Assembly: GCA_964348665.1 (NCBI GenBank)
Contig: CAYGDP010000001.1
Coordinates: 66,767-130,766, forward strand
Direction of reading: 5' to 3'
From: an uncultured Verrucomicrobiota bacterium
GTDB lineage: Bacteria; Verrucomicrobiota; Verrucomicrobiia; Palsa-1439; CAYGDP01
Length of the DNA: 64,000 bases
A program made the position numbers and the translations under genes. The notes under the pieces are model-generated. The model saw only the letters and a program-made list of their open reading frames with translations, did no database searches and was not told where the DNA came from. How positions within the stretch are numbered: the stretch's first letter is position 1; each line of letters opens with the position of its first letter. Shown one piece after another: positions 1 through 64,000 of the stretch.

Positions 1-26
1 TCGGTTGTTTTTTTATAATCGCGATA

Positions 27-1460
27 TTGTCGGCGGTATGCGCAAAAAACCGGTCTGCCAGCATGGCGGCGCTCTGGCCGTTGGCGGTGAATTTATTGCT
101 GGCGTATGCAGTTGCCACAAGTTTTGATCCCCGGGGAAACGAACGGCTGGTGAAACTTTGGATCGCCACGGCGACAATATTAAGCATATGGGCGATGATC
201 GTGCACTGGCGCGTGCCAAACTCGGCGGCGGAACCGGTGGCGACCTTTGGCAATCGCAATTTTCTGGCTGCATTTTTGGCGGCCTCCGTGTGGGTGGGCA
301 CGTCGCTGGCCCGCAATGAGGGTGCGGCAAAACGATCTCGAAAAAATTGGATTTATGGATTGTGGGGATTGTGGACGGTGTTGGTGATTGCGCTGGCGTG
401 CCGGTCTCGTGGCGCAATGCTGGCGCTGGCGACGGTCGGCGGAGCGATTCTTGTGATGTGGATATGGCGCGTGGTAAAAACTCTTCTCGCGCGGTTTGTG
501 TTGGTGGCAATCGCCGTGTTGATTGTTTTCATCGCGTTGGATTTGGCGCCAATAAAGTCGCGATTGGAAAAAATTTTCTCCGAAGATGTTCGTCCGGCAA
601 TCTGGCTGGGATCGTTGGGATTGATCTCGGAACGGCCGCTCGTGGGACACGGTTGGGGATCGTTCGAGTCGAACCTGGCGAGTCATCGTCCGATCCACTA
701 TTGGACAATCGGACGCGCGGCGCCCATCACCAAACACGCCCACAACGAATTCCTGGAAATCGGAGCGGAAGGAGGACTCTTGGCGGTGGCTGCGTTCGTT
801 GCGCTGCTGGTATTTGTTGCCTTGGAAGAGATGAAAGCGAATGTTCGCGGCAATCCATTTGCATTAGGGTTTGGCGCGGCACTGGCAACATGGCTGGTGC
901 ACAATCAATTGGATGTCAATCTACGGCATCTGCCTAACCAAACGCTATTCTGGGTGATGTTGGGATTGATTGTCGCACAGAATCGCGCGGACAACGTTAC
1001 GCGACCCTTGTCGGCGCGATCAGGTATGCCAATCCTCACCCTGTTGGGTGCCGGCGCCATTTTGCTGCAAGCGTTCGTGAGGCCGATTTGGGCAGATCTA
1101 CAGGTGATTCGAGGCGCTCGCGCGGTGGCGCAGCATAACTGGCAGGCTGCCGCATTGGCCTACCACGATGTATTGGAAATGGATGAACACCGCCTTGAGA
1201 TCCGCTATCGCCTAGGCATCGCACAAGCGCAAGCAAGACAACTTGACTCCGCTGCGGCGACATTCGAGGAATTGGACCGGCGAGCGCCCGACTATGGAGA
1301 GGTGAACGCGAATTTGGCACGAATCTATCTCGATCAAAATCAACCTCATCGCGCCATCGAACGTCTGCGCCGGGCGATCAAGGTCAATCCTCATCGGCTC
1401 GAATACCGTCAGCTTCTACAGGCAGCCGAGGCCATGGCGCGACCGGCAAAGCCGCGTTGA
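27..1460 (+). CDS. O-antigen ligase (Wzy_C)-like polytopic membrane protein with C-terminal TPR repeats
   Basis: Multiple hydrophobic segments. Motif HAHNEFLEIGAEGG resembles the Wzy_C/O-antigen ligase signature. C-terminal 150 aa has TPR-like repeat character (AALAYHDVLEM..., ARIYLDQNQPHRAIERLRRAI). Confidence 0.55.
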   Translation: MSAVCAKNRSASMAALWPLAVNLLLAYAVATSFDPRGNERLVKLWIATATILSIWAMIVHWRVPNSAAEPVATFGNRNFLAAFLAASVWVGTSLARNEGAAKRSRKNWIYGLWGLWTVLVIALACRSRGAMLALATVGGAILVMWIWRVVKTLLARFVLVAIAVLIVFIALDLAPIKSRLEKIFSEDVRPAIWLGSLGLISERPLVGHGWGSFESNLASHRPIHYWTIGRAAPITKHAHNEFLEIGAEGGLLAVAAFVALLVFVALEEMKANVRGNPFALGFGAALATWLVHNQLDVNLRHLPNQTLFWVMLGLIVAQNRADNVTRPLSARSGMPILTLLGAGAILLQAFVRPIWADLQVIRGARAVAQHNWQAAALAYHDVLEMDEHRLEIRYRLGIAQAQARQLDSAAATFEELDRRAPDYGEVNANLARIYLDQNQPHRAIERLRRAIKVNPHRLEYRQLLQAAEAMARPAKPR

Positions 1461-1490
1461 TTTTCACACGGCTCGTGATAGGCTGGACAC

Positions 1491-2255
1491 ATGACCATGA
1501 TCGTGGCCGCCAGTTCGAAAGATCCAACCATTCTCGCAGTATTTCTGTTCGGCGGCGGTTTGTTTGGATTTTTCTGGGGATTGCGCGCCTACTCGCGAAA
1601 ACGTCTGATGCAAAACACTCCCACGTCCACCGTGGCTTCCGTCGCTCTCGGCCCCGCTGAATTGCAAGGCCGCGCCATCCCCCACGGAACGCCGATGACC
1701 AGTCCCATCATGCAAGCGCCATGTGTCTATTGGCGCTATACCGTTGAGGAGTACCGCAAAGGCAAGAAAAGTGGGCGATGGGTCACGATCGCTCGCGATG
1801 AACGGCGCGTGCCGTTTTTTGTCGAGGACGATACCGGGAAAATTCTCGTGGACTCCATGGGCGCGGAGATTGACATTCCACAAGACCTGCGCGAGCAAAC
1901 AGGCATGTTCGGAGGATTATCGGCGAACGCGCAGGTGTTTTGCAACCGGCAGGGCTACGGCACGGGGTTTTTCAGCCGCGACAAGCGTTTTACCGAATGG
2001 CATATCGCGCCGGACGACACCCTGTATGTGTTCGGCGCGGTCGTCGCCCCGGAAGGTCAGATGGCGGGCGTGACCAAGGTGGAAGACCGGCTCGTGCGAA
2101 GCGATCGCTCGTGCAGTTTCTTCTACATCGCCGACAAATCGGCTAAGGAAGTCGAGAGCGCCTACGCGTGGAAAGCCGCGGGCGGCATTTTCGGAGGCGG
2201 GCTTGTGGTGTTGGTTGGCCTGGGTATTTTATTGAATAAGTTTGGGATATTGTAG
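1491..2255 (+). CDS. LemA-associated membrane protein, paralog 1 of 4 (possible GIDE-domain family)
   Basis: N-terminal TM. Shares NTPTSTVASVALGPAELQGRAIP, PCVYW, FFVEDDTGKILV, GAVVAPEGQMAGVTKVEDRLVRSD and a C-terminal TM with the three downstream paralogs. Confidence 0.5.
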   Translation: MTMIVAASSKDPTILAVFLFGGGLFGFFWGLRAYSRKRLMQNTPTSTVASVALGPAELQGRAIPHGTPMTSPIMQAPCVYWRYTVEEYRKGKKSGRWVTIARDERRVPFFVEDDTGKILVDSMGAEIDIPQDLREQTGMFGGLSANAQVFCNRQGYGTGFFSRDKRFTEWHIAPDDTLYVFGAVVAPEGQMAGVTKVEDRLVRSDRSCSFFYIADKSAKEVESAYAWKAAGGIFGGGLVVLVGLGILLNKFGIL

Positions 2256-2257
2256 CA

Positions 2258-3274
2258 ATGGAATTTTATTACACTCTCTATATCAGTTTCTATTTGCTCA
2301 TGGGGTTGTTGTTTTTCATCTGCGGCCTGCGCAACTACGCGCGCAGCAAGCTGATCGCGAACACGCCCACGGCAAAGATTGGTTCGGTTGCGCTCGGCCT
2401 CGCCGAGCTGCGCGGACGCATTGTGCCGCGAAGCGGGATGGGTTGCCCCATTACCCGGCAACCCTGTCTGGGATGGAAAATAAGCATCGGAGGATCAAAA
2501 CGAATTCCCGGAAGGATTATGTGGGAAGAATTCTATTTCTCCTTCTTTCTGGAGGACGAATCGGGACGCATCCTGGTGGAGGCGAAAGGATTACAAGGAC
2601 CCGAATCCATGACTCAAATGTTTATGGAATCGTTTTCGACTCCCTCGGCATTCAGTCGCAAGGGTGAAACTCGGCTCTTCAATCTCCGCTTTCCCGACGA
2701 CAAGATCTTTTGGGTGGAGGAATGGCAGATGATTGCCCGCGACCGACCGAATGACATATTTGCGCAAGTGGTCGAGTGGACAAAAGAGCGTGGCGTTGAC
2801 ATCGTTACATTAGAGAGCCATCGCTGGGTGTCATTGGTAATTTACAAGGCGCTAGATAAACCCGAGGCCGAGCTTTACGTTCTTGGCACAGTGACAGCCG
2901 TGCCGGAACAATTGGCAGGCAAAACCAAGACCGAAGATCGTGTCGCGCGTAGCGACCCGCGAGATCGCCTTTTGCTGGTTTCGACCGAATCGCCAAAGCG
3001 AACGGGGCAAGCGCATTTCCAAAGAGCGGTTGCCCAACTTATTGCGACCGCGCTTTGCCTGTTGATGGCGGTTGGCGTCTTTTTGCCGCTCTTATCTCTC
3101 CAGGCGGTAGGGGTTTCTACGATCGCGTTGGTTGTCGGTACAATCATTTTAGGGCTTTTGAAGCGCCAAATAGACCCGGTTGCGAACCTCGTCATCGCCG
3201 CTATGTTTATTTTGGCCATAATTGCTCTTTGGGCAATCACCATGCTCGAAGGAATCGGTCGGGTATTGCGCTAA
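2258..3274 (+). CDS. LemA-associated membrane protein, paralog 2 of 4
   Basis: Same motif set (NTPTAKIGSVALGLAELRGRIVP, PCLGW, FFLEDESGRILV, GTVTAVPEQLAGKTKTEDRVARSDP). Two C-terminal TMs. Starts 3 nt after paralog 1. Confidence 0.55.
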   Translation: MEFYYTLYISFYLLMGLLFFICGLRNYARSKLIANTPTAKIGSVALGLAELRGRIVPRSGMGCPITRQPCLGWKISIGGSKRIPGRIMWEEFYFSFFLEDESGRILVEAKGLQGPESMTQMFMESFSTPSAFSRKGETRLFNLRFPDDKIFWVEEWQMIARDRPNDIFAQVVEWTKERGVDIVTLESHRWVSLVIYKALDKPEAELYVLGTVTAVPEQLAGKTKTEDRVARSDPRDRLLLVSTESPKRTGQAHFQRAVAQLIATALCLLMAVGVFLPLLSLQAVGVSTIALVVGTIILGLLKRQIDPVANLVIAAMFILAIIALWAITMLEGIGRVLR

Positions 3275-3318
3275 CCGGCAAGCGGTGGATTATCATCAAT
3301 TAGTTTGGCATACTACGG

Positions 3319-4377
3319 GTGATGGAATACGCCATGGTCATCTTCATCGGCCTCTGGTTTTTGCTCGGCCTGCCGTTTTTTCTGTTCGGCCTGCGGTCGT
3401 TGCGCTGGGCTTCTCTGATCAAAAACACGCCCACCGCCAAGATCGGCTCTGTCGCGATTGGCTTGGCCGAGTTGCATGGACGCGTCATCCCCAAGGAAGG
3501 AATGGTCAGCCCGATCACGCAAAAGCCTTGCCTTGGCTGGGAAGTGAGCATTTGCGAGGAAGGTCGCAGCGACGGGCAAGCCACTAGTTTCAATACCCTT
3601 TGGAAAGAATTGCGGTTCGAGTTCTATCTCGAAGACGAGTCCGGGAAAATTCTGGTTCAACTCGACCAAACTCGCGATTTCAACGACCTCCAGCAAGTCC
3701 TCTGGCAAACGTCCCAATATAGCGAGTTTCTCGATAAGAATCGGAACTCGGTGCGTCGGGAAGACATGAGTCTATGGGGCAAGCCAGAGTACGCGAGTTC
3801 TGGTCGCCAATATGATGATTTTACTCCGCAAGTGCTAGAGTTCGCCCAGCGTCAGGGCTTCGACTTGCGTGGTGGGAAGAAACGCAGGTGCATTTCGGTG
3901 AAGATGTACGAGAAAATCGTTGGCACCGACAGCGTGCTGGGCAGAAATACTTCGGGCTATACGTCGCTGGATGGCAATTATTATATCATGGGCACAGTGT
4001 TGGCCGCGCCGGAACAACTGGCGGGAAAAAACAAAATTGAAGACCGTGTTGTCCGCCGCGACCCGCAGAATCGCGTATTCGTCTTTGCGCCAATTCCTCC
4101 TAAACGGATGGAACGCACGCAACGGAATAAAGCCATCGCCCAATTTTGCGGCGCGGCGTTTTGCGGTCTCATGGGGCTGGGGATCTTTGCGCCGCATGTA
4201 GCAGCCGTTGTGGCGCTCTCGTATATCATTATCTTCTTTGGATCTGCCCTTGTCGGCGCACTCATTTTGAAACGCCAGCCTGAACCGGGCGTGTTACTGA
4301 TTGCCTTCCTGGTGTGTTTTCTGGCATTCTTTGCGCTCTTCACGTTTCAGGGCGCGCTCAATCAACTACTTCGATGA
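3319..4377 (+). CDS. LemA-associated membrane protein, paralog 3 of 4
   Basis: NTPTAKIGSVAIGLAELHGRVIP, PCLGWEV, FYLEDESGKILV, GTVLAAPEQLAGKNKIEDRVVRRDP. N- and C-terminal TMs. Confidence 0.55.
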   Translation: MMEYAMVIFIGLWFLLGLPFFLFGLRSLRWASLIKNTPTAKIGSVAIGLAELHGRVIPKEGMVSPITQKPCLGWEVSICEEGRSDGQATSFNTLWKELRFEFYLEDESGKILVQLDQTRDFNDLQQVLWQTSQYSEFLDKNRNSVRREDMSLWGKPEYASSGRQYDDFTPQVLEFAQRQGFDLRGGKKRRCISVKMYEKIVGTDSVLGRNTSGYTSLDGNYYIMGTVLAAPEQLAGKNKIEDRVVRRDPQNRVFVFAPIPPKRMERTQRNKAIAQFCGAAFCGLMGLGIFAPHVAAVVALSYIIIFFGSALVGALILKRQPEPGVLLIAFLVCFLAFFALFTFQGALNQLLR

Positions 4378-5249
4378 ACTTTGGCATCAACCTCCTCCTC
4401 GGCGTTGCAACCGCTCCTACCACGAGCGATGTGGTTCAGGCATGGATGACCATCGTTTTCGCTGCTGTCGGCGTGCTTGCGCTCGGTGTGGGACTGATCT
4501 TGTTTAATGGGACGATCAAAGACATTCACAAAGTCCGGCTCATTGCGGGAACCCCAACATCCACCATCCGCGCCGCCGCGCTCGGCTTGGTGGAACTCCA
4601 TGGCCGCGTCACACCACTGGAAAGTTTGGTCGCGCCGATCTCGAAGCAGCCTTGTGCCGCGTGGCGCTATTCTCTCTGGATTGGCCCCAAAGGTAAGCAG
4701 TCCGTCTGGACAGTCTCCAGCGAGAAAACCAATGTGCACCCGTTCTATCTCGAAGACGACACAGGTCGAGTGCTCGTGGATCCGCGTGACGGAAATTCAT
4801 TCCTAAGCTACGATGGCCAGCATCAGGAAGAACATACCGAACCGGTCGAGCTTCCCTACGAATTTGTCGCTTGGGCAAAACACAACCACATCAATTACGG
4901 CGCCGAAATCAAGCAGCCGTGGAGTGTCAATGTGCAATGGATCACCATCGGCACGCCCGCCTATGTATTGGGAACACTGTGCGCGGTGGAGGATAAGTTT
5001 TCTGGATTAGCCAAATCCGAAGACCGAGTCGTGCGGCGCGATCCGAAGGACAAAATTTTCCTCCTTTCCCGCTGTTCTCCGCGCGAGATGGAACTGGGTT
5101 CGCATCAGTTTTCCCGCAACGGCATCGTCATCAGTGCCTTGATTGCCATCGGCGGACTGGGGATGATCCTGATCGTAAGCAAGATTGCGGCGCTTTTCTT
5201 TCTTGCGCTATTCGCTCTGTTTGTGATTCCTACCATGCGGAGGTTATGA
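4374..5249 (+). CDS. LemA-associated membrane protein, paralog 4 of 4
   Basis: GTPTSTIRAAALGLVELHGRVTP, PCAAWRY, FYLEDDTGRVLV, GTLCAVEDKFSGLAKSEDRVVRRDP. Start chosen at MNFGIN, which overlaps the paralog-3 stop as ATGA. The track start at 4314 is also possible. Confidence 0.5.
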   Translation: MNFGINLLLGVATAPTTSDVVQAWMTIVFAAVGVLALGVGLILFNGTIKDIHKVRLIAGTPTSTIRAAALGLVELHGRVTPLESLVAPISKQPCAAWRYSLWIGPKGKQSVWTVSSEKTNVHPFYLEDDTGRVLVDPRDGNSFLSYDGQHQEEHTEPVELPYEFVAWAKHNHINYGAEIKQPWSVNVQWITIGTPAYVLGTLCAVEDKFSGLAKSEDRVVRRDPKDKIFLLSRCSPREMELGSHQFSRNGIVISALIAIGGLGMILIVSKIAALFFLALFALFVIPTMRRL

Positions 5250-5845
5250 ACAACGGCATCATGATTATTGTGTTGTTTGGCGCTGCTCTGGCGGCGATTG
5301 CGCTGCTGGTGTACGCGGTCACGCTCTACAACGGCCTCATCTATCTGCGTAACCAGATGGACAAGGCGTGGGCCAACATTGACGTGCTGCTCAAGCAACG
5401 CCACGATCTTATCCCCAATCTTGTCGAGACCGTCAAAGGCTACGCCACACACGAGCGCACCGTGTTCGAGAACGTCACTCGCGCCCGCACCGAGGCCATT
5501 ACACTCCAAGCACACGGCCGAACTGACGCGCCCCAGCTCGCGCAAGCCGAGGATTACATCTCGCGCACGATCAAATCCATTTTCGCCGTTGCGGAGGCCT
5601 ATCCCGTCCTGAAAGCCAACCAAAACTTTCTCGCCTTGCAGGAATCGCTCGTGCGCGTCGAAAACGAAGTTGCCGAGCGCCGCGAATTTTTCAACAACGC
5701 CGTCAACCTCTACAACGTCGCCATCCAGCGTCTCCCCGATGTTTTCGTCGCCCGTTTCCTCAATTTCCAGCCCGCTCTTTATTTCCGAGCCGAAGATGCC
5801 GAGCGGACGACCATCAGTGTTTCCTTCACGCCGCCCGCGAATTGA
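5246..5845 (+). CDS. lemA: LemA family protein
   Basis: N-terminal TM followed by NGLIYLRNQMDKAWANIDVLLKQRHDLIPNLVETVKGYATHER, the canonical LemA signature. ATGA overlap with the upstream paralog. Confidence 0.85.
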   Translation: MNNGIMIIVLFGAALAAIALLVYAVTLYNGLIYLRNQMDKAWANIDVLLKQRHDLIPNLVETVKGYATHERTVFENVTRARTEAITLQAHGRTDAPQLAQAEDYISRTIKSIFAVAEAYPVLKANQNFLALQESLVRVENEVAERREFFNNAVNLYNVAIQRLPDVFVARFLNFQPALYFRAEDAERTTISVSFTPPAN

Positions 5846-5859
5846 CGGCATGATTTGTT

Positions 5860-7167
5860 TCACCGCTCGACCGTGAAGGCGATATCCGTTCCCGGCAAAC
5901 ACACGCCACCTTTTTCCGCTCCACCGTCGTCTTTGCCAACCATGCTCGGATCATCCTCATCGCTGATGCTATAGGTCACAAAACCTCGTGCCAATTTTCT
6001 GTAGCGAATCGGCTGGCCATCGAACGGATCCGTCGGAACTGCCGTTAGAAAACGCGGGACAAGTTCATCTAGTTTTTCGGGCAGCTTGCCATTCGCAAGT
6101 CGATACCGCTCGACGGCGATCCCAGCCTGCGCGGCGCGGGCTGTCGCGGATGCTCGCGCATCGCGCAGAGCCCAAGCGATTGTCATCTCGGCCGCCTTGC
6201 GCCACACATTAACCGCTGGAAGTGATTTCTTTAGCTTCGCTTCCGCCTTCAAAATCTCCTGCAAACTTTTGGGCAACGGCAGTTTACTGGCGGCGATGCA
6301 CTCTTCTATGAAAGTCAGAAAGATGATGTAATGCTCGTTCGAGTATTCGGGCATTGGACTGGAGGTTTTATCATGCGCCGAAATCGCTACCCACATCCCC
6401 TTCGCATACTCTCTTGGCTTGGAGATGATTTCGCAGCGATCGCTCACCAGTATTCGAATGACAGCCTCACGGTCGTCTGCAACCGCGACGACGTTAGCAA
6501 GTCTTTTTAGCTCCTCTTCGGAAACCTGCGTGCGATTCAAAAGCCGCTCAACACTGGAAATCATAATCCAGACACAAGCATTGTGGACGAGGCTCGGGAT
6601 CACTCCCGGCTCGTTGGCTAACGAGCGACTGACTGCCGCCGATGTCTGCACCGATTCCACCGCTGTGGAAGTTAGGCCTTGCTCGGCGAGCACGATGGTT
6701 TCAAGGCTAAGCAGTCTTGCGCAAGCGCGCACAGGCGGAAAGGGAGTGGGAATACCATTTACCATCACCCACGGGTAACGGCACTCGCTCTTTGTCGCCG
6801 CCTGACGCAGCAACGTGAGCGTCTGCCGGTGCGCGGTCAAGTAAGTGAAACACGCCTGCATCATTTCCGGAGGCAACCGCTCCGTGCGCGGCGGTAGTTT
6901 AACCCATCCGTCCACCGGAATGCGTTCCCGCAGTTTTTCGTCTCTCGGCGGAAAACTCGAAAACGCCGCCTTATACAGATCCGCGGCGTTATTTTCGGGT
7001 TTCACCTGCGGATACCACTGCTCCAATTCCGCCATCGTCACGGGATAACCCTCTTTCCGAATCGCATCCAGCTTGGATTGGATTTGCTCGTCAAGCGACT
7101 GGCTGCGGACGGCGCAAGCCGTAACCATCCACAAACACGCTGCGCCTATGAGCCGAACCTGCTGCAT
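5860..7167 (-). CDS. secreted hypothetical protein (signal peptide; C-terminal pseudopilin-like motif)
   Basis: N-terminal signal peptide MQQVRLIGAACLWMVTACAV. The C-terminus VPTDPFDGQPIRYRK...GGVCLPGTDIAF resembles the GspG-type pseudopilin C-terminal motif. Confidence 0.45.
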   Translation of the reverse strand: MQQVRLIGAACLWMVTACAVRSQSLDEQIQSKLDAIRKEGYPVTMAELEQWYPQVKPENNAADLYKAAFSSFPPRDEKLRERIPVDGWVKLPPRTERLPPEMMQACFTYLTAHRQTLTLLRQAATKSECRYPWVMVNGIPTPFPPVRACARLLSLETIVLAEQGLTSTAVESVQTSAAVSRSLANEPGVIPSLVHNACVWIMISSVERLLNRTQVSEEELKRLANVVAVADDREAVIRILVSDRCEIISKPREYAKGMWVAISAHDKTSSPMPEYSNEHYIIFLTFIEECIAASKLPLPKSLQEILKAEAKLKKSLPAVNVWRKAAEMTIAWALRDARASATARAAQAGIAVERYRLANGKLPEKLDELVPRFLTAVPTDPFDGQPIRYRKLARGFVTYSISDEDDPSMVGKDDGGAEKGGVCLPGTDIAFTVER

Positions 7168-7296
7168 GGCTACAGATTACTCCGTTTTTCTGCACGTGCC
7201 AGCGTAAATTCTGGACAAGTATGACCGCTACCACAGACGACGCTTACATCCGGATTTGGTGAGACTCTAACGTTCGCTTGCGATTTCGGGGCGTGC

Positions 7297-7512
7297 GTGT
7301 TAGCTTCGCGTAGAATGAGCAAGAACACAGCGCAATTGATTGTGGCATTTGAGAAGCTGCCGATGGTGGAGAAGCAAATCTTTGTAAAAGAGGTTTTTCG
7401 CCGGCTGCCTCCGATTGATTCGGGTGCGTTGAGCGAGGAGGAGATCGCGGCAGCGGGCGATCAACTCGCTGCGCTGATCGAACAGGAAGAGCATGATTCC
7501 CAAGCGCGGTGA
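7297..7512 (+). CDS. putative antitoxin of a degraded PemK/MazF-type TA pair
   Basis: 71-aa ORF whose 3' end overlaps by 20 nt the start of a PemK-like toxin fragment. Acidic C-terminus. Confidence 0.35.
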   Translation: MLASRRMSKNTAQLIVAFEKLPMVEKQIFVKEVFRRLPPIDSGALSEEEIAAAGDQLAALIEQEEHDSQAR

Positions 7513-7612
7513 GATCTGGCTTTTCGACTGCGGAATGGTCGAGAAAATTCGGCCTGTGCTGATTCTCACCAGAATCATTACCGATGAGTCCTTTCTCCGC
7601 ACATTTGGGTGA
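7493..7612 (+). pseudogene. truncated PemK/MazF-family toxin (39 codons)
   Basis: MIPKRGEIWLFDCGMVEKIRPVLILT matches the PemK/MazF N-terminus (RGEIWL...RPVLIVT) but terminates after 39 codons, against about 110 aa for an intact toxin. Confidence 0.45.
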
Positions 7613-7640
7613 AATTCAGGACAGACATTTTGCCGTTTAA

Positions 7641-7702
7641 TGTAGGCCGACTCTGCGAGTCGGCGCATCATTATTATCGCCGCTTCGCAGAAGCGGCCTA
7701 CA
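7641..7702. repeat. 62-bp nested palindromic element (two 8-bp-stem hairpins inside an 8-bp terminal inverted repeat)
   Basis: TGTAGGCC-GACTCtgcGAGTC-GGC...GCC-GCTTCgcaGAAGC-GGCCTACA. The outer TGTAGGCC/GGCCTACA arms are perfectly complementary. The two inner hairpins have 8-bp stems and 3-nt loops. Confidence 0.6.
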
Positions 7703-8080
7703 ATGTTGCAGTACCGACGGCATGACTATCATCGCTAATGGTTCAGAATTCTCAGCGGTAATCATAGACTACACCACGGCACGCTCGGCGCGGTTTTGCC
7801 CGGAGCGGCGGCGTTTGTTTTGTTGAGGATTTTTTTGCGGGAGCGCAAGTTTTTGGGTGTGGCTTCGACATGTTCACCCGCACCGACGCATACGATTGCG
7901 CGCTCGATGAACTTTCGAATGGGCGCCTTGAGAGAGATATCTTCGTTCCTCTGATTTTCCCAGACGATCATTCCTTCCTAAACTCCCTCGTCCGACAGGA
8001 ATCGCTCGTCGTCGGCGAGATTATTCATTTTCCAGCCCGTTGTTTATTTCCAATCTCCCCCGTGCTAATGTCATCCCCCG

Positions 8081-9097
8081 ATGAAAGACCGCTTATTGGA
8101 TTCGTCGTCCGTTCTCCCGCTGGTTGTAGAACCGGAGCGCGACACAGCAGAAGGGCGTGGACTGCCGGCATTATTGGAGTGGATTGCTTCGGAGAGGGAC
8201 TGGATCGAAACCAAGCTCCTATACCACGGTGGAATACTGCTCCGCGGATTTGCGGTGCGCGACATCGAAGATTTCGAGCGATTCTCGCTCGCCATTTCCC
8301 CGCAGCTTGGCGAATACATCCGGGGCAATTCTCCTCGCAGCAAGATTTCCGGAAAAGTGTACACCTCCACCGAATTTCCCTGTTTTTTTCCGCTACCACT
8401 TCACAACGAATTGTCCTACGTGCCCCGTCCGCCGTCCAAAGTGATGTTTTTTTGCGTTACGCCTCCCGCCATCGGAGGTCGCACCCCGATCGCAGACATG
8501 CGAAAAGTCTACCAACGAATTCGGCCAGAGGTTCGCCAGCGGTTTATCGAGAAACAAGTTCGCTATATCCAGAATGTTCCTGCGCGGGGCAGCGTTCCCT
8601 GGTTGAAAACCTGGCCGTCGATGTTCGAAACCGGAGACAAATTGCGCGTGGAAGAAGCCTGCCGACAACGATCGTTGGATTTTCGCTGGGATGCCAACAA
8701 CACTCTGCATCTAACAAACGTGCGCCCCAGCGTAATGGCGCATCCGAAAACAGGGGAGCAGGTCTGGTTCAATCAAGCGCATATTTTTCACAATTCTTGG
8801 TCGTCAGAATTCTGGCGGCATTACCAGGTTCCCATCGCGATCGGGGCAAAAATCCGTGAGTTGTATCATGCGACGCGGTTTCAACCGGAGGAATACCCGA
8901 CTCACTGTGTCCATGGCGATGGATCTATGATCTTGCCCGAAGATCTCCGGCACATCCGCGATGTGCTCTGGGATACCTCGACCAGTTTTCCATGGCAACA
9001 GGGAGACGTTCTATTGCTCGATAATATTTCAGTCTCGCACGCCCGCAGCCCGTTCCTTGGAAAGCGACGCATCGTCGTCACACTCTCGTATGATTGA
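8081..9097 (+). CDS. TauD/TfdA-family Fe(II)/2-oxoglutarate-dependent dioxygenase
   Basis: Clavaminate-synthase-like layout with an HxE facial-triad motif (PLHNELSY), a distal His and a C-terminal Arg (SHARSPFLGKRRIV). Confidence 0.65.
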   Translation: MKDRLLDSSSVLPLVVEPERDTAEGRGLPALLEWIASERDWIETKLLYHGGILLRGFAVRDIEDFERFSLAISPQLGEYIRGNSPRSKISGKVYTSTEFPCFFPLPLHNELSYVPRPPSKVMFFCVTPPAIGGRTPIADMRKVYQRIRPEVRQRFIEKQVRYIQNVPARGSVPWLKTWPSMFETGDKLRVEEACRQRSLDFRWDANNTLHLTNVRPSVMAHPKTGEQVWFNQAHIFHNSWSSEFWRHYQVPIAIGAKIRELYHATRFQPEEYPTHCVHGDGSMILPEDLRHIRDVLWDTSTSFPWQQGDVLLLDNISVSHARSPFLGKRRIVVTLSYD

Positions 9098-9135
9098 ATC
9101 GCCGCCGAGATGCACGGGGCTGCCCGTGCCGTTTC

Positions 9136-9804
9136 TTAAATCGGCACGATGCAGTCGGGAGCGTCGTGTTTGGGCGAGTTGACAGCGCGGCTCACAGGGA
9201 AATATTCCATCGCGTCGGCGGGATACGGCTTCAAGAGCGGCAGCAACGGCTCTGGCTCGGTGATCTTCGGGTCGAGCCACGTCGCTTCCGCTTCGCGCGG
9301 CAGGATGACGGGCATTCGATTGTGGACCGCCTTGAGCAGCTTATTGGCTTCCGTGGTGATGATGGCGCAACTTAAGATTGGGTCGGACTCGGCCGGTTTC
9401 CAGGTTTCCCACAATCCAGCGAACGCAAATGGTTCGCGGGTTTTAAGGACGATGCGAACAGGCTGTTTAACCGCGCCAACTTTCTGCCACTCGTAAAATC
9501 CGTCTGCCAAGATCAGGCACCGGCGTTTTCGCAACGCGGACCGGAACGACGGCTTTTCCGCCACGGTTTCGGCTCGCGCATTGATCAACCGACTGCCGAT
9601 GGTCGGGTCCTTCGCCCAGGACGGGATTAATCCCCACCGCATCCGCTCGACATACCGATGGCCGTCGTCGCTTACCACAATGACATTTTGCGTGGGCACC
9701 ACATTATAGCGGCTAGTCATCGAATCAAATCCCGCCGGCAACTTGATGCCAAACCTTGTTGCCAATGCCTTTTGTTCCACCGTAAGTGTAAATCGGCCGC
9801 ACAT
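9136..9804 (-). CDS. yedK: SOS response-associated peptidase (SRAP/YedK, abasic-site processing protein)
   Basis: Begins MCGRF (catalytic Cys2), contains WGLIPSWAKD and ADGFYEW. 222 aa. Confidence 0.85.
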   Translation of the reverse strand: MCGRFTLTVEQKALATRFGIKLPAGFDSMTSRYNVVPTQNVIVVSDDGHRYVERMRWGLIPSWAKDPTIGSRLINARAETVAEKPSFRSALRKRRCLILADGFYEWQKVGAVKQPVRIVLKTREPFAFAGLWETWKPAESDPILSCAIITTEANKLLKAVHNRMPVILPREAEATWLDPKITEPEPLLPLLKPYPADAMEYFPVSRAVNSPKHDAPDCIVPI

Positions 9805-9850
9805 GGAGACAGTCTCGACGACAGTCGCTCAAATTACTAGCCAGACTGCC

Positions 9851-11374
9851 TCACTTCATCAACGCTATCACATCGTCGTAAAGCGCCCGCGCGCCGAACA
9901 ACGTAAAAGCAATGCCGCAGAGGAGATTTAAGACCACCAGGAGCCAGCCCATCTGGAATGGTTTGGGCAGGAATTTGCGGTCGGCCCAGACCATCGCGAA
10001 ACACCACGGCCCGGCCAAAAATACCCCCGCAATGTGCAAGGGGATCGTCATGATGCTCAATGGTCCCCATTTCGTCGCATACGCAATCCACACCAACGCG
10101 ATGCCCGCCACACCCGTGTAGAGAAGTGTCCACCGACGAAAGACCGATAAATCCAATCCGCGCCATTTCGGCACGGAGGCGCGGATGCACTCGTACGCGG
10201 TGCGGACATAAATCTCATACGCTCCGTACACCGTGCCAGCAATCGCGCACCAGACGCCGAGTTGATAGAGCCACCGCAAGCAAGATTGCACCGTTGGATT
10301 TTGGTGCAATTGCGTCAGGAAAACGACTTGCTGCGTGTACAAATCCATCGCTTTATCCGTTGGAACAATCTTCTTTTCATGAAGCAGCACTGCTCCCAGG
10401 ATGAGAAACGTCATGCAAAAAAAAATCACGCTCCCAAACGAAACGACCACGTCCAGCGTTGGCGCCCGCAACCAGAGGCGACCGCGCCGCACATTCTCTT
10501 CATCGGCCGCGATTGGCGCGTGAGCGTTCACTTCCGTGCGCGCCCCGATCAATCCCCATTTTTTCTCACGCATCATCCCCACGTATCCCACGTAATCTTG
10601 CACCCCGCCGCCAATCACTCCCATATAAGCGACCAGCTCAATCCAAAGCGTTCTCCTTGCGATTTCCGGATATTGCACCTGCACCCATTCCTCGTAACGC
10701 GGCGCCGTTGGCACCACCGCGCCAAGAAAAGCCGCCAGCCAATTCGGTTTTGCTGCCAAGGTCGCGATCACCATCACCAACAGCATCAACAGGACAATCA
10801 CCGTTTGTGCTTTCTCAAAAAATCCATAGCTCTGCGCCAGCGTCAACCCAATAAACAACAAAATGAAGACCGTCGCCCAAACGTGCGGATGCCTGCCGGG
10901 ATCGCCTGTCACGATCCACGCCGTAATCGTGCCGAGCATGATTGGCAACGCCGAGAGAAACATCGGGAAAGTAATGATGACGAACAACCCCGTGAACCCC
11001 GGAAACCAGCCGCGCGGTCCGGGTAATTGTGCCCATCGTTCTGCGGGATGCTCGCCGGTCAGGGTGAAGTACCGCGCTGCCGTATAGACTTGTACGGCCT
11101 TCATCACGATCAAAACGGTGAAGGCCCAAAACAGTGTGTACCCAAAAATTGCGCCGCTCCGGCTCGCCCACACGGTTTCGCCGCTGCCAATGGTCACGCT
11201 GGCGATGATCGCGCCCGGCCCAAAATATTTCAGCGACAACCACCAGCGTGGCCGCTGCAAGTCCGTCGGCGGTTCGGGAAATTGTAGCGGCGCTCTGTGA
11301 GCGCCGATGGATTGGGCGTCGGCGGATTCAGCCATGCGGAAAGGATTTCTAACCGCGAATAGACTTTTCAGCAA
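9851..11374 (-). CDS. Nramp-family divalent metal cation transporter
   Basis: About 11 TMs. FGPGAIIASVTIGSGETVWASRSGAIFGYTLFWAFTVLIV resembles the Nramp consensus (GPGFL...DPGN...G..LLW). Confidence 0.55.
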   Translation of the reverse strand: MLKSLFAVRNPFRMAESADAQSIGAHRAPLQFPEPPTDLQRPRWWLSLKYFGPGAIIASVTIGSGETVWASRSGAIFGYTLFWAFTVLIVMKAVQVYTAARYFTLTGEHPAERWAQLPGPRGWFPGFTGLFVIITFPMFLSALPIMLGTITAWIVTGDPGRHPHVWATVFILLFIGLTLAQSYGFFEKAQTVIVLLMLLVMVIATLAAKPNWLAAFLGAVVPTAPRYEEWVQVQYPEIARRTLWIELVAYMGVIGGGVQDYVGYVGMMREKKWGLIGARTEVNAHAPIAADEENVRRGRLWLRAPTLDVVVSFGSVIFFCMTFLILGAVLLHEKKIVPTDKAMDLYTQQVVFLTQLHQNPTVQSCLRWLYQLGVWCAIAGTVYGAYEIYVRTAYECIRASVPKWRGLDLSVFRRWTLLYTGVAGIALVWIAYATKWGPLSIMTIPLHIAGVFLAGPWCFAMVWADRKFLPKPFQMGWLLVVLNLLCGIAFTLFGARALYDDVIALMK

Positions 11375-11399
11375 GCCTCAAAACAGCCGCGAATGCTTG

Positions 11400-11442
11400 C
11401 CCGCCGTGTCGTGTGGCAGGTTTACCCGCCGTGTCGTGTGGC
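11400..11442. repeat. 18-bp direct repeat x2 (CCCGCCGTGTCGTGTGGC) upstream of the Nramp gene
   Basis: Two identical 18-mers separated by 7 nt, 26-68 nt upstream of the Nramp start on the minus strand. Confidence 0.6.
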
Positions 11443-11804
11443 GGGCTTGCCCATCGTCAGTCAATTGAAGGATATGGCGGACACGCGATAAAGCGATCAC
11501 CTGATTCCTGGACGAAGCAGATTTGCCAGACTTTCCCAAACAAAGCTGGCCGAAACGACTTCAATTGAACAGGTGGATGCCGATCCCCAAATTTCACTTC
11601 CGCCCTCATCATACAACCCGGTCTCACAGGACTCATGTCGGCAGGGGAAAACTTCTTGTATCTTCTATGCCGGCCGCAGCACCGCCCTTTTTAGCAACAC
11701 CACACCTTGCAAGGTGTGGGGTTGAGTTGCCGAATAGTTTTGAAAAAAATGGATCGGTCCGCCGGGTTATTCGCGAACTCGTATCAAATCTCCGATTGGT
11801 CGGA

Positions 11805-12722
11805 TCACTCCTTCAAATACTCCGGCCAATCGTTGCAACCTTGCGGCAGGACTTTTGTGGCCTCCGCCTTCGGGTTGGCCAGGGTGAAAACGATGGCCAG
11901 CGTGAATTTTCCTCGCGGCGCATTCTCACCGGTGTATTGACCGTGCCCCCAGTACTGGCCGCGCGCAACGAGATCGAACCTCGTGAGTTTACCAGCCTTT
12001 GTCTCGACATAGCCGAATAAATCCGCGTCGTATCCGCGGTCGCCTTTGTTCGTCACGAGCGTCATTTGACTTTCCACTCGCAACGCTCCCCGATCCGGCG
12101 CGACTTTTGATTTCGACGCGCGCACTTCGTTCGACTTCCAAAATGGCGGTTCTCCGCGCGTGTTGTCGACTAAATGATACCGGCCGATTCTTCGGGCGAG
12201 ACTTTCCGGGAACTCGCCGCGCGCCAGTCGCGTGATTTCCGGCTGGGTAATCCAGAGATGGTCGCGTCCAGTGGATTCACGAAACATTTTGCCAAAACGC
12301 TCATCCCATTGGTCTCGATACGGCGGCCAGTCAGCCTGCGTGATTTTCGAGAAAACATCCACCACGACCGCGCCCGGCGGTAGGGTGCCGACAAATCGTC
12401 GGTCTTTCTCGCGTTTGAGGGTTTCCACTTGTGATGGTGACCGATAGGAAGCGAGCGATTGCTTGAGCAATCGTTTGACCTTGTCGGGATCGCGATTGTT
12501 CCAGCCTTCCACCATCTTGCCGTCGGGCGAAAAAATATAGAACCCCTGATGCGCGTTGCCCTTCTTCACGTCCGCCCGTTGAAACACCACTTTCCGATAA
12601 AATTCGCTCTCGTCATCTTTCAGCCATCCGTGATGCGATGCATTGGCGACAACGGGAACGTATTTGGTTTGAAGAAGCGCGATGATTTCGTCGTCGGCAA
12701 ACGTGGACGCACGGTCCAGCAC
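11805..12722 (-). CDS. hypothetical protein, in frame with the upstream 86-aa signal-peptide ORF across a single TGA
   Basis: GTG start only 9 nt downstream of an in-frame TGA that terminates the 12732..12992 ORF. No recognisable family. Confidence 0.4.
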   Translation of the reverse strand: MLDRASTFADDEIIALLQTKYVPVVANASHHGWLKDDESEFYRKVVFQRADVKKGNAHQGFYIFSPDGKMVEGWNNRDPDKVKRLLKQSLASYRSPSQVETLKREKDRRFVGTLPPGAVVVDVFSKITQADWPPYRDQWDERFGKMFRESTGRDHLWITQPEITRLARGEFPESLARRIGRYHLVDNTRGEPPFWKSNEVRASKSKVAPDRGALRVESQMTLVTNKGDRGYDADLFGYVETKAGKLTRFDLVARGQYWGHGQYTGENAPRGKFTLAIVFTLANPKAEATKVLPQGCNDWPEYLKE

Positions 12723-12731
12723 GCCGTTGTT

Positions 12732-12992
12732 TCAGGTGCATCCGAGAGGGTTTCCGTTCATGCTCCACATGAACAACGGTTTGCCTTCTTTCGCCGACCG
12801 GTCGCGCGCCGCCAACAAATCCGTCATCCAGGGAATCGTCTGCCATTTCTCGACTACTGGCGGGCGCACCGAATCAAAAAGTCTTTGAAATTCCGCCGGT
12901 GAAATTTCCCCGGCGCTCGCGCAGACCGAAAACATGGCGCACGTAAGGACGGCTTTGATCTCCCGTTTCATCGTCATGAACCTACCATACAC
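12732..12992 (-). CDS. signal-peptide-bearing N-terminal ORF ending ...GNPLGCT-TGA (possible selenoprotein N-terminus or pseudogene fragment)
   Basis: Signal peptide MKREIKAVLTCAMFSVCASA. Ends with Cys-Thr then TGA, in the same frame as the downstream 305-aa ORF. Confidence 0.35.
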   Translation of the reverse strand: MYGRFMTMKREIKAVLTCAMFSVCASAGEISPAEFQRLFDSVRPPVVEKWQTIPWMTDLLAARDRSAKEGKPLFMWSMNGNPLGCT

Positions 12993-13013
12993 GGCAAAAA
13001 ATCCAATGGGATA

Positions 13014-14168
13014 TTAGCTCGGCGGCGGCCAGTTTTTTAGAAAACCCGTTAGATCGGCAATGCTCGGGCTTTTGGCGTTGCGAACATAGAAGCCGCTGGT
13101 GGCAACGCCGAGCAGCAACGAAATGTCTTTTTCCAAACCCAACAACGCGCCAAGACAGTAACCCGCGTTGAAATTGTCACCCGCGCCCGTGGAGAGTTTC
13201 GGCGTAGCGGTAAAGGGACCGTCCACATGGGCGGTGGTAGCTTGAGCTGATCCCGTCGAAGCTTCGGCGGCGACAGCAAATCGAGTTGGATGAATGACGA
13301 CTTGCGCGGTGCCGACCTTGGCGCGCAGCGTGGCGGCGCGCTGCTGGAGACCGTCGGGACTTGATGCGCCCGCCTCGACCCCGAGGGACTCGCAAATCTC
13401 TCCCGATTCTTTTTCGTTCAGACCGAGAATGACGCGGAAATGGCGCGAGAATTGTCCGATGAGCTGCATGGCTTCGCGGATGTCATCGGCCGTCCGCTTT
13501 TCAGGATCGGCAAGGTCGAAAAACATCAGGCGTCCGGGATTCGGAACGAGTTTCGGGCAAACATCCGCGAGCAGATGTTTCCAGACATCGGACAAATGCG
13601 GGAGCATCGTCCAGTTGAGAAAACCGACGAGGGCAGCGTCGTCGATCAGTTTCACCAAATCCTCGCGCGAGACGGCGCGGATGAGATTGTCCCAGGTCAC
13701 ATCACGCAGGCTTTGGTGTTTGCCGAGCATCACTTTGCCGTCGCCAAATTCCAGCGCATCGGTGTGACCCGGATTGGCGATGGAGATGACGTGGGCGATC
13801 TTGGCAAAATCGGCGAAAACGGGATGAATCTGCGGATGACCGAGATTACCGAGGTAGGTCAGAGGCAAACCGAAACTACATAGCGCGTTGGCCATGTTCG
13901 GGCCGTTCCCGCCGAGCTTTACCTGGGTGGTCACCAATTCAAAATTCGAGCTTTTTCCGGCGGCCTGGGCGAGTTTCTCCGCCAACCGCGCGATGGTCGG
14001 CACGCGGCTGAATTGCGTCGGCGACTCGCGCTTGTCCACCACAGCGAGGATTTCATCCACGAACCCGTCTAGACCGAGCACGACCCGGAGTGCGTTGACT
14101 TTCGACGATGCACTGGCAAGCGCCTCCGCGGCGCGCGGGGCGAGTCGTTTGGTATCGGCCGTTGGCAA
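13014..14168 (-). CDS. PfkB-family carbohydrate/nucleoside kinase
   Basis: N-terminal VVLGLDGFVDEIL, C-terminal GAGDNFNAG (PfkB signature 2). The track ORF extends to 14351 with an implausible N-terminus. The start is likely a TTG near 14168, preceded by a GGAAAGAG ribosome-binding site. Confidence 0.6.
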   Translation of the reverse strand: MPTADTKRLAPRAAEALASASSKVNALRVVLGLDGFVDEILAVVDKRESPTQFSRVPTIARLAEKLAQAAGKSSNFELVTTQVKLGGNGPNMANALCSFGLPLTYLGNLGHPQIHPVFADFAKIAHVISIANPGHTDALEFGDGKVMLGKHQSLRDVTWDNLIRAVSREDLVKLIDDAALVGFLNWTMLPHLSDVWKHLLADVCPKLVPNPGRLMFFDLADPEKRTADDIREAMQLIGQFSRHFRVILGLNEKESGEICESLGVEAGASSPDGLQQRAATLRAKVGTAQVVIHPTRFAVAAEASTGSAQATTAHVDGPFTATPKLSTGAGDNFNAGYCLGALLGLEKDISLLLGVATSGFYVRNAKSPSIADLTGFLKNWPPPS

Positions 14169-14262
14169 CGAATTCTCCTTTCGGGCGCGGAGAGTAACAG
14201 AAACCGCTTTCCTCTTGCAATGGCTTTGCCGTCCGGCGAAAAACTGTATCGCAAAAGCAATT

Positions 14263-15363
14263 TCAGTATTTTTTCCAGATGAACCAGCAAACCAATCCCG
14301 TCGCCGCTCCGCCGAGGTGCGCCAAGGCGGAGACGTTCGTAAATCCGGCAATCTGATACAAGACGCCGATGGATTGCGTTACAATCCAAAACCCGACCCA
14401 CCACGTCACAGGGATGCTGATCCATCGCCACTTTATAAAAATTCGCCGGAAAAATCCCAATTCAGCATCGGGAAATTGCAAGGCGTAGAAGATGATGATG
14501 CCAGAAATCCCGCCACTGGCGCCGACACAGGGAATATCGGATCGCGGCTCAAAAACGATATGAGCGATATCTCCCACCAGCGCTGCGCCGAACAACAGCA
14601 GGAGAAATCGAAATTTGCCGAGATAATCTTCCACGTTATCAGCGAAGATGAGATAGAAATAGAGATTTCCGAGGAGATGGGCGATGCCGCCGTGCAAAAA
14701 GAACGACGTTAGAAATGTCAGGCCGTTGTGACGCCAGAGTTGGGAAGGGATCAAGCCATATTCCTTGCTCGCAGCTCCCCAAGTCGCATACATCCAAACT
14801 GTGCCCGCGACCATTCCCGCCCCGAGAAGCCATGTCATCCACGGAACTCGTTGTAAAGGGTTATCGTGTTCGATGGGCAAGCCAAGAAACGCAAGCCCCT
14901 GTTTCCAGGCGGAATCGGGCGGATCATCGTCCCACCGGGTCGCAGGATTGTTTGCAATCTCTTTCGCGTGCTCTTCCAGTTGCCGGGAAAATTCACGTGC
15001 CTGCACAGCTCGATCCCGTAAAAATGTTTCATCCGCCACTGGCGCGGGCTGTTCGCGCAGTTGCTCAAATTCACTTGGATCAAACCAAACAAATTTGCAA
15101 CTGCAACAGACATCCAGTTTCGGTTGCCCGGCTCGGGCTGGAGTTTCCTTCATCGGTTTTTGGCAGGCCGGACACGCGAACCGCGAAACCGTTGTCGACT
15201 TTTGGGCGGACTGGCGCAGTTCATTATCCCACTCCTTCGAAATGACCTTCTCCAAAAGCCCCATCCCCACCGCGCGCCCTTTGCATTGCGCGCACACCCA
15301 CATGATACCGTTCTTATTGAACGATCGGGTCAGGGAACAATGGCAATTCGGACAAAAGAACAT
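14263..15363 (-). CDS. rhomboid-family intramembrane serine protease with N-terminal zinc-ribbon domains
   Basis: CPNCHC...CAQC and CPACQ...CCSC zinc ribbons. The C-terminal polytopic core has GASGGISG (GxSG) and AHLGG (catalytic His). Confidence 0.7.
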   Translation of the reverse strand: MFFCPNCHCSLTRSFNKNGIMWVCAQCKGRAVGMGLLEKVISKEWDNELRQSAQKSTTVSRFACPACQKPMKETPARAGQPKLDVCCSCKFVWFDPSEFEQLREQPAPVADETFLRDRAVQAREFSRQLEEHAKEIANNPATRWDDDPPDSAWKQGLAFLGLPIEHDNPLQRVPWMTWLLGAGMVAGTVWMYATWGAASKEYGLIPSQLWRHNGLTFLTSFFLHGGIAHLLGNLYFYLIFADNVEDYLGKFRFLLLLFGAALVGDIAHIVFEPRSDIPCVGASGGISGIIIFYALQFPDAELGFFRRIFIKWRWISIPVTWWVGFWIVTQSIGVLYQIAGFTNVSALAHLGGAATGLVCWFIWKKY

Positions 15364-15369
15364 GCCTCC

Positions 15370-16980
15370 TTATTTCCCTTCGCCGATCGAGTCGCGCGTC
15401 CAATGACCATTGACCTGTCGCAATAGCTTTATAGGATTGGCGTTTTGCAACGCTACCGGGAGCATTTGGTCGGGCGTGTTTTGGTAACAGACCGGACGCG
15501 CAAAACGTCGAACGGCGGACGCGCCTACCGACGTGAACCCCGCGAACGTCGTCGCGGGATACGGTCCGCCATGCACCATCGCGGCGCAAACTTCCACGCC
15601 CGTGGGAAATCCATCGAAAATCACCCGACCCGCGTAGTCAACAAGTGCATTCACCAATCGGCGGACATCATCCGGATTGTCGGAAGCCCCCGTGTGGATC
15701 GCGCCGGTCAGATTACCTAGGGTTGCCGAAATTGTCGCGTGGACATCAGCTAAATCTTTGCAGCGCACGACGATGACCGATGGACCGAATGCCTCTTCTT
15801 GCAACCACGGCTCGGCGCGCCAAGTGGTAGCAGCGACTTCCAACAACATCGGTGTGATCGACGCGTAAGCCGAAGGTTGCGCGGCCAGATGAACTTTTAC
15901 ACCGCGCACATTTGCCATCCGCCCAGTCGTCTCACAAAACGTGCGTTGCATTTCTTGCGCCAACATCGGCGCGGGTGCCACTGCCGAAAGTTGCTGTTTC
16001 AATTGTCCGATCAATGTGTCCACCGGTGAATCTTCCAAAACCAACGCCATCGCCGGTTTGGTGCAGAACTGACCCACCCCCATCGTGACCGATTGCGCCA
16101 GGCCCGTGGCGATTTTTTCACTTCGCTCCACCATCGCCCCCGGCAAAATCACAAGCGGATTTAAACTGCCCATCTCGGCATACACAGGAATCGGCCATTC
16201 GCGCGCTGCAGCTAGGTCGAAGAGAGAGCGCCCCGCGCGTTCCGAACCTGTAAAACCAACGGCAGCGGTAGCAGGGTGTTTTACCAAAGCGGCGCCAAGC
16301 TCGTGACCGCTGCCATAGAGTACATTGACCAAGCCGAGCGGCATCCGCGTGTCTTGCAATGCAGCCAGCGCAGCGGCCGCAAACAGCTCGCTCGTCGCAG
16401 GATGATTCGAGTGCGCCTTGACGACAACGGGGTTGCCCGCGGCCAGCGCGCTCGCTGTGTCTCCCCCGCAAACACCGAACGCGAACGGGAAATTGCTCGG
16501 CCCAAAAACGACGACTGGACCGATCGGACGCAACATTCGTCGGACGTCGGGTTTGGGAATCGGCTGCCGTTGCGCGTCCGCCGTGTCGATTGTTGCATCC
16601 ACCCACGAACCTTCGCGGACCAGATCGGCAAACATCTTGAGCTGGCTGCAAGTGCGCGTCCGCTCACCGGTCATTCGCGCCAGGGGCAGACCCGTCTCGG
16701 CGTTGCCCGTTTGCAACAGCACATCACCCAAATCCTGAATCCGCTGCGCAATCGCTTCGAGCAGTTCCGCCCACCGTGTCGGCGGCATATTGCGACTCGC
16801 TTGAAACGATTCGCTCGCCGCCCGCAAGGCGGCATCCATTTCTGCGTCGCCGGCCATTGGATACGGCGGCTCCAGAGCGGTTCCCGTGGCGGGATTCACA
16901 CCGCGGAAAGTTTTGGTATTCGCCGCGACCCATTCGCCGCCAATCAGATGTTTTCCCGCGAGTGTATGGGTAATCGCCAC
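15370..16980 (-). CDS. NAD(P)-dependent aldehyde dehydrogenase (2,5-dioxovalerate/semialdehyde dehydrogenase-like)
   Basis: 536 aa with an ALDH-family layout: VGFTGSERAGR, EMGSLNP (catalytic Glu region), GQFCTKPAMALV (catalytic Cys). Confidence 0.75.
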   Translation of the reverse strand: MAITHTLAGKHLIGGEWVAANTKTFRGVNPATGTALEPPYPMAGDAEMDAALRAASESFQASRNMPPTRWAELLEAIAQRIQDLGDVLLQTGNAETGLPLARMTGERTRTCSQLKMFADLVREGSWVDATIDTADAQRQPIPKPDVRRMLRPIGPVVVFGPSNFPFAFGVCGGDTASALAAGNPVVVKAHSNHPATSELFAAAALAALQDTRMPLGLVNVLYGSGHELGAALVKHPATAAVGFTGSERAGRSLFDLAAAREWPIPVYAEMGSLNPLVILPGAMVERSEKIATGLAQSVTMGVGQFCTKPAMALVLEDSPVDTLIGQLKQQLSAVAPAPMLAQEMQRTFCETTGRMANVRGVKVHLAAQPSAYASITPMLLEVAATTWRAEPWLQEEAFGPSVIVVRCKDLADVHATISATLGNLTGAIHTGASDNPDDVRRLVNALVDYAGRVIFDGFPTGVEVCAAMVHGGPYPATTFAGFTSVGASAVRRFARPVCYQNTPDQMLPVALQNANPIKLLRQVNGHWTRDSIGEGK

Positions 16981-17066
16981 ACCGACAGAATAGTGAAAAA
17001 CCTCGAAAAATTGAAGCTGGAATCACGAAGGCAATACAATCCCTCCGCAACGCAGGATCAATACTG

Positions 17067-17798
17067 TCACCATCCACAAGCGGTACGCCGCCATTCGTAG
17101 CGCTGGCCTCGGTTCCATTGGTACGCGATCGGCTCGACTTCATAGCCGATTTCCGGCTGGACGTTCTTGTCATGAAAAAATTCCCAATAACAAGCCGGCG
17201 GTATTTCTATGAGTCGCGTGCGCCACGCCGATTCGTCACGCTCGATCTGGACGATATTAACCGATCCATCGGGACTGACAGAGATGCCGCGAGGTTTGTA
17301 TTGGAGGAATCTCGCCGCTTCGTCGAGCGTCGCAAACGCGGAATCCGGCGGCAGGCGAGTTGCTGTTTGCGGATGGAGCGATACCCAGGCTTGTCCACCG
17401 AGGCTGTCCACCAACAACTCGCTCGACCCATTCACACCCAAACACGCCATCGTTGCATTGTGAAACTGATAGTCGGTCAGCCAGTTTCCCGCCACGGTCA
17501 TCAGGGCACTGTCGCAATCGCTCCGCGCAAACCAGATTCCTTCGATGTCCCGAAACCGCGCATAGAGCCGGTACCCGATATGCCAGTAACTTACGCCGAC
17601 CAATGCCGGCAGTGGTTTGGGGCGCATCACACCCACGCGCGACATCACCACGCCCCAAAATGCGATGCCCTTGTGTGTGATCGGTTCCAACGGTGGCGGC
17701 AATATCCGCCGCGCCTCGTCCACCGGCGTGTGATAAATAAACTGCCAGCACCGGTCCAACCGCCCCACCATCGTCAATGGATTTTTCGCGATCATGGG
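17067..17798 (-). CDS. DUF2071 (COG2071)-like protein
   Basis: WQFIYHTPVDEARRIL, comparable to the DUF2071 N-terminal W..V.F.HW.VDP..L motif. Start taken at MIAKNPL. Confidence 0.4.
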   Translation of the reverse strand, partial: PMIAKNPLTMVGRLDRCWQFIYHTPVDEARRILPPPLEPITHKGIAFWGVVMSRVGVMRPKPLPALVGVSYWHIGYRLYARFRDIEGIWFARSDCDSALMTVAGNWLTDYQFHNATMACLGVNGSSELLVDSLGGQAWVSLHPQTATRLPPDSAFATLDEAARFLQYKPRGISVSPDGSVNIVQIERDESAWRTRLIEIPPACYWEFFHDKNVQPEIGYEVEPIAYQWNRGQRYEWRRTACGW

Positions 17799-18856
17799 AT
17801 ACCTCCTTTGAGTTGATTCGGTTTTCCAATCCAAACGTCGTGTACCCCTGGCGAATAATTCACACCGGCAACCCTTGCGTTTTTCATCCAAGGCCACTCC
17901 TGGAGCAGACTGGCGTCGTTGATCTCGATTTCAATCGGCGTCTGCTGCCACGGCGCGTGCCAGATGCGAAAAAACCGGCGTGCGCCATTGCGCTCCGTAA
18001 ACGCCGTGTATCGTTCCAACAGAAATTCGTCGAGGCTTGCAGTATGGCTAGATTGTAGCGGCGCTCTAGGAGCGCCAATTTCTTGTGCGCGAAATTTTAA
18101 CATGGGATTTATTTTTGGCCGACTGCTCGCAGTCGGCGTTGGGATTCCGCCGTTCTTTGGAGTGCGCCAGCTTGCTGGCGCTTTGGGTGGTGGCAGCTCG
18201 CTGCCACGGGGGAAGTTTTTCAGCGAAGCAAGCTTCACCGTCGAAAGCGGGAGCAAGCTCCCGCACTCCAAAGCGATTGCATCGCCGGAGATTTTTCTTT
18301 TCTGGTAATCAATCTGCCCCGCCCGATACGGAAACCCGTACATCCTCGGACCGAAAAATGGCGCGAGCCGGTTGTTCACCCACTCGGCAAGAAAATAAAT
18401 GCCGACTTCGTTTCCATGGCGAACATAGGTCCGAAAATTCAGAAACTCATGATTCGCCGCCAGCGCCCCCATCCAAGTCGTCAGGGATGGCACAGCTGCA
18501 AATCGCAATCGTTGTTGAGAAAACGCCACGAGACTTACAAAGGCGTGTCCACTGTGTAAATCCAATTCAAACGGCACGTCGCTTTGCAATGCCGCCGGGT
18601 CCACTTCGAAATGGATGAACACGACATTGCGCCAATCGGCCAAAAACAACGGACGCCGTTCGGTCACCAGAAACCGCTCGCGGGCAGAATTTGATGCAGC
18701 TGCAAATGACCGCGGATGAACGCTAAATTCTTGTGTTTGGAGTTCAAGCTTTTGCTTGAAAACGTTATCATCGATCACGCTAAAGCGTGAACTCCGAACA
18801 TTTTCATTCGCGTCTATTTGCGTCCATTCGCGGTTTATCAGGTTTTTTGTCTTCAT
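17792..18856 (-). CDS. DUF2071 (COG2071)-like protein, tandem paralog
   Basis: WRNVVFIHFEVDPAALQ motif. Start taken at MKTKNL. Overlaps the adjacent DCC gene by about 50 nt. Confidence 0.4.
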   Translation of the reverse strand: MKTKNLINREWTQIDANENVRSSRFSVIDDNVFKQKLELQTQEFSVHPRSFAAASNSARERFLVTERRPLFLADWRNVVFIHFEVDPAALQSDVPFELDLHSGHAFVSLVAFSQQRLRFAAVPSLTTWMGALAANHEFLNFRTYVRHGNEVGIYFLAEWVNNRLAPFFGPRMYGFPYRAGQIDYQKRKISGDAIALECGSLLPLSTVKLASLKNFPRGSELPPPKAPASWRTPKNGGIPTPTASSRPKINPMLKFRAQEIGAPRAPLQSSHTASLDEFLLERYTAFTERNGARRFFRIWHAPWQQTPIEIEINDASLLQEWPWMKNARVAGVNYSPGVHDVWIGKPNQLKGGIP

Positions 18857-19226
18857 GGAGTCTGACCTCGCATGATTCGCCGAGACTGTGACGGTGGGCG
18901 GCGACAACCCGGTAGCATCGCTGCGCCACCCACATCACGGGTGGGACGCAAAGTATCAGTCCCAACGGGCACGTCAGCGGCATCCGCAGGAAAACTTCCC
19001 GAAACGCCTCCGCTCCCGCAAAAGTTGATTGATTGGGCAAGACCGCATGCATCGCTTTCTCGCACTCCTCGCGCTTGAGTTGCGGGAACCGGGTATAAAC
19101 CGCGTCATCCTGAAAGGGCAGCGTCTCGAATTTTTTCAACCAATCCAACCGCCGGATCCATTTCAGGTTCTTCGCGCAAAACCCGCACGCGCCGTCGTAG
19201 ATGATGGCCGTTTTCATTTCGTTCAT
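18804..19226 (-). CDS. DCC-family thiol-disulfide oxidoreductase (DUF393), paralog 1
   Basis: IIYDGACGFCAKNLKWIRRLD matches the DCC N-terminal YDGxCxxC signature. ATGA-coupled to the upstream gene. Confidence 0.7.
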   Translation of the reverse strand: MNEMKTAIIYDGACGFCAKNLKWIRRLDWLKKFETLPFQDDAVYTRFPQLKREECEKAMHAVLPNQSTFAGAEAFREVFLRMPLTCPLGLILCVPPVMWVAQRCYRVVAAHRHSLGESCEVRLHEDKKPDKPRMDANRRE

Positions 19227-19975
19227 CGCCCACCTCCTTTCGTCTCGGGGTCAGGAGAGTAGAAGAGCCGTCCCGGCTCTTTATTGATTGCCTCTTGCGT
19301 TATTCTTATTTCACCGTCCCGCGTTGCGGGACCACCTGCAATTCCGCTCGTTGTAGGCCACGTGACCCCACGTGGCGATTTCGTTGCACCCTCGATCCCC
19401 GCCGCGTCAGTGACGCGGCCTACAATTACGTCTGTTGTAGGCCGAGCGCCCCCGCTCGGCGGATAATTCACCTGGTTATCAACCGGCGAGGACGTGAGTC
19501 CCGCGTTGCAGGACAACGTCCCGCTCACGCGGACGCCGCTTCTGTTCAGCTCCTTCAATACGCAGCCAATTGGTTCGCGCGCCTTTTGCAACTCACAGCT
19601 CAATTCCTCGTCGCTAGCTAGGCGAAACCAGCGCGAGAAGGTTTGACGATTCGATGAGACGGCGTGGAACGCTTGTCGCGCCAGCGGCAGCAACGCAGGC
19701 CGGGCAAGCCGAGTCGATAATTCGCGATACTCGGCCAACGCGTACAGACAAATGAGATACGCGCTCGTGTCGCGATAGACCGCGCCGTCGTCGCTGACCA
19801 CGACCAATTCTTCGGGCGTTGTCCCAAGCTTTACATCGTCGAACTGATGATTCAACCGCGCCCATTGTTGCGGGACGAATTCCAGCTCGATGAACTTCGG
19901 TTGGCGTTCGAACCAGCGACGACACTCGCCGCAGAACCCGCACGCGGCATCGTACAGGACGTAGAGTTTTTTCAT
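19223..19975 (-). CDS. DCC-family thiol-disulfide oxidoreductase (DUF393), paralog 2 with low-complexity C-terminal extension
   Basis: VLYDAACGFCGECRRWFERQ. About 130-aa DCC domain followed by about 120 aa of Gly/Thr/Pro-rich sequence. ATGA coupling on both sides. Confidence 0.6.
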   Translation of the reverse strand: MKKLYVLYDAACGFCGECRRWFERQPKFIELEFVPQQWARLNHQFDDVKLGTTPEELVVVSDDGAVYRDTSAYLICLYALAEYRELSTRLARPALLPLARQAFHAVSSNRQTFSRWFRLASDEELSCELQKAREPIGCVLKELNRSGVRVSGTLSCNAGLTSSPVDNQVNYPPSGGARPTTDVIVGRVTDAAGIEGATKSPRGVTWPTTSGIAGGPATRDGEIRITQEAINKEPGRLFYSPDPETKGGGR

Positions 19976-20394
19976 TGCGACCTCCTTCCGAAAAACTCCC
20001 GCGGCAGAGGCCGCAACAGGGTGCGCTCTTCATCTTCGGTCAATCCGATCCAATGCGACAATCGCCAACGATTCCGCGAGAGCCAGTCGAAGGCGCGCCG
20101 CGAGTACGGCATCCAGTTCGGTTTCGCGAGCCGGAACGAAAGCTCGCGGTAGTGTTCGAGCGCGTAAAGGCAGAGGAGATAGGCGCGTTCGTGGCGATAC
20201 ACCCCACCGTCGTCGCCAACCACGACAAACTCGTTGTCGTGGTCGAGTTTCAGCCCCGGAAAACAACGGTCGAGTTCCGCCCATGTTTTCGGGACGAAGA
20301 CCAGCTCGAGATACGCGGGCTGGTCTTCCATCCATGCGCGGCAGCGCTCGCAGAAGCCGCAGATCGGGTCGTAGAATACGTAGAGCGTTTTCAT
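19972..20394 (-). CDS. DCC-family thiol-disulfide oxidoreductase (DUF393), paralog 3
   Basis: VFYDPICGFCERCRAWMEDQ. Conserved ...AYLLCLYALEHYRELS shared with paralog 2. Confidence 0.7.
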   Translation of the reverse strand: MKTLYVFYDPICGFCERCRAWMEDQPAYLELVFVPKTWAELDRCFPGLKLDHDNEFVVVGDDGGVYRHERAYLLCLYALEHYRELSFRLAKPNWMPYSRRAFDWLSRNRWRLSHWIGLTEDEERTLLRPLPREFFGRRSQ

Positions 20395-20798
20395 CGGACG
20401 ACCGGTGGTTGGACGAATTCAGTCGGCGCGACCGGCGGCGGTGCGTGCTTCAGCAACGCCCGGCGACGCATTTTGTTGAACACATAGATGTTGAACAGGT
20501 GCATCCCGCCCAACACCAGCAACACCCGACCGATCCGAGTGCTCAACGTCTCAAAAACTCCCGGCACATCGTTAGGTTTCGTCCCGTATTGGAGCGCGAA
20601 GAAGACGAACCCGAAGTTGATCAGGTAGAACCCGACTACGAGCAGGTGATTGACCGAATCGGCCAGCGCTTCGTTCCCGAGGAAACTATCGACCAGAAAG
20701 ATGCGCCCGTTCTTGTGCAACGTCCGCGCCACCCAGATGGTAAACGCGATGCTGATAACCAAATACAACGCATACGTCCAGACCGTTAGCTCGTTCAT
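20391..20798 (-). CDS. small polytopic membrane protein, first gene of the DCC operon
   Basis: Three predicted TMs. ATGA overlap with DCC paralog 3. Confidence 0.45.
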   Translation of the reverse strand: MNELTVWTYALYLVISIAFTIWVARTLHKNGRIFLVDSFLGNEALADSVNHLLVVGFYLINFGFVFFALQYGTKPNDVPGVFETLSTRIGRVLLVLGGMHLFNIYVFNKMRRRALLKHAPPPVAPTEFVQPPVVR

Positions 20799-20839
20799 GG
20801 CAGTGTTCCTTTCTTGGTTTCGGTTGCTGTATTCATCGC

Positions 20840-20998
20840 TTCACTCCAGCCAGCGCACCCGCGCCAGTTTTTTGCCCATGCGTTTGAACCAGGCCGGCCA
20901 GCTCGCAATGTCGTCGCCGTACAATGCGGCGATCGGCGGGTGACGATGTCCGTTGGCGTGATGACGGCGATGTTTGGGTTTGCTGTGATTTGTTTTCA
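20840..20998 (-). CDS. small His/Arg-rich ORF (52 aa), below the ORF-track length cutoff
   Basis: ATG...MKTNHSKPKHRRHHANGHRHPPIAALYGDDIASWPAWFKRMGKKLARVRWLE, found by manual translation about 40 nt upstream of the membrane protein gene. Confidence 0.2.
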
Positions 20999-21033
20999 TG
21001 GTGTCTCCTCTCTTTGTTTTGGTTTCATCATTT

Positions 21034-21540
21034 TCATCCTAATAACTTGATGAGCAACGGAAGGACCTGGCTCTTTTCCTGCCGGGCAGCTTTGCCCAGA
21101 AGCAGGTCGGCGGTCTTGACAAAATCCAACAGCGAAGCGACTTGGTTGCGGAAGGTTACAGAGCCTTTTTCTTTTTCGGCGAGGTTGAGACATTCCTGCA
21201 ACGAGACGATGACCGGCTCGATCTCACGTTTCTTTCGTTCGCGGGCAATGATACAGGCCATTTTCCAGACATCCTTTTCGCAGACGAAATATTCCTTGCG
21301 ATCCCCCTTCTGGAAAACGCGCCGGACGAGTCCCCAGTCCACGAGCGCGCGCAGGTTGGTATTGGCGTGTCCGCGGCTGATGTCGAGCGCCTCCATGACG
21401 TCGTCGGTGGAAATCGGGCTTTCGCTGGCCATCAAGAGGGCGTGGATCTGCGCCATAACCTTGTTGATACCCCACTGATACCCCATTTCGCCCCAAGCTT
21501 CGATGAACCGTTCTTTGGCTTGACTAGGTTGTGTTTTCAT
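21034..21540 (-). CDS. GbsR/MarR-type winged-helix transcriptional regulator
   Basis: KERFIEAWGEMGYQWGINKVMAQIHALLMAS...DISRGHANTNLRALVDWGLVRR matches the GbsR-family N-terminal HTH. Start taken at MKTQPSQ. Confidence 0.65.
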   Translation of the reverse strand: MKTQPSQAKERFIEAWGEMGYQWGINKVMAQIHALLMASESPISTDDVMEALDISRGHANTNLRALVDWGLVRRVFQKGDRKEYFVCEKDVWKMACIIARERKKREIEPVIVSLQECLNLAEKEKGSVTFRNQVASLLDFVKTADLLLGKAARQEKSQVLPLLIKLLG

Positions 21541-21714
21541 AGTTTTCAGTCTTTCCTGAAACAATAATAACTTCGATTTGTGATTTGTCAAGGGGTGATT
21601 GTGATTTTATTCACAAGCGGCTGGACTAGGCGAAATGTTTGAAACACAGCGAGCACGGTTTAACAAGGTGGAAGAGGCCACAAGGCGACAGGAGGATTAA
21701 ATGTTTGAAAAGGG

Positions 21715-23241
21715 TTAGGAGGCGGCGCCGTTGGCGGAAAACGCGGTTAAGGCATCAGAAATTAGAGCGGCGACCCTTTCAGGATGCCAGTCAGGATAGA
21801 AGGCGCGAATCTTTCCTTCGAGGTCAGCGGGGGAGGTGCTGGCCAAAATCATTTGACGCACAGGCGCAAGGCTTCCGCGGAAGGCTCGCGCCAGCTCTGC
21901 CTTACCAGCGCGAGCTATTTCATCGTTCGCCTTCAAAGCTGGCGGTAAAGCTGCGCTCAAAGGCATCATTCCGGCGAACGGAATTTGTGGGACCGGAGCC
22001 TTCCTCTGAAGCGGGAACCCGACACGCTCACTCAAGGTTGGCAGAGCTTCATCGGTAGGCTCGATTCCCGCCGCTGAAATTTTTGCCAATAAATCCCCGG
22101 TCGCCGCTGCCTGTTTGGCAGACTCCGCACCCCAAACAGCCCGGGGCGCACGCCCGATACCCCCATTGATTTTTACCAGTTGATCGAAGAGCTGGTCTTT
22201 CAAAGTCTCGCCAAGCATCTTCCCATCAAACTGGCGAATATCCTCTCGCACGTTCTCCTGTCCAGTCGCGACGCCACTACCAAGTCCGGTACTTTGCGCC
22301 TCACTGGAAAGTGTTTGGCCAACGATCAACTTGGATTTCTCCCTATTACAGATCGAGTGGAATTTCTCGAACGCCTCACCGCTTGATGCGGCCAATGCCT
22401 GCATGATCTCGATTTCGGTTTCGTTCGTTACAACCAAGCCACCGATCCTAGTGGACAAAGCAAACGCACGCTCCAACGTCGTGCGGCTCGCATCATCGGC
22501 CGCGTCATATTTCCCCACCATGAACGGTGCGCCGTACCTTTCCAGAAACCGACCCCACCAATCGCGATCCATCGCCGACAACAGCCACCAAAACAAAATG
22601 GATCGCATCGGTCCACCCCAATTATCCGCCGTAGTGAGCAAATGCCCGCGATGGATGATGTACCGATTGGGATCCGGCTCGTGTTTCGTCGCCAGAATAC
22701 GCCCCTCGGCATCCGTATCACGAATCATCATCACGCCGGATGTGTAATCGAGAAGATCGTAAGGCACTGGCACAAGCTCGCCGATCTCATACTTCACGCC
22801 CTTCATCGTGCTGGGACGAAACACCTTCTCCAAAAGCGCCGATGGCCACAACGTCGAATCCAATAAATGAGAACATGCCTTTATCCAGCCCGACGAATTG
22901 CCCACCAAATTCGTCACCAAACTGCCCGCCTTCACGTCATCATCGTTCTCCTTGTCATGCGGCACGATTGCCATTGGATCACCCAACACCGCAAGCTTAC
23001 GCTTGGCAAATTCCCCCTGGGTGTGGGCATCACTCAAAATTACGTCTCGATACAAAGCGAACAACTGCTGCGTATCGCCCGACTCCGCAGCCCGCAAAAT
23101 TCCGTGCAACCGATCCGCCGTAATCGTCGGCGCCACCGCGCTCAGTTGGTAGCGCTGATTAAAAGTTGTCACCCGCGTCGTCGGCACCTGTGCCGCCGCG
23201 ATCCGCTTCACCGATTCATTCACTTCATTATCTTCAGACAT
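21715..23241 (-). CDS. phage portal protein (Mu gp29-like, DUF935)
   Basis: 508 aa. Sits immediately downstream of the terminase genes. Size and overall character match Mu gp29. Confidence 0.7.
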   Translation of the reverse strand: MSEDNEVNESVKRIAAAQVPTTRVTTFNQRYQLSAVAPTITADRLHGILRAAESGDTQQLFALYRDVILSDAHTQGEFAKRKLAVLGDPMAIVPHDKENDDDVKAGSLVTNLVGNSSGWIKACSHLLDSTLWPSALLEKVFRPSTMKGVKYEIGELVPVPYDLLDYTSGVMMIRDTDAEGRILATKHEPDPNRYIIHRGHLLTTADNWGGPMRSILFWWLLSAMDRDWWGRFLERYGAPFMVGKYDAADDASRTTLERAFALSTRIGGLVVTNETEIEIMQALAASSGEAFEKFHSICNREKSKLIVGQTLSSEAQSTGLGSGVATGQENVREDIRQFDGKMLGETLKDQLFDQLVKINGGIGRAPRAVWGAESAKQAAATGDLLAKISAAGIEPTDEALPTLSERVGFPLQRKAPVPQIPFAGMMPLSAALPPALKANDEIARAGKAELARAFRGSLAPVRQMILASTSPADLEGKIRAFYPDWHPERVAALISDALTAFSANGAAS

Positions 23242-23944
23242 TCAACACCTCCGATGATTCTCGATTTGCCAAAGGATTTTTTACCGACCGGCCCGCCATC
23301 TCTCCGCCGTAGCCCCCCACACGGGCAGCCCGAGCTGACACAGGGCCGCCACCACGCCGTAACGCATGGATACTCAACTTTATTGCCTCAAAACAATCCG
23401 CGTGATTCCCCATCTCATCCACGTCCGCCTCAAACCCACCCTCCACACGCTTCACGCTCCGCAGATCATCCCGCAGCCAAGCCGCTTGCGGCAACAACAC
23501 ACGTCCATCATCCATCAACCCAACGAACTGATTCCCCAAAAACGTCTTCGTCTTCATCTCCTCACCCATGTACTTGACATTCTCGCTGGCGATCACCAGC
23601 TCCACCACAACCTTACCCGCCAATTTACTCCGTAGCGCAGCCGCAAAAAACCGCTCGCTCGTCGCCTCAAGACAAACTCTCCGCACGCGCTTGTTGTCGG
23701 GCAAATCCAGCGCGTACCGCAGAACCTCCTCATAGACCTCGGGCTTGTTTGTCTTGAACCGTACCACGCACCGCACTATGTAATCCCCCCCCACCAACTC
23801 CGTCACCGCGATCGCCGACGGGTTCGACTTTTCCTTCGCCGTCGTCCCGATGTCCCCGCCGATACCGATCAAGCCATTCGTCAATAGACTTTTCCAGCCA
23901 ATCGGCCAAACCTCAGCAGGCGTTATGCGACGATCCGGTTTCAT
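23234..23944 (-). CDS. terminase large subunit, C-terminal nuclease domain (separate ORF)
   Basis: LIGIGGDIGTTAKEKSNPSAIAV matches the TerL nuclease motif (hhGhDxGxxxDxSAhhV). ATGA-coupled to the upstream methyltransferase gene. Confidence 0.6.
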   Translation of the reverse strand: MKPDRRITPAEVWPIGWKSLLTNGLIGIGGDIGTTAKEKSNPSAIAVTELVGGDYIVRCVVRFKTNKPEVYEEVLRYALDLPDNKRVRRVCLEATSERFFAAALRSKLAGKVVVELVIASENVKYMGEEMKTKTFLGNQFVGLMDDGRVLLPQAAWLRDDLRSVKRVEGGFEADVDEMGNHADCFEAIKLSIHALRRGGGPVSARAARVGGYGGEMAGRSVKNPLANRESSEVLNV

Positions 23945-25110
23945 GGATTCAACTCGCGGTACAAAGTGACAAAGGCTTTTGCGGCGACGGCCGGCACGAC
24001 TCCGTTGCCAGCCAATCGCAGTTCATCCACTCGAAAGACACGCCCATGAGCCACGCCACAAAGCGCGGGTTCAAGCGTCGGGTCGTGCGTAAGGACTTTG
24101 CCCCAAGCGTCGAGATCGTTTGGCCGTGGGGGAAATTCAGGCAAGCAACATTCAAAGGTTGTTTGTGGCGACGATGTTGTGATGGGCCTGCATTGTTGCT
24201 CGCATCTTGAACTGTCTCGGTCGGCCAAGTCACTGCATCTCTCGCCAGATACGCATTCCCCGCCTTGCTGCATGGCTTTTGACCGCTGCCCCTCATCGTT
24301 ACATCGTGGGCTTGTGGCGTTGTCCACATCTTTGCCATCCGATCCAGCCCAGCTTCCATCACTCTTTTCCCACCCCGACTCCGAAAGTTTTCCGCTGCCG
24401 GTGACGGCCACATTTTCGCCGCCGTTTGTAGTCCGTCGCCCGCCTTCTCGCTGATCCCTGATCGGTTGTTGTTGCCGTTCACCGATGGCGTCGGCCACTG
24501 AATTGCTTTCCCCAGCAAAGTTGGATTCGATGGGCCATGATGATTGTGCAATCGGCCCCCCGACCCATCCGCCTTGATTGGTGTCGGCCAATTGTCCGAG
24601 GATGAAGACTCGTTTTCGCACATGGCTTGCGCCGACTTCAGCCGCGCTGAATATGCCCCACGCGCGCCGATAACCATCCGCTTCCAAGTCCGCCAGCACT
24701 TTACGGAGGCCGTTGTTGATGTGACCCTCGACATTCTCGAAGAAAACCCAGCGCGGTCGCATCGTTTGATAGCCACGACGGACGGCTGGCCACAAGTTTC
24801 TCTCATCACGGAAGCCGCGCCGCTTTCCCGCGCTGCTGAACGGCTGACACGGATAGCTCGCAATGAAGATGTCCACGATGCCGCGAAAATCTTCTCCTGG
24901 GAAGGTCTTACAATCCGACCAAATAGGCGCTGCGTCCAGGAATCCCTGCTCCATTTTCGCAACCATGTTCGCAACTGCATACGCTTCGATCTCACAGCCA
25001 GCGATAAGCCGCATAGTTGGCAAGACTCGTTTGAGTCCGAGATACATACCGCCGTAGCCGAAGCACCATTCAACGCAATTAAGTTGTTGGGCAGAATCCA
25101 CATGGCTCAC
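23941..25110 (-). CDS. DNA (cytosine-5)-methyltransferase
   Basis: Motif I CFGYGGMYLG (FxGxGG), motif IV SYPCQPFSSAGKRRG, motif VI FENV, motif VIII HVRKRVF. Long Gly/Ser/Asp-rich variable region. C-terminal LAGNGVVPAV (motif X). Confidence 0.8.
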   Translation of the reverse strand: MSHVDSAQQLNCVEWCFGYGGMYLGLKRVLPTMRLIAGCEIEAYAVANMVAKMEQGFLDAAPIWSDCKTFPGEDFRGIVDIFIASYPCQPFSSAGKRRGFRDERNLWPAVRRGYQTMRPRWVFFENVEGHINNGLRKVLADLEADGYRRAWGIFSAAEVGASHVRKRVFILGQLADTNQGGWVGGPIAQSSWPIESNFAGESNSVADAIGERQQQPIRDQREGGRRTTNGGENVAVTGSGKLSESGWEKSDGSWAGSDGKDVDNATSPRCNDEGQRSKAMQQGGECVSGERCSDLADRDSSRCEQQCRPITTSSPQTTFECCLPEFPPRPNDLDAWGKVLTHDPTLEPALCGVAHGRVFRVDELRLAGNGVVPAVAAKAFVTLYRELNP

Positions 25111-25271
25111 GCCGCCTCCTGTTTTTTCAACCCATAGAACCGCTCGACCAAACGCCGGGCATAATCGGACAGCGGCACAAACCCGCGCTCGCTCTCGATC
25201 ACTTGGCCTTGCTTGGCCAACTCGTGAAGCCGATCCCGAATTTGATCGCGGTTCATGCTGTTAATTTTCAT
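25107..25271 (-). CDS. small hypothetical protein (54 aa) in the methyltransferase insertion cassette
   Basis: MKINSMNRDQIRDRLHELAKQGQVIESERGFVPLSDYARRLVERFYGLKKQEAA. ATGA-coupled on both sides. Confidence 0.3.
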   Translation of the reverse strand: MKINSMNRDQIRDRLHELAKQGQVIESERGFVPLSDYARRLVERFYGLKKQEAA

Positions 25272-25471
25272 AGTCTCATGCCATTGATCTCTTCTATGCA
25301 CTTCTGGACTTCCTTCAGGCAACCCATCATCACAGGCGATTTCCCATGAGGTTTGATGACATATCCAACCACAAACCCATTGTCATCACGCACGAATAGC
25401 TCCCAATCAGGCAAGACGGCGAACTCAACCCGATTTGGCTGTTGAATGTTGAGTGTTGGATTCGTTTTCAC
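25268..25471 (-). CDS. small hypothetical protein (67 aa) in the methyltransferase insertion cassette
   Basis: Start overlaps the TerL ATPase-domain stop as ATGA. Confidence 0.3.
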   Translation of the reverse strand: MKTNPTLNIQQPNRVEFAVLPDWELFVRDDNGFVVGYVIKPHGKSPVMMGCLKEVQKCIEEINGMRL

Positions 25472-26418
25472 GCGACGGCGATCTCCTCGGTTACGGCATT
25501 ACACATGCCTTTGTCTTTGCCGCGCTCCATCGCGAGGAAAATGCTTTGCAGCGACAGTGCCGCGACGCCGCCGCGAATAAATCGCAGCCCATAGTTTCTG
25601 TCCCATGCCGCTTTGTCGAACTCACGGGCGCGATGTTCATCGGGGTTGAGTGCATCCCCGCTCTCGCGGTCGTAACAGAGAAGCCCCGCAGCATAGCAGT
25701 CATACACATCGGCGCGATGCACCAATATCCCCGCCTGGCTTCGGTACCAGTTGCCCTCTCGGTTCACGGGAAATTCTTCTTGAGGCGGCACTAACATTTC
25801 CCACGAATAATGCGCATCATCGGGCGGCGGCGTAGTTGCCATCCGCAGGATAAAATTGGGGTTGTTATCAATGAACGGATACACCGCCTCCAAAACATCT
25901 TGTAGTTCCGGGATGCGTCCAAATTCATCCAGAAAAATATCACCTGTCCAACCAACTGCCGTATCGGGATTCGCCGCCACAACTACGCTGCGGCTGTAGC
26001 TGGTGTGCCCGTGAAAAATTTTCGTCTCAAGTTTTTGGTGCTCGAACAGATCGCACACCGCATCAAAATCTAAACCATCCGCGTTGCTCTCAAGCTTCAA
26101 CCCGCTGGCTGAAGCCGCCCCGCGATACCAGTCCAAAAGCTTCATCCACAGACGCGATTCTTTCCGCACGAACTCCACGCCAAGCCGCACGCTCGCGCTC
26201 GCGAAGATGCACTCGTGATCCGGCCGCGACATCATCCGCCGCAAAGCGATCCCCGCCAGCGTCGTTGATTTTCCCGCCTGCCGTCGCCACAACAGACCCG
26301 CACGCCGAAGATCATCGCGCCAAAAAAAAGGCTGTTGATACGCCCGCAACGCGATCAGCGGCGCCGCCTCGATCTGCTCGGCATTTTTTTTCGTTTTCAC
26401 CATCGCGACATTCCTCAA
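25468..26418 (-). CDS. terminase large subunit, N-terminal ATPase domain (separate ORF)
   Basis: Walker A RRQAGKSTT, Walker B IFLDEFGRIP. 316 aa. Confidence 0.7.
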   Translation of the reverse strand: MRNVAMVKTKKNAEQIEAAPLIALRAYQQPFFWRDDLRRAGLLWRRQAGKSTTLAGIALRRMMSRPDHECIFASASVRLGVEFVRKESRLWMKLLDWYRGAASASGLKLESNADGLDFDAVCDLFEHQKLETKIFHGHTSYSRSVVVAANPDTAVGWTGDIFLDEFGRIPELQDVLEAVYPFIDNNPNFILRMATTPPPDDAHYSWEMLVPPQEEFPVNREGNWYRSQAGILVHRADVYDCYAAGLLCYDRESGDALNPDEHRAREFDKAAWDRNYGLRFIRGGVAALSLQSIFLAMERGKDKGMCNAVTEEIAVA

Positions 26419-26420
26419 AT

Positions 26421-26497
26421 TGGTAGCGGGAGTCGGATTTGAACCGACGATCTTTAGGTTATGGGCCTAACGAGATTCCAGGCTTCTCCATCCCGCA
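26421..26497 (-). tRNA. tRNA with CAU anticodon (Met/Ile2-like), phage-encoded
   Basis: Cloverleaf: acceptor 6 bp plus a U1xU72 mismatch, D-stem GAGA/UCUC with GG in the loop, anticodon stem UUAGG/CCUAA, loop CCCAUAA (C33 instead of U33), T-stem GUCGG/CCGAC with loop UUCAAAU, discriminator A and encoded CCA. Confidence 0.6.
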
Positions 26498-26510
26498 AAA
26501 AAATTCGTGT

Positions 26511-27161
26511 TCATCGGCGGCCCTCCGTGGCTGGCTTTTCCCCGAACATCAGCTTGATCAAACGCTCCAGCTTGATCTCGCGGTCCGCGCCGCTCGCCAC
26601 AATCTCCCGCGCCTTCTTGTCGTTAAAGAATTTTTCGAGCAACTCCGCCGTCTCGCGCTGGAACCGTGCTTCCTCGATCGCCAGCTTGCGGCTGGCCTGT
26701 TTGATTTTTTCCAAATCGCCCAAGGCACGCAGAATCGAGGCGTACGCAGCCGGATCTTTGCGCTGAAGCTTCTTGAAGTCCGTCACCGAGAACGAACTCA
26801 GAATATCAACCAGATGCGCCGCCGCCATCGCGCTCCCCGCATCCGACGCCAGATTCGGCAACCCGCTCGACAACGCCTCACGTGAAAGCTCGATGATCCG
26901 CTCCGTCACCTCACGCTTACTCAACCAATCCTGATAGCCGTCTTTCCGCCACTTCGATAGATTCTGGTAGCTGATCTTCTGACCGTCGAACTCCTCGCGC
27001 ATCACGCGCTTTACATCCGGCTGATCGTTGAGCCATTCGAGTATCCGGCGATCCGATTGGCCGTCGCGAATCCGGCGATTGATTTCAGACCGGGTGCTAT
27101 GCGGCAGCCGCCCAATCTTACCGCGGCGCACGCGGCTCTGTAGTGCGAGTCGAGTCGTCAT
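26511..27161 (-). CDS. terminase small subunit-like (Mu gp27-like, DUF3486)
   Basis: RRGKIGRLPHSTRSEINRRIRDGQSDRRILEWLN resembles the Mu gp27 N-terminus (RRSKIDLLPPELR...DG.LTQDEIL..IN). Sits immediately upstream of TerL. Confidence 0.5.
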   Translation of the reverse strand: MTTRLALQSRVRRGKIGRLPHSTRSEINRRIRDGQSDRRILEWLNDQPDVKRVMREEFDGQKISYQNLSKWRKDGYQDWLSKREVTERIIELSREALSSGLPNLASDAGSAMAAAHLVDILSSFSVTDFKKLQRKDPAAYASILRALGDLEKIKQASRKLAIEEARFQRETAELLEKFFNDKKAREIVASGADREIKLERLIKLMFGEKPATEGRR

Positions 27162-27568
27162 CGGAATCGTTCGTTGCGAAGCTGGCGTAGTTCAGTTTCG
27201 AGTTGATCAATCTTACGGTGTAGATCCAACTCGATTGTCTCAACCTCCTCGATCCAGGCGGGCGATACGATCTGAAGCGGCTTACCCAAAACCACCGTCT
27301 TCGCGTCCCCGCCTGAATACCGGGAAATTTCATTGAGCGCCACCGCGCGAAACCGTTCCGCCGCGGCTGCGTCGCGGAACACCAGCCGCGTACCGGCGGG
27401 CAACCCCAATCGAAACGCATTACCCGTTGCCGTTGGGAGGGCGCTTACCGTGGGGCGCGTGAAGTTCGCGCAACCGCCGCCGCAAAGCATCAGCGGCAGC
27501 ATAATCGCCAGCGCGCTCAAAATCCCGAATCTGTTTTTGAAGAGCCGCATATTTTGCATCGTTATCAT
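27158..27568 (-). CDS. lipoprotein with C-terminal coiled coil (lysis cassette; possible spanin component)
   Basis: Signal peptide with a lipobox-like LMLCGGGCA, and a C-terminal LDLHRKIDQLETELRQLRNERFR coiled coil. Confidence 0.35.
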   Translation of the reverse strand: MITMQNMRLFKNRFGILSALAIMLPLMLCGGGCANFTRPTVSALPTATGNAFRLGLPAGTRLVFRDAAAAERFRAVALNEISRYSGGDAKTVVLGKPLQIVSPAWIEEVETIELDLHRKIDQLETELRQLRNERFR

Positions 27569-27674
27569 CCTCCCGCTGCATCGGGGTTGGATTGTATTTG
27601 CGCTTGAACCACTCGGCCCAACCGCTTACCAGCCCCGACAACAGCTTTAAGATTGAACCAATCCAGCCCATCAC
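27420..27674 (-). CDS. small single-TM protein (lysis cassette)
   Basis: N-terminal TM MMGWIGSILKLLSGLVSGWAEWF followed by a charged C-terminus. Overlaps the neighbouring ORFs. Confidence 0.3.
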   Translation of the reverse strand: MMGWIGSILKLLSGLVSGWAEWFKRKYNPTPMQREDDNDAKYAALQKQIRDFERAGDYAAADALRRRLRELHAPHGKRPPNGNG

Positions 27675-28069
27675 GTTTTACCCATCAGATTTTTTTGAGC
27701 TTGATCCGCCAACTCTCGAAGGCCGACACCCGCGCTGCCGAGAATCGCCCCCAGTAAAGTCCCCTGACCGAAACTCTGCGACATCGCGAAATCAGCGGCC
27801 GCGCCGAGCAGCGGCGCCAGGATTGGCAACAGCCAGCCCGGAAACTTCGGCAGAAAAATTTTCAGCAAACCGAGCACGACTGGCACGATAATCGGCACCA
27901 ACAAAAGAAAAGTGCTATTCACCGGCGCCGCCGCACTCGGCGTAGCGACGATCGGCGCGGCCCCCGCCGTAGCCGCAGCACCCGCCGCCGCATCATCACC
28001 AAAACCAAACATCACCAACGCGCCCAGCGCGCAGGTCAGGCACATCACGAACAATGTAAAACGCTTCAT
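27671..28069 (-). CDS. holin-like polytopic membrane protein
   Basis: 132 aa with 3-4 TMs. Position upstream of the terminase genes is the same as the Mu lysis module. Confidence 0.4.
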   Translation of the reverse strand: MKRFTLFVMCLTCALGALVMFGFGDDAAAGAAATAGAAPIVATPSAAAPVNSTFLLLVPIIVPVVLGLLKIFLPKFPGWLLPILAPLLGAAADFAMSQSFGQGTLLGAILGSAGVGLRELADQAQKNLMGKT

Positions 28070-28422
28070 TTTGAATCTCCTTTTTGGGTTGATCCCTGCA
28101 ATTGGCCAATCGCAAGGAAGAGTTGATTGAAACTCGCCTGATTGGATCGCGTCATCTCGTCCAGTTTCTTATCCATCGCCCGATCGTGGGCGTCTCGGGC
28201 ATTTTGAAACTCGGCGATCCTGGCATTCAGGTCCGACTCGGTTTTCGCCAGCGCCGCCTTCGTGGCAAAATCGTCGGACTTACCGCGGAGCCGATGCACC
28301 ACGTTCAGGATTCCGGCGAAGAGGTTTACCAGCAGCAGCAACGACACCAGCACACCGCCCACCAGTGCCCACGATGGCGGATCCGATGGTAAGTTTGTTT
28401 CCGCAAACAGGGGCGCGTACAT
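28066..28422 (-). CDS. type-II membrane protein with periplasmic coiled coil (i-spanin/Rz-like)
   Basis: N-terminal TM WALVGGVLVSLLLLVNLFAGIL followed by a helical charged domain. Confidence 0.4.
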   Translation of the reverse strand: MYAPLFAETNLPSDPPSWALVGGVLVSLLLLVNLFAGILNVVHRLRGKSDDFATKAALAKTESDLNARIAEFQNARDAHDRAMDKKLDEMTRSNQASFNQLFLAIGQLQGSTQKGDSK

Positions 28423-28460
28423 GCTCCGCAGTGTGCTACGGAAACTGCGGGGGGTCTAAC

Positions 28461-28487
28461 TGCCCTGCGCGCCCTGCGCGCCCTGCG
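28461..28487. repeat. 9-bp tandem repeat (CCCTGCGCG x3)
   Basis: Three perfect tandem copies in the intergenic region. Near-palindromic GC-rich flanks. Confidence 0.5.
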
Positions 28488-28554
28488 CGCGGCAGGCCAG
28501 CGTTACGATTGAAGTTGGAACAAGCTCCGTTGGTCTGGTTGGCAAGGAGAAGAA

Positions 28555-28830
28555 TCAGCCTAATGGTAGACCAAAATCTTCCGTTGGAAGTTGAAGGGCG
28601 GCGCAGATTGAGCGGATAGTATCAGGCAATAGCCTCTCTTCATCTTCAATGCAGACAAGGCAGACAAGCGACTCACCATGGAACTCACGCTGGAGGTATT
28701 GAACCAAATCTTGACCATCTGGACCCTCGATGGAAATTTCCGAGTGTTTCAACTGAACATCGTGATTTTCTTCAACGAAGGCGACAAATTCTCGCCACGT
28801 CGGGAATTGCGCCATCGGGTATGCGCTCAT
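28555..28830 (-). CDS. hypothetical protein
   Basis: 91-aa ORF, ATGA-coupled to 28827..29231. Confidence 0.3.
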   Translation of the reverse strand: MSAYPMAQFPTWREFVAFVEENHDVQLKHSEISIEGPDGQDLVQYLQREFHGESLVCLVCIEDEERLLPDTIRSICAALQLPTEDFGLPLG

Positions 28831-29231
28831 TCACACTGTTGTGCTTCCGCCACATGGACGGGCGCAGCCCCACGCGGCAACTCATTAGTCGGAAACCGTT
28901 TTGGCACAAGCTCACTGGGAGGCGCTAAAGAAAAAGGCTGCTCCAAGGCGCGGCCGCTTTGATAAGTTTCCCAAAATCTCTTTGGGGCTGGCTTGATTCC
29001 GTTGAGCACCGGCGTTTTCGTCTCGAAGGCATATACGAAATACCCCAGCACCGTTCGCATGAACCGATTTTCCAAGCGCTCCAACGTTGGGGCTTGAGCT
29101 ACAATGTCGTATTCCAGCCCTTGCGCCACCCAGACTTCTTTCCCTTTGATTGCCCGTGGGAACACCAAGACTTGAATTTTGAACTCACTGCCTTTCGGCG
29201 AGAGACGATTCATGGGGATCTCCATTTTCAT
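28827..29231 (-). CDS. hypothetical protein
   Basis: 134-aa ORF in the prophage left arm. Confidence 0.3.
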   Translation of the reverse strand: MKMEIPMNRLSPKGSEFKIQVLVFPRAIKGKEVWVAQGLEYDIVAQAPTLERLENRFMRTVLGYFVYAFETKTPVLNGIKPAPKRFWETYQSGRALEQPFSLAPPSELVPKRFPTNELPRGAAPVHVAEAQQCE

Positions 29232-29382
29232 TTCGGGGGCAACGACACTCAGAAATATCAGAAGTCGTGCATCTCCCGATGCTTCAAAACTACCACACCT
29301 ACCCCAAGCCTGTCAACAACCCCGCTCAGAACTCGCCCAGGAAAAACCCGACTGAAATGTTCCGCGCCATCTTCCCTTGCGC

Positions 29383-30231
29383 TCATGGTTTGGCCGACGC
29401 GGTTTTGTGCCGAAGCCAAAGAAAAATAAGAAAACCACCGACAGCGATTATGTTTAGAGCAATGGTTGTCCACCAGAAAACACTTTCCCTCCGCTGCTTG
29501 GCGCGCTTCTCTTCCAGTATGGGATAAAATGCGCTGAGACCGCTGTCATAGAACTCCGCCCGTCCAACTTCCTGAATTTTTTTCGCCCGCTTTATCGCCA
29601 CCCGCACTGCCTCACGGATACGTTCCGACTGTGTATTGTCAGCATAGATTTTTTGTAATGCCTCGACAGCCCGTGGCTGGGCGGAATCGCCTACGGCACG
29701 AATTGCACCTACAAGAACATCCTCCCGCTCTATTTTATGACCGGATGCATTCCGATGTGGGAATGTTGTGCCTTTGACTCTATAGGTTTCTGGCTCAATG
29801 GTCGCCAGCAAATAGGTTAATGCTTTTTCGCTGCCCTTGCCAGCGATATTCACTATTGCGTTTGAGCAGCCTGGGCAAGCCCAGCGGCCCGGTTCGGTCC
29901 CTTGGCGCTCAAGTCGCTCAATGATGGGTTTAACCGCCCGCTCATCGCCGATAATACCCAGAACTTCAATCACATTGTCCCACCATTGTTCCTCTTTTGG
30001 ATCATTTAGCATTTCCAGCAGCGTCGGTACGACACTCGAGTCAAGTTTTGTCGTTTCCCCGTAGTTAACCCCATGGTGCATCGAGGCAATGGGGGGATTG
30101 CGTACGAAGTCTTTTATGTCCCGCCCTTGCCCCAAGCTCGTAGAAAACGAGACAGCCGTTAATCCCAAAATGGACACCAACCGGCAAAGGTTTGAGACTC
30201 GCTTTTCAGTTTTCATGTTGCCATACCTCAC
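29383..30231 (-). CDS. secreted/membrane-anchored HEAT-repeat protein
   Basis: Signal peptide, PBS-lyase/HEAT-like repeats (PTLLEMLNDP...AVKPIIERL...AVEALQKIY) and a C-terminal TM. Lower-GC segment. Confidence 0.45.
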   Translation of the reverse strand: MRYGNMKTEKRVSNLCRLVSILGLTAVSFSTSLGQGRDIKDFVRNPPIASMHHGVNYGETTKLDSSVVPTLLEMLNDPKEEQWWDNVIEVLGIIGDERAVKPIIERLERQGTEPGRWACPGCSNAIVNIAGKGSEKALTYLLATIEPETYRVKGTTFPHRNASGHKIEREDVLVGAIRAVGDSAQPRAVEALQKIYADNTQSERIREAVRVAIKRAKKIQEVGRAEFYDSGLSAFYPILEEKRAKQRRESVFWWTTIALNIIAVGGFLIFLWLRHKTASAKP

Positions 30232-32147
30232 TTCATTCTGAACTTATCACACTCGCTTTGATCCAGTGTGTTCCGTCCCGGCCCGCCTTCGAACATAATT
30301 CTGTGAGTCGGTTTTCCAGAGGCAGAACCGTAATGGGGAAGCCCCTTTTGGTGTCCAAACTCATGCGCCCAATCCGAGGGTGGAGCATTTTGGTCCAGAA
30401 TACTCTGTTTCGCCAAAGTGCAACCATCAATTGCGGGATCGTATTGAAGACCGCACGCCTGTATATCTGTAACAATCATGATATTTGCTTTGCTGGCTAG
30501 GAAGACATCTGCTTGTTCATTTACCCTCTTGTCTGCATTTATGTCTTTGCCATCAACGATTTGCGGGGGAAAATCGCCGACGATGTCATGCCCGTCATTC
30601 AACTCCCCGAATGTTCCGACACTTCCCTTGAGCTTGAGCACGACGCAGCAACGCACATCGTCCTCAATGTCCTTGCGTTTCAGTAGGAGTGTTGCCCTCG
30701 CAAACTTGTCAATGACGTAGTTATTTAATATCTTTTGGTCATTGTTGAACCCGATCTGGAAAGACTTTTTATGAATGGCGACGGTGACTTCATGGGTAAC
30801 CACCTCCACCGCCTCAAACTCGCTGGTCGAAACACCTTGCTCAGTTCCATCGAGCCGCAGGTTGCCATCATCCGCCCAGAAAGTTACCTTATACGTTCCC
30901 TTAACCGGCAACTGTGTTTTGAAGGTCACTCCCTTGCCGCTCTTCACGGGCACGATCGTCACAATGGTCTGGCCGCCCATGGTCTTGGTCTCTTTCCGCT
31001 CCAGTTTCCAAGCCACCCCCGGTGGATTGTCCACTTCCGGGTCGGTGGATACGCGAGCACGGATGGAATCCCCGACGCAGAAATTCTCCGGATCGGAAGA
31101 ATAGATCTCGTCGTCTTCGCCCACAGCTTTCACCTCTGGCTCGACGAGCTTGAAAACCGCGAGATTCACGCCATCTTCACGGTGGGTCGTTGCTTCCTGT
31201 GCGAAGGGAACCGAAATGGCCGGTCTCAAAATCTGCATCGTCAAATTTCCCGTACCCCCGCTGATCCCTTCCACATAGACGGGGTTGGGCAAGTGACCTC
31301 GGCCAACCTCGAACGTTTGGTTTGTAATGTCATTCCCACCAACGGCTGCGTCCCAGACACGGATATTACCCAGCGCACGCAGACGGATCTGCCATGGTCC
31401 CTCGAAATCCACCGTCCTGAGCACCGGCAGAGCGGCCCCATAATCAATATACTGATAACTCGATGGAAATTGAGTCGGCAAAGTCATCTTCGCGGCAGCT
31501 CGCAGACCCACGCCCAAGAGCTTGCCGGGGCCATCCTCCACCAGATCATCAGTGGCCGGATCCAAAACCCCGTCATTGTTGGAGTCGGTATCCAGACTGA
31601 CCACGAATACCTCCAATGATGCGCTGCTCACCGAGTTGCTGGCCGTCACCGTGATGGTTTGGCCCGGCTCGGCGTTTGGAAAGGCAATGACAGCGTTGCC
31701 TATAATCTGGAGGGAACAGTCAGGCTCGACGGGAATAGGCGGTGGAAGATGTGACCAAACAACGGGTTCATGGTAGCTAACAGAAAGAAACTGATTGATC
31801 GCGTTGAAAGCGCCAGATCCGCCGTGCGGCGTAATAAAAACGGGGTTTATCGTGGAGGGAGTTGGGATGAAATATTCCCAGATGCCGATGATTGGCGGCC
31901 CCGGACAGGTCGCCTCAGCCGCGGCTGCCGTTTCGGATGGCGGCGGGTCTACGCCGGGGACGGTGGTCGCACCACCGCAGCAAATCCCGCTGCTGGGACT
32001 GGTACCAATACTGATCAACGTCGCCGCCATCACAACGGCACAAAGTAACACCACCAACACTTTTGCGCTAGTCCTGCCGCCTTGGTTATTGGTTTGCATG
32101 TATTCCCTCCTTGTGGGGCAACTATCTAGCCACATTGCGACCACCAT
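30228..32147 (-). CDS. secreted zinc-metalloprotease-like protein (HEFGH motif)
   Basis: Signal peptide. Long beta-rich N-terminal region. C-terminal HExxH (AHEFGHQKGLPH). ATGA-coupled to the downstream HEAT-repeat gene. Confidence 0.5.
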   Translation of the reverse strand: MVVAMWLDSCPTRREYMQTNNQGGRTSAKVLVVLLCAVVMAATLISIGTSPSSGICCGGATTVPGVDPPPSETAAAAEATCPGPPIIGIWEYFIPTPSTINPVFITPHGGSGAFNAINQFLSVSYHEPVVWSHLPPPIPVEPDCSLQIIGNAVIAFPNAEPGQTITVTASNSVSSASLEVFVVSLDTDSNNDGVLDPATDDLVEDGPGKLLGVGLRAAAKMTLPTQFPSSYQYIDYGAALPVLRTVDFEGPWQIRLRALGNIRVWDAAVGGNDITNQTFEVGRGHLPNPVYVEGISGGTGNLTMQILRPAISVPFAQEATTHREDGVNLAVFKLVEPEVKAVGEDDEIYSSDPENFCVGDSIRARVSTDPEVDNPPGVAWKLERKETKTMGGQTIVTIVPVKSGKGVTFKTQLPVKGTYKVTFWADDGNLRLDGTEQGVSTSEFEAVEVVTHEVTVAIHKKSFQIGFNNDQKILNNYVIDKFARATLLLKRKDIEDDVRCCVVLKLKGSVGTFGELNDGHDIVGDFPPQIVDGKDINADKRVNEQADVFLASKANIMIVTDIQACGLQYDPAIDGCTLAKQSILDQNAPPSDWAHEFGHQKGLPHYGSASGKPTHRIMFEGGPGRNTLDQSECDKFRMK

Positions 32148-32195
32148 GTCACGCCCAAAGAATCAAGCACGCTGCCCGCATAACCCTCCACGCAA

Positions 32196-32810
32196 TCATT
32201 CAGCAGAGAGACATTCCCACTTTTCAATTGTGGCCTTCGAACCAAGCACGGTGACATAGCTAAAAATCCCAACCTTCTTTGCCCTGAAGATTAACACTTT
32301 CCCATCGGTCATCCCTTCTTGATTTGGATGACCGACAAGCAATACTTTTGTCTGCCCACGATCAGATGGTCCCGGTTGAACCAACAAGCCGTCCGAAATT
32401 ACCTGAATGACTTCGCCGTACCCGTTAAAAATCCCGACCTTCTCATCTTCTTTGCGCTGAGCTTCACGCCTGGCGTTTACCAAATTTCGCGCCTCAACCT
32501 CTTTGCGCTTTTGTTCGGCCTCGACTTTCGCTTTTGCCGAAGCTTCACGGACTTGCTTGGGATCGAGCCGTAAATCATTCTTCAAAACCGTGTCAGTCAG
32601 AGAATCCAATGGGATATACGCCAGCCCCTTTTTATGGCTCATGGAAACTGTCAAGCCATCAACCCGAATCCACTTGGCGTTTTCGTAGACCTTGCCATCA
32701 ATAATCATCCGCTTTCCTGCTGGTTCGGCAGACAGACCGGATGCGCAAAACACCGCTGAACCTATCATCGCCAATATTAGCTTGTGCATTTTCCCTCCCC
32801 TATGGTTCAA
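32196..32810 (-). CDS. secreted hypothetical protein with a charged helical segment
   Basis: Signal peptide MHKLILAMIGSAVFCASGLSA. KAKVEAEQKRKEVEARNLVNARREAQRKEDEK coiled coil. Confidence 0.4.
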   Translation of the reverse strand: MNHRGGKMHKLILAMIGSAVFCASGLSAEPAGKRMIIDGKVYENAKWIRVDGLTVSMSHKKGLAYIPLDSLTDTVLKNDLRLDPKQVREASAKAKVEAEQKRKEVEARNLVNARREAQRKEDEKVGIFNGYGEVIQVISDGLLVQPGPSDRGQTKVLLVGHPNQEGMTDGKVLIFRAKKVGIFSYVTVLGSKATIEKWECLSAE

Positions 32811-33489
32811 ACTTCGTGATCACCGGGCAAGCCTTTAGGATGTCCGCCTTGTCCAGCGTGATCGGTTTATATTTTTCGTTCCGGCTGGTCAAAACGATCT
32901 TGCCAGCGCGCTCGTGGTAGATCTTCAACATCGTCTCTCGCGCTTTCGTCTTCACCACCGCCGCCTGCCCAGAGTGCGGGCGCAAATCCGTCGCGATGAT
33001 CACCCGATCCCCCTCGTTGTAACTCGGCTCCATGCTGTCGCCCTTCACGATGATCCCCACCAAATCATCGCGGCTGCTCTCCACTTTGCGATACTCATCA
33101 ATATGCCAACCCGGATCCGAAAAAATCTCGCCCTGCCCGGCTTGCGCCCACGTTACAACCGGAACCAATTGAACCTTCTTCGATATTAAATAATGCCCGC
33201 GCGATTCGCGGATCACGGATGACGGAAGCGAATCGGTATCGTGTGGGGCTGCTACCTCGCGGGGATTTTTCCCACTCAATAACCATTCTTCCCGGACGCC
33301 GAGCGCCAGCGAAATTCCACCCAAGATGCTGGGATGATAGCTTTTCCCCTTTTCGACGCGCGCGATCGTCTGTTGTTTTTGACTAACCAGCTCTGCGAGC
33401 TTTGCCTGCGAAAGACCCGCGGCCATACGAGCCTCGGCGGCGCGCCCGCCGATTTGCTCTCGAAGCGCCTGTGAAATGCCCCTACTCAT
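32800..33489 (-). CDS. prophage repressor: XRE-type HTH fused to an S24 LexA-like autopeptidase domain
   Basis: N-terminal HTH (LSQAKLAELVSQKQQTIARVEKG). C-terminal GDSMEP (S24 Ser motif) with the downstream Lys (ETMLKIY). Divergent from the Cro/Ner-like gene. Confidence 0.8.
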   Translation of the reverse strand: MSRGISQALREQIGGRAAEARMAAGLSQAKLAELVSQKQQTIARVEKGKSYHPSILGGISLALGVREEWLLSGKNPREVAAPHDTDSLPSSVIRESRGHYLISKKVQLVPVVTWAQAGQGEIFSDPGWHIDEYRKVESSRDDLVGIIVKGDSMEPSYNEGDRVIIATDLRPHSGQAAVVKTKARETMLKIYHERAGKIVLTSRNEKYKPITLDKADILKACPVITKFEP

Positions 33490-33503
33490 TTTTTACAAAA
33501 AAA

Positions 33504-33535
33504 TGTGTTGACTCAACACAAAAACGTGTTAGATT
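33504..33535. promoter_or_regulatory. operator/promoter region between the repressor and Cro/Ner-like genes
   Basis: Perfect palindrome TGTGTTGAcTCAACACA (33504-33520), overlapping palindrome AACACaaaaacGTGTT (33515-33530). Sigma-70-like -35 TTGACT and -10 TAGATT with a 16-nt spacer. Confidence 0.5.
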
Positions 33536-33541
33536 CCTTGC

Positions 33542-33802
33542 GTGCAAACAATGAACCGGAACCATGAGAGTTGCAAGCCCCAAATTTCCCAGCGCGCCGC
33601 CGCGGAGCTACTCGGTACAACCGAGAGTCATTTTTGCCGCGTGTTGCGCGGGGAACGTCGCAGCCAGCGGCTTAGCCGCGCACTCAATCAATTACGTCGC
33701 AGCTACCGGATCGTTTATTACACCCGTCAACTCAAGGAGAAAACACCATCAAGGAGAATCCATGAAAAAACCAGGAGCAAGGAGTCAGTCCGAAACCAGT
33801 AA
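33542..33802 (+). CDS. Cro/Ner-like small HTH DNA-binding protein
   Basis: ISQRAAAELLGTTESHFCRVLRGER HTH. Position divergent from the repressor. The 3' end is uncertain because of an overlapping 59-codon ORF at 33762..33941 that has its own ribosome-binding site. Confidence 0.4.
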   Translation: MQTMNRNHESCKPQISQRAAAELLGTTESHFCRVLRGERRSQRLSRALNQLRRSYRIVYYTRQLKEKTPSRRIHEKTRSKESVRNQ

Positions 33803-34340
33803 ACCCGCCGCCAACATCATTCGCTTTCCCTCGCGCTATCGCGGCAGTTTCAGCACGAGTCAGGCACGCGAGCGCCGCCGTGCACAGGCCGATTTCTTAC
33901 GCGCCAGCGCCAACCTTCACGAGGAAGCTGCGCGCGCATGATCAACGCCCCGATCAATGGGGATTCCGGGGTTAAATCCACGCGAGCACCGCGCGCACGG
34001 CGAGCAACGCTCCTCGATTCGCGCCGCCAATCCCGGCACGCTCCCCACTCGCCATGCGGGTCAACCCAAAACTTTTTCTGCGCCCCATGACACCCACACC
34101 AACGCCCCCATCTCATTTCCGTCGCGGCCCAGCCCTGTTGGTGCAGGATGTATCCATCAACGATTGCACCTGTGGCAACTGTGTTTTGCATCGGTGTGTT
34201 TTGCTTGTGGATTACGCGCCGATGGTAATCGAGGTGTTAGGCAACCGCCAACGGCCACCCACGCTCGGGCGCATCCTGCATCTTTTCATTCACCGGCCAA
34301 ACCTATTTCGACAACTCGTAGTTACCAAGGAGACAAAACC

Positions 34341-34586
34341 ATGAGTTACTTAACCGAGATTTTAGATCGCCGCCTGCTACCGATCAGCACGGCAAATCGC
34401 AATCTGAAAACCGCCCTGTATCGGCTGCGAAAGCTTCGTGGTATTCGCGCGACGATGCGGCGCGGCGCATCATTTGGCGTCGCCTGTAGCCTGAATCAGA
34501 CGAATCGCCGCAACGCGCTGATCTGGATCAGGGCTTACAACAAATTCGGCATGGCTGGCCTCGTCGGAAAACATGGAGGAAAATGA
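34341..34586 (+). CDS. small HTH protein (IS3-OrfA/HTH_28-like)
   Basis: ACSLNQTNRRNALIWIRAYNKFGMAGLV resembles the transposase-type HTH. Ribosome-binding site AAGGAGA. ATGA-coupled downstream. Confidence 0.4.
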   Translation: MSYLTEILDRRLLPISTANRNLKTALYRLRKLRGIRATMRRGASFGVACSLNQTNRRNALIWIRAYNKFGMAGLVGKHGGK

Positions 34587-35395
34587 ACGCCAACGGAAAA
34601 ATTCAACACATCAACCCAGAACTTCTTGTTCCGCATCCTTTGACTGAACTCGTACCGATGACGGCGGAGGATGAATCCCAAAATGTCGCGTTAATCGAGA
34701 GCATTCGGGAGCGCGGAATTGACCAGGCAATCTTGGCGGACGCCAGCTATAAAATCCTCGATGGCCGCCATCGGCATCGCGCGGCGAAGACTCTAAAACT
34801 CGCCACTGTGCCGGTTGTAATCCGAGAGGAAACCGAGGCCGCGAGCATCATCTTGGATTCCCTTCTTGCCCGCCGTCACTTTACCAAAAGCGCGCTGGCC
34901 TACATCGCGTTACCGCTCTACGACAAAGCCGCCGCTGAGGGGCGACAGCGTAGGACGGGAGCTAAGCCGAGTGGCTCGGCTTTCGCTATGAAAGCGAGTG
35001 ATTTTTCAACCCGTTTAGGCATCTCAAAAGACACCTTTGAACAAGCTCGCGATGTTCGAGAATTGTTCGCCAAACGCCCTGATTTGAAGGCTGAATTTGA
35101 GCCCAAAATTTTTAGCGGGGATATGAGCCTCTGGAATGTTCGTAGCGCAGCGGGCGGTCGCGACAAAACCAAAGGCGTCGCCCGCAAAGACAGCCAGCGC
35201 ACCTTTGAAGATCTGGTCGGCGATTGGATCGAGCTAGGCGTTCATCGCCTCAAACATTGGGAGAAAATCGGCAGTAAAGCCGATCGGCTCAAACTAACCC
35301 ACAAAGCTGCCGATGCGCTTGTTGGCGCTTTCCCCGACGAATGGTTGCCGGCATTGGAACGCGCGATCCGTGCGCGAAAAGGAGAGACGCGATGA
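34583..35395 (+). CDS. ParB-like nuclease domain protein
   Basis: ILDGRHRHRAA (ParB/sulfiredoxin DGxHR motif). Confidence 0.6.
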   Translation: MNANGKIQHINPELLVPHPLTELVPMTAEDESQNVALIESIRERGIDQAILADASYKILDGRHRHRAAKTLKLATVPVVIREETEAASIILDSLLARRHFTKSALAYIALPLYDKAAAEGRQRRTGAKPSGSAFAMKASDFSTRLGISKDTFEQARDVRELFAKRPDLKAEFEPKIFSGDMSLWNVRSAAGGRDKTKGVARKDSQRTFEDLVGDWIELGVHRLKHWEKIGSKADRLKLTHKAADALVGAFPDEWLPALERAIRARKGETR

Positions 35396-37194
35396 CTGAT
35401 ACACAAACCCGCGAACTGACGCGACGCAATCAAATCGTGTGCGCCGCCATCCCTCTGTTGAATCAGGGCGGCAGCTATGCAGCCGTCGCGCGCAGGCTCG
35501 GCGAGAATAAAGTCTCGCTATATCGGTGGGTATCGGTATTTCGAAAAGGCGGCGATGCGGCGCTTATCCCTCAATCCACCAACAGCGGGCGCAAAGCGGA
35601 CTTCAATCTGACCGACGACGAAGCCGCCGCTCTGCGATATTGGCGGCTGGTGCGCGGCAGCCTGGCCTCGGCGATTCCCGATTTCACGCAGTCGCGCGAG
35701 TGCCGCCCCGAGACGCGCGCGAAAATCCTCGCCATCCAGGACCGTGCCGCGCGCGATCGCCGTATTCCCAACTGGCCGATGTCGCTCCGGCGCGCGGGTC
35801 ATGTAACCGCCGATGATGAAGCCTTGTTCCGCGGCTGCAAACATTTTCAGGAGGTCGAGTTTTGCCAGCGGCGCGGCAACTTCATCGTGGATGAAGCGGG
35901 CAACCAGATCGAACTCGCCCCAAACACGATTTGGGAATCGGACGATATGTCCGTCAACGAACCGTTTTCCTACGTGGATGCCGACACCGGCGAGACCAAA
36001 CTCGGTCGCCAAACTCTTTGGACGCAGGATGTCTATAGCGCCAAATGGATCGGCACGACTCCATTGGGCCGCGCCAAGGACGCCTATCGCGTCGAGGATA
36101 TCGCTGACCACATTTTCAACTGCGTGCTTCAATTCGGGCTGCCGACCATCTGGCGTATCGAGCGCGGCGTGTGGGACAACAACTGGGTGGACGGCTTTGA
36201 GCTGCCCGATGGCTCCCGTTGGGGCGGCCTCGATGCGCTGATGCGCATCCAAAAGGTTTTCAAATCACGCGGCAAAGGCGGCATCGAATCTAACTTCAAT
36301 CTCCTCCAAACCATCAACGCCCACAAATCCACCAGCATTGGTCGCAGCCGGAGCGAGTTCGAGGCCGCCACAAAACTTTTCCTGTCCGCCCAAAAAGGAA
36401 ACACGGAGGCCGCCGCGAAATTCTGGAACATTGCCGAGTGTGCCGATGGCCTGCTCGAAACCGCTCGCGCGGCGGATGCCCGCGCCAAACAACGCCGTGC
36501 CTTCGGACGCGATGTCGTAGTTCCCAACGATCTTTACGCCGCGGCAACCAAACGGGAAATTCCAGCCGATCAATTGTGGCGATTCTGCCCCATCAAGCGC
36601 TCGGCCACTGTGCGCGGAGGTCACGTCGAGGTCAGCGTCAATCATTATCCCCTGCCGTTCCGATTTCGCGTCAACGGCGTTGAGGATCTGCACCTAGAAC
36701 AAGGCTATGCGGTGTTGATTGCGTTCCATCCCGGGCGCGCCCACGAGGGCTGCCACGTTTTCAGCGCCGAGACCGGCAGCCGGAACCGATTCGGTCTCAA
36801 ATTTAGCGAGAAGATTTTGCTCGCCCCGATGGCCGAGGATGCCCCGCAGATTTCCATGAGCCGTGATGAGCAGCAATTTCTGGCCCGGCGCAAAGCCAAC
36901 GCGGCGGCGCGCACCGAGTTCCGCGCCATCGTAGCGGCAGGTACGCGCGGCCGACGCGAATCCATCGCGCGCGATTCCTACGGCAACACGCAGCGGATCG
37001 AGACCCAACAGATTTCGGGGGCGAGCGGGCCGCAAACTGACCGTTTGCAAAATGCGCCCACAAGTGCCGCCCCCGTTATTTCCGCGCCACGCCGCCGCGC
37101 GACGCCAGAATACGACGAGGCGGAGACGCGCAATCGCATCAAGGAAAACGAAGACGCCCTGCGCGAGCAAGGTGTCGTGATCGAAGAATCGTAA
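35392..37194 (+). CDS. Mu-type DDE transposase (MuA-like)
   Basis: 600 aa. N-terminal HTH region, central DDE core (WESDDMS...), Mu-transposase-like C-terminal domain. Follows the repressor and Cro/Ner-like gene, as in Mu. Confidence 0.7.
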   Translation: MTDTQTRELTRRNQIVCAAIPLLNQGGSYAAVARRLGENKVSLYRWVSVFRKGGDAALIPQSTNSGRKADFNLTDDEAAALRYWRLVRGSLASAIPDFTQSRECRPETRAKILAIQDRAARDRRIPNWPMSLRRAGHVTADDEALFRGCKHFQEVEFCQRRGNFIVDEAGNQIELAPNTIWESDDMSVNEPFSYVDADTGETKLGRQTLWTQDVYSAKWIGTTPLGRAKDAYRVEDIADHIFNCVLQFGLPTIWRIERGVWDNNWVDGFELPDGSRWGGLDALMRIQKVFKSRGKGGIESNFNLLQTINAHKSTSIGRSRSEFEAATKLFLSAQKGNTEAAAKFWNIAECADGLLETARAADARAKQRRAFGRDVVVPNDLYAAATKREIPADQLWRFCPIKRSATVRGGHVEVSVNHYPLPFRFRVNGVEDLHLEQGYAVLIAFHPGRAHEGCHVFSAETGSRNRFGLKFSEKILLAPMAEDAPQISMSRDEQQFLARRKANAAARTEFRAIVAAGTRGRRESIARDSYGNTQRIETQQISGASGPQTDRLQNAPTSAAPVISAPRRRATPEYDEAETRNRIKENEDALREQGVVIEES

Positions 37195-37213
37195 ACACAA
37201 AATCAAGGAGACC

Positions 37214-38419
37214 ATGAGCAAGACAACTGAAGCAGTGAAGATGGGCTGGTGGATGCCGACCAAAATGGCTGGCGTTCGCGCTGTACATCATTACGCGACG
37301 GCAGATCGCGGAGCGGCCTGCGGGAAATGGATTTACCACGGCGATGGCGGTGATCTAGTGGCAGACCAACCCGATAAAGCCTGCCCTAATTGCCTAACAG
37401 CATTGAGTCGCGATAAAAAACCGAACCTCCCAATGCCGCCCACCGAAGGCGAGTATGGCGATCTCGATACCGAGATCCGGGAGTTGACACAATTCATCTA
37501 CGCTTATCAAACGACCGAAGACCTCAGCGACAACGCGTTGGTGAAAAAGTTCCCCGGACTCGGCAGCACGAAGACGTGGACAAAGTTCCTGTCTGGAAAC
37601 ATCGTCGAACTCAACGTCCCTAAATGGATCGTCGAGTATCGCCAAGTTCGCGAGCAGATTGTCGCGCTCCAAACGCGCAGCAAAGACAACGAACCGATTT
37701 ACGACGATCTCAGCGGCTTCATGCGGTTACGCGGCGCCTTCACCGAGGCGCTCCGCGAAGACGGTAACAATCGCCTGATCATCGTTCAAGGACCATCGGG
37801 CAGCGGCAAGACGACGGCGGTGAAGTTGTTGGCGCAGAAATTTGGGCGGCGGATTATTTTCTGCGAGGCCGACGAGACTTGGAAAGAATCGCTGCGCGCC
37901 ATGATGGGCGGCATCCTCAACGCCGTCGGCATCGAGCAGACGCCGCTACAACTCCGCGACTGTGAACGCAAAGTCATCGAGCGATTGTCGGCGCCGCGCG
38001 TTTGTCTGGTGATTGACGAAGCCCATCACCTCGGCCCGCGCACGCTGAACCTCGTCAAGACGATCATCAACCAAACGCCAGGCGAAATCATTTTGCTGGC
38101 GATGGACACGCTTCAGGCGCGTCTCGAATCGAGCGCGTATTTCGAGGCAATGCAGTTGGTCCACAACCGTCTGCTCGAACGCATCCGCCTCGACCGCCTC
38201 GAAGCCGACGACGTGGAGAAAATTCTCAAGCGCCGCCTCACGTGGGAAAATGGAGATTTACACAAAGCCGCCACCGCGTTGCGCGATCAAGCCGTGCGGC
38301 GCGGCCATCTGGCCTTCGTCAAACTCGTCGTGCGCCGCGCCGCACGCCTGGCCGATGGCGACCCGATGACACTCGAAGTTTTTGTGAAGGCCATGAGCCA
38401 GACTATTGATAAACGCTAA
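37214..38419 (+). CDS. MuB-like AAA+ transposition ATPase with N-terminal zinc ribbon
   Basis: Walker A GPSGSGKTT, Walker B LVIDEAHHL. N-terminal C-x5-C...CPNC zinc ribbon. Directly downstream of the transposase. Confidence 0.7.
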   Translation: MSKTTEAVKMGWWMPTKMAGVRAVHHYATADRGAACGKWIYHGDGGDLVADQPDKACPNCLTALSRDKKPNLPMPPTEGEYGDLDTEIRELTQFIYAYQTTEDLSDNALVKKFPGLGSTKTWTKFLSGNIVELNVPKWIVEYRQVREQIVALQTRSKDNEPIYDDLSGFMRLRGAFTEALREDGNNRLIIVQGPSGSGKTTAVKLLAQKFGRRIIFCEADETWKESLRAMMGGILNAVGIEQTPLQLRDCERKVIERLSAPRVCLVIDEAHHLGPRTLNLVKTIINQTPGEIILLAMDTLQARLESSAYFEAMQLVHNRLLERIRLDRLEADDVEKILKRRLTWENGDLHKAATALRDQAVRRGHLAFVKLVVRRAARLADGDPMTLEVFVKAMSQTIDKR

Positions 38420-38434
38420 CCCAAGGAGACCGCG

Positions 38435-38645
38435 AATGACTTTTGACGCCCGAAAAAAAATGCAAATGATGGACCCGCGCCACCAGGATCGTCTGGTTGC
38501 CAACCTCAAACATGCCGACCTCGGCAGTGAATATTTTCTCCGCATCATCGCGGAGCGTGGAATCGAGGAGGGAATTGAGGTTTTGCGAAACGTGATCACT
38601 GCCGAATGGCACAAAACCGCCAGGGATATTGACAAGGAACGATGA
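38435..38645 (+). CDS. hypothetical early protein
   Basis: Ribosome-binding site AAGGAGA 7 nt upstream. 70 aa. Confidence 0.3.
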
Positions 38646-39103
38646 ACCCGATCACCGAAACAAATCTCCCGTCCCCCACGCGTGGGCGGGATGAACACGA
38701 CGCAGCGGCGGCGGGGATCGTGCGCCCCGCGCCGCTCGCGTCGCGTCGCCACGCCCGGTGGCGGCGACGTATGATCACGGCGGGCCGCTGCGCCGATTGC
38801 GGCGACGTGCGGAATCTCTATACGATTCATTGCGACGATTGTCAGGATAAGCGGAACCGCTGGCGCCAACGCAACCGCGGTGGCGATGCATGGCAGCCCG
38901 GTGGCCCCGGGCGCCCACCCAAATGGGCTTGCCTCGCCAAAGTCACGCGACAGCGGGACGAAGGCCGGGCGACACTCAAACGACTTTTGCGAGCTGGGCC
39001 GGAGCCAGCCTTTACCTCCTTGAAGGCCACGGTGGACGCCAGTTCATCGGCAACGACTCAGCTCGCTTCTAATCAACCAAAACAAGAAAGGAAAGCAGCA
39101 TGA
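38642..39103 (+). CDS. hypothetical early protein with CxxC...CxxC zinc finger
   Basis: CADCG...CDDCQ. Arg-rich. Confidence 0.3.
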   Translation: MNPITETNLPSPTRGRDEHDAAAAGIVRPAPLASRRHARWRRRMITAGRCADCGDVRNLYTIHCDDCQDKRNRWRQRNRGGDAWQPGGPGRPPKWACLAKVTRQRDEGRATLKRLLRAGPEPAFTSLKATVDASSSATTQLASNQPKQERKAA

Positions 39104-39651
39104 ACAAGACACGCATCACAATCAAACCCGTCGAGCAACGCGAGGACATGGAGGCATGTCTAGGCGAGCTGGCGAGACATACCATCCAGCGCGACGGACT
39201 CAACGCGGAGATGGAGTTGCGAATCAACGAGATCCGCAAAAAGTACGAAGGCAAAATCGAATCTTTCAGCGAGAAGATCGAAGTCTGCACCGAAGTCCTC
39301 AAAGATTGGGCGGAACGCCATCCCGATCAATTCGGGAAAAAGAAATCCATCGAGACAGTCCACGGCTCTGTGGGATTCCGATTCGGCCAACCGCAAGTCA
39401 AGACCAAGCTCAAGCTGACCTGGGCGATCGTGCTCGAAAAAATCAAGGCGCTATCCCTCAACGCAAAGTACGTCCGCGTCAAAGAAGAAGCCAACAAGGA
39501 AGCCATCCTCGCCGACCGCGACAAGAAACTCAATGGACCGCACGGCGAATACACGATCGAAGATCTCGGCGTCCGCATTGTTCAGGACGAAGCTTTCTTC
39601 ATCGAAATCAAACGGGAGCCAGTCGGCGAACCCGTCGCCAAAGCCGCATAA
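39100..39651 (+). CDS. gam: host-nuclease inhibitor Gam (Mu Gam family)
   Basis: C-terminal KEEANKEAILADRDKKLNGPHGEYTIEDLGVRIVQDEAFFIEIKRE aligns with Mu Gam KQEINKEAILLEPKAVAGV...IEDFSIIPFEQE. Confidence 0.6.
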   Translation: MNKTRITIKPVEQREDMEACLGELARHTIQRDGLNAEMELRINEIRKKYEGKIESFSEKIEVCTEVLKDWAERHPDQFGKKKSIETVHGSVGFRFGQPQVKTKLKLTWAIVLEKIKALSLNAKYVRVKEEANKEAILADRDKKLNGPHGEYTIEDLGVRIVQDEAFFIEIKREPVGEPVAKAA

Positions 39652-39668
39652 CCAGAAAGGAACGCACC

Positions 39669-39881
39669 ATGCCAGAAGAAAAAACAGAAGTCACCGATTC
39701 AGCGCCAACCGTAAAAACGGAGGGCTGGATCACCACGAAGATGCCAGCAGGTCGGCACTACTATCGTTGGTCATTGAGCCTCTGCCGCCAATGGCAGAGA
39801 CCCACGGCGCCGCACGACGAAGACCAGACGCCGAAGGAAAACGACTGCCCGGCCTGCGCTGAGCAACTCAAGGTGAAATAA
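39669..39881 (+). CDS. small Cys-containing protein
   Basis: 70 aa, C...C...CPACAEQ. Lies inside the track ORF 39156..39881. Confidence 0.3.
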   Translation: MPEEKTEVTDSAPTVKTEGWITTKMPAGRHYYRWSLSLCRQWQRPTAPHDEDQTPKENDCPACAEQLKVK

Positions 39882-40123
39882 TGGAAACCACCGCGCCGCT
39901 TGACCGCATTACCGCTAATGCGAACATTCGGTATCAAGCTGAGTGTCCGTACTGCGGCAAGCTGCGCGGTGGGGACGACCGCGGCGAGTTGGTGCGCTGG
40001 ATCCAGCATCACAGCGATGTAATCCACAACGAACGAATCCATAGGATTCAGGCGCGCCGGTGTATTTCCCGCGCGCCATTCAATTTAACGCCTCAACCAT
40101 TTAACGGTTCAACGATTCCCTAA
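39881..40123 (+). CDS. small zinc-finger protein
   Basis: CPYCGK...HH...H. Confidence 0.3.
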   Translation: METTAPLDRITANANIRYQAECPYCGKLRGGDDRGELVRWIQHHSDVIHNERIHRIQARRCISRAPFNLTPQPFNGSTIP

Positions 40124-40602
40124 TGAGCGCCCCGCTATCCAACTCGCAAAAGGCGACAATCGCCATGCTCGCGCGTCGCGCGTGGGATAGCATCGGCCAG
40201 AAAGAAGCCAGCGCGTTGGGGTTGTCTGGCTTCGACGAGTGGCGGCGATTTCAAACGGAAGTTGCCGTGGGAAAAGACAGCCTTCGGATCGCCACGCAGG
40301 AAGATTTCTTACCGATCCAGGCGCATTTCTTCTCGCTCCTGGGCGAATCAAAACGCGCGCAGGCGGCAATGGACCGGCACCAAACCAATCCACGCCGCAT
40401 CGCTTTTGCCAATTTGGAAAAAAACTGCCGGGAGCGCGGCCTAACACTTAATTACCCCGGCGCGATCTGTCGCCGTCAATATAACTGTGCGCTCCACGAA
40501 GCCACCGAAAAACAAATCTGGGCGCTGGTCTATACCGTTCGCAACCGAAGGAAAGCTTTACCCGCCGCGCCGTTTGGCGGGCAACACAGGGAGGCTGCGT
40601 GA
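40123..40602 (+). CDS. GemA-like protein (Mu gp16/DUF1018-like)
   Basis: SQKATIAMLARRAWDSIG...LGLSGFDEWRRFQTEVAVGKDSL resembles the DUF1018 N-terminal pattern. Positioned after gam, as in Mu. Confidence 0.35.
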   Translation: MSAPLSNSQKATIAMLARRAWDSIGQKEASALGLSGFDEWRRFQTEVAVGKDSLRIATQEDFLPIQAHFFSLLGESKRAQAAMDRHQTNPRRIAFANLEKNCRERGLTLNYPGAICRRQYNCALHEATEKQIWALVYTVRNRRKALPAAPFGGQHREAA

Positions 40603-40919
40603 GCGAGCAATCCAAATGCCCCGCGTGTAACGGCAGCGGCACGATTCGCATGTCTGCTACCGAGACGATCACCTGTGATGATTGTTGTGGGAGCGGCAAA
40701 GCCGACCTCCAACCCGCCACCATGCCTAAGCTTGAAATCACACCCGGCGCGAATTGTATCCGCTGTCGTGGCAGCGGCTTTGAGCCGAAAGGTTTCAGGC
40801 GGAAGCCTTGTCGCTGCGTAATGAAAGCGATCCAGAAATATCGAGCGGCCAACAGTTACACAGGGCCGTTGAAATACAGTATTGAATTTCCAAGTGCATG
40901 TCCCGTGGGGCAACCATGA
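40599..40919 (+). CDS. DnaJ-type CxxCxGxG zinc-finger protein
   Basis: CPACNGSG, CDDCCGSG, CIRCRGSG repeats. Confidence 0.4.
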   Translation: MSEQSKCPACNGSGTIRMSATETITCDDCCGSGKADLQPATMPKLEITPGANCIRCRGSGFEPKGFRRKPCRCVMKAIQKYRAANSYTGPLKYSIEFPSACPVGQP

Positions 40920-41236
40920 AACCCATTGATCTACGCAATGAAACGTGGGCGTCGCTACAGGCGCGAGTGAGTGGTCAGCGCTTGGCGGTGCTCAATGCCT
41001 GGAGACAATTCGGCGATGGCACAACCGAACAGCTCGCCGCTCTGTCGGGCATTTCAATTCTCACAGTGCGGCCACGAACGACCGAATTGGTTGATCTCGG
41101 CTTGGTGGAGTTGGTCGGGCGAGTAGCCACAGGCGGAGTTTATAGCGCAATTTCGGAAGAGAAGGCCATCGAACAATTTGAGCGGCATAAGCGCGAGGCG
41201 CTCACGCCGCAACTACCATTAAAAATCTGTGCTTAA
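40916..41236 (+). CDS. winged-helix DNA-binding protein (possible middle/late transcription activator)
   Basis: MarR-like wHTH (TTEQLAALSGISILTVRPRTTELVDLGLVE). ATGA-coupled. Confidence 0.35.
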   Translation: MKPIDLRNETWASLQARVSGQRLAVLNAWRQFGDGTTEQLAALSGISILTVRPRTTELVDLGLVELVGRVATGGVYSAISEEKAIEQFERHKREALTPQLPLKICA

Positions 41237-41253
41237 AAGGAGACCATTAGACC

Positions 41254-41667
41254 ATGCCAAAAGAGAAAACGCCCGACCCTAAAAACAATGTAACCATCTG
41301 GCCGATCAGGAAAAAGGTGGAGATCGCCCCCGGAAAAAACTTCGTGACGATCCCGCCTGAAAACGTGCCCACGATCGCCATCGCCAAACTCGTTCCGCAG
41401 GGCGATGGAACGTACAAAGCCATCGCCAGCATTCAGCGCCGATACGTGCGCCTCACGCGCGATCTGCCCAGCAATCTCGGCATTGGGGTGGATTACAACA
41501 CGCTCAAGCGTCTGATCATTTCGGGTTTCGTGCGCGGCGGCAAGGTAAGCCCCAGCGCGTACTATGTGGACATCATAAGCGTATTCGAGCACGTCGAGAA
41601 ATGCTTCAACGACCCAGAATATTGGACCAAACAAAGGTTGCTCTCGTACAAGCGCGCCATTGGCTAA
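41254..41667 (+). CDS. hypothetical protein
   Basis: 137 aa, ribosome-binding site AAAGGAGACC upstream. Confidence 0.35.
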   Translation: MPKEKTPDPKNNVTIWPIRKKVEIAPGKNFVTIPPENVPTIAIAKLVPQGDGTYKAIASIQRRYVRLTRDLPSNLGIGVDYNTLKRLIISGFVRGGKVSPSAYYVDIISVFEHVEKCFNDPEYWTKQRLLSYKRAIG

Positions 41668-41791
41668 ACACGCGACCATGAAAAAACCTCGTAAAACGCC
41701 GAAATTCGCGTCGCCGCTCGCAAACGCACAAAGCCGCGATGGGGTGATAAAAGTCAATTCGCCGCACACCGCGATACCATGTGGTTGAAAT

Positions 41792-42007
41792 TTGAGACCA
41801 TATATGAATGACGTGGATACATTTTTGATGCCGTTTGGCAAACACAAGGGAAAGACGCTCGGATGGATCGCCGAGAATGACGTGCTCTACCTCGATTGGC
41901 TCGTCGGTTCGCCGGATCTGCGCGGCCCGCTGCGCGATGCCGTCGAGCAGATGTGCGAGACGTGGGCGCGGGAAATTGACCTCGAACTAGAAAGGCACGG
42001 ACGATGA
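41792..42007 (+). CDS. DUF3820-like small protein
   Basis: LMPFGKHKGKTLGWIAENDVLYLDWL matches the DUF3820 signature (MPFGKYKG...YL.WL). Confidence 0.4.
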   Translation: MRPYMNDVDTFLMPFGKHKGKTLGWIAENDVLYLDWLVGSPDLRGPLRDAVEQMCETWAREIDLELERHGR

Positions 42008-42165
42008 ACATAAAAGACTGTGTGATCTTGAGCTTGGTGGCCGGAATGATCGCCGCGGCGCTCTTGGCGATCTGGGTGGATTGGCGCATCGGCGCGACAA
42101 TCGTAGTTGCCATCGTAAGCGCGCTAACGGTGATGGCCTATTTGGATTGGCCGCGCGAAGGATAA
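42004..42165 (+). CDS. small membrane protein (53 aa)
   Basis: Two TMs, ATGA-coupled. Confidence 0.25.
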   Translation: MNIKDCVILSLVAGMIAAALLAIWVDWRIGATIVVAIVSALTVMAYLDWPREG

Positions 42166-42168
42166 CAA

Positions 42169-42807
42169 ATGGCAGAGACCAAACAACGCATTCCGTTGGC
42201 CGAAGCGCGCAGGCTCGCCGCGAAAATCCTCAATGTGCTCTCGCCATTCTGCGAACGCATCGAGATCGCGGGTAGCATCCGGCGCGCGCGGCCAACGGTT
42301 GGCGATGTTGATCTCGTGGCTCTGCCCAAGGATGTCGCCGGACTAAAAGCCCGGTGCGCGCAGAATTGTACGGTCATCACAGACGGCGATCAAAATTTCG
42401 GCGTGCAACTTGGCGGGAGCGGCACACAGATAGATATATGGCTGGCGCAATACATTGAGGCCGGGCTATTCACGCCGCGCACCCACAATTTCGGCAGCTT
42501 GTTGGTCTGTCGCACCGGCAGCAAGGACCACAACATACATTTGTGTGAGTACGCCAAAAAACTCGGCCTTAAATGGTCGCCATACACCGGCGTCTTTCGC
42601 GGCAGCGATCTTATCGCCAGCGAGACCGAAATCGACATCTTTAAGGCGCTCGGTCTGCCATACATCAAACCCGAATCGCGCGAACTCGAATGGGGCTTGC
42701 CGGTATGGTCGCGTCAGGCGCAGGAATCAAAGGCGACAATGGAAAACATCGAGCGAATCGGGCGGCAAGCCAAAGCCAACATCACAAAGGAACAGAGTGA
42801 AAATTAA
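42169..42807 (+). CDS. PolX (DNA polymerase beta)-like nucleotidyltransferase
   Basis: IAGSIRRARPTVGDVDLVAL matches the Pol-beta palm motif GSxRRGxxxxGDhDhLh. Confidence 0.5.
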   Translation: MAETKQRIPLAEARRLAAKILNVLSPFCERIEIAGSIRRARPTVGDVDLVALPKDVAGLKARCAQNCTVITDGDQNFGVQLGGSGTQIDIWLAQYIEAGLFTPRTHNFGSLLVCRTGSKDHNIHLCEYAKKLGLKWSPYTGVFRGSDLIASETEIDIFKALGLPYIKPESRELEWGLPVWSRQAQESKATMENIERIGRQAKANITKEQSEN

Positions 42808-43017
42808 CCTAATCGAACGCGAATACGGTTACGAGATTGATATTGAAGCCGAGACGGTCGCCGAAGCCGCGCTTCTGTTAAGGCTCCCAAAACAATCAAA
42901 AGCCAAAGCGCCAACGATTGTCACCAGATTTTATGACAAGAACATCTCGATGAATATCGTTTTACAGCGGGTCGGTCCGATGCGTCGTGAAGGCTTCATC
43001 CTAAAGGAGGGCGGGAA

Positions 43018-43251
43018 ATGAGCGATATTCAACGCGAAAAAATGCTGAACCAATCCAAACGCCTTGCGGTTGCCTATGGCATCCCGAACGAATTTCTAAT
43101 GAGTGTTTTCGACGCATCGGGATTTACGGTCTCGATGATCAAGTACGACGGTAAACAGGTGGTCATCATGGGTGACGAAAAATCCGCCCGCGAAGTCATC
43201 AAGGGAATTGGGATGATGGCAGACGCACTCGAATCCAAGAAAGCGGAATGA
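43018..43251 (+). CDS. hypothetical protein
   Basis: 77 aa. Confidence 0.3.
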   Translation: MSDIQREKMLNQSKRLAVAYGIPNEFLMSVFDASGFTVSMIKYDGKQVVIMGDEKSAREVIKGIGMMADALESKKAE

Positions 43252-43955
43252 ACATCGAGGAGAAAATCAAAAAATTGTTACGGATCGAGCGCGGCGGATC
43301 TCCCGCCGAAATCGCAACCGCTTTGAGGATGGCCCAGAAGCTTGCCGATCAACACGATATAGACCTCGCGCAACTCAATCCCAACGAGGAACAAACCCAC
43401 AAAACAATCGCCCACATCAAAATAGCGATCGGCTTACGCAAAGGCTATAGCCATAGTTGGGGCGCGACAATTCTCAAGAATTATTTCGACGTGGACGTTT
43501 TCTTCAGCCAACGACGAAGTTCATTCGCTTTCGATGGAATGATTTTGCCGGGCGGAATCGAATATGTCCTCGTCGTGGTTGGTTTGCCGCACCGCATCGA
43601 GCTTGCCAGGCACGTATTCATCTTCGTGATCCGCGAGTTCGGAGTTGCCTGGCGTACTCGTCGCGGGCGCTGTCGCAACAACAGGAATTTCATTTTCGGA
43701 ATGGCTTCGGGCATTATGGCGCAACTCGACGAGGACCGCGCCGCCAAACAAACTATGTCGCAACACAACGCGTTGGTCTGCTCGCGGCAAAATTACATCG
43801 CCAAAAACTTCGGCGAGCTGAAACAGAAAAAACATCGCGCCGTAAAAGTCACCGCCGCCACCATGCGCGGCTACGCCATCGGTCGCGAAACGCGGATCCA
43901 TCTGCCAATGGAATCCAACGACGAACCCAAACTCCAACTCACGGAGGGACGATGA
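43248..43955 (+). CDS. DUF2786-like protein
   Basis: N-terminal IEEKIKKLLRIERGGSPAEIATALRMAQKLADQHDIDLAQL is typical of DUF2786. Confidence 0.4.
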   Translation: MNIEEKIKKLLRIERGGSPAEIATALRMAQKLADQHDIDLAQLNPNEEQTHKTIAHIKIAIGLRKGYSHSWGATILKNYFDVDVFFSQRRSSFAFDGMILPGGIEYVLVVVGLPHRIELARHVFIFVIREFGVAWRTRRGRCRNNRNFIFGMASGIMAQLDEDRAAKQTMSQHNALVCSRQNYIAKNFGELKQKKHRAVKVTAATMRGYAIGRETRIHLPMESNDEPKLQLTEGR

Positions 43956-44203
43956 GCGAATCAAAAACAGGCTGGTGGAACCCGACGCCTTTTCGGGACA
44001 ACCCACGATTCCATTATGTAACTGATGATGGCCGAACGCTTTGCGGCAAATGGGCATACATTGGCATGGGCGATGTCGAGGAGGGACGCGACGGTCACTC
44101 CGAAAATTGTGTCGCCTGCAAAAAGAAAAAGCTGGCGCTGAATGCCCGCGCCAAAAACCCCCGCCACGTGGAACTACCGGTCAAGGAATTAACCAATGGC
44201 TGA
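43952..44203 (+). CDS. zinc-ribbon protein paralogous to the MuB N-terminal domain
   Basis: TGWWNPTPF...DGRTLCGKWAYIG...ENCVACKKK versus MuB MGWWMPTKM...RGAACGKWIYHGD...KACPNC. Confidence 0.4.
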   Translation: MSESKTGWWNPTPFRDNPRFHYVTDDGRTLCGKWAYIGMGDVEEGRDGHSENCVACKKKKLALNARAKNPRHVELPVKELTNG

Positions 44204-45767
44204 ATTTCTTTTCGGACCTGTGCCGCACGAAGAGGCGATCAAGTTCATCGCCGATAAACCCGTTGTCTCGCGCGAGGTTTTCAACAAGCTTCTACCCGAG
44301 CTGAAGGCGCGGGCGTTTACCATCAGCGGCATCGAGGGCGCGAACGCGATGCAGAGTATCCGCGACAAGATCGCCGAGCTGCCCGCAGGCGGCGATTGGG
44401 ACACGATCAAGCAACAAATCGCCGATGACCTCGCCAATGAAGGTCTATTCGATAATCCTGATGCCGACGAGGAATCGCGTGCGGCCAGCGCCGAGGCCGC
44501 CGAGCGCCGTGCCGAAATTCTTTTGCGCACCCACGGATTCCAAGCCTACAGCGCCGCGCGATTCAACGTGATGAATCGGCAGAAAGATGCCCTGCCGTTT
44601 TGGAAATATCAAACCGTTGGTGATGAACATGTGCGCGATGAACACGCCGCGCTCGATGGCGTCATTCTTCCCGCCGATTCGCCCTTTTGGAACGATCATT
44701 ATCCGCCATGGGATTGGGGCTGCCGATGTTTGGTCGTGCCGCTCGATGCCGAGGAAGTCGCCGAGATTCGCGAGGCGGAAAAGGATTTGGATGGCGACAA
44801 GCGATCGCTACTCGAAGGCGAGTTACAGCGCCAGCTAGAAGTCAACGGGCGAATCGCGCGCGGTCCTACGCAAGTCGTTGACGTGCGCAGTCCGCGCGAC
44901 AAAGGCGTGGAAGCGCCATTTGTTTGGCAGCCAGGCAATTTGCGCGTGCCGATCCAAAAGCTTCGCGGCCAATGGGATGCCCCTGTTTTTGATAGCTTCG
45001 AGCAGTGGGCTAAACGTCAGATCGTAAATGAACGCGATCAAACCGTTTGGAATTGGCTGAATCAAAAGCAACGCCCGCCGCTGGCAACGCGCGATTCATT
45101 GCGCAGCGAGGATGTGAAGCGTAAACATCGCGGGGCAATCTCCCAGGGAGTATCGCGCTCGGACAAGATCACATTGGAAGATGGTACTGTCGCTGTCCGA
45201 AAACCAATCGAAGGTTTGGGGTACGAAGATTTTTTGGAGGGGCCTCTATTTCATAAAGATTCCAGCAGAAACGGGGCTGCCTTTCAAATCGCCGCCGATG
45301 ATATTTCGCGCGCGCTGGGCTGGGAGGTTGTGGCGCCAGCATCCATCAATAAGGATGGATCTGAATTACGAACGGCTTTTACCGAAGGTGTGGCACTCCA
45401 TTCGTCACCGCGATCTGAAATCGATCGTCAACAATGGGAGCGGGTGGCGTTCATTGATTATGTAATCGGACAGCAGGATGGCCATAGCGGAAATTACTTG
45501 GTCACTGCGGATGGCAAGTTGGTTGGGTTCGATCTGAATATCGCCGGTGGTGAGCGATTCCGCAGTACGGCGTTGGAAGAGATCAGTCGTGAGACAGACG
45601 AGGGTGGCGTCGCTAAATTTAGCAGGAAAACCGTGAATGAGGTCGAGCGCAAGCTTGACAAGATCGCATTTCGAGAGGAAGTTTCTACGGAGCTTCAGGA
45701 CAAACTTTTGGGGCGGATCAAGGAGTTTTTAGATTCCGATGGTGAGATAAACTGGGAGTTCAAATGA
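44196..45767 (+). CDS. Mu F-like minor head protein (gp30) fused to a C-terminal PI3K/PI4K-like kinase motif
   Basis: Phage_Mu_F motif KYQTVGDEHVRDEHAALDGVI. The C-terminal VIGQQDGHSGNYLVTADGKLVGFDLN matches the lipid-kinase catalytic loop GDRHxxN and the DFG-like activation segment. Confidence 0.65.
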   Translation: MAEFLFGPVPHEEAIKFIADKPVVSREVFNKLLPELKARAFTISGIEGANAMQSIRDKIAELPAGGDWDTIKQQIADDLANEGLFDNPDADEESRAASAEAAERRAEILLRTHGFQAYSAARFNVMNRQKDALPFWKYQTVGDEHVRDEHAALDGVILPADSPFWNDHYPPWDWGCRCLVVPLDAEEVAEIREAEKDLDGDKRSLLEGELQRQLEVNGRIARGPTQVVDVRSPRDKGVEAPFVWQPGNLRVPIQKLRGQWDAPVFDSFEQWAKRQIVNERDQTVWNWLNQKQRPPLATRDSLRSEDVKRKHRGAISQGVSRSDKITLEDGTVAVRKPIEGLGYEDFLEGPLFHKDSSRNGAAFQIAADDISRALGWEVVAPASINKDGSELRTAFTEGVALHSSPRSEIDRQQWERVAFIDYVIGQQDGHSGNYLVTADGKLVGFDLNIAGGERFRSTALEEISRETDEGGVAKFSRKTVNEVERKLDKIAFREEVSTELQDKLLGRIKEFLDSDGEINWEFK

Positions 45768-46015
45768 AGAGCACAGTACAATTTTTCAACCCAGGTGAGG
45801 ATAAGCCGGAAATCACCGGCTTCCTGACCTTCGATGATACCGATGGTTGGTCGCAGGAAGGCGTCGGCGGAGCCATTTTGAAAATGATCCGCGATCGCCA
45901 GTTATCCATTCGCCGCCAAAATCTTGCCGAGATGAATCCGCACGAAGCTTTGCGCGCGCTCGAAGCGATTCTCGACAACCCCTACAACCAAGCGACGCCA
46001 GTACGAAGCTCTTAG
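45764..46015 (+). CDS. hypothetical head-module protein
   Basis: 83 aa, ATGA-coupled. Confidence 0.3.
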   Translation: MKSTVQFFNPGEDKPEITGFLTFDDTDGWSQEGVGGAILKMIRDRQLSIRRQNLAEMNPHEALRALEAILDNPYNQATPVRSS

Positions 46016-46041
46016 TCCCGAAATAGAAAACGTAAAAACCA

Positions 46042-46527
46042 ATGAGCATCCAAATTAAAGACACGTTGAGTCCGCACTTGGCGGCGATGGCGCGCCGGTT
46101 TCGAGACCGCAAACCAATTCTCGAAGCGATGGGCGCGTCATTGGTGGCCACTACCGCGCGCTCGTTTCGGGAGGCGAATCTTCGCGCGGCGCCGTGGCCG
46201 CCCAAGCGAGACGGTAGCCCAGCCACTCTCTATAAGAATGGTCCGCTGAAACAATCCATCCGCATCACGTCCGTGTCGAATGATTCTGTGACGGTCGGCA
46301 GCGATCGCAAATACGCCGCGATCCATCAACTCGGTGGCGTGATACGACCGAAGAGTGCGAAGGTGTTGCGGTTCATCAGCGGCGGTCAAGTTTTCTTTCG
46401 CAAAAAAGTCACGATCCCGGCCCGGCCGTTTTTTCCCTTCATCGGAAATCGCATGACGGATTTCGCACAGCGGCGCATCGAGGCGGCCGTAAAGGCGAAA
46501 GTCGCCGCGCTGATGCGCCGTCCCTGA
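46042..46527 (+). CDS. virion morphogenesis protein (Mu G-like, Phage_tail_S family)
   Basis: KYAAIHQLGG motif. Position after F. Confidence 0.55.
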   Translation: MSIQIKDTLSPHLAAMARRFRDRKPILEAMGASLVATTARSFREANLRAAPWPPKRDGSPATLYKNGPLKQSIRITSVSNDSVTVGSDRKYAAIHQLGGVIRPKSAKVLRFISGGQVFFRKKVTIPARPFFPFIGNRMTDFAQRRIEAAVKAKVAALMRRP

Positions 46528-46599
46528 CGGTTTCCCCGCACAAACACTCGCGCGCGCATCGGGAGCATCGCGCGCACGGCGATTAGACCATCGCCGCCA

Positions 46600-47484
46600 T
46601 TGCGCGTAGTCTCGCGCGCGATGAACGACAAACAGAGCGACAAAGTTTTGATGGCGAGTGCGATTCATGCAAACCCTTTTTCCGTCAAGCTCACCGTCGT
46701 TCATCCCGCCGACGACAAGAAATCCTTTGAGATGGTCTCCGCCATAGTTGATACCGGCGCGACCCTCTCGGTTCTTCCAAAAAGGCTTCTTGAAGATATT
46801 GGTATCACCGCGCGCCGGACGGTCGAGATGTTGACGGCCGCTGGCGAAACCATAAAACGGAAAGTCGGCAGCGCGATTCTTCGCACTGGGGATCACGAAG
46901 CGACTGTGGATGTCGTCTTTGGTGAAGAGAACGATTTGACCCTTTTGGGCAACAACGCCCTGGTCGGTATGGCGGTAAAGGTGGATCCGGCCAAACAGCA
47001 ACTTGTTGCGGCGCTTCACACGCTCGCAGCAAAAAACACGGAGAATCCCATGGATCACAAGACCCTTTTGATCGGCCTGCTCAAACTCAATGCCAACGCG
47101 ACGGACGCGGAGATCGAAGCGGCCGTCAAAGCCGCGAATCTCGGCGACGTAAAGGTTTTTGCCGGCGCGGTTGAAGTCGCCCTCAAGCCGCTCACCGACA
47201 AGATCGCCGCACTGGAAGCGCGCGACGATCAACGTGAGCGCGAAGTCATTCTCGCCGCGGCGCTGGCCGAGGGCAAAGTCGTGCCCGACGAGGCTTCGAA
47301 GTTGCCAATGGCTGACTTCAAGGCGCTGGTCGGTAAACTCCCCGTCACTGTGCCGGTCGGTCGCCGCACGCCGGAGCACGTAAAGGCGCTGGCATCAACG
47401 CTCGGCGCAACCGGCCTGAGTGCAGAGGTGCAAAAGAATTTGGGAATCTCAGATGAGGCATGGAAAAAGCACGCACAGAATTAA
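46600..47484 (+). CDS. head protease-scaffold protein: retropepsin-like aspartic protease (DTG) N-terminal domain plus Mu I-like scaffold C-terminus
   Basis: AIVDTGATLSVLP (aspartyl protease D-T/S-G-A signature), ...GNNALVG. C-terminal helical region (TDAEIEAAVKAANL...IAALEAR). Position between G and the capsid gene. Confidence 0.5.
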   Translation: MRVVSRAMNDKQSDKVLMASAIHANPFSVKLTVVHPADDKKSFEMVSAIVDTGATLSVLPKRLLEDIGITARRTVEMLTAAGETIKRKVGSAILRTGDHEATVDVVFGEENDLTLLGNNALVGMAVKVDPAKQQLVAALHTLAAKNTENPMDHKTLLIGLLKLNANATDAEIEAAVKAANLGDVKVFAGAVEVALKPLTDKIAALEARDDQREREVILAAALAEGKVVPDEASKLPMADFKALVGKLPVTVPVGRRTPEHVKALASTLGATGLSAEVQKNLGISDEAWKKHAQN

Positions 47485-47513
47485 CACAGAAACCAGAAAG
47501 GAATTGAACAAAC

Positions 47514-48095
47514 ATGGCTGCTGCAACCGCTGACATCAACACACCCGAGCGCGCAGGCGAAGTCGTAAATCTACCTGTCGCCGCTTCAACAAAAATTTAC
47601 GCGGGCACGATGGTCGCCATTGACGCCAGCGGAAACGCAAAGCCAGCAGCCGATACGGCTGGCTTGACCGTCATTGGCCGCGCTGAGGAGTTCATTGATA
47701 ACTCCAGTGGAGCGGCTGGCGATTTGACGATCAACGTCAAGCGCGGGGTGTTCAAATATAACAATAGCGGCACGAATGCCGTGGATGCCGATGATAAGGC
47801 CAAGGTGTGTTATATCGAGGATGACAATACCGTCCAGGAAGCGATCGGCACGAATGCGATTGTCGCGGGTTTGGTTCTTGAAGTCGCTGACGGCGGAGTT
47901 TGGGTTGACCAAAGCTTGAACGGTGTTCGCGGGACAGTCGTGACGCTCGGTAATGCCGACAACGAAATTGGAGCGTTGGCGATCGGCGGAACATATACTC
48001 AAGCAGAAGTCGTCGCGCTTCGGGACAAGGCCGAAGAACTCGCGGATGATGTCCGCAATATGCACGCCGCCTTGCGGCTGCGCGGTTTAGTGTAA
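47514..48095 (+). CDS. hypothetical head protein (decoration/Z-position)
   Basis: Gly/Ala-rich, beta-type. Sits between the scaffold and the major capsid gene. Confidence 0.3.
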   Translation: MAAATADINTPERAGEVVNLPVAASTKIYAGTMVAIDASGNAKPAADTAGLTVIGRAEEFIDNSSGAAGDLTINVKRGVFKYNNSGTNAVDADDKAKVCYIEDDNTVQEAIGTNAIVAGLVLEVADGGVWVDQSLNGVRGTVVTLGNADNEIGALAIGGTYTQAEVVALRDKAEELADDVRNMHAALRLRGLV

Positions 48096-48123
48096 CTCAC
48101 GAATCTGAAAGGAAATCACCACC

Positions 48124-49035
48124 ATGCTTGTCACCAAAGAAAACGTCAAAGAGATCTTCAAAGGGTATCGGGTCATCTTCGAGGAAGCCTTCCAGGGAAT
48201 CCGCGAGTTGACATGGCGGCGCATCGCCATGGAGACCCAATCTTCTGGCGATAGTGAAGACTACGCCTTTCTCTCCGCCATACCCGGTGTGCGGGAATTG
48301 ATTGGTGAGATTCAAGTCAAGAACTTGAGCACGCAGAAATTTACCATCACCAATAAGGAGTGGGAAGTCACGATCGGCCTGCCAGTCAAGCTCGTCGAGC
48401 GCGATACCTACGGCTTGTTGAAGCCGCAGATTCAAATGATGGCGCAGGTCACAGCGCAACATCCCGATGACTTGGTTTCAGATCTACTGATCAATGGCTT
48501 CACGACCAAGTGCTATACGGGCAAAAATTTCTTCGATACCGACCACGAGCCAGTCAAAGGCGGCACGAAGTTCACCAATAAGGACACGAAGAAATTGTCC
48601 GCCGGCAACTGGGAGGCCGCGCGCGCCGCGCTGCGTGGTATCAAGAACAGCGAAGGTCGCCCGATGAATCTTGGTCGGGACTTGGCTTTGTGTGTGAGTC
48701 CTGAGAACGAAGGCTTGGCGAAGCGCATTCTTGAGGCCGAGTTTCAAAATGGCGGCGACTCGAATGTCAACAAAGGTACAGGAAAGGTGCTTGTACTGCC
48801 GAAACTTGGCGGGGCAACCCACAAGGAAAAATGGTTTGTGATCGAGGCTGGCTACCCTGTCCGCGCGTTGATCGTCCAGATCGAGCGGCAGCCGACAGCG
48901 CTCGCTGTTACCGACCCGGAAGACAGCTACGTCGTGCTGAAAAAACAATTCATCAACCAAGGCTACTACCGCGGTAATGCAGGCTACGGATTGCCTGAGT
49001 TCGCCTGGGGTTCAGACGGCACGACCGGGCCGTAA
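48124..49035 (+). CDS. major capsid protein (Mu gpT-like)
   Basis: MLVTKENVKEIF...RRIAMETQSSGDSEDYAFLSAIP aligns with Mu T MIVTPA...NKIAMVVNSSTRSNTYGWLGKFP. Confidence 0.7.
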   Translation: MLVTKENVKEIFKGYRVIFEEAFQGIRELTWRRIAMETQSSGDSEDYAFLSAIPGVRELIGEIQVKNLSTQKFTITNKEWEVTIGLPVKLVERDTYGLLKPQIQMMAQVTAQHPDDLVSDLLINGFTTKCYTGKNFFDTDHEPVKGGTKFTNKDTKKLSAGNWEAARAALRGIKNSEGRPMNLGRDLALCVSPENEGLAKRILEAEFQNGGDSNVNKGTGKVLVLPKLGGATHKEKWFVIEAGYPVRALIVQIERQPTALAVTDPEDSYVVLKKQFINQGYYRGNAGYGLPEFAWGSDGTTGP

Positions 49036-49124
49036 TCGGTTTTTGGGAATGCCCAAATGAGTCGGGGCGGTTGCCGTGGTCAGAGCGACCGCAGTAACCG
49101 CCCCAAAACTTTAGAGCAAAAAAC

Positions 49125-49550
49125 ATGGCCTACGTCGAACAAAGCGACATCTACAGCGAGATTCCGCAGACGCTCGCCACCCAAGCCCTCGACGATAATG
49201 AGGACGGCGCCGTGGACGCATCCGTCTGGACGACGATCCAGACACAGGTGCAAAATGAAATTGACGGTTTGATGGCGGGACGGTATGCCGTGCCGTTTGT
49301 CTCCCCAATCCCGCCGCTGATCCTGCACGCCGCGTTGATTTTCGCCTGCGAAAAAGTGATCAGCCGACGCCTGGGTAAAGGCGAAAAAAATCCATTTACC
49401 AAACAGGCCGACGAGCTGCGCGGTTTGCTCAAAAAAATTGCGATCGGCGAGGCCGCGCTGGCTGTGGATATTCCGCGCGCCAAACCGCCGATCTCGATCA
49501 TTTCCGAAGACTCCCGACTGCATAGCGCGTCGGGCTACGCGATGGTGTAA
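49125..49550 (+). CDS. Mu gp36-like protein (DUF1320)
   Basis: LDDNEDGAVD...EIDGLMAGRYAVPF pattern typical of DUF1320. Confidence 0.5.
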   Translation: MAYVEQSDIYSEIPQTLATQALDDNEDGAVDASVWTTIQTQVQNEIDGLMAGRYAVPFVSPIPPLILHAALIFACEKVISRRLGKGEKNPFTKQADELRGLLKKIAIGEAALAVDIPRAKPPISIISEDSRLHSASGYAMV

Positions 49551-49552
49551 TC

Positions 49553-50029
49553 ATGCCACTACGACCCGACGAAATTCTAACGACGCTGGAAACGCATCTA
49601 CGCGCCTACGTGGAGGCGAAAAAAGGCGCTCTCTCGATTGCCGAGGATCCGTTCCACGTCTATGAAATTCTAGCCGATGGGCCGGGTGGGTTCCACGTGA
49701 TCATCGCTTGGGGCGGCGATAAGGAGGTCAGCGGCCACGCCACCGTTGGCATCGTCGAGAATCGCATCAAAGTCATCATCAGCTACAATCGCGGGCTGGC
49801 GATCAAACAAGGCGCGCATCTGACGATCGCCCGCGGTACCCAGGGGCCGCTCTACAAGCTTCTTAGCGAGGTGCGCGCCAAATGCCGCGAGCTGACTTAC
49901 GCAGCGGACGATACGGACGTGAATTTGGAATACCAGGGCGCCGATGAATTTGCGGTACCGGGCGATCTGCCGCTCGACGCCTACGAAATGAATTTCACGC
50001 TGCACAGTAATCTGCCGCAAACAACCTAG
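49553..50029 (+). CDS. head-tail completion/gp37-like hypothetical protein
   Basis: Positional only. ATGA-coupled. Confidence 0.3.
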   Translation: MPLRPDEILTTLETHLRAYVEAKKGALSIAEDPFHVYEILADGPGGFHVIIAWGGDKEVSGHATVGIVENRIKVIISYNRGLAIKQGAHLTIARGTQGPLYKLLSEVRAKCRELTYAADDTDVNLEYQGADEFAVPGDLPLDAYEMNFTLHSNLPQTT

Positions 50030-50042
50030 AAAGGATAACACT

Positions 50043-50420
50043 ATGGGCACACCCACAATCAAAGGTTTACCGAGCGACGTTGAATGGTCCAGCGCTGGGG
50101 CGCGAAAAGATTCCGCAGGCGTCGCTGGTACCTACGGCACCGCGATGGTTCTCTCCGCTTCCCGGCAACATACCGGCAAGAAAAAGGAATATAACGGTAC
50201 TGACGGCTACACCAAGATCGCGGTGTATTACGACGAGCAGGATAAGTGCGAGATCGAACTCTTGATGCAGGCCGCGATTTCCCCGCCCGCGCGCGGCACC
50301 CTCATCAAGATTTGCGGCGTGGACGTCGTGATCGTGGACGACATCAATCACGTTTGGGCGAATGAAGAGCTGCGCATTCTGCGCGTCAGCGGCACCAAGT
50401 ATCCTGACATAACGAGCTGA
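50043..50420 (+). CDS. hypothetical tail protein
   Basis: 125 aa. Confidence 0.3.
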   Translation: MGTPTIKGLPSDVEWSSAGARKDSAGVAGTYGTAMVLSASRQHTGKKKEYNGTDGYTKIAVYYDEQDKCEIELLMQAAISPPARGTLIKICGVDVVIVDDINHVWANEELRILRVSGTKYPDITS

Positions 50421-50428
50421 GTACGTTT

Positions 50429-50902
50429 ATGCCCGAAGAACCAAACCAAGAGGCCATACCCACCACCGGGGCAGTCGTGGCTTCGGCGGCGGTCAACACG
50501 CCCAAGGTTGTACTCAATGGATTCTTCCCGAAGGCTATCAAGGTTGGGGACTTGAATCTTTTTCCGCTTTCGGCGGCGAGAGTTATGATTCTGCAAAAGC
50601 TCAACTCGCCCTACCTAAAGATGCAGCCAGATGGAAAATACGCTGATGTCACGGACATCGATGTCGCCCGCGCAGCATTCGTTTTCGCGATGCCCCTCAA
50701 GGAAATCCGAACAGCCATGGGGCGAGGCGATTTACAATTCGATGACGCCGTATGGGGATTTATGGATCGGGTGCCGGTTTCTGATCTACCAACACTCGGC
50801 AAAAAAATCCAGGAGGCGATTTCCCAAGGACTTTCAACAATCCTGAGTGGCGAGGGGGGCCGAGGCCCTTTAGCGGGGCCCCAGGGCGAAGCCCTGGGGT
50901 AG
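50429..50902 (+). CDS. putative tail assembly chaperone
   Basis: Positioned immediately before the tape-measure gene. Confidence 0.3.
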   Translation: MPEEPNQEAIPTTGAVVASAAVNTPKVVLNGFFPKAIKVGDLNLFPLSAARVMILQKLNSPYLKMQPDGKYADVTDIDVARAAFVFAMPLKEIRTAMGRGDLQFDDAVWGFMDRVPVSDLPTLGKKIQEAISQGLSTILSGEGGRGPLAGPQGEALG

Positions 50903-50910
50903 GTTGGGCA

Positions 50911-51093
50911 TTGGTGCTTATTGATACGGTGTGCAGTGAATATGGTTGGTCGCTGGAGGTCGTCATGGAGATGCCGCTGGCAATAGTATTTGCGCTATAT
51001 GCAGCAATCAACGAGCGGTACGGCAATAAGCCCAGGGGGCTTTCGTACACACAAGCGGAATTAGTGGAAATATTTACAGGTGATCCACCATGA
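50911..51093 (+). CDS. small ORF preceding the tape measure (possible chaperone frameshift partner)
   Basis: 60 aa, ATGA-coupled to the tape-measure gene. Confidence 0.25.
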   Translation: MVLIDTVCSEYGWSLEVVMEMPLAIVFALYAAINERYGNKPRGLSYTQAELVEIFTGDPP

Positions 51094-52439
51094 GCGTGAC
51101 GCTTCAAGCCATCATGCATTTGAGTACGGCGAATTTCACCGCGCCTCTACAGCGCGCGCAGAGCCAGCTACAAAGTTTTGTCGGGCAACTCGCCCCACTC
51201 AGCACGTCAATTGCCACGGCGTTCTCCGTTGGGGCTGTCATCGATTTTGCCAGGAGAATTATCAACACAGGGGACGAAATCGCAAATCTATCTGCGCGGT
51301 TGGGAATTTCGTCGGATTCGTTACAACGCCTCGGTTTTGCGGCGAGCCAATCGGGATCAAGCATGCAAAGCCTGACGGGTGGCATCCAACACTTGATCCG
51401 TAGTATTGCTGATGCGCGCGGGGGATCGGAAGAGACAACTTCCGCCTTCAATCGTTTAGGGATCTCCGCTGAGATGATCCAACAGGCGTCTCCCGAGGAA
51501 ATGTTTCTGGCGATCGCGGATGGACTGGCCCGGTCTGAAAATAAAACCCAAGCCATGGCGGATGTATTCCAGGTTCTTGGTCGTGGCGCGGGAGATTTGA
51601 TTCCGCTTCTACGCGAAGGCCGCGCGGAAATCGAAAGGCTTGGGTCGAGTGCCCCAATTATCAGCGCGGAGAGCATCCAGTCCATAAAGGATGCCAATGA
51701 CGAATTTGAGCGACTTTCTCTCGATCTGAAATCATCATTCGCCCCGGCCGTAGCTGGCGTGGCATCAGTTCTCTCTGATACCGTAAAGGGCTTCAAGGCG
51801 ATAGGAGCTGCAATTGGCGCCTGGTCAATAGCGCCAGAGGTCGGATGGGAGAATGCGATGGTTGGCTTTAACGAGCAGATAAACGAAATTGCAGGGAAAC
51901 CAGCTAAACCCTTCAAAAGCACAACGGAAAGCGCGATGGCCGCTGTCGTCGCGCTTGAAAAACTGAATCGAGAACTTCAGCCAATTCGCGATCGAATCTC
52001 CTCGCTCGATCAACAGATTTCCCTATTCGATGCGACACCAGGGCAGAGGATTGATGCGCTCGATGAAAAACTCGCGTCCCTGCGCGGGCAGCAAAATGTC
52101 GTTGGAAATAAGGAGAGTAAAGAGTTTCTCGAACTGGAAGAAAAAATCAAGCGTGCGCTTCTCGAACGGCTTGAGTTGCAAAAGCAAATCAATTCACAAG
52201 ACACGAGGTTAGAACAGCACGCGGAGGACGTGGTGGACGAACTGACGACCCCATTAAACCAACGCGAACAACGTCAACGAGGTTCGCCCGATGAATTTCA
52301 GAGAGTTGGTCTCTTCATTGGCGGCGGGGCGCGGCCCGAGTTAGATTTGCAACGGCGTACGGCAGCCGCGACTGAGAAAGCTTTACCAATTCTGGAAAAG
52401 ATCGCGGATACGGAAGATCCAAATTTTGGAAATATATAA
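51090..52439 (+). CDS. tail tape-measure-like protein
   Basis: Ala/Gly/Ser-rich helical protein with coiled-coil segments. Position. Confidence 0.45.
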   Translation: MSVTLQAIMHLSTANFTAPLQRAQSQLQSFVGQLAPLSTSIATAFSVGAVIDFARRIINTGDEIANLSARLGISSDSLQRLGFAASQSGSSMQSLTGGIQHLIRSIADARGGSEETTSAFNRLGISAEMIQQASPEEMFLAIADGLARSENKTQAMADVFQVLGRGAGDLIPLLREGRAEIERLGSSAPIISAESIQSIKDANDEFERLSLDLKSSFAPAVAGVASVLSDTVKGFKAIGAAIGAWSIAPEVGWENAMVGFNEQINEIAGKPAKPFKSTTESAMAAVVALEKLNRELQPIRDRISSLDQQISLFDATPGQRIDALDEKLASLRGQQNVVGNKESKEFLELEEKIKRALLERLELQKQINSQDTRLEQHAEDVVDELTTPLNQREQRQRGSPDEFQRVGLFIGGGARPELDLQRRTAAATEKALPILEKIADTEDPNFGNI

Positions 52440-52441
52440 CC

Positions 52442-53185
52442 ATGGGAACACCAGTTTGGAAAGGGGCTACGGGGATTACATTGTTGGCTGGATACCCGAA
52501 GATCCAAGGCCAATTGAGCAAGCGCACGGCCGTGGCGAAATACGCTGCCCCATGGCAGACAATTCTATCAAGCGTGCCCATTATCGGCGCGCAGAGTCCC
52601 GATCTGCCGCCCGATCTCGAAATCGAGACTTACGATCAGGAGCGTGGCGACACGACTGATGGGATACTGACCGTTCATTTCAAGACCGCCGATGGCGTCG
52701 CGCCATCAACGCCGCCCGTCTTGCCGCGCACGGAAATTTTAGTGCGTTGGGAACGAGTCCAAAAACGCTTGAAGGAACATCCACGCTACAATTCCGCACC
52801 CTTGGCACTGACAGCAGAACAATTCGCTAAAATCGAGAATGCGCTCAACGAGCGCGATGACGGCAAGCGCGCCGCGATCGTCGCCGCCTTCACTGGCGCA
52901 CAACCCGAACTCTACGCATCCTTGGAGAGCGGTAACGACAGCTATTGGATCTCCATTCCGATCGTTACTCGAATCACGCATAGCTACACCAAGCCTACCT
53001 CTGGTGTCGCGTTGAACTTACGGCAGCTTCCACCGGACTACCCTGGATACGCGACGCGTTGGCTTAAGACGCAGGACGAAGCTCGCCCGAATGGGCAAAT
53101 CTGGCAGCGGGTCGAGGAATGGACTGGTGTGGATCGAATCAATGAAAATGTTTACGCCGAGGCGGTCCCGCCAACTGCGCCATGA
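52442..53185 (+). CDS. hypothetical tail protein
   Basis: Positional. Confidence 0.3.
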   Translation: MGTPVWKGATGITLLAGYPKIQGQLSKRTAVAKYAAPWQTILSSVPIIGAQSPDLPPDLEIETYDQERGDTTDGILTVHFKTADGVAPSTPPVLPRTEILVRWERVQKRLKEHPRYNSAPLALTAEQFAKIENALNERDDGKRAAIVAAFTGAQPELYASLESGNDSYWISIPIVTRITHSYTKPTSGVALNLRQLPPDYPGYATRWLKTQDEARPNGQIWQRVEEWTGVDRINENVYAEAVPPTAP

Positions 53186-53730
53186 GACCGCCGCGATACG
53201 CCCGCAAAGGTGAAGACGCGAGGACCCTGTGGATCCTATTCAATGAACTCAAAGACTTTTGTATCTCGTTCACGCCGCTGCCATCGGGCGATATTCTAGG
53301 GGAAAGAACTTCGACGGGAACATCGTATCGGCTGGCCAAAGATCGGCGCGGCGGTGCGAAATCTGGCACTGATTACTTTCCGCGATTCCACATCGTAGCC
53401 AAGAGCGGACTGACCGTAACGATGAAGTTTGGAGATCGAGTTTTTCCACTGCGCGGCGTAGGCGGTCAACCATTAAAACTCACTCTAGCGGAAGGCGATA
53501 TGACACTGCCGGATAACTCGACACAGCAAATTTACATCGCTGTGAATCCCGATCCATTTGTGCCAACGTCGCTGACCAGGCATTCTGCCACAGTTACCCC
53601 TGATCAACCGGCGCCGTTGGCTTTGAGGTATTTGCACAAGGCAACAGTGGTTACTTCGAGCGGCATTGTAACGAGCATATTGAACTACGACATGGACCAA
53701 GTGGATTGGTCGTTCAGTTTCTACGAGTAG
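53182..53730 (+). CDS. hypothetical tail protein
   Basis: Positional, ATGA-coupled. Confidence 0.3.
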   Translation: MRPPRYARKGEDARTLWILFNELKDFCISFTPLPSGDILGERTSTGTSYRLAKDRRGGAKSGTDYFPRFHIVAKSGLTVTMKFGDRVFPLRGVGGQPLKLTLAEGDMTLPDNSTQQIYIAVNPDPFVPTSLTRHSATVTPDQPAPLALRYLHKATVVTSSGIVTSILNYDMDQVDWSFSFYE

Positions 53731-53734
53731 AGCC

Positions 53735-54814
53735 ATGCCATTCACCCAATTTCCCGTTTATTCCGCGCGACTGTCAACCTTGGCGAAAAACAAGGATGTT
53801 ACGGAACTCAATGAATTGTTTGCTGGCCTTGATGAGAGGCAAGCTGCGAAGACGTGCGCCGCGTTAAATCCCACGGTGCTTCCCGACTATCACCCTTCAC
53901 ATCACCGGCACGTGGCAGATATTCAACGATCAATCCAGTTACTTCTGTCGAGTCCAGCACCGTACCTCGTTCCGACCCTATGTCGTCCCTACGATCACGC
54001 CAGTCCAGTCTACCAGGACTTGCTCGATGGCTTCTGCATAGAAGCCGGAATTGGCGGGAGCATCAGCGGGGCAAAGAAATGGACTACGCATCCTCAACGC
54101 GGAACCGCGTTGGGCGCGCCAGAGCAATACGACTCGCGCGCGCCGAATCCGCCACCCTTTACTCAGCGGGCTTTTGCAGAACATCTTAACGAAACGTGGA
54201 ATGCGTTGAAGGAATTGCGGTGGTTGGATCGGAGCGACATGTTCACCTTCACCGAGGTGAAGTATAAGGGTGCGACGGTTCAGGGGGCGGAGCATTTTGG
54301 GGATACGCCAGCATCGATCTACGCGATGGCCGTAGCGGCGGCGGAGTCATTCGGCTGGGTTGACGCCAGTAGCGTCCAAGCCTGTCCACACGAACATAGG
54401 ACGTTGTTTTCCAGAACTAGCATTCCAGCGTTGGGTCAATCCTTCATTCGAGTGGACGTCGTGCGAGCGAGGATCACCTACCAGATAGACTATGGAGACT
54501 GTAACATTCAAGAAGCCAAGTTTTTCGGCTATGCCAGTTCACAGGTACCAGCGGCGTTCATTCCGAACTGCAACGCCTCTTTACTGGCGGACGCTCATTC
54601 TTTCTCGAATCCATCCGAGCCGTTCGGACTTCCGCACAACGAGTCCCCATCCACGTCAGACTCTTTCTGTGGGGCAAGTGCCGCCGAGGGAACATTCATC
54701 TTCGAGTTTACTTTCGCACCCCTACCTGGGTTGGTTGGCGACGGTTCGTCGTCCGCCGGATGGCAGAAGCACTTGCTCGGCCTGGCTGTAAAACCGAATT
54801 TCTCGTACATCTAA
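53735..54814 (+). CDS. hypothetical tail protein
   Basis: Positional. Confidence 0.3.
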   Translation: MPFTQFPVYSARLSTLAKNKDVTELNELFAGLDERQAAKTCAALNPTVLPDYHPSHHRHVADIQRSIQLLLSSPAPYLVPTLCRPYDHASPVYQDLLDGFCIEAGIGGSISGAKKWTTHPQRGTALGAPEQYDSRAPNPPPFTQRAFAEHLNETWNALKELRWLDRSDMFTFTEVKYKGATVQGAEHFGDTPASIYAMAVAAAESFGWVDASSVQACPHEHRTLFSRTSIPALGQSFIRVDVVRARITYQIDYGDCNIQEAKFFGYASSQVPAAFIPNCNASLLADAHSFSNPSEPFGLPHNESPSTSDSFCGASAAEGTFIFEFTFAPLPGLVGDGSSSAGWQKHLLGLAVKPNFSYI

Positions 54815-54888
54815 TCCCGCGCGCACCGCGCGCAGGGCGAGCAGGGTTTTTTGCTATGGGCGGGTGTCTACGGTAGCTTACGGCTGCT

Positions 54889-55830
54889 GTGGCGAGCTTC
54901 CTTAATATTTTCTTCGACGTTCAGAATGGACGGATGTATAGCTCGCTGGCGACGGCGCTTCCCCTCGATCGTTTGAAGTTCAAGCAAAACACCCAGGTCA
55001 AAATGCGACTGTATCCTGTCGAGCGCGGGAGCAATCTCGCTTTGCAATACGTGGACTTGACCGGCAACACAATCAGGGTCGGGGTTTGCGGTGGCACCGG
55101 GAAACCCACCGGCACGGCCAGTGATCCAACACCACAGACCATCGCGCTGGCGACGAATTTCAACGCGATCGCCAATGGTTTCGAGACGGCCACAAACCTT
55201 GATTTCAACAATACTGATGTTGCTACTTTTTTGGGATCGCTGGCGGCCAAGGAGAGCACATTCGAGATCGAGGCGACGGATCCAAGCGGCTATCGGACCA
55301 AGTACGTCCAAGAGGGTTGCGATGTTTTGGCCGCGGTGATCGAGAGCACGCCGAGCGGACCTTCGCCTGGCCAGACCTATTATACAAAGGAGGAAGCGGA
55401 CGGACTTTTTAAGCGTGGGTTCGTCAAAATTCTTGCCGCCGATGAGACGTACACGACGACGACTTTAGCGGATTCGGCTGGTCTAACCGGGGCGTTGGTG
55501 AACGATGAACTGTACGAGTTTGAGGGGGAGTTTATCTTTACTTGTGCTGGCGACCCAGGGGGGATCAAGTATTCGGTCAGCGGTCCAACCACCCCTGTCT
55601 TTGTGAGGTTTACGGATGAGTTCAATGATCCAACCGAGAAAACCGCCTACGACCAAACTTTTGAAACTCAATCTGATGGTGTTAATACGTGGCGGATTCG
55701 ATTGAGTGGATCCATCAAGACTGCGGCATCGGGCAATCTCAAACCTCGATTCGCGCAATTGCTCTCCAACGCTACGCCGGTCACGATCAAAAAGGGTAGC
55801 TGGTTTCGCGCAGGCAGGAAGCTTGGATAA
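54889..55830 (+). CDS. hypothetical tail/baseplate protein
   Basis: Positional. Gly/Thr-rich beta character. Confidence 0.3.
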   Translation: MASFLNIFFDVQNGRMYSSLATALPLDRLKFKQNTQVKMRLYPVERGSNLALQYVDLTGNTIRVGVCGGTGKPTGTASDPTPQTIALATNFNAIANGFETATNLDFNNTDVATFLGSLAAKESTFEIEATDPSGYRTKYVQEGCDVLAAVIESTPSGPSPGQTYYTKEEADGLFKRGFVKILAADETYTTTTLADSAGLTGALVNDELYEFEGEFIFTCAGDPGGIKYSVSGPTTPVFVRFTDEFNDPTEKTAYDQTFETQSDGVNTWRIRLSGSIKTAASGNLKPRFAQLLSNATPVTIKKGSWFRAGRKLG

Positions 55831-55833
55831 AAA

Positions 55834-58449
55834 ATGAACCGTTTTACTTCATACATTCAAGGCCGACATGTAAGCGCGACGGCGCCGAAGGATGGGCACA
55901 GCTTTGTTTTCAACAAAGCAACGGGTGAGTACGATGTAAAATTCGATGGTCAACGCGTCTTGTTGCCGGTCAGGCTGGTCAGAGAATCGGCGCTGCCAGC
56001 GTTCACGCACTCAAACGGTGTGTTGACCGCATCGGCAAACGGGGCATTCCCGTCAACGGATAGCGTTACTCCAGCGCTCAACGACGAAATCGTGGTGGTG
56101 GGTGAGACTGGAGCCAACAAAAAATACAACGGCCCATATAAGTTGACCGACGCCGGAAGCGCGGGAACACCATGGGTGCTAACGCGGCGGTCGGACGCTA
56201 ACGAGAATCACGAGTTTCAGCCAGGCATGTTGATCGGCGTGATGGAGGGCACTCTAAACGCCGGAACGGTTTGGCAATTCTCGAATACGACCGAGCCTGT
56301 ATTGGGCACGACTGATCTTGGTTTCCGAAAGGCGAGCGGTTCCGGCGGCGTTCCTGGTGGAGCCAACCGAGAGATTCAGTATAACAATAATGGCGTCTTC
56401 GGCGGCAGTGCTCGCTACAAATTTCTCGACGACGGCGTTACGTTCGTATTATTTGATCACGCTGATCAAGTCACACTGGATCGGTGGACCGTGGATGGTT
56501 TGGCGCATGGTTTTACCGATCAAGCTCCCACCGACACATTCTTTTTGATCGGTGTCTACAACTTAGCTACTGCTGGCGGTGTCTGGCTGGCAGGCTTGGC
56601 AGCGGATACCAATCCCGCATGGGGTCAATATGGTGCAAACATCGGCGCGAGCGCTACGCTCCCTGTGCAGCGTTTTAGCGCGTCCAAAAAGAGTGGAGCG
56701 GATTTTGCCGCGTGCGCAGCCACAGACTTGATGTATGAGTTTGCAAATAACGAGAGCACGCCACGGCTACGGATCTTCGGCGATGGGATGGTTGATTTCA
56801 TAAAGCCTGATGCCAGCGCCGCGATGTTTCGATTTCGGATGACGGGGTTAGACCATGGGATTACGGGCATTGCCCCCACGGATGTTTGGGGTGTAATACA
56901 GCAATCAGCGGCCGCTGGCGGGGTTTATGTGCTTGGCTTGGGGTCTAATACCGGCCAGGTGCTATATTTCGATGCGATAAACACTGGCGCAAGCACAACT
57001 GTCGCTCCAGTTCATTTCAACATCGCGAAAAAATCCGGCACCGGATCAGCGGCATGTGCGGCAGGCGATCTCATTTTCAAGATACAAAACTACGCGACGA
57101 GCGCGCTTCAATTGTATGGCGATGGCAGCATGACGTTGGCGGGTGCATTGACCGTTCAGGGTAATCTGACGATCAATGGAACGACGACAACCATTGATTC
57201 GACGACCCTCGATGTCGAGGACCGGGTGATACACGTCAACCATACCACCGGGGCCGACACCCCCGTCCCTACCGCAATTTGCGGGGTGGGCGTCCACCGC
57301 GGTGCTTCCGCGGGAGTTGCTCGCGATCACGCTGCGTTTCTGTGGGACGAGGCAAACACCAGGTTTATCCTCGCATGGAATACTGGTGGTGATGATTCCA
57401 CGATCGGTGCGCAACTTGCGCTGCACGCACTTTCGTTCACAGGTTCCGGCGCTGGTCTTACATCACTCAACGCTGGTTCATTGTCGTCGGGCACGGTCCC
57501 AACCGCTCGTCTTGGAAGCGGCACGGCAGATAGCACTACAGTTTTGCGCGGCGACTCAACATGGGCAACTTTCACCAGTCCGCCGTTCTCGGATGGTTCA
57601 GCAATTCTGAAAGGCAGCGCCGATGCCACGAAGCTTTTGCGGTTCGAGATTGATGGATTTACGACGGGAACGACGCGAGAGATCATCGTGCCAAATGCGG
57701 ACGATACGATGGCGGTGTTGGCAGCCGCGCAGACATTCACCAATAAAACCCTCACAAGCCCAAAGATCGGCACGGGAATTTATGACACAAACGGAAATGA
57801 ATTGTTTTTGCTTACCGCTACGGCCAGCGCGGTGAATGAATTGACTTATAACAACGCTGCAACGGGCGCAAATCCTACGTGGGCGTCCACTGGTGGTGAT
57901 GCCAATATTGGCCAAGACTTCAAGATGAAGGGGACCGGAGCGGTCAGGATACTAAACGCTACCGGTGATGATGTGCTTCATTTTCAGGCGTCCAATGCTA
58001 CGTTGCGCGTTGGGAAATCAGGGGTAACGGGTGGAATCATCACAATTGATTCTGGCGGCTCAATGCGTAATTGGGCAGCGCAGGGTGGCATTGAGTTTAT
58101 CAACTCGGGCGCCGGGGCGTACAAGCCGATCGCGGCGGATTTCTTCGAGTCTGTAAGCGCAGGGACTTTGACGGCCCCAGCCTATCGCTTCAGGGATGAA
58201 ACGGCTTTAGGCTTCTATCGGGTTGGATCCAGCGAAATCGGGGCGACAGGGGAAATTTTCACTGTCGGGAAAACGAATGCGCTCGCTAGAATCCGCGGGC
58301 GGGGGTTTTACACGGCCAATCCATCTGATCCGCCAGATGATCAATGGGATTTGCAGGTTATTGACACTGGTGCAACGGTCGTTTTGCGTTGTCGTTACAG
58401 AGACGTCAGCGCAGCCTCAACAAAAACCGGAGATATTCCATTGGCGTAA
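55834..58449 (+). CDS. tail fibre/host-specificity protein
   Basis: 871 aa, Gly/Thr/Ala-rich with repetitive beta-helix-like segments. Last large structural gene. Confidence 0.5.
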   Translation: MNRFTSYIQGRHVSATAPKDGHSFVFNKATGEYDVKFDGQRVLLPVRLVRESALPAFTHSNGVLTASANGAFPSTDSVTPALNDEIVVVGETGANKKYNGPYKLTDAGSAGTPWVLTRRSDANENHEFQPGMLIGVMEGTLNAGTVWQFSNTTEPVLGTTDLGFRKASGSGGVPGGANREIQYNNNGVFGGSARYKFLDDGVTFVLFDHADQVTLDRWTVDGLAHGFTDQAPTDTFFLIGVYNLATAGGVWLAGLAADTNPAWGQYGANIGASATLPVQRFSASKKSGADFAACAATDLMYEFANNESTPRLRIFGDGMVDFIKPDASAAMFRFRMTGLDHGITGIAPTDVWGVIQQSAAAGGVYVLGLGSNTGQVLYFDAINTGASTTVAPVHFNIAKKSGTGSAACAAGDLIFKIQNYATSALQLYGDGSMTLAGALTVQGNLTINGTTTTIDSTTLDVEDRVIHVNHTTGADTPVPTAICGVGVHRGASAGVARDHAAFLWDEANTRFILAWNTGGDDSTIGAQLALHALSFTGSGAGLTSLNAGSLSSGTVPTARLGSGTADSTTVLRGDSTWATFTSPPFSDGSAILKGSADATKLLRFEIDGFTTGTTREIIVPNADDTMAVLAAAQTFTNKTLTSPKIGTGIYDTNGNELFLLTATASAVNELTYNNAATGANPTWASTGGDANIGQDFKMKGTGAVRILNATGDDVLHFQASNATLRVGKSGVTGGIITIDSGGSMRNWAAQGGIEFINSGAGAYKPIAADFFESVSAGTLTAPAYRFRDETALGFYRVGSSEIGATGEIFTVGKTNALARIRGRGFYTANPSDPPDDQWDLQVIDTGATVVLRCRYRDVSAASTKTGDIPLA

Positions 58450-58478
58450 TATGTCCACCCATTTCGAGAAAGGAAACC

Positions 58479-58673
58479 ATGAAGATTGAACTCCAGAAGA
58501 TTCCCAAAGACGACCCGGCAGCGATGCAGAATGAAAAACTGTCGGATTATCACGCGGACTTAAAGAAACGATTGGCCAAGGCTGTGGCCGACAATGACGC
58601 CACCTACGCCGTGGTAGTGGCGCTACAACAAAAGAAAAAGGACTGCGAGGCAGTGATGCTCGCCAGATTTTAA
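58479..58673 (+). CDS. small hypothetical protein
   Basis: Ribosome-binding site AAGGAAACC. 64 aa. Confidence 0.3.
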   Translation: MKIELQKIPKDDPAAMQNEKLSDYHADLKKRLAKAVADNDATYAVVVALQQKKKDCEAVMLARF

Positions 58674-58675
58674 CC

Positions 58676-59152
58676 ATGAAAAAATCAGACCTATTGCGAT
58701 TCCATGATGGCCTGGTGGATGTCATGCATCTCGGGGGTGTAGAGTTCAGTTACGCCGTCAACCTGAACTACTTTGCCATTCGTGACCAAGTGGCCGCGTT
58801 ACGCAAATCAATCGAGCCGGGTGAGGATTACGAGGCTTTCGAGAGAGAGAGGCTTGAGCTTTGCAAGAAGCACGCGAAAAAAGACGACAAGGGTAAGCCC
58901 ATGACAATCCCGATACCGGGTGGGATCCGGTACGTGTTTGGCGATTGCGTCGACCTCTTCGAGAAGCAACTTACCGTCCTCCGCAAGAAGCACAAATCCG
59001 CGATCGAGGCGCAAGAAAAGCGCGAGAAGGATTACGCGGAAATCCTGAAACAGGATTTCCAGTTTGCGGTCTCCATGGTCAAGCCGGAGAAATGCCCCAA
59101 GGAGATCACCGGGGCGAAAATGATGGCGATTTGGGAGATGGTTGAAAAGTAA
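58676..59152 (+). CDS. hypothetical protein (last prophage gene)
   Basis: 158 aa, Lys/Glu-rich. Confidence 0.35.
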   Translation: MKKSDLLRFHDGLVDVMHLGGVEFSYAVNLNYFAIRDQVAALRKSIEPGEDYEAFERERLELCKKHAKKDDKGKPMTIPIPGGIRYVFGDCVDLFEKQLTVLRKKHKSAIEAQEKREKDYAEILKQDFQFAVSMVKPEKCPKEITGAKMMAIWEMVEK

Positions 59153-59638
59153 TATGCGGAAGCTCCGCGCCAACCCCGCGACGATCCTGCGAACCTCCCG
59201 CCACCCTTCTCCAAGGCTAAATCCATCCAGCGTCCCGCACCCTTTTCGGGTCAAAAATTGACCCTTTTCAAACTTTTTGGCGGGTTACAGCGGGGAAGGT
59301 GGAATGGTAGCCGAGCTTGGATTCGAATTGTCGCCGCGCGCTCAAAACGCCAGCGTTGTTTCCGAGTTTCAGCGCGCTATTCTTGGCAGCCAGTTGAATG
59401 GCTTCTTTTTTTAAAGTGGCGCAGATCCAACGATTGCTGTACTGCCGCCAGCGTTAACGATAGACAAACTCGTTCCTATTTCATAGGACCCTTCCACGTT
59501 CATCCACTCTCATAGCGCCTGCGCCCAGACTATCATCCCAGCCCCTCACCTTTAACGTGCCGCTCGCTCGTCCGCAGCACGAAAAACGGGAATCGGACGA
59601 GTCGGGGGGCTCGTCTCTACCTCTTTTTAGAGGTTGCT

Positions 59639-61930
59639 TCACTTCATCGCAAGGGCGCGGGCGGGGCATTCGACTTTCACGCCGTCGCTGAAGGTGACCG
59701 TGCGCGGCTTGGCGCCGAGGTTCCACGCGACGTGAGTACGTTTGCCGTTTTTCGTGAAAACCGCGGCGAAGGGCGCGTCGGCTGTCACGGTGCGGTCCAC
59801 TTCGCCTAAGTCGTGCAGGGCGGTGATCCACGCGTACGTTTGCGCGAGCGAGTTGCCGGCTTCGGGTTTGAATGCGGCGGAGCGCGCGTCCCAAAACCGC
59901 TGGGCTTCGACAGGGTCGGTAAGGGCGCGATACATCCAGATGATATCCGCCCATTGGTCGAGCATGGTTCCGTCGTGGGTGGGCGGCGGTTGTTTCTTTT
60001 GTGTGGCTTCTTTAGTGTCGACCTCCAGATTTTCCTTCAAAAGCGCCGCGTAGTTTTTTCGCGCGTATTCTGGCCAGCGTCCGAGGTAGAGCGAGGCGCC
60101 GGTGATGGGCAGAAAATTGATGCCGTGGACGAGTTCGGGATTGCCGCTGAACCAGGTGCCGTTCGCGCCTTTGCCGCCCCAGATCATTGTGACGACCGAT
60201 ACGGGATAATTTTTGGGATGCAGTTCGTCCCGCACGTCGAACCAATAATCCTCGATGGCAGAAATTTCCGTGGCGAACAGCCACGCGCCGAGATCGCGCA
60301 GCGATTTGTCGCCGGTGGCCTCGCCGAGCAGCATCAGGCCGAACCATGCGTTCACGGCTTCGCTGGATGATTCGTTGTTGTTGCCATCGCCAAATTTCGC
60401 GTGACCGCTCGCCCACGAGTGACCCGCGTAGGGATCGAAGCAGCGCAGGAACGGAAACATCGCATCGTTGCGGTCGGTACTGGCAATATCACGCACAAGC
60501 AACCGCAGCATCTCGCCCCATTTCGTCGCCCATTCCGGATCGCGTCGCGCCAATTCGCCTGCCGCGCGAAGAAAATAGCCGTAGTGAAAGTGGTGATCGT
60601 TGAGTTGATCGTCGCTGCCGTAGCTCGGTGGATATCCGATGAGCGTGCCCCATTGGAGATCATAGGCAAAGACGCCAGCGCCTTTGCCTTTGGGCGCGCC
60701 CGAGGCGTTGGTGGCTGTCAAAAAATTCTCCAGCGCGGTTCGGATCCGTCTGTCGCACTCGGCGACCGCCTCGGCGTCACCGGCTTGCTCCGCCAGCGGA
60801 AGCATCGTCGCCCATTTGCCGAGCTGTTTGCCGAGCCAATAGGTATCACCATGAAGCTGTGGTTTAGCAGCAAGATCAGCGGCGAGCAATTCGCGCAGCT
60901 TCGCGCGGTCGGCGCTCGCCGTAAGGGGCAGGGAAGGCAATACCGACGGCAGGTTCGTAGTCGTGGTGAACTCGCGACCCCGCGCCAGTTTCATCGGCCC
61001 GCGCACGCTCCCATAAGCGTGTCCGGTCAAGTCCGTCGTCGTGGAGCGCCATTGATGCGGATACAGCGCGAACAGAGTTGCCGTTTCCGAACCCTCGTGG
61101 GCTTTGGCGCTGAACGTGAACGTCGTTTTTACCATCGCGGTTTTTTCGTCGTAACTCCACGCCACCCGCGAATCGGTGACATGCGTGTAGGCATGTTTGC
61201 GGAAAAGCGCGAGTGTCTCGGGTTTTTCATCCGGCAATAGTGCGATCGAGAAATAGGTCTTGCCGTTCGTCTTCGGCGTGAGCCGAGCGGTGCCCAGGCC
61301 GCTCCACGTCGAACCCGCCGGCGCAAAGAGCGCATAGCTGCATTTGCCGATGCGAACCCCTAGCACCGCGTCGGTCTCGCCACCGGCAAAAACTTCCGGC
61401 GCCCTCGTGAACGCTACCACCGGTTCACCGCCCGCGAACTGCGCAAACACAAACGGCGACCCGTGCCCGAACGTCAGCCGCATCCCACGCGCGGCATCGC
61501 CCATCTGCGCCGTCACAAACCAATCGCTCCAGCCCGCGACGCGCGCCTCGCTGAATTTTTCCACCGCGGAATGCCGGAGAAATAATTCGTCGCCGCCACT
61601 ACCCATGATCGCCGCCTGGTTCGCCGTGATGGTCGCGCCGGGATACGACACGCGCAGCCCGCCCTCGACGGCTCGGATGGCGAGCGGATGCGGATACATC
61701 ACGTCCGACAACGGCATCCAGGCGAGCGAACTCCACCAGTCATTCGTCGGCATCGCGCCGCGAACGTCCTCCGTCTTATAAATGGTTGCCGGCGGCCCGT
61801 TAGCGCCCTCCGGCAACCCGCGCAAATACGAACCCGCACCCGCTTTCACGATCTCGGCGGGATTCGCCGTATTCCAGGACCAAAGGCCAACGACGGCTGC
61901 AACTCCGAGAATAAGGCGGCGTGTCTTCAT
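59639..61930 (-). CDS. secreted glycoside hydrolase, GH81 (endo-1,3-beta-glucanase)-like
   Basis: Signal peptide MKTRRLILGVAAVVGLWSW. NDHHFHYGYFLRAAGE resembles the conserved GH81 DHHFH.GY motif. The track ORF extends upstream with an implausible Arg-rich N-terminus. Confidence 0.45.
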   Translation of the reverse strand: MKTRRLILGVAAVVGLWSWNTANPAEIVKAGAGSYLRGLPEGANGPPATIYKTEDVRGAMPTNDWWSSLAWMPLSDVMYPHPLAIRAVEGGLRVSYPGATITANQAAIMGSGGDELFLRHSAVEKFSEARVAGWSDWFVTAQMGDAARGMRLTFGHGSPFVFAQFAGGEPVVAFTRAPEVFAGGETDAVLGVRIGKCSYALFAPAGSTWSGLGTARLTPKTNGKTYFSIALLPDEKPETLALFRKHAYTHVTDSRVAWSYDEKTAMVKTTFTFSAKAHEGSETATLFALYPHQWRSTTTDLTGHAYGSVRGPMKLARGREFTTTTNLPSVLPSLPLTASADRAKLRELLAADLAAKPQLHGDTYWLGKQLGKWATMLPLAEQAGDAEAVAECDRRIRTALENFLTATNASGAPKGKGAGVFAYDLQWGTLIGYPPSYGSDDQLNDHHFHYGYFLRAAGELARRDPEWATKWGEMLRLLVRDIASTDRNDAMFPFLRCFDPYAGHSWASGHAKFGDGNNNESSSEAVNAWFGLMLLGEATGDKSLRDLGAWLFATEISAIEDYWFDVRDELHPKNYPVSVVTMIWGGKGANGTWFSGNPELVHGINFLPITGASLYLGRWPEYARKNYAALLKENLEVDTKEATQKKQPPPTHDGTMLDQWADIIWMYRALTDPVEAQRFWDARSAAFKPEAGNSLAQTYAWITALHDLGEVDRTVTADAPFAAVFTKNGKRTHVAWNLGAKPRTVTFSDGVKVECPARALAMK

Positions 61931-63306
61931 TTTTTCTTTTTTTGCTTCGCGGCGCCGCCTCGGCCCTGCCACATGGGTTTCGCCAGTTCGCCATTCCATT
62001 TTTCCCAAAGCGTCTGGAGAGACTTGGCGCGGTCCGATTCTTGCGCGACCAGATTGGTTTGTTCGCCGATGTCGCGGGCGAGATGGTAGAGTTGCCAGTC
62101 TTCGGTCGCACTCGGCTTGACCAGCTTCCAACCCCCCTGCCGAATCGCGCCCTGTGCGCCAAAACGCCAGTAGAGCGCCTCGTGCGGCGCGGCTTTGTTC
62201 CCGCCGGTGACGAACGGCAACAGGTTCACGCCGTCGAGTTTCCAATCCGGCTTGATCTCGCCACCTGCGGCGGCAACGGCGGTCGGATAAATGTCGAGCG
62301 CGATGACCGGGCGGTCGTCGGTGACGCCGGCGGGGACGTGGCCTTTCCATTGCATCATCCAAACGACGCGGACGCCGCCGTCATAGACGCTTCCTTTTTT
62401 GGCGCGAAGCGCGCCGTTGGTGCTGGTGTCGCGCGCGTTCGAGCCGCCGTTGTCGCTGATGAAGAAGACGAGCGTGTTTTCTTCCAACTTCGTTTCGCGC
62501 AATTTGCCGAGCACGGCGCCGACCCCGTCATCGAGCGCGGCGATCATGGCGCAATATGTTCGGCGGGAAGGCGCGAGACCCTCCCGGACGCGCCCATAAT
62601 ACTTTTCCGGCGCTTGCGCGGGCATATGAACGGCGTTGAACGGCAAATACAGCAGGAATGGTTTGGTCTTGTTCGATTCGATGAACGCGCATGCCTCACT
62701 CGCAAGGGTCTCGGTAAGATAGCCGTCGGATTTTTCGAGTGATTTGTCGCCGCGAACGAGCGCATTGTTGCCCGCGCCCACCGCGAAATAATCGTGCGCG
62801 CCGCCCAAAAAACCGAAGAATTGATCGAACCCGCGCTTCTGCGGTAGATAATCTTCCCGATTTCCCAGGTGCGATTTTCCGATCCAGCCGGTCGTGTAGC
62901 CGAGCGCTTTCATGCGGTCGCCAATGGTTTTCTCCGTCAACGGGAGGCCGAAGTTTTGCGGCGCGAGCGGGCCGGGATTGAACTCGTGGCCGAACCGCTG
63001 CTGATAACGTCCCGTCATCAACCCCGCCCGCGTCGGACTGCAAACGGGGCACGAGACGTAACCGCTGGTGAACCGCAAGCCGTTCCCGGCAATGGAATCG
63101 ATGTGCGGCGTCGGCACATCTTTATTGCCTTGCACACCGACATCGCTGTAGCCGAGGTCGTCGGCGACGATGACCACCACGTTAGGACGCTCCGCGCCGA
63201 ACACGGAAACTCCAAATCCCGAATTCCAAACTCCAAGGAAACCCCAGGCTCCAAATACGAAAGAGAAAAGGAAACGGAAGGAATGTTTTGACCGGCCATC
63301 CCTCAT
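61927..63306 (-). CDS. sulfatase (formylglycine-dependent arylsulfatase family)
   Basis: SCPVCSPTRAGLMTGRY (C-x-P-x-R sulfatase signature), VVIVADDLGYSD. Signal peptide. Start taken at MRDGRSKHSF. Confidence 0.75.
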   Translation of the reverse strand: MRDGRSKHSFRFLFSFVFGAWGFLGVWNSGFGVSVFGAERPNVVVIVADDLGYSDVGVQGNKDVPTPHIDSIAGNGLRFTSGYVSCPVCSPTRAGLMTGRYQQRFGHEFNPGPLAPQNFGLPLTEKTIGDRMKALGYTTGWIGKSHLGNREDYLPQKRGFDQFFGFLGGAHDYFAVGAGNNALVRGDKSLEKSDGYLTETLASEACAFIESNKTKPFLLYLPFNAVHMPAQAPEKYYGRVREGLAPSRRTYCAMIAALDDGVGAVLGKLRETKLEENTLVFFISDNGGSNARDTSTNGALRAKKGSVYDGGVRVVWMMQWKGHVPAGVTDDRPVIALDIYPTAVAAAGGEIKPDWKLDGVNLLPFVTGGNKAAPHEALYWRFGAQGAIRQGGWKLVKPSATEDWQLYHLARDIGEQTNLVAQESDRAKSLQTLWEKWNGELAKPMWQGRGGAAKQKKKK

Positions 63307-63350
63307 TCGAGTTTCCAATCTCCCGTCACCGCCATTTTTTGTTTTCATAA

Positions 63351-63425
63351 TGGATTGATTGTCACTTCCGACTGTGTCCTTCGTCGCGGAGTTGTTGGAG
63401 AAGGGTTTTCATTTCGGCGGCGAAT
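63351..63425. repeat. conserved roughly 70-bp repeat, copy 1, encoding the 16-aa ORF MKTLLQQLRDEGHSRK (minus strand)
   Basis: About 94% identical to 63925-64000. Contains the stop of the upstream gene, an ATGA-coupled 16-codon ORF and a spacer preceding the sulfatase gene. Confidence 0.6.
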
Positions 63426-63864
63426 TAAAATCGACCGGCGCTTTGCTTCGGGCGATGTCTCGAAGCATAAAATAGACGCATGCATGCAGAATCAGGATAA
63501 GAGGCAAAGTAATTGCCAAAAAAATTTCGACTGCATCGAAGCGCAGTTCGCGGTGGAAAACAAATCGTGAGAGCGCGTCCTGGATCATTCCTTGACCGTA
63601 AAGGGCCATGAGTGGGCCGCCGAGCAAACCGATGATCAATGCTGAGACTTTCGCGGGCTGCACGAGTGACATTTCGTTACGCAACAACGCTCGGGCGACG
63701 AAATAAAACCATACCGCTATCACCCATCCGCAGATCAGAAACGGTGGAAAAGGGAGTACGTATCCTCCCACAGCAAAATACATAGCTGCTAAAACACGCA
63801 AAAGATTAGCCGCGTGACGGCATTGCTTGGCTTGTTGGTCGCTTTTAGGTGCTGCATGACTCAT
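63409..63864 (-). CDS. polytopic membrane protein, hypothetical
   Basis: 151 aa, 4 TMs. Its stop overlaps the start of a conserved 16-codon ORF (ATGA). Confidence 0.4.
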   Translation of the reverse strand: MSHAAPKSDQQAKQCRHAANLLRVLAAMYFAVGGYVLPFPPFLICGWVIAVWFYFVARALLRNEMSLVQPAKVSALIIGLLGGPLMALYGQGMIQDALSRFVFHRELRFDAVEIFLAITLPLILILHACVYFMLRDIARSKAPVDFNSPPK

Positions 63865-63924
63865 CGCTGCGAGTTTACGCGAGAGTCAGCTCTCGTACAA
63901 GCATCGTAGTTACGAAAACTGAAC

Positions 63925-64000
63925 GGATTGGTTGTCACTTCCGACTGCGTCCTTCGTCGCGGAGTCGTTGGAGAATGGTTTTCATTTCGGCGACTTTGTC
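63925..64000. repeat. conserved roughly 70-bp repeat, copy 2, encoding MKTILQRLRDEGRSRK (minus strand)
   Basis: Same unit upstream of the 151-aa membrane protein gene. Runs to the window edge. Confidence 0.6.

Follow-up and report, generated by a model that had tools for sequence, protein, structure and literature searches.

The DNA between positions 21622 and 59289 of the window (the whole 64,000-nucleotide stretch analysed here) carries Mu-like phage genes of which the packaging genes are read in the direction opposite to the head and tail genes. This raises the question of whether such a division of the late genes belongs to one element and its family, or results from misassembly, from the abutment of remnants or from decay. 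The segment (37,668 bp) is a single, apparently intact transposable (Mu-like) prophage of the siphovirus type. The earlier note had proposed one complete Mu-like prophage of the size of Mu (~37.7 kb), and single-copy hallmark genes, paired ends and host flanks bear out a single, complete-looking element.

Limits of the prophage

The hallmark genes are each present once, and a self-tblastn of the window revealed no paralogues elsewhere in it. Ordinary host genes flank the prophage on either side, its neighbours being a MarR-like gene (on the left, beyond the portal end) and a GH81 glycosidase gene. Its ends are organized as follows.

21622..21714, no strand: left end (attL-like), with the TG terminus, an outer degenerate and an inner perfect motif copy
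59239..59289, no strand: right end (attR-like), with motif copies at 59239-59247 and 59261-59277 and the CA terminus

The 17-mer ACCCTTTTCAAACWTTT occurs exactly twice in the 64-kb window, in inverted orientation, at 21699-21715 (-) and 59261-59277 (+), that is 77 nt from the proposed left terminus and 12 nt from the right one. The inner perfect copy adjoins the portal stop codon, and the degenerate outer copy (21634-21648) is set 12 nt in from the left terminus. With TG and CA (at 59289) as termini, the prophage is flanked by the pentamers GCGGC (left) and GCGGG (right), a target duplication of 4/5 positions; a register shift of 1 nt yields 5/5 at the cost of the TG/CA termini. An empty target site was looked for and none was found. 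In related phages, the portal stop is immediately followed by arrays of similar motifs, several contigs of these phages end 105-170 bp further on, and the contig of locus L053 ends at the exact homologous base of the right end, so that end motifs and relatives' contig ends both back the limits first proposed. A very divergent transposase of MuA/TnsB fold, together with a MuB-like ATPase, would carry out replication and integration of the prophage by acting on these terminal inverted arrays of the ACCCTTTTCAAAC-type site.

Gene content of the two arms

Transcription would diverge from the repressor/Cro-like switch at 33.5 kb. On the minus strand, the repressor and accessory genes, which would be expressed in the lysogen, come first, followed by the lysis-like ORFs, TerS, a two-part TerL and the portal.

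32800..33489, -: CI/LexA-type repressor, HTH_3 and Peptidase_S24 (PF00717 E 1e-16, PF01381, phrog_4)
32196-32810, -: cargo, 204-aa lipoprotein-like ORF
30228-32147, -: cargo, 639-aa secreted-looking protein with an HExxH motif
29383-30231, -: cargo, HEAT-repeat protein
28827-29231 and 28555-28830, -: cargo ORFs
28066-28422, 27671-28069 and 27158-27568, -: three small membrane-/lipoprotein-like ORFs in the lysis slot
26511..27161, -: small terminase-like protein, TerS (phrog_426 E 2.9e-4, weak)
26421..26497, -: accessory tRNA-Met (CAT) (ARAGORN; Rfam RF00005)
25468..26418, -: TerL_N, stand-alone ATPase domain (phrog_2, phrog_38)
23941..25471, -: cassette between the TerL genes, with a C5 DNA methyltransferase (23941-25110) and ORFs 25107-25322 and 25268-25471
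23234..23944, -: TerL_C, stand-alone nuclease domain (weak PF17289 match)
21715..23241, -: portal of Mu gp29 type (PF06074, Portal_Mu, E 5.8e-61; phrog_113)

In this gene map the lysis-TerS-TerL-portal block occupies the opposite strand to the left of the repressor and is apart from F, as had been described, and the S24 repressor is recognized by both its HTH and S24 domains. The left terminus is 93 bp beyond the end of the portal gene, and the TerS-like protein is kept at the same position in 34 related loci. The lysis label fits the position of the slot and the membrane- or lipoprotein-like character of its ORFs; on the other hand, no endolysin domain is recognized in them and they have no family match in Pfam, PHROG or NCBIfam, so their role in lysis is inferred. 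In relatives, this slot holds an Amidase_2 gene, a holin with a Peptidase_C1, or other diverse and often unrecognizable genes.

The large terminase (gp28) consists of two separate ORFs with the methylase cassette between them, a division that the earlier note had missed. The predicted structure of TerL_C (AF2, pLDDT 80.8) resembles the nuclease domains of the G20c, HCMV, D6E and T4 terminases, and the protein corresponds collinearly to the C-terminal half of the fused TerL proteins of L050, L052 and L057, while the TerL_N family profile matches the T4 gp17 ATPase (E 3e-7). Since TerL is split in 45/45 database homologues, the split is not damage. The methyltransferase is matched by PF00145 (E 2e-29) and by PADLOC methyltransferase models; the cassette has no tblastn match in any related locus, and Rfam identifies no intron in this region. 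The tRNA-Met is absent from 37 related loci.

The cargo (28555..32810) matches nothing in NCBIfam, and the HEAT repeats are its only recognition by Pfam; the same ORF provides its sole PADLOC match, to a weak HEAT/ARM model (PDLC02919, E 4e-5). Among the five cargo ORFs, only the 204-aa ORF has matches in the related loci L001-L061, namely two weak ones (~30% identity) in L039 and L055; the other four have none. The lower GC content ascribed to the cargo is real though modest, at 0.523 (29232-32810) or 0.522 (28555-32810) against 0.553 for the whole prophage.

The plus strand carries, in order, the Cro-like, ParB-like, MuA-like, MuB and Gam genes, F and G, then I, T and gp36, and the tail genes; the rightward arm would thus pass from early genes directly to F and G, then to the I-T-gp36 head genes and the tail.

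33490..33541, no strand: divergent switch region, with the palindrome TGTGTTGAGTCAACACA at 33504-33520
33542..33802, +: Cro/Ner-like small HTH protein, by position
34583..35395, +: ParB_N-domain protein (PF02195)
35392..37194, +: highly divergent MuA/TnsB-type DDE transposase (phrog_310 E 8.5e-11)
37214..38419, +: MuB-like AAA+ transposition ATPase (PF13401 E 2e-16; phrog_296 E 4e-25)
39100..39651, +: Gam (PF07352 E 2e-30)
40123..41667, +: small proteins conserved in the clade, closing the early region (159 aa, Zn-finger 106 aa, winged-helix 112 aa, HTH-like 137 aa)
42169..42807, +: PolX-like nucleotidyltransferase, accessory (PF14791 E 1e-15; NF006375)
44196..45767, +: Mu F (gp30)-like minor head protein, extended at the C-terminus (PF04233 E 3.5e-17; phrog_220 E 2e-40)
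46042..46527, +: Mu G-like virion morphogenesis protein (PF05069; phrog_26)
46621..47484, +: I-like protein, retropepsin-like aspartyl protease and gpI scaffold C-terminal region (PF13975 E 8e-9, PF13650, PF10123 at 166-330)
47514..49035, +: virion structural protein and major capsid protein gpT, the latter at 48124-49035 (phrog_1731 E 3e-39; PF10124 E 8e-60)
49125..54814, +: gp36 head-tail adaptor (49125-49550; PF07030, phrog_195), small connector/tail ORFs, tape measure (51090-52439; several tape-measure PHROGs) and distal tail proteins
54889..59152, +: tail-fibre region (313, 871 and 64 aa) and the last phage gene, 58676-59152 (weak PHROG matches)

MuA, MuB, Gam, F, G, gpT and gp36 are thus present on the plus strand, as had been claimed, by Pfam, PHROG or predicted fold. 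A rightward promoter-like site (TTGACT-16-TAGATT) lies at 33508-33535. The position of the Cro/Ner-like gene fits its assignment and the annotation of the Logan assembly also includes the ORF as a gene, but its domain support consists of weak HTH matches. The ParB_N gene is kept upstream of the transposase across the clade, with a match in 32 related loci. The transposase has no sequence-level match in the PDB or in phage genomes, and its predicted structure (AF2, pLDDT 79.8) is similar to TnsB (8rdu) and to the Mu transpososome (4fcy) in Foldseek searches (E ~5e-13). No GemA-like protein could be retained: Pfam gives nothing at E<=1 and hhalign a probability of 0.2% against a small, low-quality GemA alignment. 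The small proteins at 40123..41667, conserved in 11-16 loci, are candidate regulators; profile comparisons do not fit them to GemA or to Mor/C, and no Mor/C homologue was detected in the prophage.

The protease-scaffold assignment of the I-like protein holds for its scaffold part, matched by phrog_328 over the C-terminal part only, whereas an aspartyl-protease domain that no relative shows stands in place of the serine-protease part of a Mu-type gpI, a replacement that had been overlooked. The DTGA catalytic motif is intact, and in a protein database search the retropepsin-gpI scaffold fusion was found in this phage only. Because a sheath gene is absent, the tail is non-contractile. The tail-fibre genes, the last gene and the host junction recur in an ENA contig, and two further contigs carry the last gene.

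Layout among relatives and alternative origins

The layout recurs in dozens of Verrucomicrobiota phages related to this one. About 20 distinct related contigs, with 35-57% protein identity, are organized in this way and have the portal at the end of the genome, and they belong to Verrucomicrobiota wherever named. Among loci anchored on MuA, it is found in L001, L003, L008, L014, L017, L019, L031 and L032. In 24 TerL-anchored IMG/VR loci, TerS-TerL_N(-TerL_C-portal) runs in a single direction, and MuA or ParB_N, where inside the locus, is always on the opposite strand. Of 17 loci examined, 13 have no more than ~750 bp between the portal stop and the contig end, and in one relative (P0141, on 17 contigs) host genes begin 148 bp past the portal. 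A second layout, in 8 contigs, has I-T-gp36-tail inverted into the repressor-TerS slot and F-G still closing the early arm, and the distant relatives L059/L060 retain the Mu order TerL-portal-F-G-T. From these sequence comparisons, the late-gene split appears to be the ancestral, conserved layout of a Verrucomicrobiota clade and not a rearrangement or artefact at this locus.

The qualification of this architecture as atypical is true only with respect to Mu and D3112; in this clade it is the norm, and two-armed precedents exist. Late genes divided over two arms or a separated packaging block are already known in the sequenced Pseudomonas phage Bise and in the BcepMu-type phage phiE255, and two arms or a separated TerS-TerL-portal block have been described in Leptospira prophages (PMC8705779). 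The layout is therefore a new permutation of two-armed arrangements known in other transposable phages and is not unprecedented.

The earlier note had itself named two findings that would undo its reading. One is an assembly inversion of 21.7-33.5 kb in a prophage of Mu order, in favour of which the Logan ERR3094295 assembly breaks inside the block, at 31968-32133 (in the cargo). That assembly nevertheless joins the portal end to the MarR-like flank and the repressor to the 204-aa cargo gene as in the window, the inverted 17-mer stands beside the portal stop as expected of an end motif, and the independent relatives, from other samples, have the same orientation on unbroken sequence; an inversion is thus extremely improbable. 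Contigs with this exact prophage are near-identical (one mismatch in 21.5 kb) and apparently stem from one or two related samples, so that independent support for the layout comes from the relatives and not from reads. The other is the abutment at ~33.5 kb of two unrelated remnants, a packaging/lysis fragment and a Mu-like fragment devoid of terminase and portal. Nothing specific speaks for it beyond the opposite strands of the arms and the slightly lower GC of the intervening cargo, and we give it hardly any credence in view of exactly one portal, TerS, TerL, F, G, I and T of compatible Mu-type families, of the paired terminal motifs at the outer ends of both arms and of the recurrence of the two-arm combination as a 33-41 kb unit in many relatives.

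A decaying or domesticated prophage, disabled by accessory insertions and by loss of the usual protease and endolysin, is less remote yet still unlikely. The unrecognized endolysin, the replaced gpI protease part and the methylase cassette, tRNA and four cargo ORFs devoid of counterparts in the related loci searched would agree with it. Conversely, the conserved ORFs are all full length and tightly packed with overlapping stop and start codons, the DTGA motif and both prophage ends are intact, the TerL split is general among homologues, and relatives too have diverse, often unrecognizable genes in the lysis slot.

Triple repeats and control of the late genes

A triple 9-bp repeat, GCGCGCAGG x3 (GCGCGCAsG x3), occurs at four sites in the window against 0.07 expected, all within the prophage.

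28466..28490, -: left arm, its end 43 nt before the ATG at 28422
33982..34006, +: early region, its end 47 nt before the ATG at 34054
46552..46576, +: I gene, its end 44 nt before the start codon of I
54819..54843, +: tail-fibre unit, its end 45 nt before the GTG start at 54889

All four have the orientation of the next gene and end 43-47 nt upstream of its start codon, three of the four start codons having been picked independently by gene callers; moreover, the left-arm and I-gene copies are followed by TTAGACC at an identical offset. This suggests that the repeats of both arms are co-regulated candidate late promoters. A phage activator binding the repeat before the lysis/packaging, I (head) and tail-fibre units, and before one early ORF, would switch on the late units of both arms together, in possible functional analogy to the C-dependent promoters Plys, PI and PP of Mu. 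As relatives do not share the exact 9-bp unit, and as L001 possesses a triple repeat of its own, whose 7 sites are not uniform in orientation to genes or in spacing to starts, the promoter function is one that we infer.

It is possible, though we think it the less probable reading, that the repeats are other sites, namely binding arrays for the ParB_N or a nucleoid-type protein, or GC-rich hairpins acting in RNA. GCGCGC is self-complementary and adjacent units can form hairpins, one copy is close to the ParB_N gene in the early region, the L001 repeats occur in both orientations, and the search for Mor/C was negative. Against this, uniform orientation, near-constant spacing and the shared TTAGACC are promoter-like rather than partition- or nucleoid-like, and the L001 unit (GCGAAG) is not self-complementary. 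Taken as a whole, an intact two-armed transposable prophage with the ancestral layout of its clade and, as proposed, jointly activated late units is the best explanation of the locus, and one that we hold to be probable.

This clade of Mu-like Verrucomicrobiota phages is previously uncharacterised. Both the division of TerL into an ATPase gene and a nuclease gene throughout the clade and the fusion of a retropepsin-like domain to the scaffold protein may be of greater novelty than the layout itself. Because each late module would possess its own promoter, as proposed here, modules could be moved or inverted between the arms without loss of function.

Gene map and ends of the prophage

The phage map, built from an ORF listing and family scans, diverges at 33.5 kb between the repressor (-) and a Cro-like ORF (+), with everything to the left on the - strand (left arm) and everything to the right on the + strand (right arm).

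Gene map of the prophage (window coordinates, strand, feature)
21715-23241, -, Mu-type portal (PF06074, E 6e-61)
23234-23944, -, terminase nuclease-domain ORF, 236 aa (TerL_C)
23941-25471, -, C5 DNA methylase and two small ORFs
25468-26418, -, terminase ATPase-domain ORF, 316 aa (TerL_N)
26421-26497, -, tRNA-Met (CAT), between TerS and the terminase ATPase gene
26511-27161, -, small terminase-like gene (TerS)
27158-28422, -, three small membrane- or lipoprotein-like ORFs (lysis-like)
28555-32810, -, unrecognised accessory genes, about 4.3 kb (cargo)
32800-33489, -, HTH and S24 repressor
33542-33802, +, Cro-like ORF
between the Cro-like ORF and the transposase candidate, +, ParB_N protein
35392-37194, +, transposase candidate, 600 aa (phrog_310)
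directly downstream of the transposase, +, MuB-like AAA+ protein (PF13401; phrog_296, E 4e-25)
further on, +, Gam, then about 4.5 kb of small early genes
further on, +, Mu F (PF04233), G, I-like scaffold, gpT (PF10124) and gp36, in that order
last gene ending at 59152, +, 449-aa tape measure and tail-fibre genes

The full Mu-type head module is found (portal PF06074, F PF04233, G, I scaffold, T PF10124 and gp36). A tail sheath is absent from the prophage gene set, and the tail is non-contractile. Host genes stand on both sides: Wzy_C, LemA, TauD, SRAP, ketohexokinase, aldehyde dehydrogenase, rhomboid, DCC1-like genes and a MarR-like gene on the left, GH81 and sulfatases on the right. Self-tblastn of the window returned no second copy of any phage gene. 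The single Mu-like prophage described in the earlier note is real and probably intact, and its packaging block does lie, as that note had it, on the opposite strand to the left of the repressor and apart from F, with TerS, TerL and portal on - and F onward on +.

Several repeated modules were seen in passing. In the left host flank, four GIDE-like membrane protein paralogues, followed by LemA, are in tandem (1491-5249, +), as are, in another tandem array, three genes for DCC1-like thiol-disulfide oxidoreductases, of which two share 52% identity (18804-20394, -). Within the prophage, a Zn-ribbon-like module (GWW...HY...CGKW...CxxC) is present in three copies on the + strand: at the N-terminus of the MuB-like protein (37241-37420), which matches 43949-44218 by tblastn, in a short ORF after Gam (39679-39879) and in a short ORF just before F (43952-44203).

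The termini proposed earlier, 21622 and 59289, prove well placed. In the 64 kb, the 17-mer ACCCTTTTCAAAC(A/T)TTT has just two copies, 21699-21715 (-) and 59261-59277 (+), which are inverted and lie at the outer edges of both arms; degenerate copies lie at 21634-21648 and 59239-59247, and the element begins with TG at 21622 and ends with CA at 59289. These copies are predicted to form inverted transposase-binding arrays with TG...CA ends. In relatives, the portal stop codon marks the start of similar motif arrays, and several contigs from metagenomes end 105-170 bp further on; the contig of one relative, L053, ends at the base homologous to 59289. A target-site duplication is suggestive at most, since the flanking pentamers GCGGC and GCGGG match at four of five positions with TG/CA ends and a perfect AGCGG duplication needs a 1-nt register shift. 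No empty site was detected in GTDB genomes or JGI metagenomes when the two flanks were searched for as neighbours with 0-20 nt between them, and a search for the right end of a full-length relative by its left-end motif gave a match at the left end only.

Two other repeats were considered as boundaries: the 9-bp direct repeat AAGGTGGAA, at 21665-21673 (inside the left end) and 59296-59304 (7 bp outside the right end), and a 13-mer inverted match (21443-21455 / 59417-59429) linking the MarR-like gene to the right flank. Both were rejected because they leave motif copies outside the element and misfit the end structure of the relatives; they were treated as coincidences.

A layout conserved in the clade, and its variants

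An ENA MEGAHIT contig (101.7 kb) and two Logan contigs carry the same prophage, with one mismatch in 21.5 kb. These contigs probably come from related data, and the Logan assembly of ERR3094295 splits the prophage into two contigs at 31968-32133, in the 5' part of a 639-aa cargo gene, possibly by low coverage or strain heterogeneity; the identical contigs are therefore weak independent evidence for the layout. The strong support is comparative. Among transposase-anchored loci, 8 distinct contigs carry portal, TerL and TerS opposite the MuA strand and F behind the early genes, and IMG/VR loci anchored on the TerL ATPase (n=24) have the window's layout. The portal stop lies at most about 750 bp from the contig end in 13 of the 17 IMG/VR loci examined. 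A further relative, P0141, is represented by 17 contigs of up to 377 kb with the order repressor, holin, Peptidase_C1, TerS, TerL_N, TerL_C and portal, and host genes 148 bp on. Used as a single-protein query in IMG/VR, the portal recovered just one weak locus, and alignments had to be used to reach the relatives. More distant relatives (L059 and L060, 26% TerL identity) keep the Mu order TerL-portal-F-G-T-gp36.

Two trivial explanations were weighed against a genuine layout, namely an assembly inversion in the window and the abutment of two prophage remnants. Both are ruled out by the related loci, which have the same layout. The arrangement, called atypical in the earlier note, is so with respect to the order of Mu and D3112, but it is a conserved clade trait and has partial precedents elsewhere.

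The prophage resembles Mu and D3112 in its genome of about 37 kb, its repressor, which diverges from an early operon encoding transposase A, ATPase B and Gam, its portal, F, G, I-scaffold, T and gp36 of Mu-type families, and its terminal transposase-site arrays with TG/CA ends. Whereas lys-gp27-gp28-gp29-F-G are collinear on the early strand in Mu, here the repressor strand carries the lysis-like, TerS, TerL and portal genes, at the left end, and only F onward is on +. It further differs from Mu and D3112 by a transposase without a sequence-level MuA match, by the lack of Mor/C or GemA, by a TerL in two genes and by its non-contractile tail. BcepMu-type phiE255 (Burkholderia, NC_009237) likewise has regulator, lysis, TerS, TerL and portal on one strand and transposase, ATPase and early genes opposite; however, its F, G, I, T and tail genes continue past the portal on the same arm. 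It differs as well in encoding GemA and a Mor-family activator, in keeping TerL unsplit and in its contractile tail. In the B3/BcepMu type, early genes occupy one arm and all late genes the other, whereas here F, G, I, T, gp36 and tail are on the arm of the transposase. Among annotated portals, the closest (30% identity) is that of Bise (Pseudomonas phage with P. aeruginosa as host, OR683401), which also has late genes on both divergent arms but in the reverse partition, with early genes, Mor, TerS, TerL, portal, F and G on one arm and repressor, I, T and tail on the other, and with an unsplit TerL and a contractile tail. Olo Ndela et al. (PMC8705779), who describe the B3-like organisation, also report Leptospira prophages (TG1, NN and TG2 groups) with arms diverging from one to three regulatory genes; going by that text description, these differ in host phylum and proteins, having B3/Tn552-type transposases and contractile tails. 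Precedents thus exist, in phiE255, Bise and the Leptospira prophages, for late genes on both arms and for a detached packaging block. Among the annotated phages examined, none was found to have F onward behind the early genes together with lysis-like genes, TerS, TerL and portal following the repressor, and this partition characterises a new clade.

A second layout (type 2, as opposed to type 1 of the window) occurs within the clade. In 8 contigs (L010, L012, L015, L016, L027, L029, L030/L061 and L034), gp36 and T are on the repressor strand. Outward from its repressor, L061 carries an I-like gene, a decoration protein, T, gp36, tail genes, TerS, TerL_N and TerL_C; its portal is expected beyond TerL_C, past the end of the fetched locus. 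On its early arm, F and G come last, at the contig end. Nearly all late genes of type 2 are thus behind the repressor and just F and G behind the early genes. The I-to-tail block is inverted into the slot between repressor and TerS, which is that of the cargo in the window, and late modules evidently move between arms in this Verrucomicrobiota lineage. The fixed parts are TerS-TerL(-portal), outermost on the repressor arm, and F-G behind the early genes. Bise resembles type 2 only by having I, T and tail behind the repressor.

One locus was set apart: in L024 (IMGVR_UViG_3300032579_001180), G, I, T and gp36 precede the transposase, share its strand and are about 4.7 kb away from it, which would make the locus either a third arrangement or another type of element.

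Split terminase, accessory genes and a retropepsin-type domain

The large terminase is encoded by two ORFs. TerL_N matches the T4 gp17 ATPase, and a structural model of TerL_C matches terminase nuclease domains. Together (552 aa), they align end to end with the single-ORF TerLs (549-563 aa) of the more distant L050, L052 and L057, the only loci in which the genes are fused; the break point is the inter-domain linker. About 22 related loci (from L001-L058) have separate genes, and all 45 TerL_C homologues in the database are stand-alone proteins of 203-291 aa. The gap between the two genes ranges from -4 to +792 nt in relatives, some with extra ORFs, and reaches 1.5 kb in the window. An intron was rejected as the explanation of the gap, as Rfam gave no intron or ribozyme and a tRNA as the single match. 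Literature searches for split TerLs returned just the intron-split ones of jumbo phages.

The methylase cassette sits exactly between the terminase genes, with overlapping stop and start codons at the junctions; the methylase has an unusual low-complexity middle, overlapped by a 384-aa ORF in another frame. The cassette (23941-25471) has no counterpart in the related loci searched, nor was a tRNA found in 37 related loci. Of the five cargo ORFs, four likewise lack a counterpart in those loci, and the 204-aa ORF gave two weak matches. The earlier note had placed a lower-GC cargo between the lysis genes and the repressor; it is present, although the gap in GC is modest (0.52 against 0.55) and it extends over about 4.3 kb. 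Morons expressed in the lysogen are usually placed as the cargo is here, behind the repressor and with its orientation. NCBIfam yielded nothing informative on the lysis-like ORFs, and NCBIfam and PADLOC nothing informative on the cargo beyond the methylase and a weak HEAT/ARM model match. A PolX-like nucleotidyltransferase with palm and thumb is encoded in the early region (42169-42807, +), with four weak matches in related loci.

The I-like protein (46621-47484, +) is a fusion in which a retropepsin-type domain (PF13975 and PF13650 above threshold) precedes the scaffold region of Mu I, at the N-terminal place usual for the Mu I protease part, and the DTGA of its VDTGAT motif is intact. Among 5.8 billion proteins searched, this fusion of retropepsin and gpI scaffold is found in this phage's protein alone, and a search of a limited set of papers returned none pairing 'retropepsin-like' with 'prohead protease'.

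Transposase, putative late promoters and wider meaning

The transposase candidate has only N-terminal HTH matches in Pfam and matches phrog_310 ('transposase') with E 8.5e-11. Its family HMM found no match among PDB sequences, its tblastn search none in 50,697 phage genomes, and megablast of both prophage halves none in the same genomes. An AlphaFold (AF2) model built from 24 homologues (pLDDT 79.8) matches TnsB and the Mu transpososome 4fcy (E about 5e-13), and the invariant acidic residues of the alignment, D184/D185, E257 and E299, would form the catalytic triad. Together with phrog_310 and the fold match, the neighbouring MuB-like ATPase, Gam and a complete set of Mu-type head genes make the assignment to the DDE transposases of MuA/TnsB type (retroviral-integrase superfamily) sound, as well as that to the transposable phages. 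The one indirect hint of replicative transposition, and of packaging with heterogeneous host DNA at both ends, is that related contigs from metagenomes break off at the predicted end.

Mor/C activators and GemA have served as marker genes in earlier surveys of transposable phages. For these, three conserved small proteins gave no Pfam match at E<=1, and hhalign against Mor/C and GemA alignments gave probabilities of 1.0%, 0.6% and 0.2%, the GemA reference being small and of poor quality; the GemA-like protein of the earlier note was thus not recovered. The missing Mor/C is compatible with membership of the wider group, since the Leptospira transposable prophages, as described in PMC8705779, also lack them.

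More than 140 transposase homologues share 40-58% identity. The loci with a named organism are all from Verrucomicrobiota MAGs, except one contig labelled Gammaproteobacteria. Four close homologues (L007, L009, L006 and L018; 51-56% identity) lie on long MAG contigs with none or just one other clade-conserved phage gene within 10 kb, and non-phage elements or very different phages may use this family too.

A direct repeat of 9-bp period, GCGCGCAsG in three copies, lies in intergenic regions of both arms. A scan with three mismatches allowed found 4 sites in the window, all inside the prophage, against 0.07 expected.

Triple-repeat sites (window coordinates, strand, position relative to the next start)
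28490-28466, -, ends 43 nt before the first lysis-like ORF
33982-34006, +, ends 47 nt before an uncalled 96-aa ORF
46552-46576, +, ends 44 nt before I
54819-54843, +, ends 45 nt before a 313-aa tail gene

All 4 are co-oriented with the next gene, three of the four downstream starts were picked independently by the gene callers of public assemblies, and TTAGACC lies six bases past the repeat at both the left-arm site and the I site. In Mu, the late units are activated separately from Plys, PI and PP, to which the sites may be likened by analogy; they resemble activator-dependent promoters and could co-ordinate the arms, with conserved proteins of 112, 137 and 159 aa at the end of the early region as candidate activators. 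In relatives, a de novo search found phage-specific repeats of less regular placement; among them, L001 has its own triple repeat ACCGCGAAGnnGCGAAGnnGCGAAG (GCGAAG, 8-bp period) at 7 sites on both arms, against 0.01 expected. Because the window's unit is absent from relatives and the orientation of the L001 sites is less regular, the promoter role is one that we infer.

Taken as a whole, we put forward only tentatively, and hold rather unlikely, a reading in which a large unrecognised lineage of Verrucomicrobiota transposable phages has late cassettes, each with a phage-specific triple repeat, shuffled repeatedly between arms into at least two stable layouts, a TerL of two polypeptides whose gene gap is an accessory hotspot (here for a C5 methylase cassette), and, in this phage, a retropepsin-type protease for prohead maturation. 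The split terminase and the module shuffling outweigh the strand arrangement as a subject. If both proteins cooperate, the clade-wide split would be a natural experiment on the coupling of ATPase and nuclease in the packaging motor. The work also provides a search recipe and a worked example for a clade that standard markers miss, because neither Pfam catalytic domains nor PDB sequences nor phage databases match its transposase, and Mor/C and GemA are lacking. A Verrucomicrobia region of about 39 kb with 'two Mu-like proteins and a large terminase' was dismissed as a defective prophage (PMC6920513); as far as that description goes, it and such regions may be intact members of this clade. Finally, the two clade layouts, set against those of Mu, BcepMu and Bise, show that in transposable phages a late module may be placed on one arm or the other, so that gene order is less tightly constrained than has been argued, provided that each module has its own promoter.

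Follow-up and report, generated by a model that had tools for sequence, protein, structure and literature searches.

In this Verrucomicrobiota genome, phage genes occupy the DNA that separates a gbsR-type regulator gene from a GH81 glycoside hydrolase gene, which raises the questions of how the phage entered and at which bases it ends. In our reading, the segment 21621/21622-59289 of the window (the whole stretch of 64 kb analysed here) is a complete Mu-like transposable prophage of 37.7 kb, inserted by transposition into the intergenic DNA of its Verrucomicrobiota host. We give this reading a probability of about 0.88.

Genes of the prophage and its flanks

The following genes and host features were assigned from Pfam, PHROG and related searches.

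21034..21540, minus strand: GbsR/MarR-family regulator gene, host flank (Pfam MarR_2/TrmB)
21599..21616: host palindrome TTGTGATTTTATTCACAA, upstream of the gbsR promoter (TTGACA/TATTAT, minus strand); read directly
21715..23241, minus strand: portal protein, Mu-type, gp29 family (Pfam Portal_Mu, E = 1.7e-61); last gene at the left end
23234..26418, minus strand: large terminase, split (Pfam Terminase_6C, Terminase_6N; PHROG 2)
26421..26497, minus strand: phage-encoded tRNA-Met (ARAGORN)
26511..27161, minus strand: small terminase subunit (PHROG 426)
32800..33489, minus strand: repressor, HTH and S24 peptidase, CI/LexA-like (Pfam Peptidase_S24, HTH_3)
34583..35395, plus strand: ParB-N-domain protein (Pfam ParB_N; PHROGs; synteny)
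35341..37194, plus strand: transposase, N-terminal HTH and MuA/TnsB-type RNase H-like core (PHROG 310 'transposase', E = 8.5e-11; predicted fold)
37214..38419, plus strand: MuB-like AAA+ transposition ATPase (PHROG 296 'DNA transposition protein', E = 2e-25; Pfam AAA_22)
39100..39651, plus strand: Mu Gam-like protein (Pfam Phage_Mu_Gam, E = 7.4e-32)
44196..49035, plus strand: Mu-type head module (Pfam Phage_Mu_F, Phage_tail_S, Mu-like_Pro, Mu-like_gpT)
51090-52439, plus strand: tape measure protein (PHROG tape-measure families)
52442-58449, plus strand: tail genes (PHROG 16867 and others)
58676-59152, plus strand: last phage gene (PHROG 1401)
59639..62362, minus strand: GH81 glycoside hydrolase, host flank (Pfam Glyco_hydro81C, Glyco_hydro_81)

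The element thus codes for a transposase of predicted MuA/TnsB fold, a MuB-like ATPase, Gam, an S24 repressor, Mu portal, F, G, I and T head genes, terminase and tail genes. The repressor opens a leftward arm that continues with the lysis region, TerS, the split TerL and the portal gene to the left end, and the rightward arm runs from early genes through transposase, MuB and Gam to the head and tail genes. Within the head module are Mu F (44196-45767), a gpG-like gene (46042-46527), protease I (46600-47484) and the major head protein gpT (48124-49035). An alignment to the unsplit TerL of a relative (L083) places the C-half of the terminase at 23234-23944 and the N-half at 25468-26418, with two small ORFs and a C5 DNA methylase gene (23941-25110; Pfam DNA_methylase) inserted at the split. 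The ParB-N-domain gene sits directly upstream of the transposase gene, a position shared with relatives. The span of the element, 37.67 kb between the proposed ends, counts for a transposable phage, because lengths of 36-39 kb are reported for such phages in the available text of PMC8705779.

The transposase was modelled with AlphaFold (pLDDT 85.9). A Foldseek search with the model matched the Mu transpososome (4FCY), TnsB of CAST and Tn7, and IstA with E values of 1e-15 to 1e-7, and the alignments with 4FCY and TnsB extended over about 530-555 columns. A DDE domain was detected neither by Pfam nor by sequence searches of solved structures, and the catalytic (DDE) assignment is based on the predicted fold. 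No match was obtained by tblastn of the transposase against 50,697 deposited phages. The database copy of this protein begins 17 codons downstream (600 aa).

On the host side, the palindrome TTGTGATTTTATTCACAA is the last clearly host sequence left of the element. The identical GbsR/MarR-family protein is present on four contigs, and in all four the phage portal gene adjoins it. A promoter layout like that of gbsR is also seen in an unrelated metagenome contig (L230). The best relatives of the GH81 protein are in Verrucomicrobiota MAGs, at 74% identity or less.

End sites, termini and candidate target-site duplication

The features at the two ends are as follows.

21617..21620: left copy of the candidate target-site duplication GCGG (register enumeration; flank symmetry favours 4 bp)
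21621..21646, minus strand: predicted left terminal transposase-binding site, box TGTTTCAAAC plus 16 nt ATTTCGCCTAGTCCAG
21696..21715, minus strand: predicted left inner binding site ACCCTTTTCAAACATTTAAT, abutting the portal stop codon (site matrix 24.9 bits)
59239..59247, plus strand: partial inner site ACCCTTTTC, 22 nt upstream of the right terminal copy; read directly
59248..59264: hairpin GGGTCAA-AAA-TTGACCC, 7-bp stem and 3-nt loop
59261..59289, plus strand: predicted right terminal binding site, ACCCTTTTCAAAC plus 16 nt TTTTTGGCGGGTTACA, ending in CA 59288-59289
59290..59293: right copy of the candidate duplication GCGG (read directly; register enumeration)

A first-pass annotation had proposed Mu-type prophage termini here, with inverted transposase-site-like repeats, and the gene content, the MuA/TnsB fold and the conserved motif agree with that proposal. 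Direct reading of the sequence found its strings in place, namely GCGGC (21617-21621), TG (21622-21623), GTTTGAAA (21637-21644) and AATGTTTGAAAAGGGT (21700-21715) on the left, and ACCCTTTTCAAAC (59261-59273), TTTCAAAC (59266-59273), CA (59288-59289) and GCGGG (59290-59294) on the right. The 13-nt match that it saw joining the ends is borne out, since the exact 13-mer ACCCTTTTCAAAC has only two copies in 64 kb, one per end and inverted. All three exact matches of TTTCAAACWTTT in the window are located at the ends. An inverted exact match of at least 13 nt occurred between random same-size region pairs of the window in 8 of 3000 trials. The 'perfect palindrome' GGGTCAAAAATTGACCC, given as 59247-59263, is in fact the hairpin at 59248-59264 with its interrupted stem (GGGTCAA/TTGACCC); it has no counterpart in the far ends of two relatives (L288, L289), and is therefore probably incidental or a weak terminator.

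Two weight matrices, one for the site and one for the terminus, were built from relatives only, with the window's own ends left out. In the 64-kb window the site matrix gave 29.6 bits (right terminal) and 24.9 bits (left inner) against 13.0 for the next best position, and the terminal matrix gave 27.7 (right) and 19.7 bits (left) against 13.3. Both proposed ends thus rank first and second. A comparison with the MuA sites L1-L3/R1-R3 had also been suggested; the prophage end sites do not align with Mu L1-L3, and nothing matches the Mu left end beyond TG and short words. As the two transposases share less than 20% identity, whether the ends match E. coli MuA sites cannot serve as a test, and the relevant comparison is with the phage's own relatives. 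There the end motif is conserved, and (T)GACCCTTTTC also follows directly after the portal stop codon in many of them.

In relatives the terminus is 16 nt beyond the TTTCAAAC-type box, as placed by two pairs of the same phage with different flanks (L106/L108 and L312/L313). A third pair (L117/L119) diverges directly after a CA, and its box could not be placed. The far ends of L288, L289 and L263 resemble the right end of the window, ...CGGTTAC(A). Judged from these sequences, the right end is 59289, as first annotated, with CA at 59288-59289 in exact register with the termini of relatives.

On the left, the terminus can be placed only to within one base. The annotated TG is present at 21622, only 15 nt from the box, as against 16 nt on the right. 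The 16-nt spacing at both ends and a perfect 4-bp GCGG duplication favour 21621, which is most likely the terminus, with 21622 as the alternative. Under the 16-nt rule the left terminus reads ...CCAG-3' and not CA, in which most relatives end. With ends at 21621 and 59289, the element is flanked by GCGG without mismatch. Across the flanks of 27 related termini the target reads N-Y-R-N, a pattern in favour of a 4-bp duplication: Y-R stands at positions 2-3 in 20 of 27 (p about 1e-7) and in 7 of 9 in an independent subset, and the information content is limited to positions 1-4 (first 19 flanks). Position 3 is a purine in 24/27, which excludes a symmetric 5-bp target. A column-permutation control for the 4-bp symmetry was not significant (0.22). 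From this flank symmetry, the duplication in the phage group is probably 4 bp rather than 5 bp. An empty-site allele was found neither in 80 related genomes nor in two metagenome scans, so the junctions are inferred rather than seen directly. A clean pair of ends flanked by a duplication could be recovered from none of the relatives. No duplication is present in two IMG/VR pairs (L095/L289 and L099/L288), for which chimeric flanks are the probable reason.

The first-pass annotation had instead placed the element at 21622-59289, with 5'-TG...CA-3' ends and a Mu-like 5-bp duplication, GCGGC/GCGGG, carrying one mismatch. The pentamers are indeed present, and we regard this reading as possible, though distinctly less probable. 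It would give CA-3' at both ends, and CA is the most frequent terminus among relatives, with A at position 16 in 11/18 matrix termini and in four further cases (L113, L128, L263, L308). The left terminal heptamer would then lack one base (GGTCTCA in the family, AGTC-CA here), and restoring one T, GTC[T]CA, lifts the left terminal score from 19.7 to 31.3 bits. On this reading the copy may be slightly eroded, and perhaps immobilised. MuA, TnsB and CAST make 5-bp duplications, and the available text of PMC8705779 gives 5 bp for Mu. However, the 5-bp reading needs two separate lesions, a 1-nt deletion and a mutated duplication, within 4 nt of the junction of an otherwise intact prophage. A 4-of-5 match occurs by chance at 1.9% per register (0.019), which is weak alone, the flank pattern of the family is symmetric about positions 2|3 and not position 3, and L312/L313 keep the 16-nt spacing even with a non-CA terminus.

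An improbable variant takes the element as 21621-59288, with non-canonical 5'-CT...AC-3' ends inside a perfect 5-bp direct repeat, AGCGG (21616-20, 59289-93). This is the longest perfect flanking direct repeat (a 5-of-5 match by chance is 0.0014 per register), and GGTTAC is kept in four ends in which the next base differs (A, G, A, T). However, the same-phage pairs agree in every base up to and including position 16, which is A in most relatives, and the right end would be only 15 nt from the box. Moreover, with a terminus at position 15 the target symmetry implies a 6-bp duplication whose sixth base would be expected to mirror the frequent A; this is not the case, with T in 4/27 at flank position 5.

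Gene order and mode of entry

In phage Mu the portal gene directly neighbours Mu F, whereas here the two lie 21 kb apart on opposite strands. It is very unlikely that the left arm (21.7-33.5 kb, with portal, terminase and repressor) and the right arm stem from two separate prophage remnants, or that a host inversion has rearranged a Mu-like prophage, in either of which cases 21622 would be no true terminus, even though inversion of 21.7-44.1 kb would restore the Mu order and the canonical order is found in one relative (L112). In about 45 related phages no phage gene follows the portal, only unrelated host genes or the contig end, so the unusual order is native to the group. Dozens of independent relatives show the succession of transposase arm, repressor, TerS, TerL, portal and end, the right arm lacks its own portal and terminase, and the family end sites fall exactly at these two boundaries, with no second set above 13.3 bits near 33.5 kb or 44 kb by the relatives-only matrices. 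Separated TerS-TerL-portal blocks are also documented for other transposable prophages in the available text of PMC8705779. Least probable of all, and close to negligible, is an ordinary integrase-type prophage with coincidental end similarity: just beyond the right end there is a T-arm-like string (TTCGAATCC...ACCA, minus strand) and one relative (L089) codes for a tyrosine recombinase, but no integrase was found among the element ORFs scanned against Pfam, no tRNA or tmRNA was called at either flank, the ends have no att-type direct repeat (the longest direct repeat, 9 nt, is at chance level), transposase, MuB and Gam are present, and the relatives occur at many different sites.

The prophage most likely integrated by DDE transposition. 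The transposase, aided by the MuB-like ATPase, would bind repeated ACCCTTTTCAAAC-type sites inverted at the two ends. At least two such sites are predicted at the left end, and one and a half at the right; we infer that the transposase is the protein binding them. Cleavage would occur 16 nt outside the terminal site, and joining of the 3' ends to staggered target positions would leave a short duplication. This copy may still be mobile.

Relation to known transposable elements

The prophage resembles Mu (Muvirus) in its predicted MuA-fold DDE transposase followed by a MuB-type ATPase, Gam, a repressor at the switch region, and head genes of the gp29 (portal), F, G, I and T families. It also shares several inverted transposase-binding repeats (here predicted) at both ends, a CA-3' right end, a genome of about 37 kb and many insertion sites (here seen in relatives). 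Unlike Mu, its transposase shows about 16-17% identity in structural alignments without a Pfam rve or Mu-transposase match, the TerS-TerL-portal block sits at the far left, apart from Mu F, and is transcribed together with the repressor, and the duplication is probably 4 bp instead of 5 bp; a tail sheath was not detected and a Mor/C homologue was not recognised in the prophage.

The nearest deposited portal relatives (25-30% identity) are among the Pseudomonas B3/D3112 group and Leptospira transposable prophages. According to the available text of PMC8705779, transposable phages vary in duplication length (5 or 6 bp), in the TG-CA termini (TA as an exception) and in TerS-TerL-portal position. 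Their hosts are Proteobacteria and Spirochaetes, as against Verrucomicrobiota here, and their transposases are recognisable by sequence as Mu, B3 or Tn552 types, unlike that of the prophage. That text describes for them neither a portal gene at the very end of the genome nor the ACCCTTTTCAAAC site. The best structural matches to the transposase are TnsB proteins of Tn7 and type V-K CRISPR-associated transposons (8RDU, 8EA3, 8AA5, 7SVW, 9BW1), with E values as low as 7e-15, systems that also have an AAA+ partner and multiple end-binding repeats. However, these are not phages and have 5-bp duplications and TGT...ACA ends, and the prophage has no TnsA, TnsC, TniQ or Cas genes.

If our reading is true, the uninterrupted gbsR-GH81 junction would read ...CACAAGCGG(G)GAAGG.... 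The phages with a terminal portal gene form a widespread and uncharacterised group, and this prophage is a member of that poorly characterised clade. By sequence comparison, the repeat shared by its two ends is the conserved end site of this large group of Mu-like viruses.

Gene content and gene order of the prophage

The prophage has a length of 37,668-37,669 bp, inside the 36-39 kb range of transposable phages, and lies between a host GbsR/MarR regulator gene and a host GH81 hydrolase gene. The nearest GH81 relatives are found in Verrucomicrobiota MAGs, with identities of 74% or less.

Features of the prophage and its flanks (coordinates, strand or arm, description)
21034-21540, minus strand, left flank: host GbsR/MarR regulator gene
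21715-23241, minus strand: Mu-type portal, last gene of the leftward arm
23234-26418, minus strand, leftward arm: large terminase, two halves with a C5 methylase between
26421-26497, minus strand: tRNA-Met (CAT anticodon), with the small terminase gene on one side and the N-terminal half of the large terminase on the other
Leftward arm: small terminase
32800-33489, leftward arm: S24/HTH repressor, suggestive of SOS induction
Leftward arm: 639-aa protein, HEAT-repeat protein and other unassigned genes
Rightward arm: ParB-N protein
35341-37194, rightward arm: transposase, 617 aa
37214-38419, rightward arm: MuB-like AAA+ ATPase adjoining the transposase (PHROG 296, E = 2e-25; Pfam AAA_22)
39100-39651, rightward arm: Gam
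Rightward arm: Mu F, gpG, protease I and major head protein gpT
Rightward arm: tape measure protein, tail genes and a small last gene ending at 59152
59639-62362, minus strand, right flank: host GH81 hydrolase gene

A Mu-type head module (gp29 portal, F, G, I and T) is present, together with Gam. It is known that an integrase-type temperate prophage carries a tyrosine or serine integrase and is bounded by attL/attR direct repeats, often in a tRNA gene. The Pfam scan detected no integrase domain in the prophage ORFs examined, no tRNA was called at the prophage flanks (an Rfam scan of the right flank was likewise negative), and no att-type direct repeat was present at the ends, where the longest direct repeat was 9 nt, which is the chance level. 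A prophage of the integrase type was rejected on these grounds. By function and gene content, the prophage is a Mu-like transposable phage.

The gene order differs from that of Mu (c-ner-A-B...lys-TerS-TerL-portal-F). In Mu, the portal gene is directly followed by F, whereas in the window these two genes are 21 kb apart and on opposite strands. The prophage is not a Muvirus in the strict sense, and the nearest deposited relatives of its portal are from Pseudomonas Mu-like phages, with 25-30% identity. In three independent prophages, the portal was the last phage gene beside unrelated host genes. The order TerS, TerL-N, TerL-C, portal was kept in 44 IMG/VR loci, in which the portal stop was mostly 100-400 nt from host DNA or from the contig end, and many of these contigs are 33-41 kb long, close to the 37.67-kb element of the window. 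The arm with repressor, ParB, transposase and MuB usually diverges from the terminase-portal block in the relatives, as in the window; one relative, L112, has the canonical Mu order. Related contigs of isolates or MAGs include one of Cerasicoccus maritimus with portal P0154, ENA ERZ15185736 NODE_135 (L087) and Logan SRR10912418_4942 (L083). The portal-terminal layout is native to this phage group. Transposable prophages of Leptospira are also known with a separate TerS-TerL-portal block (PMC8705779). Pseudomonas phage Bise (L306, OR683401.1) was considered as an analogue and rejected. Its arm of Ner, transposase, terminase, portal, F and G is opposite in strand to the arm of repressor, protease, capsid and tail genes, and the genome resembles a canonical Mu order in which the left 15 kb have been inverted, either as a real variant or as an assembly orientation issue, which is a different layout. 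Another relative, L089, carries transposase, MuB and Gam, and has a tyrosine recombinase gene directly upstream of a 1050-aa Mu F fusion protein (18195-21773).

Several further features of the prophage were observed. The large terminase is encoded by two ORFs, with the break at the ATPase/nuclease boundary, and in both the window and the relative L101 about 1.6 kb is inserted exactly there; the insert consists of two small ORFs and the C5 DNA methylase (23941-25110). In the relative L086 the split falls at the same point and nothing is inserted; the 514-aa protein of L083 is unsplit. A mobile cassette is one possible explanation, and a split that is tolerated or programmed is another. Cargo-like genes at 29383-32147 and 42169-42807 encode the HEAT-repeat protein (282 aa), the 639-aa protein, which had no family match, and a Pol-beta-type nucleotidyltransferase; they possibly have defence or anti-defence functions. 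A homologue search with the tail protein at 52442-53185 recovered nothing but the query. About three copies of CCCTGCGCG at 28463-28492 match the reverse complement at 54817-54846 (90% over 30 nt), both stretches being within the prophage and 26 kb apart.

The transposase

The transposase matched PHROG 310 ("transposase") with E = 8.5e-11. No Pfam DDE domain was found in this protein or in 43 homologues, which gave an N-terminal HTH only, and a search of solved structures with the sequence, single and as a profile, returned no meaningful match. An AlphaFold model built with the 43 homologues had a pLDDT of 85.9, and Foldseek aligned it over about 530-555 columns with the Mu transpososome (4FCY), CAST V-K TnsB and Tn7 TnsB; 1BCO was also matched, and IstA and retroviral integrases were aligned more weakly. 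From this model, the protein appears to be a MuA/TnsB-type (RNase H-like) DDE enzyme by fold only.

Invariant acidic residues occupy the canonical topological positions, namely D201/D202 on β1, E274 at the end of β4 and E316 on the following helix. Because the hhalign comparison with MuA was not significant (E = 0.09), these residue assignments are tentative. DDE enzymes normally carry the second Asp at the end of β4. E274 lies in the motif IERGxWEN, with the Glu invariant in the 43 homologues, where MuA has IDNTRG; its presumed counterpart in MuA is D336. This suggests, tentatively, a D-E-E catalytic triad, and the Glu at this position may account for the absence of a Pfam DDE match. A search of 50,697 deposited phage genomes gave no match to the transposase, and no close relatives of it were found among viral contigs. 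The database copy of the protein has another start codon.

Prophage termini and target site

The first-pass annotation had placed the termini at 21622 and 59289. The strings on which it relied were read directly in the window, i.e., GCGGC (21617-21621), TG (21622), CA (59288-59289) and GCGGG (59290-59294), and the repeat copies GTTTGAAA (21637-21644), AATGTTTGAAAAGGGT (21700-21715) and ACCCTTTTCAAAC (59261-59273) also lie where it located them. The exact 13-mer ACCCTTTTCAAAC occurs only twice in the 64 kb, once at each end and in inverted orientation, and TTTCAAACWTTT has three perfect matches in the window, every one at the prophage ends. Of 3000 trials with size-matched random pairs of regions, 8 gave an exact inverted match of at least 13 nt. 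The 4/5 match of the flanking pentamers has a chance probability of 0.019 and therefore carries little weight by itself. The repeated sites at the prophage ends are in inverted orientation and are conserved in relatives; they are the putative binding sites of the transposase. The reported perfect palindrome at the right end proved to be a 7-bp stem with a 3-nt loop (GGGTCAA-AAA-TTGACCC, 59248-59264), one base from its reported position. This hairpin was not kept in relatives, was not picked up by terminator prediction, and is probably incidental.

It had also been proposed that the end repeats be compared with the MuA L1-L3/R1-R3 consensus. They did not align with the Mu left end, with which, by eye, they have only TG and the short words TTGAA/CGAAA in common, in another order. 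Similarity to the sites of E. coli MuA is the wrong criterion for these ends. Transposable prophages vary in duplication length (5 or 6 bp), terminal dinucleotides and head-module position (PMC8705779).

The register of the termini was read from relatives. Past the portal stop, these carry one or two (T)GACCCTTTTCA..C-type sites and, further out, a terminal box plus 16 nt, followed by unrelated sequence. Pairs of contigs with the same phage and different flanks mark the terminus directly. L106 and L108 are identical to ...CTACGCTCTCA and then diverge; L117 and L119 are identical to ...CCGCCTGTCA and then diverge, which confirms CA only and not the 16-nt spacing, as the box is not placeable. 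In L312 and L313, the shared sequence runs to TATTTCAAAC+ATTTCTCCGGTAGTAA, and the terminus, at 16 nt from its box, ends AA; the spacing is thus kept where CA is not. The latter two (Logan SRR32456857 and SRR32456859, 3009-3290 in each) represent one phage at two sites in sister samples, with the terminus ...GGTAGTAA and not CA, and this phage was evidently active in the two samples. Insertion at unrelated sites was seen in these three pairs of relatives, and the window phage at one site only. CA at position 16 was found at further independent termini (L113, L128, L263 and L308). The far, non-portal ends were obtained by walking along two IMG/VR contigs, which gave ...TTTCAAAC ATTACGCTCGGTTACG for L288 and ...TTCCATTC ATTTATCTCGGTTACA for L289, both very similar to the right end of the window, ...TTTCAAAC TTTTTGGCGGGTTACA. 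A box scan of viral contigs with ACCCTTTTCAAACNTTT was discarded, as 89 of its 91 matches were due to chance.

Site and terminal matrices were constructed from relatives only, with the window left out. The site matrix scored 29.6 bits at 59261 (plus strand) for the right end and 24.9 bits at 21696 (minus strand) for the left end, the next best score in the window being 13.0. The terminal 26-mer matrix scored 27.7 bits at 59264-59289 (plus) and 19.7 bits at 21621-21646 (minus), against 13.3 for the next best. From the matrices and the register of the relatives, a right end at 59289 is well supported. At the right end, CA stands in the family register, 16 nt from the box. At the left end, it is shifted by one base, its spacing to the box being 15 nt. 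Three placements of the ends were compared.

Alternative placements of the prophage ends (register, element, terminal dinucleotides, flanking duplication, left/right spacing to the box)
a, 21622-59289, TG...CA, GCGGC/GCGGG (4/5), 15/16
b, 21621-59288, CT...AC, perfect 5-bp AGCGG, 16/15
c, 21621-59289, CT...CA, perfect 4-bp GCGG, 16/16

We favour register c, an element of 21621-59289 with a 4-bp GCGG duplication, with a probability of about 0.55. The target-site duplication is 5 bp for Mu and 6 bp for B3. The flanks of the relatives, counted outward from the terminus, had pyrimidine-purine at positions 2-3 in 20 of 27 distinct termini (p about 1e-7), which was replicated in an independent subset (7/9). 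Position 3 was a purine in 24 of the 27, which a symmetric 5-bp target centred on it would not allow. Information content was limited to positions 1-4 (first 19 flanks), and reverse-complement symmetry was best at length 4. These flanks show an apparent N-Y-R-N target preference in the phage family. GCGG fits this pattern and is the immediate flank in the window (59290-59293) and in the relatives L094, L113 and L288; its complement, CCGC, flanks L085 and L289. The 4-bp symmetry did not reach significance in a column-permutation control (0.22), and two IMG/VR end pairs had no duplication of any length, probably owing to chimeric flanks; the length of 4 bp is thus inferred.

Register a, the placement of the first-pass annotation with an imperfect 5-bp duplication, is a serious contender but on balance unlikely. 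Restoring one T in the left terminal heptamer (AGTC-CA versus GGTCTCA in the family) lifts the score from 19.7 to 31.3 bits, but a mutated duplication is needed as well, and the flank statistics of the relatives point to register c. Register b, with the perfect 5-bp AGCGG and an element of 21621-59288, is very improbable, as identity within the same-phage pairs extends through position 16, where A is the base in most relatives. The termini first proposed are real and their interpretation was right in essentials, with the left end at 21621 or 21622; in place of the imperfect 5-bp repeat, a perfect 4-bp GCGG is the probable duplication.

An empty site was sought in several ways and was not found. 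With the GH81 protein, 80 loci were found in species-representative genomes, none with gbsR nearby; the empty-site DNA pattern had no match in metagenomes, and the 24 matches of a left-flank 20-mer were all unrelated. Exact GbsR copies were all on contigs carrying the prophage, which are essentially the same strain. The predicted empty site is ...CACAAGCGGGGAAGG... under register c, and also under register a if the original base was G. The uninterrupted gbsR-GH81 allele is predicted as ...TTATTCACAAGCGGGGAAGGTGG..., and ...AAGCGGCGAAGG... would mean a 5-bp GCGGC target.

The host flanks have features of their own. In the gbsR promoter region (21541-21621), an 18-nt palindrome, TTGTGATTTTATTCACAA (21599-21616), lies upstream of TTGACA/TATTAT on the minus strand. 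Only 4-5 nt separate this palindrome from the phage end, and therefore the host gbsR promoter is left intact; a similar layout was seen in the metagenome contig L230. Just outside the right end (59296-59410), the minus strand has a tRNA T-arm-like sequence with ACCA (TTCGAATCC...GGCTACCA), where no tRNA was called, and the plus strand has a terminator-like hairpin with a T-run (59388-59403) and no obvious gene to terminate. Possible explanations of this region are a small host transcript and a tRNA remnant.

The phage group

The complete prophage is bounded to within one base, so that 37.7 kb can be cleanly separated from the host in annotation. The analysis also provides the first end-site consensus for a widespread Mu-like group, i.e., ACCCTTTTCAAAC-type sites, the outermost of which lies 16 nt from the terminus. 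This group has no cultured or deposited representative, and its transposase is missed by current domain models; the clade may perhaps already be catalogued, e.g., in the broad survey of Zhang et al. (2023, ISME J). The host in the window is a member of Verrucomicrobiota, and the few named relatives are also from Verrucomicrobiota or Kiritimatiellia.

We propose, tentatively and at less than even odds, that this is a large, uncultured clade of transposable phages with a real variant of the Mu paradigm of transposition, for which four features are taken together. The MuA/TnsB-fold transposase is past detection by sequence models and may have a D-E-E triad in place of D-D-E (invariant E274); the cut may be set by distance, 16 nt from the terminal site, and not by CA; the target duplication may be 4 bp of the N-Y-R-N type; and the genome ends at the portal gene. 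The clade as a mechanistic variant is plausible but unproven. Failing the 4-bp duplication and the Glu-for-Asp replacement, this is an ordinary, correctly spotted prophage. If both hold, the known range of MuA/TnsB-type systems would be widened, and the phage could supply transposon tools for Verrucomicrobiota, its defined ends and proteins being a ready-made mini-transposon for a phylum with few genetic tools.

Follow-up and report, generated by a model that had tools for sequence, protein, structure and literature searches.

A large terminase encoded by two genes in a clade of Mu-like prophages, with a junction that appears to receive cargo genes repeatedly

The window is a stretch of 64,000 nucleotides from an uncultured Verrucomicrobiota bacterium (assembly GCA_964348665.1, contig CAYGDP010000001.1, positions 66,767 to 130,766). 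It contains a prophage with matches to MuA, MuB, portal, gp30/F-like, protease, major head and tape-measure proteins. The Mu-type genes include a phrog_310 transposase (8.5e-11), a phrog_296 transposition protein (2e-25) and a phrog_220 gp30/F-like gene (1.6e-40). Judged by its Mu-type portal, MuA-like transposase, MuB-like ATPase and gp30/F-like head protein, the prophage is Mu-like. The portal gene is the last at its end of the prophage and is followed by non-phage genes. The packaging block comprises the following features:

26511..27161, minus strand: TerS-like gene, first of the packaging block and directly upstream of the TerL ATPase gene (phrog_426 'terminase small subunit', 1.5e-5)
26421..26497, minus strand: tRNA-Met (anticodon CAT) with an encoded CCA end, between the TerS-like gene and the ATPase ORF (ARAGORN; Rfam RF00005, 54.1 bits)
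25468..26403, minus strand: TerL ATPase subunit gene, 311 aa, ATG start (Walker A and B motifs; phrog_2; fold match of an AF2 model)
25468..25471, minus strand: GTGA stop/start overlap, a coupling junction conserved in the clade, preceded by GAGGAG inside conserved TEEI codons
25268..25471, minus strand: first cassette ORF, 67 aa (ORF list; called as a gene in L001)
25107..25271, minus strand: second cassette ORF, 54 aa from the ATG at 25271, ATGA-coupled (ORF list and gene call)
23941..25110, minus strand: C5 cytosine DNA methyltransferase, frame A, 389 aa (PF00145; phrog_363)
23949..25103, minus strand: +1-frame ORF of 384 aa inside the methyltransferase gene, candidate beta subunit (phrog_1008 'DNA methyltransferase', 1.5e-24)
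23234..23944, minus strand: TerL nuclease subunit gene, 236 aa, ATGA-coupled to the methyltransferase stop (Terminase_6C; fold match of an AF2 model)
21715..23241, minus strand: Mu-type portal gene, overlapping the nuclease ORF by 8 nt (Portal_Mu PF06074, 1.7e-61; phrog_113, 3.3e-61)

The ORFs and positions described in a first-pass annotation of this DNA are all present, on the minus strand, and its account of overlap-coupled junctions is borne out. From the ATPase gene through the portal gene start and stop codons overlap by 4-8 nt, the junctions in order being GTGA, ATGA, GTGA, ATGA and, where the portal gene begins, an overlap of 8 nt. Shuffled sequence contains promoter- and terminator-like sites at least as often as the block does. 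A tRNA at the position between TerS and ATPase genes was not found in 54 relatives.

The ATPase ORF was first read as 25468-26418, from a TTG at 26418 that lies 3 nt after the tRNA. The Walker motifs reported for it stand; its start is more likely the ATG at 26403, a codon with a GAGGAA Shine-Dalgarno sequence upstream. The resulting 311-aa product matches database protein P0001 exactly. Its motifs include RRQAGKSTT (Walker A), IFLDEFG (Walker B) and a coupling-type ATTPPP, and K45, S46, D159, E160 and T191 are invariant in an alignment of 23 homologues (A1). The TerL homology proposed for this half is recovered by profile with phrog_2 'terminase large subunit' (1.3e-9). The match to Pfam Terminase_6N (E 0.009, 16.1 bits) falls below the curated 22-bit cut-off, and a profile search of PDB sequences returns T4 gp17 as the sole match (E 0.006). 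In a Foldseek search of the PDB with an AF2 model built from the homologue alignment (pLDDT 77), the top matches are all TerL ATPase domains, namely T4 gp17 (2o0h, 9.7e-8), P74-26 (4znj, 1.5e-7) and D6E. As modelled, the ATPase half is a TerL ATPase fold.

The nuclease half, for which TerL homology had likewise been proposed, matches Pfam Terminase_6C (PF17289) over profile positions 3-154 of 155, with an E value of 3.4e-5 and 24.3 bits, above the 22.6 cut-off. Its AF2 model, also built from a homologue alignment (pLDDT 82), matches the folds of G20c (5m1f, 2.8e-6), D6E, HCMV UL89, the gp17 proteins of T4 and RB49, and SPP1 G2P; by this model the nuclease half is an RNase H-like terminase nuclease fold. 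D31, E97, E121, H181 and D183 are invariant among 24 homologues (alignment A2). The acidic residues D31, E97, E121 and D183 are candidate metal ligands. The fold matches of the nuclease model also include a structure in which Avs3 binds a phage terminase.

The TerL of the window thus stops after its ATPase domain, and a separate nuclease domain starts 1.5 kb downstream. The earlier view that the halves together amount to one TerL is upheld, both folding like TerL domains and abutting without loss. Aligned with intact, fused relatives they are complementary, the split falling in the inter-domain linker with no residues missing and with about 10 extra residues in the linker of split forms. Among the best 120 of 601 ATPase-half homologues, proteins are about 300 aa long save for one fused protein of 527 aa; the 45 nuclease-half homologues, without exception, stand alone at about 235 aa. 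An exhaustive search finds both stand-alone and fused forms. The split occurs in 70 of 139 fetched related loci. In a simple neighbour-joining tree of the ATPase domain, drawn without support values, these form one clade from Verrucomicrobiota and Kiritimatiellia with three nested fused exceptions. Uninterrupted TerL, sought among the relatives, is found in those three loci and in the sister clade, which is 38-47% identical. Provisionally, the tree suggests a single origin of the split, ancestral to the clade, and re-fusion in the three nested cases. The first-pass suggestion of a two-piece terminase natural to the lineage is supported by this distribution.

In the closest relative (L002/L004, 64-65% identity) the halves overlap by 4 nt with nothing between them, and in about half of the split loci they overlap at ATGA or GTGA without an insert. 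The split is also present in genome records without a MAG label (Geminisphaera colitermitum TAV2, with three prophages, Haloferula luteola and Horticoccus sp.) and so is not an assembly artefact. Many clade members are IMG/VR viral contigs of 30-41 kb. No sequenced phage isolate was found in the split clade, whose members are prophages or metagenomic contigs, and the nearest annotated phage TerLs, from Alteromonadaceae phage B23 and Pasteurella phage AFS-2018a, are about 27% identical. The portal in L002 is broken into two ORFs and several prophages of the set look degraded; some copies may be non-functional. TerL is a standard phylogenetic and detection marker for tailed phages. The split halves therefore matter for annotation and virus discovery, since most listed ATPase-half and nuclease-half proteins have no Pfam domain and the few named ones are called 'hypothetical protein'.

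The junction between the two genes is itself conserved. An NTGA overlap with an upstream GGAGG is found in 28 of 32 abutting relatives; the other four use different frames or spacers, including a same-frame TAA-ATG in L038 and spacers of 36-40 nt in L018 and L019. Inserts of 0.1-2.1 kb separate the halves in 30 loci, and in 26 of these the first inserted ORF starts on an NTGA overlapping the ATPase stop, as the first cassette ORF of the window does on GTGA. The inserts are scattered within the split clade and differ in content. They include three unrelated DNA methyltransferase families (C5, N6_N4 and D12), and related cargo occurs in different TerL sub-lineages (61% shared by L026 and L073, 67% by L020 and L024). 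On these comparisons, the junction is a recurrent slot that has received extra genes repeatedly. The cargo of the window consists of two small ORFs and the C5 DNA methyltransferase. The first ORF has no Pfam or PHROG match and neither has a relative among the fetched loci; the second shows only a weak SelB winged-helix match (0.029). An imperfect repeat lies at the cassette ends (GTGAAAACGAATCC versus ATGAAACCGGATCG), with 10 of 14 positions matching and GAATCC at each end, and is short enough to be due to chance.

The first-pass annotation had also offered the possibility that a mobile methyltransferase cassette entered an intact single-chain TerL gene and left two functional halves. The cassette does lie exactly between the ATPase and nuclease domains, relatives with a fused TerL exist, and the weak repeat flanks it. 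However, besides the brevity of that repeat, an insert-free split at the same NTGA junction is seen in the closest relative and in about 30 further loci, so the split is older than the insertion and the cassette occupies an intergenic junction. The split also maps to one clade, within which the inserts are scattered and varied. Invasion of an intact gene is thus highly implausible. Nor is it credible, except at very long odds, that the halves are rejoined into one TerL by a group I or II intron, a split intein or programmed ribosomal frameshifting. TerL genes interrupted by an intron or intein are documented in Jug and crAss-like phages and in cyanophage Mic1 (PMC12880540; PMC7156551), where the coding sequence is likewise in pieces separated by other coding DNA. 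There a single TerL is regained by splicing, whereas here both pieces have start codons of their own, the upstream piece (the ATPase ORF) ends at its own stop, and the split at the domain boundary is conserved without an insert. The DNA between the halves consists of ordinary coupled ORFs. No Rfam intron family is detected at E up to 1 across 23100-26600, the Rfam scans (gathering, and E up to 1) returning only the tRNA and a chance sRNA match, and the alignment has no extra intein-sized segment at the junction. Frameshifting would suit the abutting loci in that their nuclease ORF mostly lies at -1 to the frame of the ATPase ORF, but inspection by eye showed no heptanucleotide slippery site in abutting junction sequences, the junction frames vary as in L038, L018 and L019, and inserts of 0.1-2.1 kb cannot be bridged.

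Decay, in which the terminase gene of defective prophages broke and the cassette simply built up in the resulting pseudogene, draws on the degraded copies such as L002 with its split portal, and on a membership made up of prophages and metagenomic contigs with no isolate phage found. It is very improbable, given that the break point, the start/stop overlap and the Shine-Dalgarno sequence are conserved across sequences only 47-65% identical, and that the Walker A and B motifs and the acidic nuclease residues are invariant. Retention of MuA, MuB, portal, head, protease and tape-measure matches in the window prophage and the many viral contigs of 30-41 kb also speak against it. A different arrangement would place the nuclease outside the translocating motor, with the ATPase alone forming the ring on the portal, as in phi29, and the nuclease cutting in trans at initiation and headful termination. 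In the phi29 packaging motor the nuclease-like domain of gp16 is only vestigial and no cutting is needed. The present ATPase would likewise need no covalently attached active nuclease, and separate genes at variable spacing imply that covalent linkage is dispensable. The vestigial fold of phi29 is part of the same chain, whereas here a separate, co-translated nuclease gene keeps its acidic residues. Against this arrangement, tight translational coupling kept even through inserts suggests matched production and a stable complex, and the portal contact of TerLs that have been studied is made by the C-terminal domain or tail. We consider it rather unlikely.

The explanation we consider very probable is a two-subunit large terminase that is the natural state of a clade of Mu-like transposable prophages, with the inter-gene junction serving as a cargo slot. 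The enzyme would be made as two chains, an ATPase motor of about 300 aa and, at about 235 aa, an RNase H-like nuclease. Because the first ORF starts on GTGA at the ATPase stop and each later junction overlaps, ribosomes could pass by repeated termination and re-initiation from the ATPase gene into the cassette and on to the nuclease and portal genes. The two subunits would associate non-covalently into the equivalent of a single-chain TerL, and the complex would dock on the portal, cut at initiation and headful termination, and translocate DNA. Compared with single-chain TerLs (the Mu gp28 type; T4 gp17, P74-26, G20c and D6E) the two domains, their order, motifs and folds are the same, as is the place between TerS and a Mu-type portal. 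The differences are that the ATPase and nuclease are separate genes, presumably giving separate polypeptides, and that the junction accommodates as much as 2.1 kb of foreign genes.

The cargo enzyme of the window would be expressed late, together with the packaging proteins, and would methylate progeny DNA before packaging, which could protect it from restriction in the next host. From gene position and recurrence, modification of the DNA to be packaged is plausible, and the idea is strengthened by the three unrelated methyltransferase families at the same junction in relatives. Mu mom and P1 dam are late phage DNA-modification genes whose products protect progeny DNA before packaging. The likeness is that of a DNA-modifying enzyme alongside late functions, seen here from gene position alone; the enzyme family and location differ, the present gene being embedded between two terminase genes. 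That DNA methyltransferases recur in the slot suggests selection for co-production of anti-restriction modification enzymes and packaging proteins. The split may be favoured because it provides a translationally coupled slot for late cargo, DNA methyltransferases above all. A more speculative benefit would be weaker detection by host immune sensors of an intact two-domain TerL, such as Avs-type STAND NTPases.

Models of terminase translocation disagree over a part for the nuclease domain, and for the hinge that ties it to the ATPase, in generating force; some treat the inter-domain hinge as mechanically essential. It is a tentative proposal, possible but not the expected outcome, that this large clade of uncultured transposable phages (Verrucomicrobiota, Kiritimatiellia) packages its DNA with a genuinely heteromeric large terminase. 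If true, this would be a natural demonstration that the covalent TerL hinge is dispensable. Domains on separate proteins would offer a direct test of force-generation models, with the three apparent natural re-fusions as comparators.

The methyltransferase had been described as a full C5 enzyme. It is a C5 methyltransferase, frame A matching PF00145 (1.4e-29, residues 11-212) and phrog_363 (2e-50, residues 4-381), but it is not full in one frame. The PF00145 match ends at profile position 196 of 324. Frame A holds motifs I-VIII and X (FGYGG, PCQ, ENVEG, RKRVF and, as motif X, GNGVVP); residues from about 185 to 330 are of low complexity, and the target-recognition region and motif IX are not found in this frame between VIII and X. 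The +1-frame ORF holds WPTP-type repeats and a motif IX-like segment, RLNPRFVAWLMG; we read its LNPRFVAWLMG stretch (LNPxFVxWLMG) as motif IX. The +1-frame product has 460 homologous database ORF products. Of 76 homologous loci (IMG/VR), all 76 keep the overlapping frame, and C75C1, L143 and L144 have the same layout. Stop codons in the +1 frame are depleted (6 observed against 227 expected).

In M.EcoHK31I the alpha subunit holds motifs I-VIII and X, while the beta subunit, with motif IX, is encoded in another reading frame inside the alpha gene (PMC2836561). The window gene has the same layout, a likeness drawn from the published description. Its second frame, however, stays open from end to end (384 versus 389 codons) and also holds the WPTP repeats, whereas target recognition is assigned to alpha in M.EcoHK31I. 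The window methyltransferase probably depends on the products of both frames, with catalysis by alpha and with target recognition and motif IX supplied by beta. The family suggests that heterodimeric enzymes of the M.EcoHK31I kind are common in phages. Two fully overlapping frames in a phage C5 methyltransferase family also affect gene calling; NCBI and ENA chose different frames for the window gene.

The terminase large subunit (TerL) of this prophage is encoded by two genes; the junction between them is a conserved coupling junction and serves as a cargo slot. Both genes lie in a packed minus-strand block at 29.2 to 21.7 kb of the window, which comprises the features below.

Genes of the packaging block, in the direction of reading
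within 29.2-21.7 kb, minus strand: small membrane proteins, one holin-like
26511-27161, minus strand: TerS-like gene (phrog_426 at 1.5e-5)
26421-26497, minus strand: tRNA-Met, anticodon CAT
25468-26403, minus strand: TerL ATPase ORF from its ATG (a TTG at 26418 in the first-pass annotation)
25268-25471, minus strand: 67-aa ORF
25107-25271, minus strand: 54-aa ORF
23941-25110, minus strand: C5 methyltransferase
23234-23944, minus strand: 236-aa TerL nuclease ORF
21715-23241, minus strand: Mu-type portal (PF06074 at 1.7e-61)

The ORF junctions are, in order, GTGA, ATGA, GTGA and ATGA; the last ORF then overlaps the portal gene by 8 nt. Promoter- or terminator-like sites at 21500-29500 do not exceed shuffled-sequence expectation. 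The remaining prophage genes at 32.8-59 kb encode a repressor and ParB-like, MuA-like, MuB-like, gp30/F-like, protease, major head and tape-measure proteins. By this gene content the element is a Mu-like transposable prophage, with the packaging genes on a leftward arm and the portal last.

The two ORFs are halves of one TerL. Walker A and Walker B motifs are present in the ATPase ORF, which matches phrog_2 at 1.3e-9 and scores under the curated cut-off of Pfam Terminase_6N; the nuclease ORF is above the cut-off of Terminase_6C. Sequence and profile searches against PDB chains returned only a weak T4 gp17 match for the ATPase half (E 0.006) and nothing for the nuclease half, and folds were therefore compared. 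The AlphaFold model of the ATPase half (pLDDT 77) finds its best PDB matches in the ATPase domains of T4 gp17 and P74-26 TerL; for the nuclease half (model pLDDT 82) the matches are terminase nucleases from G20c, D6E, HCMV, T4 and SPP1. The Walker residues are invariant in 23 homologues and the acidic residues of the nuclease in 24. These profile and fold matches bear out the original assignment of the two ORFs to a single TerL, as does alignment of the concatenated halves with fused relatives: the halves are complementary, and the break falls within the inter-domain linker with 0 residues lost and about 10 added.

Two origins had been proposed for the split, either invasion of an intact TerL gene by the methyltransferase cassette (the 67-aa ORF, the 54-aa ORF and the methyltransferase) or a lineage that is naturally two-piece. 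Homologues of the halves are mostly free-standing proteins. Among the best 120 of 601 relatives of the ATPase half, all are about 300 aa except one 527-aa fused protein, and all 45 relatives of the nuclease half are about 235 aa. A set of 139 related loci fetched from GTDB genomes and IMG/VR contains 70 with a split and 69 with a fused TerL. A neighbour-joining tree built on the ATPase domain groups the split loci in a single clade, within which only three fused loci (L003, L098 and L101) are nested; the remaining fused loci are the sister group. Uninterrupted TerL genes do occur in relatives. The closest relative (L002/L004, 64-65% identity) is itself split, its ATPase and nuclease ORFs overlapping by 4 nt with no insert. 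Because this junction is empty, the split is older than the cassette, and the cassette did not break up the gene; the 70 split loci in one clade favour the naturally two-piece lineage. Hosts of the split clade are Verrucomicrobiota (Chthoniobacterales, Opitutales, Verrucomicrobiales) and Kiritimatiellia, and the split is also found in records without a MAG label, namely Geminisphaera colitermitum TAV2 (three copies), Haloferula luteola and Horticoccus sp. The three nested fused loci are most simply read as secondary re-fusions.

The fused genes of these three loci span 6001-7584 (L003), 7974-9623 (L098) and 7998-9656 (L101); the first is without about 18 junction residues and the other two read through the old junction. 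In L069 and L116, of the fused sister clade, the ATPase and nuclease parts are in different frames and overlap by 142-421 nt, which looks like frameshift mutation or sequencing error, unlike the clade-type split. In L002 the Mu-type portal (7831-9077) appears as two called ORFs, of 182 aa and 263 aa, with host genes directly after, and this copy is probably a decaying prophage. L009, where the halves are 7.8 kb apart, was put to one side as possibly misassembled or rearranged: on this Chthoniobacteraceae MAG contig (1022-8829) tail-like genes, including a tape-measure-like ORF, lie between the ATPase ORF and a nuclease-half match at the contig end, and the arrangement may reflect rearrangement, two phages or misassembly. 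A target-site duplication at the cassette ends was considered and rejected, the 10/14 imperfect repeat and shared GAATCC being judged compatible with chance.

Where the halves abut, 28 of 32 junctions are ATGA or GTGA, with GGAGG upstream inside conserved TEE(I/V) codons. Translational coupling classically takes this form, an NTGA overlap with GGAGG upstream. In the remaining four abutting loci the frame differs or a spacer intervenes, one being a same-frame TAA-ATG. In a further 30 loci the halves are separated by 0.1-2.1 kb, and in 26 of these the first inserted ORF begins on an NTGA overlapping the ATPase stop. The window obeys this rule: the 67-aa ORF starts on GTGA after TEEIAVA, and an ATGA re-couples the nuclease ORF to the methyltransferase stop. 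Junction cargo in relatives includes C5 methyltransferases (L020/L093, L021, L024), N6_N4 methyltransferases (L026, L073), and a D12 Dam-type methyltransferase (L030, with related cargo in L029). Also present are a DUF6527 protein and an N4 gp49-like protein, along with many ORFs of 56-220 aa that lack annotation. Separate TerL sub-lineages can carry similar cargo (61% identity for L026 vs L073, 67% for L020 vs L024), which suggests that cargo is exchanged through recombination in the conserved flanks. Neither the 67-aa nor the 54-aa ORF of the window falls into a Pfam or PHROG family, and the fetched loci contain no relative of either.

Rejoining of the halves during expression, by intron, intein or frameshift, finds no support in the junction, Rfam or alignment data. 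No slippery heptamer was noticed by eye at the abutting junctions, and alignment with fused relatives reveals no intein-sized insertion. Rfam searches of the whole window at gathering thresholds, and of 23100-26600 with E up to 1, returned only the tRNA and a sub-threshold sRNA match. TerL genes interrupted by introns and inteins are documented (PMC12880540, PMC7156551); those genes are rejoined via splicing, whereas these searches found no intron or intein signal at the junction in the window. For a natural two-gene, non-intron TerL, a literature search of incomplete coverage turned up only intron, intein and structural papers, so the split may already be described, and a 2024 packaging-machinery review, searched by keyword, does not mention one. 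A tblastn search of INPHARED found no isolate of the split clade; the ATPase half had matches, at 27% identity, in two Mu-like phages whose TerL is normal, and the nuclease half matched nothing. The ATPase and nuclease proteins would assemble through non-covalent contacts into a terminase that corresponds to single-chain TerL, and the relay of 4-nt overlaps would tie synthesis of nuclease and portal to that of the ATPase. Less probably, the ATPase makes up the motor by itself, and the nuclease has a role in trans only. The methyltransferase would be produced late, along with the packaging proteins, and would methylate progeny DNA before encapsidation.

The methyltransferase gene is open in two frames. 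Frame A (389 aa) contains motifs I-VIII and X with a low-complexity stretch in between, and the +1 frame (frame B) is open for 384 codons (23949-25103, minus strand) within 23941-25110 (minus strand). Frame B reads NWPTP..., QWPTPSV..., MWPSPAA..., MWTTPQAHD..., TWPTE..., RLNPRFVAWLMG; it carries WPTP repeats and LNPxFVxWLMG and matches phrog_1008 'DNA methyltransferase' at 1.5e-24. The same layout appears in phage C75C1, L143 and L144, and, with frames assigned by tblastn, in 76/76 complete IMG/VR homologues, a count with some ascertainment bias since the loci were picked by frame-B peptide patterns. In 64 of these 76 the +1 ORF extends over 90% or more of frame A; the median number of stops in the third frame is 19. 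For 81 loci, synonymous-codon shuffling of the catalytic region at the N-terminus gave 227 expected +1 stops against 6 observed, and 570 expected +2 stops against 602 observed. Expression by a double frameshift, from A to B and back to A, was rejected as the main reading because it leaves unexplained why every homologue keeps both frames open along the whole gene. The beta chain of M.EcoHK31I, which carries motif IX, is read from a different frame within the alpha gene (PMC2836561); the predicted layout of the window gene matches this alpha/beta arrangement as described. The frame-B product of the window gene is labelled NCBI-only and ENA calls the 389-aa ORF of frame A, which suggests that the two databases called different frames. 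Frame-B products without a Pfam domain make up 460 database clusters. Two-frame loci include L142 (2994-4436), L143 (5001-6053), L144 (5001-6407) and L145-L224.

The layout of the prophage (21715-59000) is odd for a Mu-like phage, with a leftward lysis-TerS-TerL-portal arm in which the portal is terminal, and transposase, head and tail genes directed rightward. In the split clade, many viral contigs of 30-41 kb (IMG/VR L079-L103) end about 3-4.5 kb past the ATPase gene start, unlike those of the fused sister clade, where the sequence goes on downstream. The interval from the packaging arm to the repressor contains two ORFs without a PHROG match (29383-32147, minus strand), one HEAT-repeat-like and 282 aa long, the other of 639 aa; they may be prophage cargo. 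Host tRNA genes lie about 200 bp past the portal, at the prophage end, in L015 (12087-12176, Ser), L024 (12792-12866, Gly) and L086 (9306-9379, Glu), which is unexpected if Mu-like phages transpose randomly. A tRNA at the TerS/ATPase position is present in 0/54 related loci. The tRNA-Met found there in the window (CAT, with encoded CCA) ends 3 nt ahead of the TTG at 26418 and, by eye, has a U1-U72 mismatch topping the acceptor stem and a C in place of U before the anticodon.
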